IMG/VR virus record: IMGVR_UViG_3300045988_142703
Coordinates: 1-16,210 of that record
Reading direction: 5' to 3' (one strand)
DNA: 16,210 nucleotides
DNA from: a virus
In this document: piece by piece, positions 1 through 16,210 of the stretch
How positions within the stretch are numbered: the stretch's first letter is position 1
How the letters are laid out: each line of letters starts with the position of its first letter
Notes under the pieces: model-generated
Told to the model about the DNA's origin: nothing
Databases searched by the model: none
The model's input: the letters and a program-made list of their open reading frames with translations, nothing else
Program-made: the position numbers and the translations under genes

Positions 1-90
1 GTGGTGCCCCTTTTTGCACTATTGTCAGCCCCAAAGCAAATAGGGCGATAACAACCATGGCTAACTTTCCAGAATCATATAATGATATAA

Positions 91-210
91 CCATATAATC
101 ATTGCATCATATAACGCCATAATCCTTATATCATTATGCCCTATAATCCTGTAATCATATATCCCTATAATTTCATAACCGCGTAACCATATAATCATTA
201 TGCAAAGTTC
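91..210. repeat. Five degenerate 24-bp tandem units inside the ITR, each with a cATAATc / TATAAT-like core. The mirror array is at 16001-16120.
   Basis: ATAAT cores begin at 95, 119, 143, 167 and 191, exactly 24 bp apart. The unit starts are ccatataatcatt, cgccataatcctt, ccctataatcctg, ccctataatttca and ccatataatcatt. A partial sixth core lies at 79. The stretch is AT-rich in a GC-rich genome. Confidence 0.75.
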
Positions 211-251
211 ACTACGGCTAATTAGTAACGGATTCCGCCTTTGTCTGTCTT

Positions 252-263
252 TGCGTGTATAAT
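252..263 (+). promoter_or_regulatory. Putative early promoter at the inner ITR edge, with a TATAAT -10 hexamer preceded directly by TG (tgcgTGTATAATg). The mirror copy at 15948-15959 on the - strand drives the right-end genes.
   Basis: A perfect TATAAT hexamer lies at 258-263 with TG adjacent upstream. The -35 is weak or absent (ttgtct at 241-246 has the wrong spacing). The predicted TSS at about 270 is roughly 90 nt upstream of the first ATG at 363. Because the element lies in the ITR, the same promoter points inward at both ends, toward 363.. on the left and toward 15877.. on the right. Confidence 0.45.
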
Positions 264-362
264 GTGAACCACGGGGCGGCGATGTGAACTCTCCCACCGC
301 TCGCCCCCGGCACCTTGAAAACAGAACAGAGAAGATCAGACCCTAAGGAAGGAGAACAGAAA

Positions 363-587
363 ATGAGTAAGTTAGGAATACCGTCGATCGAACAAACAGA
401 ATGTAACATTATCATTGGCGTTAAATGTACAGACAATGGCTATGATGTTGAAACGCAGATGGATGATGGTGAACAAATAACTGCTTTAACTTTGAAGGCA
501 AAGAAGCGGCTTAGTTTGGCGGACGCTGTTATTATCGCGATGCATGAATGCGAAATACGTCATATCAAGGCATCCAATTTGCTTTAG
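363..587 (+). CDS. Hypothetical early protein, 74 aa
   Basis: The ORF has an RBS (aaggaaggag) followed by ATG at 363 (MSKLGIPSIEQ...). It is the first gene after the left ITR. It has lower GC than the core genome. I recognise no motif. Confidence 0.5.
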   Translation: MSKLGIPSIEQTECNIIIGVKCTDNGYDVETQMDDGEQITALTLKAKKRLSLADAVIIAMHECEIRHIKASNLL

Positions 588-603
588 AAAGGATGTGAGA
601 AGA

Positions 604-738
604 ATGATTGAATGGATTGTTGCCAATCCCCAGGTTGTGGTGGGTGTGTCTATCTTTATGGGCATCATGATTATGTTGTTAGTGGTCTTGGGTGTTGTCG
701 CGCTCATTAAATACCTCGCAACGCCAATGAGTCGCTAA
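604..738 (+). CDS. Small single-pass membrane protein, about 44 aa, hypothetical
   Basis: The protein reads MIEWIVANPQVVVGVSIFMGIMIMLLVVLGVVALIKYLATPMSR, with one clear hydrophobic helix. aagga lies about 10 nt upstream of the ATG at 604. It overlaps the end of the previous gene in another frame. Confidence 0.4.
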   Translation: MIEWIVANPQVVVGVSIFMGIMIMLLVVLGVVALIKYLATPMSR

Positions 739-783
739 CATCGCACCATGCAGCCCAGACCACCGCCGAAAGGAGTTGCGTTC

Positions 784-1032
784 ATGCGCACTATCAAGAA
801 GAACATTACCACAACCGTCGCGCACGGTTTCGACATTGTGGACGGTGTGGCTGTTCCGGTTTCCTACACCGCTCTGGGTGACTACGCAAGCGCTGTTCGC
901 GTAACCGCCGCAGTGCGCAAGGATCACCCAAATTTTATGCTTGACACTTTTACGAAGGTCAAGCAAACTTACGAAATGCCGCTTGACACGTTTATGGCAC
1001 AAGCGGAAATCATCGACACGCTGGAAGCGTAG
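784..1032 (+). CDS. Hypothetical early protein, 82 aa. It is a possible DNA-binding protein by position only.
   Basis: An aaaggag RBS precedes the ATG at 784 (MRTIKKNITTT...). The longer 748 start has no RBS. There is no recognisable motif. Confidence 0.5.
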   Translation: MRTIKKNITTTVAHGFDIVDGVAVPVSYTALGDYASAVRVTAAVRKDHPNFMLDTFTKVKQTYEMPLDTFMAQAEIIDTLEA

Positions 1033-1046
1033 AAAGAGAGATCATC

Positions 1047-1490
1047 ATGGCAGAAGCGATCATCGAAGAGTATTCCACCGAGTTGGCCCCTGCAGCTCCG
1101 CAGACCATCACCGCATCCAACAACGCACAGGGCTATTTTTGCTCTATGCCCACCGAAACCCGCGAGGACGCTTTGGAGTTGGCCCGTGCCCTCACCAATG
1201 CGGACGAACTTGAAGCCATGATCGGCAAAACTCTTCACTTGCACGATTATGTTCTTCAGCCCGTCACGGTAGCCGATCAGCGCACGGGCGAGATTCGCAA
1301 TTGCACCCGAATTGTTCTCATGTGCGATGAAGGCAACTTCGGCACCATTTCCACGGGCGTTGAAACCTCCATGCGCAATCTGTGCACTGCAATGAAGAAC
1401 TTCCCCGCACCTTGGAACCCTCCCATTGAGGTTGTCCCGACCAAGCAGCAGGGCAAGAACGGTTTCAAGTTCACTCAGCTCGATTTCTAA
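1047..1490 (+). CDS. Hypothetical early protein, 147 aa. It may be an SSB-like replication accessory protein, judged only from its position upstream of the TP/DNAP pair.
   Basis: This is a clean 147-aa ORF with coding-like GC. It is immediately followed by an intrinsic terminator. The function assignment is speculative. Confidence 0.5.
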   Translation: MAEAIIEEYSTELAPAAPQTITASNNAQGYFCSMPTETREDALELARALTNADELEAMIGKTLHLHDYVLQPVTVADQRTGEIRNCTRIVLMCDEGNFGTISTGVETSMRNLCTAMKNFPAPWNPPIEVVPTKQQGKNGFKFTQLDF

Positions 1491-1517
1491 GCGTTACAAT
1501 ATGTGAGCGTTGCCGCC

Positions 1518-1547
1518 GAGGGCCGCGAATTGCGGCCCTCTTTGTTT
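1518..1547 (+). terminator. Rho-independent terminator or attenuator between the early gene block and the TP/DNAP genes
   Basis: The sequence is gagggccgc-gaatt-gcggccctc. It forms a perfect 9-bp GC-rich stem with a 5-nt loop, followed by tttgttt. Confidence 0.6.
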
Positions 1548-1561
1548 ATGGAGGTGGTTAG

Positions 1562-2320
1562 ATGGCCCGGAAACTCACGCCCTTTGAGAAAGCGGCAAAG
1601 GAATATGAAAGGGTGTCCAAAAAGTGGCAGCGTGTCCATGATGCCTATTGGCGAAAGTACAGCAACCGCCCGTATGTGCCTCTCGGCGGTTCCGACATGA
1701 CCCAAGCCCAGGCTGCGGCGACTAATCTCAGCAAGTCATCGCGTTTCGGCAACCCTGTTGCATTCGCCCCGCCCGTCTCATCTTTCGGTGACATAACATC
1801 ACTTAGGCGCACTACGGAGCGTATGAAACGCGAGATCTGCCCTGAAGCAGCCCGACACCGTGCCGAGGCATTGCGCGACAACATGAAAGCCGCTGCTCGC
1901 TCCATCAACTCCCCTACTGTTTTGGGCATTATAGGGCAGCTCAGTTTGTCGCAGTTGGAAGACGTTTACAACCGTACGGACTTTTTTGAACGTGTCTACG
2001 ATTACTATAAACTGATCGGCGGGGGCGAGGGTGTGGACGACACCGAACAGAATCTAATCGACCTAATCACCGGAGCTCTTCGCACGTCGTCCGCAAAAAA
2101 GGACGTTAAAGCGGCTGAGAAAGTCGCCAACTACCTTGAAAAAGTCAAGGCCATTGAAGAGAAATCAGCGTTTAACCGCTCCGCTGAGTTGGAGCAGCGC
2201 CGAAAGTTGGTCAATCAGGGCGGCACTCGCGCCGAGATTGAGCAGCGTTTGAAATCGTACGCGATACGCCCCCAGGGTGCCCCCGCCGATTGGTATAAGA
2301 ATTACGAAGCGTGGTTGTAA
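1562..2320 (+). CDS. Putative terminal protein (TP, the replication primer), 252 aa
   Basis: The gene lies immediately upstream of the DNA polymerase with a 1-nt gap, as gene 3 sits next to gene 2 in phi29-like phages. Its size is similar to phi29 p3 (266 aa). It is basic and lysine-rich, and begins with MAR as phi29 TP does. It has a ggaggtgg RBS. I could not confirm sequence-level similarity by eye. Confidence 0.55.
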   Translation: MARKLTPFEKAAKEYERVSKKWQRVHDAYWRKYSNRPYVPLGGSDMTQAQAAATNLSKSSRFGNPVAFAPPVSSFGDITSLRRTTERMKREICPEAARHRAEALRDNMKAAARSINSPTVLGIIGQLSLSQLEDVYNRTDFFERVYDYYKLIGGGEGVDDTEQNLIDLITGALRTSSAKKDVKAAEKVANYLEKVKAIEEKSAFNRSAELEQRRKLVNQGGTRAEIEQRLKSYAIRPQGAPADWYKNYEAWL

Positions 2321-2321
2321 T

Positions 2322-4043
2322 ATGGACTACACCGCCGATTTCGAGACCACCACAGACCCGGACGATTGCCGGGTTTGGGCCTGGGCCGTGTGCACCATTG
2401 ACGCTGCCAACACAGTCACCATGGGCAACAGTATCGAGGGTTTTCTAGCTTTCTGCGCCACTAATCCCGGGTCTGATTTTTGGTTTCATAATCTGGCGTT
2501 CGATGGCGAATTCATTCTGAACCACTTATTAACAAGTGGTTGGCATCATGTGGAAAAATTCGACGGTTCGAAGCAAATCCGTTCGCTCATCTCGAAAATG
2601 GGGAAGTTCTATCAGCTTGAATTATGCTTTGAACGAAAAGGTAAAAAGCGCTCCAACAGTGTGAAGATCAAAGACAGTTTGAAAAAGCTCACTATGAGCG
2701 TTGAGGCAGTAGCCAAGGCGTTTAACCTGCCTATTGATAAACTGAGCATCGATTACGAGGCATACCGCGCACCTGGTCACGTGCTGACCGATGAGGAAAA
2801 GGCCTATATAACCAACGATGTTAAAATTATGGCCATGGCCCTGTATCAGGATTTTCAGAAAGGGCTCACGCGCCTTACGACTGGGGCCGACGCGCTGGCG
2901 AATTACCAGGATATTTTAGGCAAATACAACTGGCGCAAGCTGTATCCTGAAATGCCCGTTGAAATGGACGCCGCTATTCGCAAGGCATATAAAGGCGGGT
3001 GGACGTATGCCAATCCCCGCTACGCTGCCGACGAGGAGCATCCCGACAGGTGTGTGGGCGCTGGCAGTGTGTATGACAAAAACAGTATGTATCCGTCGGT
3101 GATGTACTCAAAGGCGTTGCCCGTCGGTATGCCCGTATACTTTCGCGGCGAGTATCCCGACGATGCGCACCACCCCTTATTTATCCAGTATTTGACCTGC
3201 TCGCTGAAACTCAAGTCAAACCATCTCCCCACATTGCAGGTCAAGGGCAACCCGTTTTACCGCGAAACCGAGTACATTACCGAAACCGACGGCTATGTAG
3301 ATTTGGCACTGACGAACATCGACCTTGAGTTAATGTACGAGCATTACCATGTCGACGTGCTGCAATTCAGCGGCGGTTACAAATTCCGGGCCATGCGCGG
3401 GATGTTCTGCGAGTACATTGACCACTGGATGCGTATTAAAGAGACCACCGAGGGGGGCCAGCGGTTGCGTGCCAAGCTGATGCTTAATGCGCTATACGGC
3501 AAGTTTGCCACCAACCCCGACGTTACGCCCAAGATACCTTATATCAAAGATGACGGCGCAACGGGCTATTACCTGGGCGATGAAGATACTCGCTCGCCCG
3601 TGTACACACCCATGGGTGCGTTCATCACCGCTTATGCGCGGCGTGACATTATAACCAACTGCCAGGCGATATATCCTCGCTTTCTGTACGCCGACACTGA
3701 CAGTATTCATTGCCTGGGCACTGAGCCTTTGGCCCTCGATGACGTGCACCCTACGCATCTCGGGGCGTGGAAGCATGAAAGCGATTTTGAAAAGGCAAAA
3801 TATCTACGGTCGAAAACCTACATGGAGCGGGTCACGCACGTCGGCAAAATGGTCGATGATGAATATAAAATGGTGGAGGTAGAGCCCTACAACGACATCA
3901 AATGTTGCGGATGCCCCGAGGCGTTGCGGGGGGCGATTACCTTTGACAATTTCAAGCGCGGCTTGTCACTTTACGGCAAGCTGCGGCCTAAACATGTTAG
4001 AGGCGGCATCGTGCTTGAGAAGACAGATTTTACGATTAGTTAG
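2322..4043 (+). CDS. Protein-primed family-B DNA polymerase (phi29 p2-like), 573 aa
   Basis: The protein aligns with phi29 DNAP from the N-terminus (MDYTADFETTTDPDDCRVWAW against ..YSCDFETTTKVEDCRVWAY). It has ExoI DFETTT, ExoII FHNLAFDGEFIL and ExoIII YITNDVKIM. It also has motif A DKNSMYPSVM, motif B KLMLNALYGKF, motif C YADTDSIH, KxY KYLRSKTY, and the C-terminus ...GGIVLEKTDFTIS (phi29 ...GGVVLVDDTFTIK). I take the ATG at 2322 as the true start rather than the ORF-track 2277. Confidence 0.96.
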   Translation: MDYTADFETTTDPDDCRVWAWAVCTIDAANTVTMGNSIEGFLAFCATNPGSDFWFHNLAFDGEFILNHLLTSGWHHVEKFDGSKQIRSLISKMGKFYQLELCFERKGKKRSNSVKIKDSLKKLTMSVEAVAKAFNLPIDKLSIDYEAYRAPGHVLTDEEKAYITNDVKIMAMALYQDFQKGLTRLTTGADALANYQDILGKYNWRKLYPEMPVEMDAAIRKAYKGGWTYANPRYAADEEHPDRCVGAGSVYDKNSMYPSVMYSKALPVGMPVYFRGEYPDDAHHPLFIQYLTCSLKLKSNHLPTLQVKGNPFYRETEYITETDGYVDLALTNIDLELMYEHYHVDVLQFSGGYKFRAMRGMFCEYIDHWMRIKETTEGGQRLRAKLMLNALYGKFATNPDVTPKIPYIKDDGATGYYLGDEDTRSPVYTPMGAFITAYARRDIITNCQAIYPRFLYADTDSIHCLGTEPLALDDVHPTHLGAWKHESDFEKAKYLRSKTYMERVTHVGKMVDDEYKMVEVEPYNDIKCCGCPEALRGAITFDNFKRGLSLYGKLRPKHVRGGIVLEKTDFTIS

Positions 4044-4052
4044 GAGTAAACT

Positions 4053-4310
4053 ATGGTCAGAAAGAAAGAACGTGGATGTACATTCAGCGCCGAGGAATTG
4101 GATTACCTCAATCAGCTGTCTGAACTGACCGAAAAAAGCGTGTCAGAGATTATACGCACTTCGGTACACAATCTTTGGGAGTTGACCGAGGCCATGAAAA
4201 CGGCTAACGGTGGCCTGCGGGCGCTCGATGTGGCCTACGAGTTCGCCAGCATTGACTTTAATTTCTCCAACGGTTATAATGCCGCCAACGGTGACAATCC
4301 TAGAGCGTAG
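4053..4310 (+). CDS. Small putative DNA-binding regulator, 85 aa, possibly with a ribbon-helix-helix fold
   Basis: It has a taggag RBS. The N-terminus is basic (MVRKKERG) and is followed by a pattern reminiscent of Arc/MetJ/CopG regulators (TFSAEELDYLNQLSELTEKSVSEIIRTSV). It sits at the early/late boundary directly upstream of a promoter-like element and a terminator. The fold assignment is inferred, not demonstrated. Confidence 0.4.
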   Translation: MVRKKERGCTFSAEELDYLNQLSELTEKSVSEIIRTSVHNLWELTEAMKTANGGLRALDVAYEFASIDFNFSNGYNAANGDNPRA

Positions 4311-4319
4311 CAGTATAAA
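4291..4319 (+). promoter_or_regulatory. Sigma-70-like promoter candidate: -35 GTGACA (4291-4296), 17-bp spacer, -10 TATAAA (4314-4319)
   Basis: GTGACA matches the -35 consensus at 5 of 6 positions and TATAAA matches the -10 consensus at 5 of 6, with ideal spacing. It overlaps the 3' end of the regulator gene. It faces the structured intergenic region and the late operon. Confidence 0.45.
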
Positions 4320-4325
4320 CCGCTG

Positions 4326-4442
4326 GCCCGTGGCACTGGTGAAACAGGGGTTAGCGGCCAGCCCGCCAAGCACCTGTCGCCTAGGGTAGCTGCCACTGTT
4401 GAACATTGCCCCCACTGCGGTTACCTGCGGTGGGGGCTTTTG
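4326..4442 (+). ncRNA. Candidate small structured RNA of about 115 nt. It is bounded by the promoter candidate and an intrinsic terminator, and it could be a pRNA-like packaging RNA or a regulatory leader.
   Basis: The 150-nt non-coding gap holds several elements: the inverted repeat gctggcc (4322-4328) / ggccagc (4356-4362), the direct imperfect repeat caggggttagcggcc / ctagggtagctgcc, and a terminal hairpin. The predicted TSS-to-terminator length is about 115 nt. A phage with gp16 and gp10 homologues would be expected to encode a pRNA. I did not see one at the left end. Confidence 0.3.
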
Positions 4443-4445
4443 CGC
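4409..4445 (+). terminator. Intrinsic terminator-like hairpin (cccccactgcgg-ttac-ctgcggtggggg, then cttttg) immediately before the late operon
   Basis: It has a 12-bp GC-rich stem with two G:U wobbles, a 4-nt loop and a short U-tract (4 U). The weak U-tract would allow partial read-through. Confidence 0.55.
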
Positions 4446-4460
4446 AAAGGAGCAAGAAAC

Positions 4461-4820
4461 ATGGATGAAGAGCTGAAGAATCTGCTCGAATGGCTCCGGA
4501 ACCGTTTGGACGATGGTGAGTACTCCACCGCCGAGACGTTTCTAACGGACGTATTCGGGAAGGCCGGGCGCTACGATGATGATATCTCGGTGCGCGACGC
4601 GAAAATCGAGCAGATCACGGGCGAGCGCGATACGGCGCTGGCCGATGTTAAGAATCTCAAGGCCCGCAATTACGATCTGCTTATGCAGATTCCGAGCGAC
4701 GGCGAAAATCAGGGCGACGGTACCGTGATTGAGTCCGTAGACGATGATGGCGAGGTTACTCACATTGATAACCTGTTCGTTGATGCCGACGAAAACGGCA
4801 ACCCGGTAAAGGAGGGTTAA
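4461..4820 (+). CDS. Putative head scaffolding protein, 119 aa
   Basis: The protein is acidic and predicted to be helical or coiled-coil (MDEELKNLLEWLRNRLDDGEY...). It lies immediately upstream of the major capsid gene, as phi29 gp7 does. An aaaggag RBS sits 8 nt upstream of the ATG at 4461. The ORF-track start at 4440 is a TTG. Confidence 0.55.
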   Translation: MDEELKNLLEWLRNRLDDGEYSTAETFLTDVFGKAGRYDDDISVRDAKIEQITGERDTALADVKNLKARNYDLLMQIPSDGENQGDGTVIESVDDDGEVTHIDNLFVDADENGNPVKEG

Positions 4821-4822
4821 TT

Positions 4823-6250
4823 ATGGCAACTAAGACAACCCGTGTGCTGAAAGCCGACAACGTATCTATTCTCTCGGCAATCTGGAACGATGCTTCAAGC
4901 GACTATCAGCGCCGTATTCCCCAGGCCGATCAGGCCGAGATTTCGGCGACGCTCAAGGCGCTGGACACGTACCCCATTCTTTGGAACGAGTCCGTGGGGG
5001 CTCTGGTCAACCGTATCGGCCTCATGGTCATGCAGACGAACACCTGGACGAATGGACTCAAATACCTCAAAAAGGGCATGATGGAGAATGGCGAGACCAT
5101 CGAAGAGGCGCGCACCAATCTTATTCAGGCACAGCGCTACGACCCCAATAAATGCTATGAGGATGTTTTCGCGTGCAACCCTCCCGAGACGGCGACCGCC
5201 TTCCACGAGATCAATCGCCAGGATTTCTACCCGCTCACTATCAACGAGCCGATTTTGCGCCGTGCCTTCTTGCGCAACGATGGTCTGCAGGAGTATTTGA
5301 CGGAGGTCATGAGCACCCCTTACACCTCTGATGAGTACGACGAGTACCTCATTATTAAAAATCTCTTCAAAGAGTACGAACAGGCTTACGGCTACTATAA
5401 GGTGCAGGTGCCCGCTGTTACCGATGTGCTCAACGGTCAGCAAGTGGAAGGTCAGGCCAAGGCCATTGCACAGGTGATTGACGAGTACAAGAGTCTCTTC
5501 AACTTCATGCGCACCGAATTCAACGGCCTGGGCTGGCCCACGTCCTCCAAGGGTTACGACATTGTGGTGTTTGCCACCCCGCGCCTGGCCTCCGTGTTGC
5601 GCGTTTACGTGCTGCCCTTTGCGTTTAAGGATAATTCCGCTATTAACGTGAACATTATCGAGATTGACGATTTCGGTATTCCCGGGTGCCAGGCCATCAT
5701 GGCCGATGAGCGTCATGTGATGTGCTACGACACTTATATGGCCTTCAAGGGCATTGAGAACCCGAAGGGCCGTCAGTGGAATTACTTCTGGCACCATGAC
5801 GGGATTTACTCGCTGTCTAAGTTCGTGAACGCCATCATGTTCACCACCGAGACGGGAACGGTGAACCCGGCTCAGCCGACCTACACCATCACCACCGTCA
5901 CCCCGGCGTTTGCCGCTGTGAATGGGGTTGTCCCGACGTTCGCGCCGAAGGGCACGGCTACGAAGCTCACGGCCACGGTGGAGGGCACCACTGCCCCTGA
6001 GGGTGCGGAGATTCCCCAGGCCGTCATGTGGTCGATTACCAAGAGCGCCGTACCTACGGCTCAGCACACCTATGTCGACTCCGACGGGTGGCTGCATGTC
6101 GCCGAGGACGAGGCCAACGCCACGTTGACTGTTACGGCCACCACACCCTACACCAACGTCCAGGGCGAAGCTGCCGTGTCGGGCGAGTTCGAAGCGGCCA
6201 TCGGTGCAGCTCCCACCGAGTCGAACGTTAACGACGAGGCAACGGAGTAG
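4823..6250 (+). CDS. Major capsid protein (phi29 gp8-like, HK97 fold) with a C-terminal Ig-like (BIG2-type) domain, 475 aa
   Basis: Matches to phi29 gp8 include VNRIGLMV against VDRIGLVV, TIEEA against TIEEI, and FHEINRQDFY against FHERNRQGFY. It also matches GRQWNYFWHHDGIYSLSKF against GLYWNYYYHVWQTLSVSRF. The T/V/A-rich C-terminal 120 aa resembles the surface Ig-like domain of gp8. Confidence 0.88.
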   Translation: MATKTTRVLKADNVSILSAIWNDASSDYQRRIPQADQAEISATLKALDTYPILWNESVGALVNRIGLMVMQTNTWTNGLKYLKKGMMENGETIEEARTNLIQAQRYDPNKCYEDVFACNPPETATAFHEINRQDFYPLTINEPILRRAFLRNDGLQEYLTEVMSTPYTSDEYDEYLIIKNLFKEYEQAYGYYKVQVPAVTDVLNGQQVEGQAKAIAQVIDEYKSLFNFMRTEFNGLGWPTSSKGYDIVVFATPRLASVLRVYVLPFAFKDNSAINVNIIEIDDFGIPGCQAIMADERHVMCYDTYMAFKGIENPKGRQWNYFWHHDGIYSLSKFVNAIMFTTETGTVNPAQPTYTITTVTPAFAAVNGVVPTFAPKGTATKLTATVEGTTAPEGAEIPQAVMWSITKSAVPTAQHTYVDSDGWLHVAEDEANATLTVTATTPYTNVQGEAAVSGEFEAAIGAAPTESNVNDEATE

Positions 6251-6253
6251 ACA

Positions 6254-8440
6254 ATGGCGAATCAGCAGCCGACAATCCTTGACGAGTTCGATTATTCCGT
6301 CTGGACACCGAACACGGTCATTGAGCTCATGCAGGTTCCGTGGGATTCGTCCTACCGCGATTTGGTGCGGTTCGAAGATTCCGACGCGAAAAAACAATGG
6401 TTCACGACCCAGGCTGCGAAGGGAACGGGAGCCCGGCTCACGGGCCTGGTTTATCTGAGATACGGGGAGCCCGTGCGGGTTCCCCTTCCCTTTTCCCAGT
6501 GCAATCAATTTAACTATTTAGTTGCACGCAATCCGCAGCAGCCCGTGCCGTCCCGCTCATCCACACCGACGCGCCAGCCGGACACGTTTTACTATTTTGT
6601 CACAGATGTTCAATACCTGGCCCCCAACTGCACCTTGCTAAATGTGCAGTTGGATGTATGGCAGACGTACTATGAGCGCTTGACATTCGGGCGTTCATAT
6701 GTCACGCGCGGACATATTGCCATGGCGAACAGCAACGCCACAATTCGCAACCTTGCCGACTACCTTACCGAGCCCGAGGGTTTGGAGTACGGCGACGAAT
6801 ACGAGGTAGTGCATCAGGAATTTGTGCCGATGACCCCCAGCGATGCCGAACCATGGGTTTTCATTATGTCCAACACGCGTCTAGATGAGGACTGGGGCAA
6901 TGTGCAGACCCCGAAACTCCAAACGGCCCAGGGCTCGAAGATCAACGGCGTGGTGGGCGGCGCCGCCTGTTACGTGGTTAAGTTCTCGGATTTTCTCGAA
7001 ACGGTCATGTGGCGTTTGGCGCAAGCCCCGTGGGTGTCGCAGGGCATTATGCAGATCACCATTCTACCCTCCGAAATGGTCAGCGTTGACACGTCCGGCA
7101 CCCCTGTGTACCTCGCCAACGATTCGAGTGCGGCGGGGTGCAGGTTGTACCCTCTTGCGTCCAATGCAAAGAGCTTCACCATTCGCACCATTACGGACAT
7201 TTGGCAAAAGTTCGCAATTCCCGAGCGTTATTACGATCTGTTAAAGCTCTACACCTCCCCCTATTGCATAATGGAGGTCACCAGTCTGCAGGGCGCACCC
7301 CTCATCTGCAAACCCGAGTGCTTCACGGTTGCCGCCGACGGGAATTCTGTCAACTGGCGTTACACCTATTGCGTCTGCCCGCCTGAAACCAAAATCGCGT
7401 GCTGGCCCACTCGTTACAATGCAGGTGCTGGCGACGATGCGTTGGCGGTGAGCGTCTACAACGGCGCGGGCCGCACTGTCAACGCCAATTTTGATGACGG
7501 CGAGGGGATGGATTTCGCGTGTCAGATCAGCAATTTTCCCCAGCTCTCAATTGTCAACAACATGTACCAAAACTACCTGGCGAGCACGGCCAATACCCGG
7601 GCGTTTCAGTTCTCGAATGCGTCGTGGGCACAGCAAAAGAGCTTGACCGCAGCCAACAATGCCTACAACGTCGCCCAGGCGGGCATGGACACGGCCCAGC
7701 GCAATCAGGACATTGCAAACCAGTTGACCATGCGGCAAACGGGCATCGGGTTGGAGCAAAACACGTGGAACGGTATTAAGAACATAGGAGGCTCGGTGGC
7801 CGGGGGAATCGGTGCGCTCGCGTCCGGCAATGTCGGCGGGGCCCTGTCGGGGGCCGCAAACGCCGCCCTGGGCTATGCCGACATGAGTTTCCAGGCGGAT
7901 TGGATGACCCGAAGCGCCGCCAATCAGATGAGCGCGCAGAATCAGACTTTGCGCAGCAACCTGGGTTACCAGGCCTATACCGCCGACACCAATTACAGCT
8001 ATGCCAATTTCGCCGCCAACGGCGACTACCAACAGGCGATTCAGGGCATCAACGCGACGGTGCGCGATGCGGCGCTGACTCAGCCTAGCGTGAGCGGCCA
8101 ACTCGGCGGCTCCATGTACAATTGGGCAAACGGCTATGTGGGCTTCCTTTTCAAATGGAAGCGAATCAAAACCCAGTACCTGCACCAAATCGGTGATTAC
8201 TTCATGCGCTATGGGTATTATGTAAACCGTTTTCTGGTGCCCCCCGCCGACCTGAAATGTATGAACCATTTCACCTACTGGCAGTTGCAGGACGCTGTTA
8301 TCTATGGCAATCTTCCCGAGGCGTTCCGTCAGGCATTGCGCGGCATTTTCGAAAGCGGTTGCACAGTGTGGAGCAATCCGGATGAGATCGGCAGAATCGA
8401 TTACGCCGTTAACACGGCGGTAAGCGGGGTGAGTTATTAA
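6254..8440 (+). CDS. Tail knob / distal tube protein (phi29 gp9-like), 728 aa
   Basis: EGLEYGDEYEVV matches phi29 gp9 EGLNYGSEYDIV. SPYCIMEVTSLQG matches YPYCVTEVTDFKG. YFMRYGYYVNRF..HFTYWQLQD matches FFHKYGYKINRV..AFNYVQTKD. A Gly/Ala-rich internal loop lies at about 7770-7870. Confidence 0.85.
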   Translation: MANQQPTILDEFDYSVWTPNTVIELMQVPWDSSYRDLVRFEDSDAKKQWFTTQAAKGTGARLTGLVYLRYGEPVRVPLPFSQCNQFNYLVARNPQQPVPSRSSTPTRQPDTFYYFVTDVQYLAPNCTLLNVQLDVWQTYYERLTFGRSYVTRGHIAMANSNATIRNLADYLTEPEGLEYGDEYEVVHQEFVPMTPSDAEPWVFIMSNTRLDEDWGNVQTPKLQTAQGSKINGVVGGAACYVVKFSDFLETVMWRLAQAPWVSQGIMQITILPSEMVSVDTSGTPVYLANDSSAAGCRLYPLASNAKSFTIRTITDIWQKFAIPERYYDLLKLYTSPYCIMEVTSLQGAPLICKPECFTVAADGNSVNWRYTYCVCPPETKIACWPTRYNAGAGDDALAVSVYNGAGRTVNANFDDGEGMDFACQISNFPQLSIVNNMYQNYLASTANTRAFQFSNASWAQQKSLTAANNAYNVAQAGMDTAQRNQDIANQLTMRQTGIGLEQNTWNGIKNIGGSVAGGIGALASGNVGGALSGAANAALGYADMSFQADWMTRSAANQMSAQNQTLRSNLGYQAYTADTNYSYANFAANGDYQQAIQGINATVRDAALTQPSVSGQLGGSMYNWANGYVGFLFKWKRIKTQYLHQIGDYFMRYGYYVNRFLVPPADLKCMNHFTYWQLQDAVIYGNLPEAFRQALRGIFESGCTVWSNPDEIGRIDYAVNTAVSGVSY

Positions 8441-9393
8441 TGGGTAAGAACAAGCCCAAGGCCGTTGTCTCCATACGCGACGGTGTGGCGACAATCAACA
8501 ACCAGCATCAGGCGCAATCGCGCAATGACGAGTACTATATGTTGTGGTATGACAACCTCTATCAGCTGGCAGCGGCCACGATCACCTGGGAGGGGATGCC
8601 CTCGGAAATTGATCGGCGCTTTGTGAACATGGCGCTGTTCGGTTCCGGTGTGGTGGTGTTCTATTGGGACAGTGATTACGACAAATATTTCTGTCTGCGT
8701 GCTGTTCCCAGCGGCACCATTGACATGTACAACAACCCAACCGCCTTCACCGCCTACGGGGCTGGCAATTACCATAAGCGGCTGAGTGCTGCCGAGTGCG
8801 TACCGATTTGGCTCAATTACAGGCGCGTCGGCATCCTGCCGATCATCGACCTATACGCGCGGCGGCTGGCAAACTACGACCGCACTATAGATGTCAACCT
8901 GGCCCAGCACAAAACGCCCGCCATCATCGAGTGCGACGAGCTGCAAAAGCTCAGCGTCGAAAACGCGCTCATGCAGGTTTACCAGGGCAAGCCCGTCGTG
9001 TTGGGCACCCCGGGGCTAACTTCGCTGTTGCAGGCCCATTACATCACCAATGAGGCCGCCTACATTGTAGATAAGCTCAACGATGACAAGAAAACATGCC
9101 TGCACGAGTTTCTCACGCTAATCGGCGTTGACAACTCGCCCGTTGACAAAATGGCGCGTGTGCAGTCTGCGGAGGTGGGCAGCAACAACGGCGAGATTGA
9201 AATGTTCCGCCTGGTGCGCTTCGACACCATCCGCGAGGGGTGCAAGGCCGTCAATCGCATGTACGGCACCACCGACGGCAACCGCCCTGCCGTGACGTTG
9301 TGGGCCGATTTCAATGGCGACTGGTCATCTGAGAACTGGGAGGCGCTAAACACATTGGAAGAGGTGAGCGACGATGACGGGCTACCCGATTAA
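8440..9393 (+). CDS. Head-tail connector / portal (upper collar, phi29 gp10-like), 317 aa
   Basis: YIVDKLNDDKK matches phi29 gp10 YVVDKLNAQKN. EFLTLIGV matches EMMTFLGI. Size and position fit. Its TAATG start overlaps the knob stop. Confidence 0.8.
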   Translation: MGKNKPKAVVSIRDGVATINNQHQAQSRNDEYYMLWYDNLYQLAAATITWEGMPSEIDRRFVNMALFGSGVVVFYWDSDYDKYFCLRAVPSGTIDMYNNPTAFTAYGAGNYHKRLSAAECVPIWLNYRRVGILPIIDLYARRLANYDRTIDVNLAQHKTPAIIECDELQKLSVENALMQVYQGKPVVLGTPGLTSLLQAHYITNEAAYIVDKLNDDKKTCLHEFLTLIGVDNSPVDKMARVQSAEVGSNNGEIEMFRLVRFDTIREGCKAVNRMYGTTDGNRPAVTLWADFNGDWSSENWEALNTLEEVSDDDGLPD

Positions 9394-10135
9394 CTACCAT
9401 GTGGGCGCGACCTTCACGGTGGAGCTGGGTTGTTTGCTAGAAAACGGTTTCGACCTGGGCATGAATTCGTATCCGATTTTCGATGACGATTACCGGGAAC
9501 AGCTCAACAACAAGATCATCGAGCATTTTTGGTTTCGCGAAATCGGCCAGGAAACGCCCCGGCTTTTCAAGATGTTGCTCAATCGTACCATGAACGAGAT
9601 CATGCCGTATTACAACGAGTTGTACAAAAGTACGCTTTTGGATTACAATCCGCTGGCGAACGTGGATGTCACCACGACGGGCAATCGCGACATTGCGAGG
9701 GCCGAAGATCGCACCACCGATCGAACGGACACCTATGCCACCAACCGCAGCGAGTCGGCGCAATCGTCCAGCGGTTCAAACACGGCCAGCACGGGGCGCA
9801 CCGTCAACAGCATGACCCCGCAGATGCAGCTCGCGGGCAATGAGGATTACGCATCAAGTCTGGTGGACGTGTCCAGCAACGCCGATACCAACGGCACCAC
9901 GCAGAGCAGCGCCAGCAGCGGAGACAGCGGCCAGACAGACGTTAACGAGTTGGCGAAGATGAACGCGACGGATACCGAGAACTACGTCAACCACGTTGCC
10001 GGATTGCAGGGCATTACTGCCGCAAACGCGATTATGCAGATGCGGGACGCTATTATAAACGTGGACATGATGGTAATATATGCGTTGGAACCCCTGTTTA
10101 TGCAGGTGTGGAATACTGGCATGGGATTGTATTAG
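9374..10135 (+). CDS. Putative lower collar protein (gp11-like), 253 aa
   Basis: It sits between the connector and the tail-fibre genes. It has a long Ser/Thr/Gly/Asn-rich central segment, consistent with the extended beta-hairpin tube region of Picovirinae lower collar proteins. It overlaps the connector gene by 20 nt. Confidence 0.5.
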   Translation: MTGYPINYHVGATFTVELGCLLENGFDLGMNSYPIFDDDYREQLNNKIIEHFWFREIGQETPRLFKMLLNRTMNEIMPYYNELYKSTLLDYNPLANVDVTTTGNRDIARAEDRTTDRTDTYATNRSESAQSSSGSNTASTGRTVNSMTPQMQLAGNEDYASSLVDVSSNADTNGTTQSSASSGDSGQTDVNELAKMNATDTENYVNHVAGLQGITAANAIMQMRDAIINVDMMVIYALEPLFMQVWNTGMGLY

Positions 10136-10145
10136 GAGGTGTAAA

Positions 10146-10694
10146 ATGGGATGTTACACAGGACTGTTCGGGTACGACGGCATTATGACCCCCTACGGCC
10201 CCAATCAGGTGTCGTGGCCGTTGGTCTACGATCAAAGCGTTTCAATCGTGCAGCAAATCGCATACATTATGGGTGCCGTCAACACGCTGCACGACGAGCA
10301 GGGCACCTGGGCCACGAAAACCGATCTTGACGACCTCGCGGACGCTTTCGAGGCCGACCAGGAGCAGCAGACAACGGCACTGAAAAAATATGCCGATGAT
10401 GCAGATGCGAAACTGTATGACAAGATTGTGCAGCTCATCGGCGAAATGCAGAAAAGCGCGGCCATCTGGGATGTTACCCAGGGCAAATTTACCGACAGCG
10501 TTACCGCTATGCGCAATCTGTACACGTGGACGAGTGTCCACGCCATCACCGTTGCCGAGCTGGCAGCGTCCACCGTCGCGCCCACCGTGGCAGACCTCGC
10601 GGCGCAAAGCCTCAATGTGCGAGGGCTGGCGACGTGGAGCATGGAGCTTAAAGAGGGCTGGGCAGAGCCAGCCGGAATCAGACAGGAGGCTTAG
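10146..10694 (+). CDS. Hypothetical protein, 182 aa, probably structural (tail or appendage-associated) given its context
   Basis: An aggagg RBS is followed by ATG at 10146 (MGCYTGLFGYDG...). It lies within the late structural operon. It is acidic with an Ala-rich C-terminus. I recognise no motif. Confidence 0.45.
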   Translation: MGCYTGLFGYDGIMTPYGPNQVSWPLVYDQSVSIVQQIAYIMGAVNTLHDEQGTWATKTDLDDLADAFEADQEQQTTALKKYADDADAKLYDKIVQLIGEMQKSAAIWDVTQGKFTDSVTAMRNLYTWTSVHAITVAELAASTVAPTVADLAAQSLNVRGLATWSMELKEGWAEPAGIRQEA

Positions 10695-10696
10695 AC

Positions 10697-11659
10697 ATGA
10701 CAACTTTCACGCCGAATTTCGACCTGGATTTGTACGAGGGCACGGACAAACCCGACCTTGCCGACCAGTACGCCGCCGCCATGCAAAAGATCGATACGGC
10801 CTTGCAGGCGGCTTTGGAGGCGCGGGCCGAATTGCAGAACAGCATTGGGACGCTCAACATTAATTTGACGGCCACCAACAAGGAGGTTTCTGACAATACG
10901 TCTGCAATCGCCGCCAATTCTGCGAGCATTGCCAGCCTGGACAGTTCCGTGGCTGACAATACGTCTGCAATCGCCGCCAATTCTGCGAGCATTGCCAGCC
11001 TGGACAGTTCCGTGGCATCGCTTAAAACCGAGGTGGACAAGAACACTCCGTTGGTCGAGGCCCACGTTAATTACTTTGCCGACCTCGGCGTGACCGATGA
11101 CCAGAGCGCCCAGGACTTGCACGAGCAAATTGACCAGAGTTTTCAGGGTGTTATGAGCAATACGCAGAGCATTACCGCATTGGAGCGGCAGCTGGGAGAG
11201 ACATACGATTTCGATGTGTCCGATGCTGTCAAGCCGCCGTGGCAAGATCGTTATAATTACTTTTACGTCGCAGTTAACAAACACAAGAACATACTGAAAT
11301 TCTACGGCATGATGATAGCGCAAACCGAATGGACAGCCACGAAACAAGCTGTACCCGGAGTGGTTATCGATGGAGAACAGTACTACGGAATCAAGCTTGA
11401 TTACGACACTGGGCTGAGACTTGAAAAGGGGCGTTATATTAACAACACGGGCATTTATTGGCGAGGAGGAGTCTTCTCGGCCACAAACGTCGCCACTCTT
11501 CCGTTCTCAATCGGCACCGATGGTTATATTTATGTGATGACGAACAATGTACCCGGTGAAATTACTTTGCCCGAAAACAGCGTTGGTATGCTTTTCCAGT
11601 GCCCTGTTTACCTTGGCGCGGGCGAGTGGGGTGTAGCACCCGAGCAACCAGGTGTGTAG
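10697..11659 (+). CDS. Putative tail fibre / receptor-binding protein with an N-terminal coiled-coil stalk carrying a tandem 21-aa duplication, 320 aa
   Basis: The N-terminal 130 aa are predicted helical with heptad-like periodicity (ALQAALEARAELQNSIGTLNINL...). They include two exact copies of DNTSAIAANSASIASLDSSVA. The C-terminal 150 aa are rich in Gly, Tyr and Asn, typical of a receptor-binding head. The gene lies between the collar and wall-hydrolase genes. Confidence 0.5.
   Translation: MTTFTPNFDLDLYEGTDKPDLADQYAAAMQKIDTALQAALEARAELQNSIGTLNINLTATNKEVSDNTSAIAANSASIASLDSSVADNTSAIAANSASIASLDSSVASLKTEVDKNTPLVEAHVNYFADLGVTDDQSAQDLHEQIDQSFQGVMSNTQSITALERQLGETYDFDVSDAVKPPWQDRYNYFYVAVNKHKNILKFYGMMIAQTEWTATKQAVPGVVIDGEQYYGIKLDYDTGLRLEKGRYINNTGIYWRGGVFSATNVATLPFSIGTDGYIYVMTNNVPGEITLPENSVGMLFQCPVYLGAGEWGVAPEQPGV
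10891..11016 (+). repeat. Perfect 63-bp tandem duplication (two copies, 62/63 identical) inside the tail-fibre gene
   Basis: The unit gacaatacgtctgcaatcgccgccaattctgcgagcattgccagcctggacagttccgtggct lies at 10891-10953. A second copy lies at 10954-11016, ending ..gtggca instead of ..gtggct. The duplication is in frame (21 aa, three heptads). Confidence 0.9.
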
Positions 11660-11661
11660 GT

Positions 11662-12930
11662 ATGGCCACCCCTGCACAAATAATCGAGTACAGCAAGTAC
11701 TGCATTGCCGCCGTGGAGTCTGATTTCACGTGGAATTCAGTTTACTGGGTGGATGCCATCACGTTGGGGATGTGGCAGTACTGGGGGCCCGAGGCAGGCG
11801 ACCATTTGCATCGAATGAAAGACCAGACCCCCGACGATTACGCGCAACTGTCGGCGAGCCTCCGCGCAAACGTGGAGGCTCACCCCGCTTCCTCGTCGTG
11901 GTGGGAGGGGTACCACTGGACACAGGCCGAGGGCAATTCTTGGAAGGCCGTCGCCAAGGATTCCGCGCAGAACCACGCCTTGCAGGAGCAGCAGATAAAC
12001 GAGCAACAGCAAACACAGCTCGATTACGTCATTGCTCAGTACGGTGCGAGCCTGGACAACCCCAAAGTTGCCGTTTACGTGCTCAACATGTACCACCAGA
12101 GCCCCGCCGCCTGCGGGCGCGTGTGCCGCTCCATAGGCGCGGGCACGGCATCGTTGGCGACGTGCCACACAACCGCCCTCAACGACAGGGTGCTGGGCAA
12201 CTATGCCACCCGTTACAACCGCGTAAAGGCGCTTTTAGATGCGTGGGACGGCACCAGTGCCCCGCCTGATTACGGTCAGGTGGGGCAGGTGACTGAAGGC
12301 GGCGATTCGCCGACCATCCAGGCCAAGCCATTGCAGTTGTCCTACATCATCCAAAGCGGAGATACTCTTTTGCTCTACGGCGCGGAAGGGTCGGGGTTTG
12401 AGAACGGAGTGCCCTTTTTCGCCGCCGGGGCTCAAAGATGGGTACCATCAAACAACCCGACCAACGTTGGCACCGATTCGGATTATTCCGACTCGGGCAC
12501 AGGCACGGGCAGCACCGCCGCCGCGCAGATCGTGGCCCTCATGGAATCATGGGAAAACCAATTCAGTTATTCGCAGTCTGGCGACCGACTGCACCCGGAT
12601 AAATCCGGTTATGGGGATTGCTCATCGGTGGTTTGGCGGGCCTATCAGCTCATCACAGGTAAGGACGTGGGCACCTGGACGGGCGAGCAGCGCACCAAGG
12701 GCCGAATGATCGCCAAGGGAGGGCCCGGCGATGCTTTTCCCGTATCGTCGGCCCAACCTGCGGATCTGCTCCAGGTGACGCACACCAACGGGGTTCAGCA
12801 TGTGGAAATGTACATGGGCGGTAACAGGCTTATGGGACACGGGTCGGCGCCCGGGCCCCATTGGAACAACTACAGCGCGACGGAGTATTGCGCCCGCCAA
12901 TCGGAATGGCAGCTTCGGAGGTACCTCTAA
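11662..12930 (+). CDS. Tail-associated peptidoglycan hydrolase (functional analogue of phi29 gp13), 422 aa. The N-terminal domain is lytic-transglycosylase (SLT)-like and the C-terminal domain is an NlpC/P60-like cysteine peptidase.
   Basis: The N-terminus has AVESDFTWNSVYWVDAITLGMWQYWG, an SLT-like pattern (ES...GLMQ with a catalytic Glu). The C-terminus has SGYGDCSSVVWRAY (Cys motif) and ADLLQVTHTNGVQHVEMYMGG (His motif), as in NlpC/P60. It lies downstream of the fibre gene and upstream of the packaging ATPase. Confidence 0.7.
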   Translation: MATPAQIIEYSKYCIAAVESDFTWNSVYWVDAITLGMWQYWGPEAGDHLHRMKDQTPDDYAQLSASLRANVEAHPASSSWWEGYHWTQAEGNSWKAVAKDSAQNHALQEQQINEQQQTQLDYVIAQYGASLDNPKVAVYVLNMYHQSPAACGRVCRSIGAGTASLATCHTTALNDRVLGNYATRYNRVKALLDAWDGTSAPPDYGQVGQVTEGGDSPTIQAKPLQLSYIIQSGDTLLLYGAEGSGFENGVPFFAAGAQRWVPSNNPTNVGTDSDYSDSGTGTGSTAAAQIVALMESWENQFSYSQSGDRLHPDKSGYGDCSSVVWRAYQLITGKDVGTWTGEQRTKGRMIAKGGPGDAFPVSSAQPADLLQVTHTNGVQHVEMYMGGNRLMGHGSAPGPHWNNYSATEYCARQSEWQLRRYL

Positions 12931-13985
12931 TGGCCGTGACGCTCGCAACGGATAACGTGCATTGGTCTAGCCATGACCTGCTCACCCGGGGCGGTATGTG
13001 GAATTACGCCATTGGGGGGCGCGGTGTGGGAAAAACCTATGACGCGAAGCTGAAACGCACGAAGCATTTTCTTAAAACTGGGAAGCAGTTTATCTATATG
13101 CGACGTTACGAAACCGAGTTCGCCGACAAGCAGGAGCTTTTCCAGGACGTGAAAGAGGAGTTTCCGAACCACGAAATCAAGGTGGAGGGCATGAGGGCCT
13201 ACATTCGGAAGAACACCGAAGTGGACGAGGACGGCAACGAGACCAAGCACCCCTGGCGGCTCTTCTGCTTTCTGGTGGCACTTTCTACAACTGTGGGCAA
13301 AAAATCGGTGCCCTACCCGGATGTTGATTACATTGTGTTCGATGAGTTTATCATTGACAAAGGTTTCATTCGCTATATCAGCAATGAGGTACGTATATTT
13401 CTGGAATTTTACAACACGGTGGACAGATTCACCGACCGTGTGCGGGTGCTGTTCCTCGCCAACGCCATTTCGATTGTCAACCCCTATTTTGTCTATTTCG
13501 GCATCAAACCGCGCAAGGGCCAACGCTTTTGCTCGATGATGGAGGGTTATCATGTGTGCGAAATGATAGAGTCAGAGGCCTACGTGGAGCGCGTCACGCA
13601 AACGAAATTCGGGCGCATGATCGCCAACACAGAGTATTTCGATTACGCCGTGGCCAACCGCTTCACCAACGATGAGAGCGAGTTCATAGCACCGAAATCG
13701 CCCCGCGCCGTGTACCAGTACAGTATAATATTCGACGGCCAGAAAATGGCCGTGTGGTACGATGCCGCCGACAACCGTTATTATGTTTGCGACCGTATCC
13801 CGCCAGACAAAGCGGCATATGTTGTGACAAAGCACGATCAGTCACCTGACATGATGATGGTTGATCGCGCGTCGCCATTGCTCAAGGGTCTTAAACGACT
13901 GTACATGATGGGAGGTGTCTATTTTACCAATGCGGCCATGCAGTCGGCCTTTTTCGATCTGCTCGACTATTTGAATCTACGTTAG
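12930..13985 (+). CDS. DNA packaging ATPase (phi29 gp16-like), 351 aa
   Basis: NYAIGGRGVGKTYDAKL...GKQFIYMRRYETEFADK...EFPNHEIKVEG aligns with phi29 gp16 NFVIGARGIGKSYAMKV...GEQFIYVRRYKPELAKV...EFPDHELVVKG. Walker A is GGRGVGKT and Walker B is YIVFDEF. A GGAGG RBS precedes the ATG at 12930, which forms a TAATG overlap. Confidence 0.92.
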   Translation: MAVTLATDNVHWSSHDLLTRGGMWNYAIGGRGVGKTYDAKLKRTKHFLKTGKQFIYMRRYETEFADKQELFQDVKEEFPNHEIKVEGMRAYIRKNTEVDEDGNETKHPWRLFCFLVALSTTVGKKSVPYPDVDYIVFDEFIIDKGFIRYISNEVRIFLEFYNTVDRFTDRVRVLFLANAISIVNPYFVYFGIKPRKGQRFCSMMEGYHVCEMIESEAYVERVTQTKFGRMIANTEYFDYAVANRFTNDESEFIAPKSPRAVYQYSIIFDGQKMAVWYDAADNRYYVCDRIPPDKAAYVVTKHDQSPDMMMVDRASPLLKGLKRLYMMGGVYFTNAAMQSAFFDLLDYLNLR

Positions 13986-13993
13986 GAGTTTAT

Positions 13994-14395
13994 ATGTATC
14001 TGCTCACTATGGTAGAGATTTGGGCGCTAGTGTTCACATGCGTCTTTATTCTCTTCGACGTGCTCACGGGCGTTGCCGTGGGATTCCTCAAAACGGGGCT
14101 TTCGTCGGCCAAGTCCCACGAGGGGGTGCAACATAAAGTAGGATTGATTTTGGCAATGGTGCTGGGTGTTCTGCTGCACATCTGCCAGCAATTCTTCGAT
14201 TTGGGTATTCACATCCCCATTCTCGTGTTCATCTGCCTCTATATTACCTTTACCGAGATCATTTCAATTTGCGAGAACATCGGGGAATTGTCGCCCCAAC
14301 TCAAAGACTCGCGTTTCATGAAACTTTTCCAATTTGCCGTCGACGGCAAGGACAATTTGGCCGATGATGGCGAGGAGGCGCACCATGGGGCTTAA
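13994..14395 (+). CDS. Holin, 133 aa, with three predicted TM helices
   Basis: Three hydrophobic segments are present (IWALVFTCVFILFDVLTGVAV, VGLILAMVLGVLLHI, IPILVFICLYITFTEIISI). The tail is charged. It lies immediately upstream of the endolysin and overlaps it. It has a taggag RBS. Confidence 0.7.
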   Translation: MYLLTMVEIWALVFTCVFILFDVLTGVAVGFLKTGLSSAKSHEGVQHKVGLILAMVLGVLLHICQQFFDLGIHIPILVFICLYITFTEIISICENIGELSPQLKDSRFMKLFQFAVDGKDNLADDGEEAHHGA

Positions 14396-15269
14396 CGGCA
14401 TCGACATTTCGGGCTATCAAAAGGGTATCGACCTGGGGAAGCTGAACGGGGTTGATTTCGTCATCATCAAGGCCACGCAGGGGCGCACCTACCTTAACCC
14501 GGCGTTCAAAGCCCAGATCACCCAGGCCCTCGACCTGGGTAAGCTAGTGGGCGTGTACCACTACGTTTCCGGCATCGGGGCGAAGGATGAGGCCCAGTGG
14601 TTCTATGACAACATCAAGCCCTATTTAGGCCAGGTTGTTATCTGCATCGACTGGGAGGAGATTCAGAATTCGGCTTGGGGAAATCTCAACTACCTCGACC
14701 AGCTCATGACCCAGATTAACGGGCTCACGGGCGTTCCTGCGCTCATCTATGCGAGCAAGGCTGTATTTCCCTGGGATTTGGCGAAAAAGCACAATGCCGG
14801 GGCCTGGGTTGCCCAGTACGCCAACGACAATGCGACGGGGTTTCAGGCCGTTCCCTGGAATGAGGGGGCCTATACGTGCGCCATTCGCCAGTACACCGCA
14901 AACGGCTATCTGGACGGCTGGGGCGGGGCGCTCGACCTCGACAAGGCTTATATGACGCGCGAGGCGTGGGCGAAATACGCCAACCCTGGCGGCACAGTAT
15001 CGCCCGCACCTAAGCCCGTCGCCCCGTCAGCGCCAAAGCTGGGCGGGCAGTTCAAAATTCTGGTGGATGGGCTCAACGTGCGCAGCAAGCCCAGTCTGAG
15101 CGCGTCCGTAGTGGCCCACTACAACCGAGGCGAAAAGGTTTGGTTGGATTCCACGGTGACAAAGGCCAATGGGTGGTACTGGGGCACCTACATCGGCGCG
15201 AGCGGCAAACGGCGCTACATTGCCGTGCAGAGCGTGGACGGCAAGCACGTTTACGCTAAGAGGGCGTGA
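14385..15269 (+). CDS. Endolysin, 294 aa: N-terminal GH25 muramidase plus C-terminal SH3b-type cell-wall-binding domain
   Basis: The GH25 pattern is GIDISGYQKGIDLGKLNGVDFVIIKATQGRTYLNPAFKAQ...GVYHY...DWEE, as in Cpl-1. A Pro/Ala linker (PAPKPVAPSAPK) follows. The C-terminus (KILVDGLNVRSKPS...GEKVW...ANGWYWGTYIG...RYIAVQ) looks like SH3b. A gaggagg RBS sits 6 nt before the ATG at 14385. The start overlaps the last three holin codons. Confidence 0.85.
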   Translation: MGLNGIDISGYQKGIDLGKLNGVDFVIIKATQGRTYLNPAFKAQITQALDLGKLVGVYHYVSGIGAKDEAQWFYDNIKPYLGQVVICIDWEEIQNSAWGNLNYLDQLMTQINGLTGVPALIYASKAVFPWDLAKKHNAGAWVAQYANDNATGFQAVPWNEGAYTCAIRQYTANGYLDGWGGALDLDKAYMTREAWAKYANPGGTVSPAPKPVAPSAPKLGGQFKILVDGLNVRSKPSLSASVVAHYNRGEKVWLDSTVTKANGWYWGTYIGASGKRRYIAVQSVDGKHVYAKRA

Positions 15270-15328
15270 CATGTGCTGTTTGTTCTCATTACAGCGATAT
15301 CCGCGCTGGCAGTGATGAGATAATTAAC

Positions 15329-15360
15329 AAAGCCCCTCGATTGAGGGGCTTTATTAGTTG
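15329..15360. terminator. Bidirectional intrinsic terminator between the convergent late operon (+) and the right-end genes (-)
   Basis: The sequence is aaagcccctc-gatt-gaggggcttt. It forms a perfect stem flanked by tttattagttgtt on the + strand and, on the - strand, by tttgtt. It therefore works in both directions. Confidence 0.65.
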
Positions 15361-15425
15361 TTGGCAAGGGTGATGAGCAGATCGTAATAGTCGCTATCTC
15401 GGTGCGCTGCAGCCTTCAAAGCGAT

Positions 15426-15689
15426 TTACAAAACGTGGTAGTGCTCTTCATCACCTACCAAAACTAACAACTCAGCTAGCCCGTTACGGTCATTTCGAGC
15501 ACTTATGTTCTGCACATACATATCGCCGTGAGTGCGAAGAAGATTGAGCATTTCGGGGTTCGCACACTCGGAAATAGTTGTTTCAAAGCCATCAAATATA
15601 TGTTCAAGACTGTATACAGGGAAATTGCGCACTACAACGATCAATTTAGTATTAGTGTTCATCACCTCCACGAATTCGCGCAACTTCAT
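15426..15689 (-). CDS. Hypothetical right-end early protein, 87 aa
   Basis: An aaggagg RBS lies 7 nt upstream of the ATG at 15689. It is translationally coupled to the upstream ORF. It ends just before the bidirectional terminator. There is no recognisable motif. Confidence 0.5.
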   Translation of the reverse strand: MKLREFVEVMNTNTKLIVVVRNFPVYSLEHIFDGFETTISECANPEMLNLLRTHGDMYVQNISARNDRNGLAELLVLVGDEEHYHVL

Positions 15690-15877
15690 TTCACAGCCTC
15701 CTTGAATTCCTTCGGTGTGATGGTGTAAACAGTTGTTGCTTCGCAGTCAACCACATACGCGGTCTTCTCTAGTAGGCCACAGAGAACGATTGCAAGCTGG
15801 CAAGCGTCCATGTAGTAGAGATCAATAAACGGCCCGATTTCAGGATCTTCAATGATTACGGTGTGCACGGTTACCAC
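15686..15877 (-). CDS. Hypothetical right-end early protein, about 60-63 aa, acidic. The start is a GTG at 15877 or 15868.
   Basis: It is transcribed inward from the right ITR promoter. gaaggag lies upstream. It overlaps the downstream gene by ATGA. It has lower GC than the core genome. There is no recognisable motif. Confidence 0.45.
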   Translation of the reverse strand: MVTVHTVIIEDPEIGPFIDLYYMDACQLAIVLCGLLEKTAYVVDCEATTVYTITPKEFKEAVK

Positions 15878-15903
15878 ACTCCTTCATTCTTCATAATCGC
15901 ACC

Positions 15904-16210
15904 GGGGCGAGCGGTGGGAGAGTCTACATCGCCGCCCCGTGGTTCACATTATACACGCAAAGACAGACAAAGGCGGAATCCGTTACTAATTAGCCGTAGT
16001 GAACTTTGCATAATGATTATATGGTTACGCGGTTATGAAATTATAGGGATATATGATTACAGGATTATAGGGCATAATGATATAAGGATTATGGCGTTAT
16101 ATGATGCAATGATTATATGGTTATATCATTATATGATTCTGGAAAGTTAGCCATGGTTGTTATCGCCCTATTTGCTTTGGGGCTGACAATAGTGCAAAAA
16201 GGGGCACCAC
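15904..16210. repeat. Right inverted terminal repeat (ITR), 307 bp
   Basis: This is the mirror copy of 1-307. The ORF-track 'proteins' at 61-297(-) and 15863-16150(+) have the same sequence because they are the same DNA read in inverted orientation. Confidence 0.9.

Follow-up and report, generated by a model that had tools for sequence, protein, structure and literature searches.

The window analysed here, a contig of 16,210 nt taken over its entire length, in all likelihood comprises the full linear genome of a small phage of the phi29 type. Its plan is that of two phages already described, Cp-1 and Av-1, so the genome is ordinary in kind and its type is already known; its interest lies in a small RNA between the early and late genes. 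This RNA, which has its own promoter and terminator and is conserved in 13 relatives, is the new item of the analysis, and it looks like the DNA-packaging RNA that has so far been described only for Bacillus phages. Taking the evidence jointly, we consider it highly probable that the window represents a complete linear dsDNA genome (or one short of a few terminal bases) of a virulent phi29-like podophage with Cp-1/Av-1 organisation, which most likely infects a gut bacterium of the phylum Actinomycetota.

Gene content and organisation

All large genes are on the plus strand, and nearly all of the coding capacity is devoted to replication, virion, packaging and lysis genes. A phi29-like gene content (DNA polymerase, major capsid protein, knob, connector and ATPase), with the core genes running in one direction, had been proposed from the sequence alone, and family searches bore out both the genes and their arrangement. 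Two small ORFs at the right end are on the minus strand.

The left part of the genome starts with three early ORFs of 74 aa (363-587), 44 aa (604-738; hydrophobic) and 82 aa (784-1032), the first and third of which belong to no known family. They are followed by a gene for a phi29-type single-stranded DNA-binding protein (SSB; 1047-1490; PF17427, E 1.3e-6; phrog_6243, E 3e-15). The protein-primed family B DNA polymerase (DNAP; 2322-4043; PF03175, E 2e-66) aligns end to end with the phi29 enzyme (1XHX; phmmer E 1e-154 over residues 9-574) and conserves its TPR2 region, in agreement with the earlier assignment to the phi29 type. Between SSB and DNAP lies a 252-aa ORF (1562-2320), predicted to be all-helical, which we tentatively assign as the terminal protein (TP). 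The earlier claim of a TP thus stands at the level of a candidate: the order SSB-TP-DNAP matches phi29, Cp-1, Av-1 and the Curtobacterium phage Fairywren, and remote matches were obtained with the Fairywren 'DNA terminal protein' (hhalign probability 82%, E 1e-5) and in Foldseek, where phi29 TP (2ex3_B) ranked first in the PDB with E 0.44 for a structure model of pLDDT 64.6, but direct sequence searches gave no match and the hhalign probability for phi29 TP itself was only 5.5%. The last ORF of this module (85 aa, 4053-4310) keeps its position in the relatives and may encode a small transcription regulator, to judge from a weak match to phrog_876 'transcriptional repressor' (E 0.0055).

Replication would be primed by the 252-aa candidate TP at both ends, within the inverted terminal repeats (ITRs), where a terminal GTGGTG reiteration could make a jump-back or slide-back step possible; the polymerase would then copy the genome by strand displacement, assisted by SSB. 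Promoters in or near the ITRs presumably read inward into the small early genes at both ends, and the rightward early transcript would continue through the replication genes.

The late module, also on the plus strand, begins with a gene for an acidic 119-aa protein (4461-4820; phrog_23080, unknown function). Its position directly upstream of the capsid gene, the place occupied by the scaffolding gene in Cp-1, makes it a scaffold candidate. Then follow the phi29-type major capsid protein (MCP; 4823-6250; PF25622, E 1e-86), the gp9-like tail knob protein (6254-8440; PF20934, E 1e-19; phrog_2248, E 6e-92), the gp10-like head-tail connector or upper collar (8440-9393; PF05352, E 1e-41) and the gp11-like lower collar (9374-10135; phrog_3225, E 4e-39; phrog_5472, E 1e-23). 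A presumed structural protein of 182 aa without assigned family (10146-10694) and a 320-aa coiled-coil protein, a candidate fibre or appendage (10697-11659), come next; the gene of the latter carries a perfect, in-frame tandem duplication of 63 bp at 10890-11015. A tail-associated cell-wall hydrolase with a C-terminal NlpC/P60 domain (11662-12930; PF00877, E 6.5e-6; phrog_1015) precedes the gp16-type DNA encapsidation ATPase (12930-13985; PF05894, E 5e-64). As the sequence-only reading had noted, the ATPase gene lies directly before the lysis genes, which encode a holin (13994-14395; PF05105, E 7.5e-13) and an endolysin that family searches identified as a GH25 muramidase with a C-terminal SH3-like wall-binding domain (14385-15269). 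The lysin is 100% identical to P0123, a JGI/ENA protein for which the longest contig measures exactly 16,210 nt, the length of the window. Together, holin and lysin would release the progeny at the end of the cycle. A terminator hairpin (15329-15352) separates the lysin gene from the convergent leftward ORFs of 87 aa (15426-15689, no assigned family) and 63 aa (15686-15877, the first gene inward from the right ITR), and leftward ORFs occupy the same right-end place in Av-1 and Cp-1.

A small structured RNA between early and late genes

The best match to a sigma-70-type promoter in the window, TTGACT-17-TATAAT (4252-4280, plus strand, 11 of 12 positions), precedes a small structured RNA at about 4287-4441. 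Relatives show equivalent -35 and -10 boxes. In the RNA core (4287-4400), helix A closes the structure and bears a bulge of 3 nt. It is followed by helix C, a 5' bulge of 6 nt (GUGGCA) and hairpin E, whose loop reads GUGAAA. The D region includes a GCCA complementary to the GUGGCA bulge; the D hairpin is poorly defined in the window itself. An intrinsic terminator (4408-4441) with a GC-rich stem of 13 bp followed by TTTT is kept in the relatives. An alternative pairing of the RNA 5' end with the terminator arm was seen in the window and is not kept in the relatives' sequences.

The fold has a z-score of -3.5, and covariance-model matches were confined to the syntenic site. In an alignment of six sequences 95% of the cells were paired (compensatory pairs 16 of 25); with 13 sequences from relatives the value was 89.8% (slid controls 35-46%), and the compensatory pairs numbered 18 of 25. 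Bulge and D region retain 4-5 complementary bases though both vary in sequence between lineages, and cognate combinations were more complementary than permuted ones (p about 0.01).

The Rfam model of phi29 packaging RNA (RF00044, Phage_pRNA) did not match this RNA even at E<=10 in a search of 181 nt, while the same model scores phi29 pRNA at 145 bits. The likeness to phi29 pRNA lies in the architecture. Both RNAs have a promoter and a terminator of their own, and the core in the window measures about 115-120 nt, as in phi29. In both, the two ends of the molecule form a long helix A that bears a bulge of 3 nt. Between its strands lie, from 5' to 3', helix C, a bulge on the 5' side, hairpin E (loop of 6 nt), the second strand of C and the D hairpin. 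Bulge and D loop are complementary over 4-5 nt, at RNA positions 45-48 and 79-82 in the window; the corresponding loops of phi29 pRNA we take, from the pRNA literature and the RF00044 match, to lie at 45-48 and 82-85. Unlike in phi29, the bulge of helix A is on the 3' rather than the 5' strand, helix E is one base pair shorter (3 bp against 4), the junction differs, with an extra hairpin in some of the related lineages, and the RNA is encoded between the early and late modules, whereas the phi29 gene is at the left end.

In function, the promoter would direct synthesis of an RNA of about 115-155 nt ending at the terminator, and read-through would feed the late genes. By analogy with phi29 pRNA, copies of the RNA might assemble on the connector into a ring joined by pairing between bulge and loop, and this ring would dock the gp16 ATPase, which would package the TP-DNA.

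It is conceivable, if on balance unlikely, that the RNA instead acts in cis on the late operon, as its leader or attenuator, and that 4252-4280 is the late promoter. The structured leader and its terminator would then set the read-through into the genes for scaffold, capsid and tail, a step that the 85-aa regulator-like protein might control. This idea derives from the tight spacing downstream of the RNA, which is the same in the relatives: the T-run ends at 4441, and the ribosome binding site and the start codon at 4461 follow at once, so that no other promoter fits before the late genes. The weak match of the upstream ORF to a repressor family and the failure of RF00044 to recognise the RNA agree with it. 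An attenuator, however, does not require the conserved complementarity between bulge and D region. The arrangement of the elements in the order of phi29 pRNA also speaks against this reading, as does the lack of conservation of the alternative pairing between 5' end and terminator arm. Moreover, all genomes with this RNA encode both a gp16-type ATPase and a phi29-type connector. We therefore favour a packaging RNA, bearing in mind that the two roles are not mutually exclusive.

Inverted terminal repeats

The claim that the window is bounded by ITRs of 307 bp was confirmed by a repeat search and a base-by-base comparison. The left arm (1-307), which begins with GTGGTGCCCCTTTTTG, presumably serves as origin of replication and as the region of the early promoters. 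The right arm (15904-16210) mirrors it with 99% complementarity, the sole mismatches being at 286/287 (GA in the left arm, AG in the right one), and the identity stops at 308. Chance cannot account for an inverted match of 307 nt in a sequence of 16 kb; the second-longest inverted pair of the window has 36 nt at 75%. Near the end, the ITR has a C-tract and then a T-tract, a feature common to the termini of Av-1 and Cp-1. Further inward an AT-rich tandem array (29% GC) of about 16 8-bp units (AAYCATAT) extends over 73-200 and is mirrored at 16011-16138. It contains five TATAAT boxes pointing inward, and its autocorrelation of 0.55, 0.49, 0.58 and 0.51 at lags of 8, 16, 24 and 32 (background about 0.25) was reached by 0 of 5000 shuffles.

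Artefactual terminal inverted repeats are known, as the 'ITRs' of two related IMG/VR contigs turned out to be Nextera adapter sequence. One might suspect that here, too, foreign sequence was added, or that one end was copied in inverted form onto the other, so that the contig would not be a faithful complete replicon. The ITR sequence of the window was not found in the other contigs that could be reached, so the termini are without independent replication. Even so, we regard an artefact as very improbable. The termini are unlike the adapter sequences of those two contigs, and 307 nt exceeds the usual k-mer sizes of short-read assemblers. The two bases by which the arms differ imply that they were assembled separately. 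Reconstructed Logan contigs of two close relatives (15,822 and 16,006 nt, k=31) end in inverted repeats of exactly 30 nt, that is k-1; both assemblies thus break off at the inner border of the respective ITRs, which is what genuine repeats further out would produce. Finally, ITRs of more than 200 bp occur in cultured phages of the same gene order (Cp-1 and Av-1), and the motif GTGCCCC...TTT in the first 16 bases is common with the Av-1 terminus.

Least probable of all is a linear plasmid-prophage or an integrated ITR-bounded element caught without its flanks: linear plasmids and tectivirus-like plasmid-prophages also combine protein-primed polymerases with ITRs, and phi29-like entries deposited as plasmids are listed (PMC11476376), but profile and family searches found no integrase, partition, repressor or plasmid-maintenance family among the ORFs of the window, its gene content is ordered as in the lytic phages Cp-1 and Av-1, no close copy of the lysin turned up among 185,579 species genomes scanned, and the repeats end exactly at the contig ends, the source record having no flanking sequence since the window is the whole contig.

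Relationship to cultured phages, and host

Comparison with the annotated records of Cp-1 and Av-1 upheld the earlier view that the architecture is of their type rather than that of phi29. Cp-1 (Streptococcus phage; Cepunavirus Cp1; NC_001825) is linear with long ITRs (236 bp annotated) and has early promoters in or beside them that read inward. Its genes follow the order of the window, with small early ORFs, TP, DNAP, small ORFs, scaffold, capsid, connector, lower collar, tail genes, gp16 ATPase, holin, lysin and leftward right-end ORFs. There is no nucleotide similarity to the window, DNAP identity is below 46%, and the G+C content is 38.8% compared with 53.7%. In Cp-1, mapped late promoters follow an early terminator, whereas in the window the late genes are immediately preceded by a promoter, a structured RNA and a terminator. 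The end of Cp-1 gives at most a weak signal at lag 24, without the 8-bp array.

Av-1 (Actinomyces phage; Dybvigvirus Av1; NC_009643), whose host is an actinobacterium, corresponds to the window nearly gene for gene: three small ORFs, ssb, TP, pol, a small ORF, a promoter-bearing gap, an ORF, head, tail, connector, lower collar, two tail genes, ATPase, holins, lysin and leftward ORFs. Its ITR has about 210 bp, with a terminus (TGTGTCTGTGCCCCCCTTTG) similar to that of the window, and the MCPs are 32% identical. The gap syntenic to the small RNA holds only a short hairpin RNA; the 'packaging RNA' annotated at the right end of Av-1 (16295-16402) has a fold unlike that of the RNA in the window.

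phi29 (Bacillus phage; Salasvirus phi29) has the same kind of polymerase (45% identity end to end), the order SSB-TP-DNAP, and the same families of SSB, capsid, tail knob, connector, lower collar and gp16 ATPase. It differs in its 6-bp ITRs and in having early genes on the opposite strand at both ends, whereas the window has one main direction of transcription.

The closest cultured relative by DNAP is the Hungatella phage CH17P1 (OP172758; 46%), and by ATPase and MCP the Curtobacterium phages such as Fairywren (PQ868971; 33-36%). Protein identities to both are low and nucleotide similarity is absent. Like the window, both have ITRs (65 bp in CH17P1, about 93 bp in Fairywren). Fairywren has the gene order of the window, while the structural genes of CH17P1 are on the opposite strand. 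Both have a similar structured RNA beside the DNAP module, at 13686-13791 in CH17P1 (covariance-model E about 0.1) and at about 4083-4190 in Fairywren, where the likeness is by fold only; the covariance models detected none of the RNAs of Fairywren, Mendel, Voltaire and BadAztec1.

The high-GC background claimed earlier is an overstatement: the 53.7% G+C of the window does not fit it and falls inside the range of 22.8-65.9% already documented among phi29-like entries (PMC11476376). For a high-GC Gram-positive host, which is plausible, the evidence is the similarity of one protein, the lysin, to those of Eggerthellaceae, Collinsella and Bifidobacterium. At 59% its catalytic domain is most similar to Adlercreutzia/Eggerthellaceae, followed by Collinsella (51-56%), and the full-length lysin is 37-39% identical to lysins of Bifidobacterium phages. 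The description as a poorly sampled lineage holds for cultured isolates, with best identities of 46% for DNAP and 36% each for MCP and ATPase, but not for metagenomes. These contain one DNAP relative at 99% and dozens at 60-84%, and many related IMG/VR contigs of 15-18 kb, the relatives being syntenic.

Genome organisation

Six-frame ORFs were combined with Pfam and PHROG scans for the gene calls. On the + strand the left part of the window carried three small ORFs (363-587, 604-738 and 784-1032), a phi29-type SSB gene (1047-1490), a 252-aa ORF that is a candidate for the terminal protein (TP; 1562-2320), the gene for the protein-primed DNA polymerase (DNAP; 2322-4043) and an 85-aa ORF (4053-4310). 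These were followed on the same strand by a 119-aa acidic ORF (4461-4820) and the genes for a phi29-type capsid protein (4823-6250; PF25622), the tail knob (6254-8440; PF20934), the connector (8440-9393; PF05352), the lower collar (9374-10135; phrog_3225/5472), three tail or fibre proteins, one of them with an NlpC/P60 domain (10146-12930), the packaging ATPase gp16 (12930-13985; PF05894), a holin (13994-14395) and a GH25 lysin with an SH3-like domain (14385-15269). The - strand carried two small leftward ORFs at the right end (15689-15426 and 15877-15686). tRNA genes were absent from the window, and the Pfam/PHROG scans revealed no integrase or repressor family among its ORFs. The DNAP matched PF03175 (E 2e-66), aligned with phi29 DNAP 1XHX over residues 9-574 (E 1e-154) and kept the TPR2 stretch NPDVT..PVYTPMG. 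The phi29-like gene content recognised in the sequence-only reading (DNAP, major capsid protein [MCP], knob, connector and ATPase) was matched by Pfam/PHROG families. The virion and packaging set of the phi29 type is present, and the genome size of 16,210 bp lies inside the ~15-27 kb range of the group.

Almost every gene followed the order seen in the Actinomyces phage Av-1 and the Streptococcus phage Cp-1; the agreement extended to the ATPase-holin-lysin block and to the leftward right-end ORFs. The inverted terminal repeats (ITRs) measure 236 bp in Cp-1 (annotated) and ~210 bp in Av-1, compared with 307 bp in the window; those of Curtobacterium phage Fairywren and Hungatella phage CH17P1 measure ~93 bp and 65 bp. 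Its long ITRs (hundreds of bp), the location of early and late genes on the same strand, the ATPase-holin-lysin order and the leftward small ORFs give the window the Cp-1/Av-1-type organisation, and the architecture proposed from the sequence agrees in gene order and long ITRs with the annotated records of both phages. The genome is of a known kind, a Cp-1/Av-1-type phi29-like podophage.

Two regions varied among close relatives. A perfect in-frame tandem duplication of 63 bp (21 aa) was present at 10890-11015, in the gene for a 320-aa coiled-coil protein that may belong to the tail or a fibre. In the relative with 84% DNAP identity the homologue has 276 aa, so the length of this protein varies among close relatives. 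In a relative with 99% DNAP identity (L005, one of the fetched metagenomic loci) the small genes at the left end were different (L005 1-450 compared with window 308-740), which indicates that the early left module is exchanged between near-identical phages.

The 252-aa ORF lies between SSB and DNAP, the position of the TP gene in phi29, Cp-1, Av-1 and Fairywren. It had no direct match in phage records, in PDB sequences or in a PDB profile search. A profile of six syntenic homologues was aligned by hhalign to the annotated TP of Fairywren with 82% probability (E 1e-5) and weakly to the TP of phi29 (5.5%), and it did not match the TP of Cp-1 (0.5%). An AlphaFold model based on three sequences was all-helical and of modest confidence (pLDDT 64.6). 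Its top Foldseek match among 350,542 PDB chains was phi29 TP (2ex3_B), with an E-value of 0.44 and TM-scores of 0.24-0.28. The ORF is a good candidate for the terminal protein rather than a demonstrated one.

Terminal repeats and completeness

The two ITR arms (1-307 and 15904-16210) are 307 nt long, 99% complementary and located at the exact ends of the record. Base-by-base comparison bore out the earlier description of exact inverted complements apart from a dinucleotide swap: mismatches were confined to two adjacent bases at 286/287 (GA in the left arm, AG in the right), and identity stopped at 308. A chance origin is excluded because the second-longest inverted pair within the window comprised just 36 nt at 75%. 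The window is the entire record, and sequence beyond the repeats is absent from the source record; a JGI/ENA protein with 100% identity to its lysin has a longest contig that likewise measures exactly 16,210 nt.

Within the left arm, positions 73-200 consisted of ~16 tandem 8-bp units of AAYCATAT with a G+C content of 29%, mirrored at 16011-16138. Autocorrelation was 0.55, 0.49, 0.58 and 0.51 at lags 8, 16, 24 and 32, compared with ~0.25 elsewhere, and none of 5000 shuffles equalled it. Of the nine TATAAT hexamers on the plus strand of the genome, six lay in the left ITR; all six face inward, five of them inside the array and the sixth at 258. The ends of Av-1, CH17P1, Fairywren and Cp-1 had no comparable 8-bp array, that of Cp-1 showing a weak lag-24 signal at most. 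The phi29 protein p6 binds the phi29 ends with a 24-bp periodicity. The units may represent stacked early promoters, a series of sites for an end-binding protein, or both.

The terminus reads GTGGTGCCCCTTTTTG and has the motif GTGCCCC...TTT in common with the end of Av-1. The outermost 16 nt (1-16, mirrored at 16195-16210) start with a GTG GTG reiteration, which is followed by CCCC and TTTTT. The end of Av-1 has a TGTGT reiteration and GTGCCCCCCTTT, and that of Cp-1 a C-tract followed by a T-tract. This pattern could be an origin motif common to the window, Av-1 and Cp-1. The GTG GTG reiteration would fit slide-back or jump-back initiation, provided that the assembled sequence extends to the very last base.

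Two full Logan contigs of relatives were reconstructed, one of 15,822 nt (L006+L378; DNAP 84% identical to that of the window) and one of 16,006 nt (L092+L379; 65%). Both come from a k=31 assembly and terminate in inverted repeats of exactly 30 nt, that is k-1, and a contig from another sample stops at the same base. Ends of this kind result when unique sequence on both sides runs into one common inverted repeat, and we infer that assembly of the Logan contigs broke off at the inner edge of genuine ITRs. The 30 nt common to both ends of the 15,822-nt contig include a GGAG resembling an RBS and an ATG start codon, so that translation of the first gene would begin at the same start on either side. 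The corresponding 30 nt of the 16,006-nt contig hold only RBS-like AAGGAGG/GGAAAGGA motifs.

It might be objected that the ITR was created during assembly, since its sequence was absent from every other contig searched. An exact 28-mer from the ITR end had no match in IMG/VR or JGI metagenomes and the ITR had none by blastn among all fetched loci, so the termini are without independent replication. A lysin scan of metagenomes yielded one 1.3-kb fragment, which stops short of the genome end. An assembly artefact is nevertheless unlikely. Short-read assemblers normally use k-mers shorter than 307 nt, the two arms differ at two bases, and the ends of the window are unlike the Nextera adapter sequence seen on two related IMG/VR contigs. 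The window is very probably a whole linear replicon, the genome of a phi29-like podophage, and four lines of evidence agree with this main interpretation of the sequence-only reading, a complete ITR-bounded genome of a protein-primed phage: the gene set is complete for such phages and fills the stretch from one repeat to the other; the genes follow the order of Av-1 and Cp-1, cultured phages which themselves have long ITRs; the Logan contigs of relatives end in 30-nt inverted repeats; and the terminus has a motif in common with the end of Av-1, and the C-tract and T-tract pattern with that of Cp-1.

The two contigs with adapter sequence, IMG/VR 3300045988_017072 and 3300045988_089195 (L226+L016 and L221+L014), have terminal 'inverted repeats' of 100 and 118 nt which contain the Nextera adapter (TCGTCGGCAGCGTCAGATGTGTATAAGAG, GTCTCGTGGGCTCGGAGATGTGTATA). 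Since adapters can make false ITRs, completeness calls based on ITRs can be artefacts on such contigs.

Relatives and host

Megablast with the whole window as query gave no match among 50,697 phage records, and neither did the exact capsid and lysin products in the contig index. The best identities to cultured phages were 46% for DNAP (CH17P1, Arthrobacter and Bacillus phages), 36% for MCP (Curtobacterium, Glutamicibacter and Arthrobacter phages and Av-1) and 36% for the ATPase (Curtobacterium phages). No existing genus or species of cultured phi29-like phages appears to fit the window at the nucleotide level. Metagenomic relatives comprised one with 99% DNAP identity, one with 84%, several with 65-76% and dozens near 60%, in addition to many syntenic contigs of 15-18 kb. 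The description of the lineage as poorly sampled holds for cultured phages but not for metagenomes, where it is abundant. As a further complete genome of a Cp-1/Av-1-type phi29-like phage, belonging to a clade without a cultured member, the window is useful for taxonomy and host-range catalogues but not surprising.

The G+C content of 53.7% is moderate rather than high, unlike the high-GC background assumed at first. A survey from 2024 covered more than 2000 phi29-like entries with G+C contents of 22.8-65.9% and hosts that include Bifidobacterium, Eggerthella and Actinomyces (PMC11476376). In an alignment-based scan of species genomes the catalytic domain of the lysin was closest to Adlercreutzia and other Eggerthellaceae (59%), with one Oscillibacter genome also at 59%, followed by Collinsella (51-56%) and then Actinomyces, Olsenella and Bifidobacterium; a single-protein scan of the species genomes with the lysin gave no match. 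Full-length matches among phages were restricted to lysins of Bifidobacterium phages (37-39%). Our best guess, held with moderate confidence, is that the host belongs to the gut Actinomycetota.

A pRNA-like RNA between early and late genes

The late genes were preceded by a non-coding gap of 130 nt. At its left side was the best sigma-70 promoter match of the window (TTGACT-17-TATAAT, 4252-4280) and at its right side a strong terminator hairpin with a T-run (4408-4441). The RNA between them (~115 nt) had a z-score of -3.5 and folded better than 200 of 200 shuffles. Every close relative possessed a promoter-RNA-terminator unit at the same place, with its own -35 and -10 boxes and terminator. 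A first covariance model, based on four sequences, picked up another three divergent copies (E 2e-7 to 2e-5) and had no convincing match anywhere else. A second gave marginal matches in the clade with 56-62% DNAP identity, each of them on the coding strand of the syntenic site. When IMG/VR was scanned with a loose two-block DNA pattern for the RNA, ~120 unrelated contigs came up, and the loci fetched with it (L095-L174) were disregarded as noise.

The fold was supported by covariation. Among six sequences 95% of cells were paired and 16 of 25 pairs showed compensatory changes. With 13 sequences 89.8% of cells were paired, compared with 63% in shuffled alignments and 35-46% with slid partners, a margin which is large even though the alignments were fitted to the covariance model, which favours structure. 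In the same set 18 of 25 pairs were compensatory, and all six pairs of helix C and all seven of helix A2 covaried. A long helix with a 3-nt bulge joins the 5' and 3' ends. From its 5' strand the chain continues through helix C, a 5'-side bulge of 6-8 nt and a short hairpin whose loop has 6 nt (GUGAAA and variants), comes back along the other strand of C, forms a second hairpin and finishes in the 3' strand of the closing helix. This order of elements is the one that Rfam draws for the phi29 packaging RNA (pRNA).

In the phi29 pRNA ring, nt 45-48 of the bulge pair with nt 82-85 in the loop of the second hairpin of a neighbouring molecule. In the RNA of the window, UGGC occupies positions 45-48 in the bulge, and the complementary GCCA lies at 79-82. 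In the relatives both partners change while remaining complementary: CGGC/GCCG in L090, UCGC/GCGA in L003, GGCA/UGCC in L089, UGCUA/UAGCA in L215, UGAUA/UAUCA in L002, ACGC/GCGU in L229 and UGCCA/UGGUA in L001; in L092 and L218 the complementarity is limited to 3 bp. A deliberately crude test, in which the D hairpins were set by hand or by MFE fold, gave better pairing for cognate bulge and D regions than for permuted (p 0.013) or shuffled ones (p 0.003).

By the Rfam model the RNA is not a member of the pRNA family RF00044, which has a gathering threshold of 100 bits and gave 145 bits with phi29 pRNA as the positive control: there was no match in the whole window at E<=1, and none in 4270-4450 (181 nt) even at E<=10. 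What we propose is that it may work like a pRNA, as judged from its architecture; the bulged helix A, helix C, the 5' bulge and hairpin E are all present, with covariation.

Among cultured phages CH17P1 had the sole copy that scored with a covariance model (L008 13686-13791, adjoining DNAP; E ~0.1). In the syntenic gap adjoining the DNAP module, four further phages have a structured RNA of ~100-120 nt together with a terminator: Fairywren (Curtobacterium; L374 4083-4190), Mendel (Arthrobacter; L382 4934-5105), Voltaire (Glutamicibacter; L383 4769-4930) and BadAztec1 (Bifidobacterium; L385 12680-12857 on the - strand). The covariance models did not detect these four RNAs, nor did a third model detect the syntenic RNAs of Fairywren, Av-1, Cp-1 and Mendel; their kinship to the RNA of the window is one of position and fold only. 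The Av-1 record (L375) carries an annotated 'packaging RNA' at the right end (16295-16402), which we rejected as the same RNA since its fold shows none of the pRNA-like elements. In the syntenic gap of Av-1 (L375 4474-4611) a promoter is annotated, and the RNA there is no more than a short hairpin with a terminator.

Possible function of the RNA

On balance we favour the view that the RNA at 4287-4441 founds a second family of phage packaging RNAs, one supported by covariation and encoded where the early module gives way to the late one in Cp-1/Av-1-type phi29-like phages with gut or actinobacterial hosts. The main rival is a leader or attenuator of the late operon. The first late gene follows the terminator of the RNA too closely for a promoter to fit in, and transcripts of the late genes must therefore pass through that terminator. 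Such a role could coexist with one in packaging. An antiterminator formed by the 5' end of the RNA and an arm of the terminator was dropped, the pairing being present in the window but not conserved in relatives.

A packaging role would mean that an RNA component is general to gp16-type packaging motors and not a peculiarity of Bacillus phages, and that self-pairing loops have co-evolved independently in many lineages. The ring-forming modules of pRNA serve RNA nanotechnology, and the RNA described here would bear on their natural variation. A covarying RNA of pRNA layout in distant phi29-like phages would also bear on whether RNA is an ancestral part of the motor. According to a 2024 review, only phi29 and related Bacillus phages are at present known to depend on a pRNA for packaging (PMC11476376), and a covariance model based on Bacillus phages could not reliably find the pRNA proposed for Cp-1 (PMC6266182). 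Earlier pRNA proposals for Cp-1 and Av-1 are uncorroborated, and in the literature we found no paper on the RNA reported here. The conserved RNA matters more than the genome that carries it and is its sole element of specialist interest. Because structured RNAs occupy the syntenic gap in cultured relatives, the packaging reading is directly testable there.

The 85-aa ORF (4053-4310, + strand) lies directly upstream of the RNA promoter and overlaps it. It showed a weak match to the transcriptional repressor family phrog_876 (E 0.0055). The gene at its position in Arthrobacter phage Mendel, with whose product it shared no pairwise similarity, is annotated as encoding a ribbon-helix-helix protein.

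Follow-up and report, generated by a model that had tools for sequence, protein, structure and literature searches.

The window analysed here, a stretch of 16,210 nucleotides, is the complete 16.2-kb genome of a phi29-like, protein-primed podophage, and the question raised by its ends is which protein, if any, reads the AT-rich tandem array that each of them carries. The genome is bounded by inverted terminal repeats (ITRs) of 307 bp, at positions 1-307 (plus strand) and 15904-16210 (minus strand). Once reverse-complemented, the right end reads like the left one at all positions but 286-287, and the match stops at 308. In the left ITR come the terminus, the array and a putative early promoter, followed by the first part of the 5′ leader, and the right ITR is its mirror. 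The first six nucleotides (1-6, plus strand) read GTGGTG, a terminal reiteration that is presumably the point of protein-primed initiation, and a related contig (L019) likewise starts with GTGGTG. Initiation may proceed here by sliding-back or jumping-back, the mechanism established for terminal reiterations in phi29 and adenovirus.

The array occupies positions 71-206 (plus strand) and, as an inverted copy, positions 16005-16140 (minus strand). It consists of 17 contiguous, in-phase 8-bp units with the consensus ATAAYCMT, and its GC content is 27.9%, as compared to 48.6% in the terminal part of the ITR (1-70), 54.5% in the inner part (207-307) and 53.7% in the genome. On the plus strand, ATAAT starts at 79, 95, 119, 143, 167 and 191, i.e. 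with spacings of 16, 24, 24, 24 and 24 bp (a further copy starts at 259, within the putative promoter). The earlier note had described five of these positions (95 to 191) as a 24-bp comb, with a sixth at 79, within an AT-rich island mirrored at 16001-16120, and both observations stand: six or more ATAAT are beyond chance (P = 0.0002, mononucleotide shuffles of the region), and the ITR is exact where the island lies. The 24-bp repeat unit that it proposed could be retained only in part. Tandem Repeats Finder reported 3.9 copies of a 24-bp period in addition to an 8-bp period, and autocorrelation was high at lags 24 (z 7.0) and 8 (z 6.6), with lag 12 anticorrelated (z -2.9). However, the sharp 24-bp Fourier peak that had been predicted is absent (z about 0) and is replaced by one at 8 bp (z 15.1 for the AT indicator, 11.0 for all bases), while 12 bp gave z 1.4-2.1. 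The fundamental period of the array is 8 bp, not 24 bp, and across the genome only the two ITRs show this periodicity.

The 24-bp pattern exists solely because every third 8-mer is the best conserved, remaining close to ATAATCMT (12.6 bits, versus 6.9 and 9.4 bits in the other two phases). Five 24-bp super-units (87-110, 111-134, 135-158, 159-182 and 183-206, plus strand) can be delineated in this way, each with one well-conserved 12-bp core, CC(A/C)TATAATC(A/C)T. This second layer of order is statistically weak relative to the 8-bp one: the excess of lag 24 has p = 0.075 when whole 8-mers are shuffled, and the finding of five of the six ATAAT units in a single mod-3 class has p of about 0.012, as a post-hoc count. 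Perfect copies of the core are found in the ITRs and nowhere else in the genome, meaning that the array is not a general operator used elsewhere; a genome-wide operator was therefore ruled out.

All 11 occurrences of [AG]TAA[CT] in 71-206 fall in one register modulo 8 and, although bases at lag 8 match at only about 56% of positions (roughly 44% have diverged), the register is unbroken over 136 bp, with no indel. The Logan and ENA contigs from close relatives end at the boundary of the ITR or of the array, and only one of them, L009, extends into the array (45 bp). In L009, whose p6 protein is 96% identical, the array is 64 bp shorter, i.e. by eight units, and this is the only length difference seen. 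Copies of the direct repeat ATCATTATGC (130-139 and 194-203) flank this difference, and by our own count substitutions amount to about 11% in the shared part of the array versus about 8% in the flanking ITR. The maintenance of phase despite divergence, together with a length difference of exactly eight units, suggests selection on spacing, as expected of a bound protein lattice. The array is real, and it is probably a functional protein-binding lattice.

Its presence, though, is not a constant of the group. L003, the closest relative with a near-complete end (polymerase 70% identical; p6 homologue E 1e-30), has no array, and neither do L019-type ends nor isolates with known ends (phi29, Cp-1, Anjali and CH17P1). 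The 24-bp spacing is therefore not conserved in related genomes, an outcome that the earlier note had named as speaking against its reading, since the array is missing altogether in L003 and 64 bp shorter in L009; the array is not conserved among relatives that keep the p6 protein. Non-homologous tandem arrays occur 50-260 bp from a contig end in five other phi29-like lineages, with periods of about 24 bp (L002), 13/26 bp (L082), 25 bp (L144), 23-26 bp (L156) and 23 bp (L159). L156 and L159 have a clear inward promoter after the array, and L002, L082 and L144 encode p6-family proteins. The p6-family gene was found in 75 loci, which comprise metagenomic phi29-like contigs and the phi29 and Hungatella phage CH17P1 records. 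No relative was retrieved by megablast and blastn against GenBank phages or by tblastn of gp3, the ITR DNA patterns gave nothing in IMG/VR or JGI metagenomes, and the gp3 profile gave nothing in JGI metagenomes or GTDB genomes.

Two other readings of the array could be set aside. The ITRs had no Rfam match at E <= 1 and the single-stranded DNA fold of 60-215 gave no stable structure (z +0.31), ruling out a structured RNA, a pRNA or a single-stranded hairpin origin. A coding role was likewise set aside: the open reading frames that cross the array, at 61-297 (minus strand) and 15863-16150 (plus strand), are low-complexity translations of the repeat running outward to the terminus. Elsewhere in the genome, positions 4308-4445, checked as a possible pRNA, contain only a strong terminator hairpin (overall z -1.8).

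The array lies upstream of a putative inward-facing early promoter, which spans about 235-263. Its putative -10 element, TATAAT at 258-263 (plus strand), would drive the genes from 363 to 4310, and the mirror copy (15948-15953) would serve leftward transcription of the right early genes; each copy is within its ITR, about 100 bp ahead of the first gene at that end. The promoter scan found no canonical -35 for this TATAAT, so that the assignment is a putative one; GTGTATA(A/C)T is kept at the promoter in L003, L009 and L178. Measured from the -10, the array occupies the stretch 52-187 bp upstream; it ends about 50 bp short of that element, with no overlap.

The left early operon encodes two candidate binders, the first being gp3 (82 aa; 784-1032, plus strand). 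The earlier note had recognised no p6 homologue; this was wrong, since gp3 is a remote homologue of phi29 p6. The homology is visible only by profiles and structure. Four of four close homologues matched phrog_6370 (best E 1.9e-4), hhalign paired gp3 with phi29 p6 at 94.2% (E 1.1e-7), a jackhmmer search started from gp3 reached phi29 p6 with E 2e-15, and phi29 p6 (8pw4_A) was the sole significant PDB match of the gp3 AF2 model (pLDDT 81) in Foldseek (E 2.2e-4). Direct BLASTP of gp3 against phi29 p6 gave E 0.14, the Pfam p6 model did not match gp3 (one member of the gp3 family scored E 0.041), and the PDB sequence search with gp3 returned no p6. Identity is about 19%, and the acidic C-terminal tail of p6 is absent from gp3. 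In the hhalign alignment, basic residues of gp3 stand opposite p6 Lys2 and Arg6, and an Ile stands opposite Ile8; the three p6 residues serve in DNA binding and dimerisation (PMC4974454).

The remainder of the replication module is of the phi29 kind, with the gene order p6-SSB-TP-polymerase as in phi29. gp4 (1047-1490, plus strand) is a phi29 p5-type single-stranded DNA-binding protein (SSB; PF17427 at 29.1 bits, cut-off 25; phrog_6243, E 3e-15). The putative terminal protein (TP; 252 aa; 1562-2320, plus strand) has no family match, and its assignment therefore comes from synteny, i.e. from a gene placed between those for the SSB and the polymerase as in phi29. The protein-primed family B DNA polymerase (2277-4043, plus strand; Pfam DNA_pol_B_2, E 1.8e-66) is about 45% identical to that of phi29. 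The second candidate binder is the product of the last gene of the left early operon, a probable ribbon-helix-helix (RHH) protein of 85 aa (4053-4310, plus strand). The binder had been sought among the small early ORFs at 363-1490, an interval that includes gp3 and leaves out the RHH protein, which is an equally good candidate for an 8-bp lattice. gp2 is a 44-aa membrane peptide, gp1 and two right-end early proteins have no informative family match in Pfam or PHROG, and nothing supports any of these four as array binders.

The explanation that leads, and that we put forward tentatively, is that the array forms in both ITRs a docking lattice to which gp3, the most likely binder, would attach in the manner of p6. 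The array sits between the protein-primed origin (the terminal ~70 bp) and the inward early promoter, and gp3 would be made early, from the ITR promoter beside the array. The array, AT-rich and flexible, would then serve as its nucleation site, each 24-bp super-unit taking one gp3 dimer, and the polymer would grow outwards to either side. Toward the terminus, the wrapped complex could help to open the end for initiation by the terminal protein and polymerase; toward the promoter, it could shut off early transcription at both ends. By analogy with phi29, the binding of gp3 at this site, its 24-bp step and its effects on replication and transcription would all follow the p6 pattern.

In phi29, the p6 recognition regions lie 62-125 and 46-68 bp from the ends (PMC10899789, PMC4974454), the footprint of the p6 dimer is 24 bp (PMC10899789), and p6 represses promoter C2 at the right origin (PMC10899789, PMC4974454). 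C2 lies 125-159 bp from the right end, the p6 region abutting its upstream edge. The array, which covers 71-206 bp from either end and precedes an early promoter, is placed like the phi29 sites, and its super-unit has the length of the dimer footprint. On the other hand, the p6 monomer touches the minor groove every 12 bp, which predicts a 12-bp signal, and that signal is absent. Furthermore, phi29 p6 reads bendability rather than sequence (PMC4974454), whereas array sequences differ by lineage, which would better fit a sequence-specific binder. Moreover, periods inside the other arrays vary between 21 and 31 bp, with which a rigid 24-bp filament could not stay in register. The p6-like origin that had been suggested from the 24-bp spacing is thus supported in part, by the phage type, by the position and by the terminal arrays of other lineages, but not by a 24-bp Fourier peak, a 12-bp signal or conservation.

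phi29 p6 is the textbook example of a low-specificity viral architectural protein, one that assembles with a replication origin into a phased superhelical complex. As the sites it uses in nature are cryptic bendability signals, in-phase complexes have been studied on synthetic 24-bp concatemers, such as the C24 concatemer used to phase p6 complexes. If gp3 binds, the ITRs would provide a natural, sequence-encoded phased array beside a p6 homologue, a clean substrate for structures of p6-DNA filaments, and would reveal the evolution of step size and specificity within the p6 family. Independently of the array, the 75 loci extend that family well past Salasmaviridae and Enterococcus faecium, to which BLAST had confined the p6 homologues (2024 review, PMC11476376).

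It is also possible, if on balance doubtful, that the array is an operator lattice for the RHH protein, with one dimer per 8-bp unit and up to 17 dimers bound cooperatively. Coating of this kind has precedents in MetJ on tandem 8-bp metboxes and omega on 7-bp heptads, and autorepression is the usual role of RHH proteins. The lattice would autorepress the ITR early promoters, including that of the RHH gene itself, which lies within the operon driven by the ITR promoter, and could thereby time the early-to-late switch. p4 and p6 cooperate in phi29, and the RHH protein might similarly work jointly with the p6 homologue. The 8-bp period is the dominant and only strongly significant one, as such a lattice would require, and it extends over 17 contiguous, strictly phased sub-sites. 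Read differently, the array is a series of YCMT boxes between ATAA-type spacers, with some copies inverted, which resembles the layout bound by ParG: 8-20 boxes of 4 bp, direct or inverted, with AT-rich spacers of 4 bp between them and one dimer on each box (PMC3130281).

The RHH assignment itself draws on an RHH-type sequence, a predicted fold and a Foldseek list headed by ParG, and it stays below curated thresholds. Pfam RHH_1 matched with E 0.013 (15.9 bits, below the cut-off of 20.5) and PHROG gave phrog_876, a repressor, with E 0.0055; the AF2 model has a beta-alpha-alpha N-terminal domain, and almost all of its Foldseek matches are RHH proteins (ParG, 1p94, at the top), but every one with E of at least 2. 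In relatives an RHH gene directly follows the polymerase gene, and the gene at the equivalent position in Anjali, gp08, is annotated as RHH. The DNA-reading beta-strand is lineage-specific, RGCTF in the window and in L009, where the array is present, and RSFTL in L003, which has none, in keeping with lineage-specific arrays. However, the gene follows the polymerase in all relatives, even in L003 and Anjali, and its presence there without arrays suggests that the primary RHH target may lie elsewhere. The array also stops about 30 bp upstream of the would-be -35, leaving the core promoter free; the arrays of the other lineages consist of 23-26-bp units without an 8-bp sub-period; and a uniform lattice of one dimer per box does not predict the better conservation of every third unit. 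Should the RHH protein bind, this would be a new use of tandem coating in the style of ParG, omega and MetJ, through which the two early promoters of a linear protein-primed genome, and perhaps its two origins as well, would be controlled. With either binder, the element could be of use for supplying defined origin enhancers to in vitro replication systems of the phi29 type.

A combination of the two, which we consider unlikely, would have RHH dimers on the 8-bp units and p6 dimers on the 24-bp super-units. Such a two-protein lattice would be commensurate, since 24 is the smallest number divisible by both 8 and 12, and the RHH and p6-family dimers would jointly form the origin and early-promoter complex. 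If this were so, the terminal arrays of ~24 bp would represent a recurrent, independently evolved phasing of the p6-family filament, i.e. natural counterparts of the synthetic C24 concatemer, and the p6 family, thought to be limited to Salasmaviridae, would be a widespread origin organiser in metagenomic phi29-like phages.

Explanations without a phased binder fare worse. The array could act by its physical properties, as an AT-rich element for DNA unwinding or flexibility or as an upstream promoter element, through easy melting, the flexibility of TA steps or contacts with the RNA polymerase alpha-CTD, the repeats being a by-product of their origin. A TA-step-rich island of 28% GC, present in both ITRs with the origin on one side and the early promoter directly downstream, would suit such a role, as would its lack in close relatives, which means that the array is dispensable for the basic replication mechanism. 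Nevertheless, this is improbable: neither melting nor an UP-element needs a strict 8-bp phase over 136 bp, an 8-bp period should produce no net curvature (from geometry, four units being about three helical turns), a distance of 52-187 bp to the -10 is beyond the normal reach of an UP-element, and the stretch that actually has to open, the terminal 70 bp, has 48.6% GC and so is not AT-rich.

Slightly more improbable still is a neutral minisatellite, generated by slippage in non-coding ITR DNA, devoid of function and decaying. The length polymorphism in close relatives, a 64-bp difference between direct repeats, would be in line with slippage, and so would the absence from L003 and the similar substitution rates of the array and the flanking ITR in L009. 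Decay, though, would hardly leave a perfect register when roughly 44% of lag-8 positions have diverged, nor a hierarchical conservation in which every third unit is best kept, and at least five other lineages have independently acquired analogous arrays at the corresponding position.

The iterated -10 elements that the earlier note had offered as an alternative, whether as weak tandem promoters or as an RNA polymerase sink, are very unlikely: the five perfect TATAAT (78, 94, 142, 166 and 190) all face inward like the early promoter, but the promoter scan of 1-700 gave no plus-strand site and three minus-strand matches, a number expected by chance (2.6 +/- 1.6), the -35 position at 24-bp spacing is occupied by ATAATC (2/6 match to TTGACA), and the array flanks, CC(A/C)TATAATC, are unlike the conserved GTGTATAATGTGA of the putative promoter at 258. 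Without -35-like hexamer partners and with site counts at chance level, a cluster of sigma-70-type promoters was rejected, as were Rep-dependent iterons, Pfam and PHROG scans of the ORFs having revealed no Rep-type initiator.

Iterons nonetheless provide a first comparison, being tandem direct repeats of roughly 20 bp beside an origin with lineage-specific sequence; there, a Rep initiator melts an adjacent AT-rich region, whereas here replication would be primed by a terminal protein. Closer in replication mode are adenovirus, whose ITRs carry NFI/Oct-1 sites as auxiliary origin elements at two identical ends, and Cp-1, with a 236-bp ITR containing promoters. Like the genome studied here, both combine a long ITR, identical ends and a terminal core origin with internal protein-binding or promoter elements. 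In both cases, however, these are single factor sites rather than a phased tandem array, and the Cp-1 ITR has no comparable repeat.

The layout of the array itself resembles that of ParG and parH/OF of plasmid TP228. The two share degenerate short boxes, AT-rich spacers, a strict 8-bp lattice with mixed orientations and many contiguous units (17 here, 8-20 there), and the downstream operon encodes a small protein with a basic N-terminal tail, here a probable RHH protein whose assignment is sub-threshold. Unlike parH, the array has a different box sequence, is accompanied by no partition ATPase and has no centromere role; it is doubled in the ITRs of a linear genome beside a protein-primed origin, and every third unit is preferentially conserved. 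The phi29 p6 regions, finally, are a further comparison. The natural phi29 sites are not repeats, whereas the array is an explicit tandem one with a dominant period of 8 bp, and the phi29 ITR measures 6 bp as compared to 307 bp here. Yet the two share the phage type and the replication module; both genomes encode a p6-family protein, the distance of the element from the end is in the tens of bp, an inward early promoter lies downstream of it, and the proposed role would likewise be a dual one, activation of the origin and repression of the early promoter.

The six ATAAT motifs that the earlier note had placed at 79, 95, 119, 143, 167 and 191 were all recovered at those positions, together with the mirror copy of the region (91-210 mirrored at 16001-16120) and its character as an AT-rich island (27.9% GC in the array region versus 53.7% in the genome). 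Six ATAAT motifs are not expected by chance in shuffles of the array region (P = 0.0002). A sharp 24-bp Fourier peak had been predicted for this spacing, but the 24-bp position was empty and the 12-bp one nearly so; the sharp peak lay instead at 8 bp (AT content, z 15.1; all bases, z 11.0) and was accompanied by its 4-bp harmonic. Likewise, the autocorrelation peaked at all multiples of 8 (z 6.6 at lag 8, 7.0 at lag 24) and was negative at lag 12, and Tandem Repeats Finder called both period 8 and period 24. Positions 71-206 can be read in register as 17 contiguous 8-bp units with the consensus ATAAYCMT, and all 11 of the 11 [AG]TAA[CT] matches in this interval share one register modulo 8. The 24-bp order is a weaker second layer over the 8-bp period: each third unit is a near-perfect ATAATC(A/C)T (12.6 bits, against 6.9 and 9.4 in the other two phases), which divides 87-206 into five super-units of 24 bp that share the core CC(A/C)TATAATC(A/C)T. 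The lag-24 excess gave p = 0.075 when whole 8-mers were shuffled, while the occurrence of five of the six ATAAT units in a single mod-3 class, a post-hoc count of our own, gave p ~0.012. Within the genome, perfect core motifs are confined to the ITRs. The 24-bp spacing holds for the ATAAT comb and the super-units, but not as the fundamental period, 8 bp being dominant.

A complete, linear podophage genome of phi29-like type makes up the window. Its protein-primed family B polymerase (2277-4043) shares ~45-46% identity with the polymerases of Hungatella phage CH17P1, Arthrobacter phages and phi29; also encoded are a phi29-type major capsid protein, tail knob, connector, gp16 packaging ATPase, holin and GH25 lysin. 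No DNA-level match was found among GenBank phages. The ITRs are 307 bp long, the two ends differing at 286-287 only, and there is no AT enrichment in the terminal 70 bp. GTGGTG is the terminal sequence at both genome ends (1-6 and 16205-16210), a 3-nt reiteration that fits internal initiation followed by sliding-back/jumping-back of the TP-primed product; a related contig, L019, starts with GTGGTG as well. Very divergent phi29-like phages have in common a short C-tract box, (T)CCCC(C)A(A), at 10-50 nt from their termini; this box may be a conserved origin element. It is located at 27-38 (CAGCCCCAAAGC) and 7-10 in the window, at ~33, ~29, ~44 and ~45 in the related loci L003, L002, L037 and L041, respectively, at ~27 and ~16 in the right ends of L156 and L159, and, among isolates, at 10-16 (left) and 33-37 (right) in phi29, 12-18 and 36-42 in Cp-1, and ~30 at both ends in Anjali.

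About 50 bp past the array end lies a putative early promoter (GTGTATAATGTGA, -10 at 258), so called because no canonical -35 was found for this -10, the context of which is kept in the relatives L003, L009 and L178. At both ends the first gene follows ~100 bp beyond the -10, and each ITR is thus arranged as terminus, array, early promoter and early genes. Just 3′ of the putative transcription start, the ITR contains a GC-rich hairpin (273-313, GGGGCGGCG...CGCTCGCCCC), kept in L009 and L178, whose loop holds the only ITR mismatches (286-287). Gene content beside the ITR promoter is variable: in the relative L175/L176, whose right-end protein is 86% identical, the first gene of the right early operon (90-296) matches Pfam AcrIC5 (anti-CRISPR) and is absent from the window.

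The left early operon comprises gp1 (363-587; no informative match), gp2 (604-738; a membrane peptide), gp3 (784-1032), gp4 (1047-1490; an SSB of the phi29 p5 type that exceeds the cut-off of Pfam PF17427), then a putative terminal protein, the polymerase and, as its last gene, an RHH-like 85-aa protein (4053-4310). The earlier note had stated that no p6 homologue is recognisable; this proved wrong, as gp3 is distantly homologous to phi29 p6. The relationship showed in profile, structure and iterated searches and in synteny, and was missed only by BLAST and Pfam. All four close gp3 homologues matched phrog_6370, "dsDNA binding protein" (best E 1.9e-4), and a gp3 family alignment of 26 sequences, obtained by an exhaustive HMMER search, was aligned with phi29 p6 by hhalign over 75 columns (probability 94.2%, E 1.1e-7). 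The p6 crystal structure (PDB 8pw4) was the top and sole significant PDB match of the gp3 AlphaFold model (pLDDT 81; E 2.2e-4, TM 0.57). In the family alignment, p6 Lys2 and Arg6 correspond to basic residues and Ile8 to isoleucine; these three p6 residues are reported to be essential for DNA binding and dimerisation (PMC4974454). The gene order p6-SSB-TP-polymerase is the same in the window and phi29. An iterated search started from gp3 reached phi29 p6 at E 2e-15 and identified a p6-family ORF in 75 loci of the set L001-L171, mostly metagenomic phi29-like contigs, recovering also phi29 p6 itself and Hungatella phage CH17P1. A 2024 review lists p6 homologues, by BLAST, in Salasmaviridae and E. 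faecium only (PMC11476376); the much wider reach of the family is a useful by-product.

Between the early operon and the late genes lies a GC-rich non-coding stretch (4311-4445) that ends in a strong 13-bp-stem terminator with U-tract. No late promoter was recognisable in it, and the late genes may be expressed by read-through or from an unrecognised promoter. Rfam gave no pRNA match anywhere in the window, and the pRNA may be located in this stretch. Further downstream, a perfect 63-bp tandem duplication (10890-11016; 2.0 copies, 100% identity) adds an exact 21-aa repeat to the product of a 320-aa ORF (10697-11659), a probable coiled-coil tail or appendage protein.

Among relatives whose end is nearly complete, L003 is the closest (70% identity in the polymerase, p6 homologue at E 1e-30). 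It shares a CCCCAAAG box near the end with the window and has no array. The sequence of L009 (p6 96% identical) extends 45 bp into the array and lacks exactly 64 bp, i.e. 8 units, between direct repeats ATCATTATGC. The array is thus labile and lineage-specific, and conservation of the spacing in related genomes, on which the earlier note had made its reading depend, is partly lacking. Among 170 related contig ends surveyed, high-scoring terminal tandem arrays cluster at periods near 24 bp. Five such arrays, from other phi29-like lineages and unrelated to that of the window, are found 50-260 bp from a contig end, in each case a presumed genome terminus: L002 (41-160; GGTGAGTGG motif at 56, 77, 104, 125 and 153, mean ~24 bp), L082 (82-171; periods 13 and 26), L144 (right end 1-119; period 25, 4.8 copies), L156 (right end 70-220; spacings 23, 23, 26, 26, 26) and L159 (right end 64-262; ~8 copies at 23 bp). 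L002, L082 and L144 encode p6-family proteins, and a clear inward early promoter follows the array in L156 and L159. The AT-rich clade bearing terminal 23-26-bp arrays also has a different tandem repeat of 25-bp period (AAAGTTATAAAAATTCTGG...), with a hairpin after it, ~300 bp upstream of the gene for the packaging ATPase (~4690-4785 in L155, L157, L160 and L162; ~4720-4830 in L156 and L159).

The strict phase of the array argues for selection. In the simplest reading, the array would be a lattice on which a protein binds in phase, placed at each end between the early promoter and the protein-primed origin. Ranked first is the nucleation of a complex of the p6-family protein gp3, on account of homology, position and the 24-bp super-unit; this tentative assignment falls somewhat short of an even chance. 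Against it, the DNA signal is 8 bp and has no 12-bp component. The 8-bp base period places an RHH operator lattice a close second, at somewhat lower odds. RHH proteins are classic binders of short tandem sub-sites, such as the 8-bp metboxes of MetJ and the 7-bp heptads of omega. ParG binds as one dimer per 4-bp box with 4-bp AT-rich spacers and coats 8-20 boxes (PMC3130281), and the 17 x 8-bp lattice of the window shares the architecture of RHH tandem sub-site arrays. The 85-aa protein is probably an RHH protein, with a predicted beta-alpha-alpha fold, a Pfam RHH_1 match at E 0.013, and Foldseek matches that are nearly all RHH, ParG being the top one (every E at least 2). A homologous gene lies directly downstream of the polymerase in all relatives examined (L001-L003, L007, L009, L010, L012, L014-L017), and Anjali gp08, at the equivalent position, is annotated as RHH. 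The phi29 regulator p4 has no homologue in the window, and the RHH-like gene probably takes its functional place. This gene is part of the operon that the ITR promoter would drive, and its DNA-reading beta-strand varies by lineage, as do the arrays. However, the RHH assignment stays below threshold, array and core promoter do not overlap, the gene also occurs in relatives without arrays, each third unit is preferentially conserved, and the arrays of other lineages have no 8-bp sub-period. Both proteins, gp3 and RHH, may act together on the array.

A purely physical AT-rich element would leave the strict phase unexplained, and a neutral minisatellite would explain neither the perfect register given ~44% divergence, nor the hierarchical conservation, nor the recurrence of analogous arrays in other lineages. 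Tandem promoters, one of the alternatives originally proposed, have no -35 partners in the array; an RNA or hairpin structure fails (Rfam, ssDNA fold), and no Rep protein is encoded that could use Rep iterons.

The first-ranked gp3 reading has its closest precedent in phi29, where p6 binds as a dimer per 24 bp (monomer per 12 bp), nucleates 62-125 bp from the right end and 46-68 bp from the left, activates initiation and represses the early promoter C2 (PMC10899789, PMC4974454). C2 is located 125-159 bp from the right end, directly inward of the p6 nucleation region. This arrangement recurs in the window, where the array takes the place of the p6 nucleation site. No comparable terminal arrays were found in phi29, Cp-1, Anjali or CH17P1; phi29 p6 is not sequence-specific, whereas the window array is an explicit sequence repeat with an 8-bp signal. 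The element is new as a variant, not as a category.

Follow-up and report, generated by a model that had tools for sequence, protein, structure and literature searches.

To our knowledge, the prohead (packaging) RNA, pRNA, is the only RNA known to be an indispensable component of a motor that packages viral DNA; it also serves widely as a building block in RNA nanotechnology. In the 174-nt pRNA of phage phi29, as described by the Guo and Anderson laboratories, a linker joins domains I and II. Sizes of 174 nt and 120 nt are given for the phi29 pRNA (PMC11476376). The occurrence of pRNA has been described as confined to Bacillus phages (PMC11476376, PMC5066667, PMC12670572), both in reviews and in a covariance-model survey of 2025. 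According to Jin, Bohmer and Guo (PMC12670572), all known pRNAs have 3–4 paired loop bases, and two G-C pairs are enough. The closest known RNAs are the phi29-family pRNAs (Rfam RF00044, Phage_pRNA) of Bacillus phages phi29, PZA, M2/Nf, B103, SF5, GA1, DLc1 and relatives.

We analyzed the virus record IMGVR_UViG_3300045988_142703 over its whole length of 16,210 nt (the window). It is a complete phi29-like phage genome with 307-bp repeats at both termini and a gene set that includes a protein-primed DNA polymerase and a phi29-type capsid protein. Like phi29, this phage is a podovirus that replicates by protein priming and encodes both a gp10 connector and a gp16 ATPase. The RNA encoded at 4287–4442 is probably a divergent pRNA, judging from its conservation and covariation among related sequences.

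Genome setting and transcript limits

A reading made from the sequence alone (the sequence-only reading) had named gp10 connector and gp16 ATPase homologues in this genome, and Pfam searches bore this out (Table 1). Genes for homologues of both proteins were also found in relatives. The connector has a basic N-terminus (MGKNKPK) and would be the expected docking partner of a pRNA; the gp16-type ATPase would be the expected partner of its A helix. The RNA gene is located between the polymerase and ribbon-helix-helix (RHH)-like genes and the scaffold gene, and is co-oriented with the late operon. The first late gene is presumed, from its position, to encode the scaffold protein.

An RHH regulator gene had also been proposed directly upstream of the RNA. 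The 85-aa ORF at this place is weakly RHH-like, its score against Pfam RHH_1 (E = 0.013, 15.9 bits) being below the cut-off; in Arthrobacter phage Mendel, its positional counterpart carries a ribbon-helix-helix annotation. The gap between the stop codon of this ORF (4310) and the next ATG (4461) is 150 nt. It had been taken for the only sizeable non-coding gap of the genome, which was not correct, since 588–747, 15270–15425 and the 307-bp terminal repeats also lack main ORFs. The 588–747 stretch is possibly occupied by a 64-aa ORF.

Table 1 Features of the RNA locus and of the genes considered with it (window coordinates).
Feature	Position	Strand	Details
RHH-like 85-aa ORF	4053–4310	+	Contains the promoter; final 24 nt shared with the RNA start
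−35 hexamer	4252–4257	+	TTGACT; TTGAC/TTGAT kept at the same position in relatives
−10 hexamer	4275–4280	+	TATAAT
Whole RNA (predicted)	4287–4442	+	About 156 nt: 116-nt core, linker, 3′ hairpin with U-run
Core domain	4287–4402	+	116 nt
A helix, 5′ strand	4287–4307	+	AACGGUG, A, CA, AUCCUAG, A, GCG
Helix B, 5′ strand	4310–4313	+	GCAG; pairs with 4374–4377, takes the A helix up to the three-way junction
C helix, 5′ strand	4320–4329	+	CCGCUGGCCC; partner 4348–4357
5′-side internal loop	4330–4335	+	GUGGCA; equivalent of the CE/right-hand loop
E hairpin	4336–4347	+	CUG-GUGAAA-CAG; 3-bp stem, conserved 6-nt loop
C helix, 3′ strand	4348–4357	+	GGGUUAGCGG; directly after the E hairpin, 0 unpaired bases between
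D hairpin	4361–4371	+	GC-CCGCCAA-GC; equivalent of the left-hand loop
Helix B, 3′ strand	4374–4377	+	CUGU
A helix, 3′ strand	4378–4400	+	3-nt bulge A4388-G4389-C4390
Single-stranded linker	4402–4408	+	7 nt
3′ hairpin and UUUU	4409–4442	+	13 bp (4409–4421/4426–4438), loop UUAC, UUUU 4439–4442
Ribosome-binding site	4447–4452	+	AAGGAG
First late gene (presumed scaffold)	4461–4820	+	ATG at 4461; 119 aa
phi29-type major capsid gene	4823–6250	+	Directly after the presumed scaffold gene
gp10-type connector (portal)	8440–9393	+	Pfam Phage_connector, 1.4e-41
gp16-type packaging ATPase	12861–13985	+	Pfam Podovirus_Gp16, 5.2e-64

The best sigma-70 match of the whole genome (11 of 12) was TTGACT-17-TATAAT at 4252–4280, within the end of the 85-aa ORF. 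A promoter-like site with a score of at least 10/12 was in place in 53 of 65 distinct flanks, and the distance from the end of the −10 hexamer to the first paired base of the RNA was 5–9 nt in these 65 flanks. From this conserved promoter, transcription is predicted to start near A4287 and not near 4326, where the sequence-only reading had placed the start of a transcript of about 115 nt. With its ends placed from the promoter and the U-run, the RNA would be about 156 nt long; 116 nt is the length of its core. The covariance models R1 and R2 matched 4286–4404 and 4286–4401 of this genome, respectively. The promoter proposed earlier, GTGACA (4291–4296) and TATAAA (4314–4319) with a 17-nt spacer, is present at these positions but was rejected: it is not conserved in relatives, and it lies within the RNA, one hexamer in the closing helix (5′ strand) and the other in a junction. 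In the relative L010, the scanner called a textbook promoter and a terminator about 150 nt apart. The conserved promoter and this promoter/terminator pair make the RNA look like a transcription unit of its own.

The GC-rich hairpin with a short U-tract that had been pointed out downstream was confirmed at the 3′ end of the RNA. Its energy is −26.7 kcal/mol, its stem covaries in relatives, and linker and hairpin were found in every family member. It is likely a leaky intrinsic terminator and the counterpart of pRNA domain II. A simple terminator scan of the genome did not list the hairpin at 4409–4442, because only four U follow it; the equivalent site in L010 was called as a terminator. The U-run after the hairpin is absent in L227, L135 and L176. 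The late genes start 10–25 nt 3′ of the hairpin in most members. In this genome the last U of the run is at 4442, with the ribosome-binding site from 4447 and the ATG at 4461, and most relatives are spaced alike; L010 and L011 carry an insert of about 85 nt that separates the terminator from the scaffold gene.

Conservation, fold and covariation of the RNA

The sequence-only reading had named lack of conservation in relatives as evidence against it. We found the same RNA directly upstream of the scaffold/capsid genes in about 90 related contigs (58 distinct flanks), whose capsid proteins range from 93% down to about 41% identity. The RNA was kept in all relatives with a capsid protein at least about 41% identical, and its structure is maintained across backgrounds of 24% to 66% GC. 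In a clade of 32–34% capsid identity, model R2 gave no match despite a suggestive gap there. The cultured phages Pize (Curtobacterium), Mendel (Arthrobacter) and Voltaire (Glutamicibacter) have a helix-closed structured RNA and a hairpin in the same gap, with folding z-scores of −5.8, −6.2 and −4.0, respectively, and RNA sequences that can no longer be aligned. Among these three actinophages, the family covariance model matched only the RNA of Pize, and partially; those of Mendel and Voltaire were recognized from synteny and folding only. The RNA locus is at about 3937–4092 in Pize (MZ333134) and at about 4932–5073 in Mendel (MK016500). Searches of Mendel, Voltaire and Av-1 with R1 and R2 gave no match, and Av-1 was left unassigned. 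Most of the other relatives come from human gut metagenomes.

Other routes to relatives gave no match: comparison of the genome with cultured phages by megablast, a locus search in IMG/VR with a single protein, and an exact scan for the terminator sequence. A loose pattern of three DNA motifs yielded chance matches only in IMG/VR (loci L013–L092 and beyond), which were set aside. In L170 and L239, minus-strand model matches close to the left end had no C/E arm and, in the larger search, an E of about 0.9; they were regarded as chance.

The core folds into a closed domain with a three-way junction. The closing A helix has about 23 bp and is bulged, and the 3-nt bulge on its 3′ strand recurs among relatives as AGC, CAA, UCA or UAA. 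Helices 1–3, which make up the A helix, were 82–95% paired in the model-fitted alignment. Helix 4 (helix B) was just 66% paired because the alignment slips there; read by eye, its pair types vary by lineage (CAG/CUG, CAA/UUG, CCG/CGG and GCGG/CCGC). In helix 5 (the C helix), 84.5% of cells pair and all six pairs (6/6) showed double changes, with G-U/G-U of this phage becoming A-U/G-C in L001 and L132. Helix 6 (the E stem) was 100% paired with CG, UA, GC and AU types, and the consensus of the E loop in the family is G/U-U-G-A-A/U-A. The D stem of this phage has 2 bp only, contributing −1.8 kcal/mol. The D stems of relatives have 3–6 bp and are fully compensated, for example GCCGC/GCGGC vs GAACC/GGUUC; the D-stem columns of the alignment were poorly aligned and 65% paired. 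The core length among relatives is 110–126 nt.

The comparative structure lies 3.4 kcal/mol above the single-sequence minimum free energy (MFE) fold, which favors a shifted C pairing. This pairing (GCUGGCC/GGCCAGC) was dropped, as only CCGCUGGCCC/GGGUUAGCGG is kept by the compensatory changes in L001 and L132. Folding z-scores were −1.2 for the stretch of the sequence-only reading, −3.2 for 4287–4443 and −1.5 for the core. Thermodynamics alone is thus weak; it is the comparative data, not folding energy, that lift the RNA above chance.

A plain MAFFT alignment of eight relatives analyzed with RNAalifold showed compensatory changes in 19 of 33 pairs. In 36 sequences, whose alignment had been fitted to the model before pairs were counted, 83.5% of cells were paired vs 64.1 ± 0.8% after shuffling, and double changes were found in 30 of 35 pairs. 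The covariation score was 0.485 vs 0.176, and none of 500 shuffles was as high. Relatedness alone can lift sequences above such shuffle controls. With slid pairing partners, a control that retains relatedness, pairing fell from 83.5% to 47% or less. G-U pairs are frequent (e.g., 19 at columns 5/133), which points to an RNA read from the plus strand.

The sequence-only reading had also asked for two interlocking loops. U4331–C4334 of the internal loop is complementary to G4365–A4368 of the D loop over 4 bp (UGGC with GCCA), and the five bases that precede the E stem are complementary to the D loop in 21 lineages with differing sequences. The pairings include UGGC:GCCA, UCGC:GCGA, UGCUA:UAGCA and UGCCA:UGGCA, as well as UGAUA:UAUCA, UUGCC:GGCAA, GCAA:UUGC and CAGCU:AGCUG. 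The central pair is present in all 21 lineages (GC in 9, CG in 11, AU in 1), and the central three pairs in 19–21 of them, with three to four standard pair types per position. In the close relatives L001, L005, L006 and L008, the loop-loop pairing has 3 bp only. With D loops delimited by hand and the pairing register picked for best fit, cognate loops formed on average 4.1 of 5 pairs vs 3.3 for non-cognate loops, and the contiguous pairing score was 10.85 vs 8.02 ± 0.45 when permuted; both values were higher than in all 100,000 permutations. Wide loop windows cut objectively discriminated much less (11.9 vs 10.6; 9 of 100,000 permutations).

Loop Watson-Crick complementarity kept by covariation is likewise a property of kissing-loop viral RNAs such as the retroviral dimerisation initiation site. 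Retroviral-type kissing loops are self-complementary and give homodimers, whereas here two different loops of one molecule match, as they do in pRNA, where closed rings result. The AGCU of Mendel is the sole palindromic case. The internal loop is also complementary to 4376–4381, solely in the subgroup of this phage.

Comparison with phi29 pRNA and proposed working

The core of the RNA (116 nt; 110–126 nt in the family) is similar in size to that of phi29 pRNA (117–120 nt), and both are closed by a long bulged 5′/3′ helix, of about 23 bp here vs about 22 bp in the Rfam phi29 consensus. Both RNAs have a three-way junction, a C helix with an internal loop on its 5′ side, a D hairpin, a hairpin with a 6-nt E loop that leads straight into the C 3′ strand, and a covarying complementarity of the D loop to the internal loop over 3–5 bases. 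Each has its own sigma-70-type promoter, and the linker and 3′ hairpin at 4402–4442 resemble the phi29 linker and domain II. The earlier proposal of a pRNA-like structured RNA at the early/late boundary is thereby supported by conservation, covarying helices, phi29 topology and complementary covarying loops.

There are also differences. The RNA gene lies in mid-genome upstream of the late operon, whereas that of phi29 is at the left end (201–318) behind the early promoter A1. The A helix carries its 3-nt bulge on the 3′ strand here and on the 5′ strand in phi29. The E stem has 3 bp vs 4 bp in phi29, and its loop is of the GUGAAA consensus vs UUGAGU. Compared with phi29 pRNA, the junction strands are longer and the sequences GC-rich, and the hosts are not Bacillus, unlike those of the RF00044 phages.

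RF00044 gave no match in the whole genome (gathering score and E ≤ 10), in a 176-nt stretch searched alone with lax filters (E ≤ 10) or in 10 relatives; its gathering threshold is 100 bits, and phi29 as the positive control scored 145 bits. The sequence-only reading had listed such a lack of matches as counting against it; the outcome excludes only membership of the Bacillus-phage sequence family. In the reverse direction, the family model built here gave phi29 pRNA 6 bits and no scoring match. What is shown is therefore an equivalence of architecture with Bacillus pRNAs, and not homology. Weak Rfam matches to Phe_leader, Leu_leader and NsiR1 were caused by the terminator hairpin alone and were discarded. 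No other pRNA candidate was found in the genome or in 10 relatives with Rfam and models R1 and R2. At either genome end, Rfam and both family models gave no pRNA-like match, in agreement with the earlier report of no candidate at the left end.

By analogy with phi29, we infer the transcription of this RNA, its ring formation, its binding to the prohead and its packaging role. Transcription from the sigma-70-type promoter at 4252–4280 would begin near A4287 and, in most cases, stop near 4442 at the 3′ hairpin and its U-run. Each RNA would pair through its internal loop with the D loop of the next molecule (UGGC with GCCA), and these contacts would close an RNA ring on the connector before the prohead is filled. 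In this ring, the E/C/D end would rest on connector and capsid, and the outward A helices would dock the gp16-type ATPase, which would pump the protein-capped DNA into the head.

The findings suggest that a large group of phages from the gut and from actinobacteria likewise package their DNA with the help of an RNA. If so, this RNA would be a second class of pRNA, unrelated in sequence, of the same architecture and outside Bacillus phages, and the RNA-dependent motor would be general to phi29-like phages with small gp16-type ATPases rather than peculiar to Bacillus. Such a class would also inform the question of an ancient origin or a later acquisition of pRNA. For comparison and engineering, dozens of naturally varied three-way junctions and kissing loops would become available, and tractable systems would be at hand, since Pize, Mendel and Voltaire are cultured. 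With a pRNA placed at the start of the late operon, one would newly have to ask how it is released from the late mRNA or coordinated with it.

Other readings and the late operon

The late genes follow right after the hairpin, so that the RNA may also serve as their leader. As several lineages have no U-run and the late genes begin 10–25 nt downstream, the RNA possibly stays on the late mRNA; unless processed, it may remain joined to it. Instead of a packaging RNA, it could be a leader or attenuator that acts in cis on the late operon, its structured 5′ region and hairpin setting how many transcripts from the strong promoter continue into the scaffold, capsid and tail genes. Such control might act by alternative folds or through a factor, for example the RHH-like protein. 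The sequence-only reading had offered an attenuator as its fallback; as the sole function we consider it unlikely.

The layout of promoter, structured RNA, GC-rich hairpin with U-run and operon is that of attenuators and leaders such as amino-acid operon leaders and riboswitch platforms, in which downstream expression needs read-through, as it does here. In most members, including this genome, there is no room for a separate late promoter, and the terminator stands between the promoter and the late genes; L010 and L011, with their 85-nt insert, are exceptions to the short spacing. The U-run is short (UUUU), interrupted or absent in several lineages, and a putative DNA-binding protein gene lies directly upstream. 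In some lineages the C-helix 5′ strand is strongly complementary to the 5′ arm of the hairpin and could act as an antiterminator, an attenuator-like feature. This pairing has 8 bp and −21.1 kcal/mol in L005 and 8 bp in L176, and in the main gut group (−21.0) it is stronger than the group's own C helix (−14.9). Cognate pairings exceeded non-cognate ones except in 975 of 100,000 permutations. It is strong in L005, L163, L213, L239 and L176 and at background level in most other lineages.

Against a leader as the sole function, the alternative pairing is at the non-cognate level in this genome (−12.3) and absent in at least 10 of 18 lineages, and thus neither family-wide nor present here. Unlike attenuators, the RNA has no leader peptide, and what is conserved in it is not a pair of competing hairpins but a closed domain with a three-way junction and kissing loops. 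A simple attenuator has no need of a 23-bp bulged helix, a three-way junction, an invariant hexaloop and covarying loops. This full set of features is a pRNA signature, here found only in genomes with gp10 and gp16 homologues. With the inserts of L010 and L011, the RNA is not always the immediate leader. Control of the late operon fits a pRNA as a second role and explains less as the only one.

We tentatively consider it possible, with some doubt, that the pRNA is both packaging RNA and gatekeeper of the late operon, one strong promoter giving both products. Transcripts with a folded core would terminate at the 3′ hairpin or be cut in the linker, yielding free pRNA, while those reading through would be the mRNA for scaffold, capsid, connector and ATPase. 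In some lineages, read-through would be aided when the C-helix 5′ strand pairs with the hairpin at its 5′ arm. The supply of pRNA would thereby be coupled to that of the proheads that need it. We know of no such arrangement in phi29, which makes its pRNA early and separately, from the end of the genome.

A trans-acting small RNA with another role, for example as a regulator that self-associates by kissing loops or as a scaffold for a different protein, would make the likeness to pRNA convergent. It would agree with the RNA's own promoter and hairpin, its conserved structure and the absence of an RF00044 sequence match, and the loop-loop complementarity could also form within one molecule as a tertiary contact. 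The data suggest no target complementarity or other partner for it, and the RNA is always linked to a phi29-like head and packaging module. In its size, the lengths of its helices and the positions of its loops, the RNA agrees with pRNA for each element, which would otherwise be a striking coincidence, and we regard this explanation as quite improbable.

That there is no functional RNA at all, but an early-operon terminator and a late promoter with apparent structure from GC-rich sequence and shared ancestry, would suit the unremarkable folding energy of the core but is very hard to credit, given the compensatory double changes, the slid-partner controls and a structure that holds over the whole GC range and in the unalignable RNAs of Pize, Mendel and Voltaire. 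Moreover, a hairpin that merely separated two operons would have the promoter downstream of it, whereas here the promoter is located upstream.

Conservation and secondary structure of the RNA element

The + strand of the genome carries, from left to right, genes for a phi29-type SSB, a probable terminal protein and a protein-primed family-B DNA polymerase, then an 85-aa ORF, a 150-nt gap, and genes for a 119-aa protein (presumed scaffold, by position) and a phi29-type major capsid protein. These are followed by genes for the gp9 tail knob, gp10 connector, lower collar, gp16 packaging ATPase, holin, and GH25 lysin. No cultured phage close to this genome at the DNA level was found; the nearest capsid proteins of cultured phages, from podophages of Curtobacterium, Glutamicibacter, Arthrobacter, Microbacterium, and Actinomyces, were ~35% identical. 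The sequence-only reading had described the gap as the only sizeable one, which was incorrect, as main ORFs are likewise absent from 588-747, 15270-15425, and the terminal repeats.

Relatives were collected by a capsid-protein search (identities graded from 90, 76, 65, 60, 57, and 50% downward), and all of their contigs keep a gap of 150-235 nt between the small ORF and the scaffold gene. The aligned gaps contained the invariant blocks ACGGUG, GGCA, GGURAAAC, and CACYGU. ACGGUG and CACYGU pair with each other and were 110-118 nt apart in every case, and the hairpin and T-run were kept, with the stem varying by compensation. A further 160 contigs, most of them from metagenomes of the human gut, came from two profile-based locus searches, and iterated nhmmer detected the element in ~89 of them (58 distinct flanking sequences). 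Two covariance models built from the candidate RNA and its relatives, R1 (8 sequences) and R2 (28 sequences), confirmed the nhmmer matches and added contigs L167, L171, and L169. The element was always located directly upstream of the scaffold gene and was present in every relative with a capsid identity of at least ~41%, contrary to the lack of conservation that the earlier reading had envisaged as one outcome.

RNAalifold on plain MAFFT alignments recovered a long closing helix, the C helix, and a small hairpin. All pairs of the comparative structure (see table) are standard, and its energy was 3.4 kcal/mol above the minimum free energy. The RNA was assigned to the + strand because it contains many G-U pairs. 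The GC-rich 3' hairpin noted from the sequence was confirmed, together with the UUUU that follows it (4439-4442). The folding energy of the originally proposed stretch was unremarkable (z = -1.2); that of the corrected RNA (4287-4443) was modest (z = -3.2), with z = -1.5 for the core alone.

Pairs were counted in 36 sequences aligned to R2, a fit to the model that favours the structure; 83.5% of cells formed pairs, whereas shuffles gave 64.1 ± 0.8% and sliding the partners by 1-3 columns gave no more than 47%. Both-sided changes occurred in 30 of the 35 pairs, and the covariation score of 0.485 (0.176 in shuffles) was matched by none of 500 shuffles. Every cell of the E stem was paired (100%), and four pair types occurred in it. 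Pairing was lower in helices B and D (~65%), where the window's subgroup, whose D stem is short, was misaligned. The MAFFT-based results, which are independent of the R2-fitted alignment, pointed in the same direction. The element is a real, conserved, structured RNA.

Elements of the candidate RNA and inserts in two related contigs
Feature	Positions	Strand	Detail
A helix	4287-4307 with 4378-4400	+	bulge A4388-C4390
Helix B	4310-4313 with 4374-4377	+	GCAG / CUGU
Junction	4314-4319	+	UAUAAA
C helix	4320-4329 with 4348-4357	+	CCGCUGGCCC / GGGUUAGCGG
Internal loop	4330-4335	+	GUGGCA
E hairpin	4336-4347	+	CUG-GUGAAA-CAG
D hairpin	4361-4371	+	loop CCGCCAA
Linker	4402-4408	+	single-stranded
3' hairpin	4409-4438	+	13 bp, loop UUAC
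Insert, L010	1274-1362		inverted repeat GTTATGTAAA...TTTACATAAC around TAGAAT hexamer
Insert, L011	3924-4014		inverted repeat GTTATGTAAA...TTTACATAAC around TAGAAT hexamer

The internal loop is also complementary to UGUCGC at 4376-4381 in the 3' strand of helix B, and contig L005 has a perfect 6-bp version (ACGGCA/UGCCGU). This second complementarity is confined to the window's subgroup and may reflect either chance or an alternative fold. Weak minus-strand matches to the covariance models were also obtained close to the left end of L170 (494-594) and L239 (815-915). They resemble just the A helix, without the C/E arm, and are probably due to chance.

Comparison with phi29 pRNA

In a positive control with left-terminal phi29 sequence, RF00044, the Rfam pRNA family of Bacillus phages, scored 145 bits, and it gave no match, even at E ≤ 10, on a 176-nt stretch of the window; the candidate RNA lies outside this sequence family. 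Similarity to phi29 pRNA at the sequence or model level is likewise absent, with R2 scoring only 6 bits on phi29. The elements, however, are identical in kind and order and similar in size. The RF00044 consensus consists of a 22-bp A helix with bulges, one junction base, a 9-bp C helix, a 9-nt internal loop restricted to the 5' side, an E hairpin (4-bp stem, 6-nt loop UUGAGU) leading straight into the C 3' strand, UUU, and a D hairpin (6 bp, 5-nt loop) leading straight into the A 3' strand. The UGA core of the E loop is common to phi29 and the candidate RNA family (GUGAAA, UUGAAA, UUGAAU, UUGAUU). As in phi29, the predicted 5' end is the base of the A helix, whereas the gene is at another genome position.

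Neighbouring phi29 pRNA molecules pair through the internal (right-hand) loop of one and the D (left-hand) loop of the other, the two loops covarying among phages (PMC12670572, PMC4201828). In every lineage examined, the five bases 5' of the E stem were complementary to the D loop, while the sequences differed. The pairs (internal loop:D loop) were UGGC:GCCA in the window, UCGC:GCGA in L212, UGCUA:UAGCA in the main gut group, UGCUA:UAGCG in L239, UGCCA:UGGCA in L168, UGCCA:UGGUA in L133, UGAUA:UAUCA in L176, UUGCC:GGCAA in L135, GCCA:UGGC in L167, GCAA:UUGC in L169 and Curtobacterium phage Pize, ACGC:GCGU in L175, GGCA:UGCC in L010, and CAGCU:AGCUG in Arthrobacter phage Mendel. Four close relatives of the window had just three loop-loop pairs. 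In a common register, the central pair formed in 21/21 lineages (GC 9, CG 11, AU 1) and its neighbours in 19/21 and 20/21. With D loops delimited by hand and the best-fitting register, cognate loops formed on average 4.1 of 5 pairs and non-cognate loops 3.3 (0/100,000 permutations), and the contiguous-pairing score was 10.85 against 8.02 ± 0.45 (0/100,000). With wide, objectively cut windows, the contrast shrank to 11.9 against 10.6 (9/100,000). Judged by complementarity, the pairing could form either between molecules or within one.

The gene order is the same in Pize, Mendel, and Glutamicibacter phage Voltaire: polymerase, a small ORF (with a ribbon-helix-helix annotation in Mendel), a 160-175-nt gap, scaffold, and capsid. 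Their gaps contain a helix-closed domain and a strong hairpin (z = -5.8 in Pize, -6.2 in Mendel, and -4.0 in Voltaire). R2 recognised the C/E arm of Pize, and an E hairpin of the same form is present in Mendel and Voltaire. A distant gut clade (32-34% capsid identity, 46% GC; L184 5111-5265, L188, L190, L199, L276) keeps the syntenic gap, with an arm that combines a 5'-side loop AUGCAA with a UACC-GUGA-GGUA hairpin. Another hairpin in this gap, CGCGG-AAUUG-CCGCG, has a complementary loop (GCAAU:AUUGC). This gap gave no R2 match and its closing helix was not evident, but it looks like the same design. At the syntenic position, Microbacterium phage PineapplePizza has just 52 nt (1964-2015), and Actinomyces phage Av-1 (4502-4611) has a 65-nt hairpin and a strong terminator behind an annotated promoter (z = -5.6). 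If these two phages have a pRNA, it is different or elsewhere.

Every structural feature of pRNA that is computationally testable was found in the candidate RNA. Conservation, covariation, pRNA topology, and complementary loops favour the original proposal of a pRNA-like RNA at the early/late boundary; we infer its function from these, and consider it probable that the element is a divergent pRNA.

We found no report of pRNA outside Bacillus phages in the searchable literature; a pRNA-like region was reportedly once proposed in pneumococcal phage Cp-1. Phages DLc1, BC-5, Baseball_field, vB_BceP_LY3, BFSP1, and GA1 are, to our knowledge, all Bacillus phages. These are the names in the accessible part of a 2025 Infernal-based survey that added 12 pRNAs (PMC12670572). 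Reviews from 2016 (PMC5066667) and 2024 (PMC11476376) describe pRNA as, so far as known, unique to phi29 and related Bacillus phages, and a paper on Clostridium perfringens podophages mentions it only as a presumed ATPase partner (PMC3362512).

Transcription signals and possible leader role

The GTGACA (4291-4296) and TATAAA (4314-4319) hexamers first proposed as the promoter are present, but TATAAA is not conserved in relatives and another site ranks first. The top sigma-70 match in a genome-wide scan was TTGACT-17-TATAAT (4252-4280, 11/12), in the 3'-terminal part of the 85-aa ORF, and a promoter is conserved at this position in the gap alignment. A match of at least 10/12 with its -10 ending 5-9 nt before the first paired base was found in 53/65 distinct flanks. 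The 85-aa ORF (4053-4310, +) is weakly ribbon-helix-helix-like (Pfam RHH_1, E = 0.013, residues 13-40). The promoter and RNA 5' end lie within its last 60 nt; therefore, protein-coding, promoter, and RNA-structure constraints overlap.

The 3' hairpin was present in all members (-16 to -32 kcal/mol). Some lineages have a short or interrupted U-run after it, or none. The scaffold ribosome-binding site is within 10-25 nt of this hairpin; therefore, either read-through must reach the late genes or the RNA must be released by cleavage of a longer transcript. L010 and L011 differ in having a textbook promoter and terminator ~150 nt apart and then ~85 extra nt before the scaffold gene, an insert whose repeat-flanked TAGAAT hexamer may be a separately regulated late promoter.

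The candidate RNA could instead be an attenuator of the late operon, the C-helix 5' strand pairing with the hairpin 5' arm as an antiterminator conformer. Strong complementarity between the two was found in L005, the main gut group, L239, L213, and L176 (for example, CCGCGCCG/CGGCGCGG and AUACAUAC/GUAUGUAU), and it equalled that to the strand's own partner in L005 (3872-3879, arm near 3975), L163, L239, L213, and L176. In the window and in most of the remaining lineages, it was no stronger than background (permutation test, 975/100,000). The element may have a leader role in the late operon alongside a pRNA role.

Other features of the genome

The window is a complete linear genome of 16.2 kb with inverted terminal repeats (1-307 and 15904-16210) that are 99% identical. 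At 307 bp, they are long for a phi29-like phage, the repeats of phi29 being 6 bp. The 16-nt sequence TAACCATATAATCATT occurs twice per repeat, 96 nt apart (88-103 and 184-199), and the repeats may contain replication-origin or early-promoter elements.

Two terminator-like hairpins (6431-6485) lie ~180-230 nt into the gp9 tail-knob ORF, just past the stop of the capsid gene; a T-rich tail follows the second, GGGGAGCCCGTGCGGGTTCCCC. Both hairpins may lower transcription 3' of the capsid gene. An ORF for a coiled-coil-like protein in the tail/appendage region (10697-11659) contains a perfect 63-bp tandem duplication (21 codons) at 10890-11015. A bidirectional terminator hairpin (15322-15359), located between the lysin gene and small minus-strand ORFs at the right end, accounts for weak Rfam Phe_leader matches.
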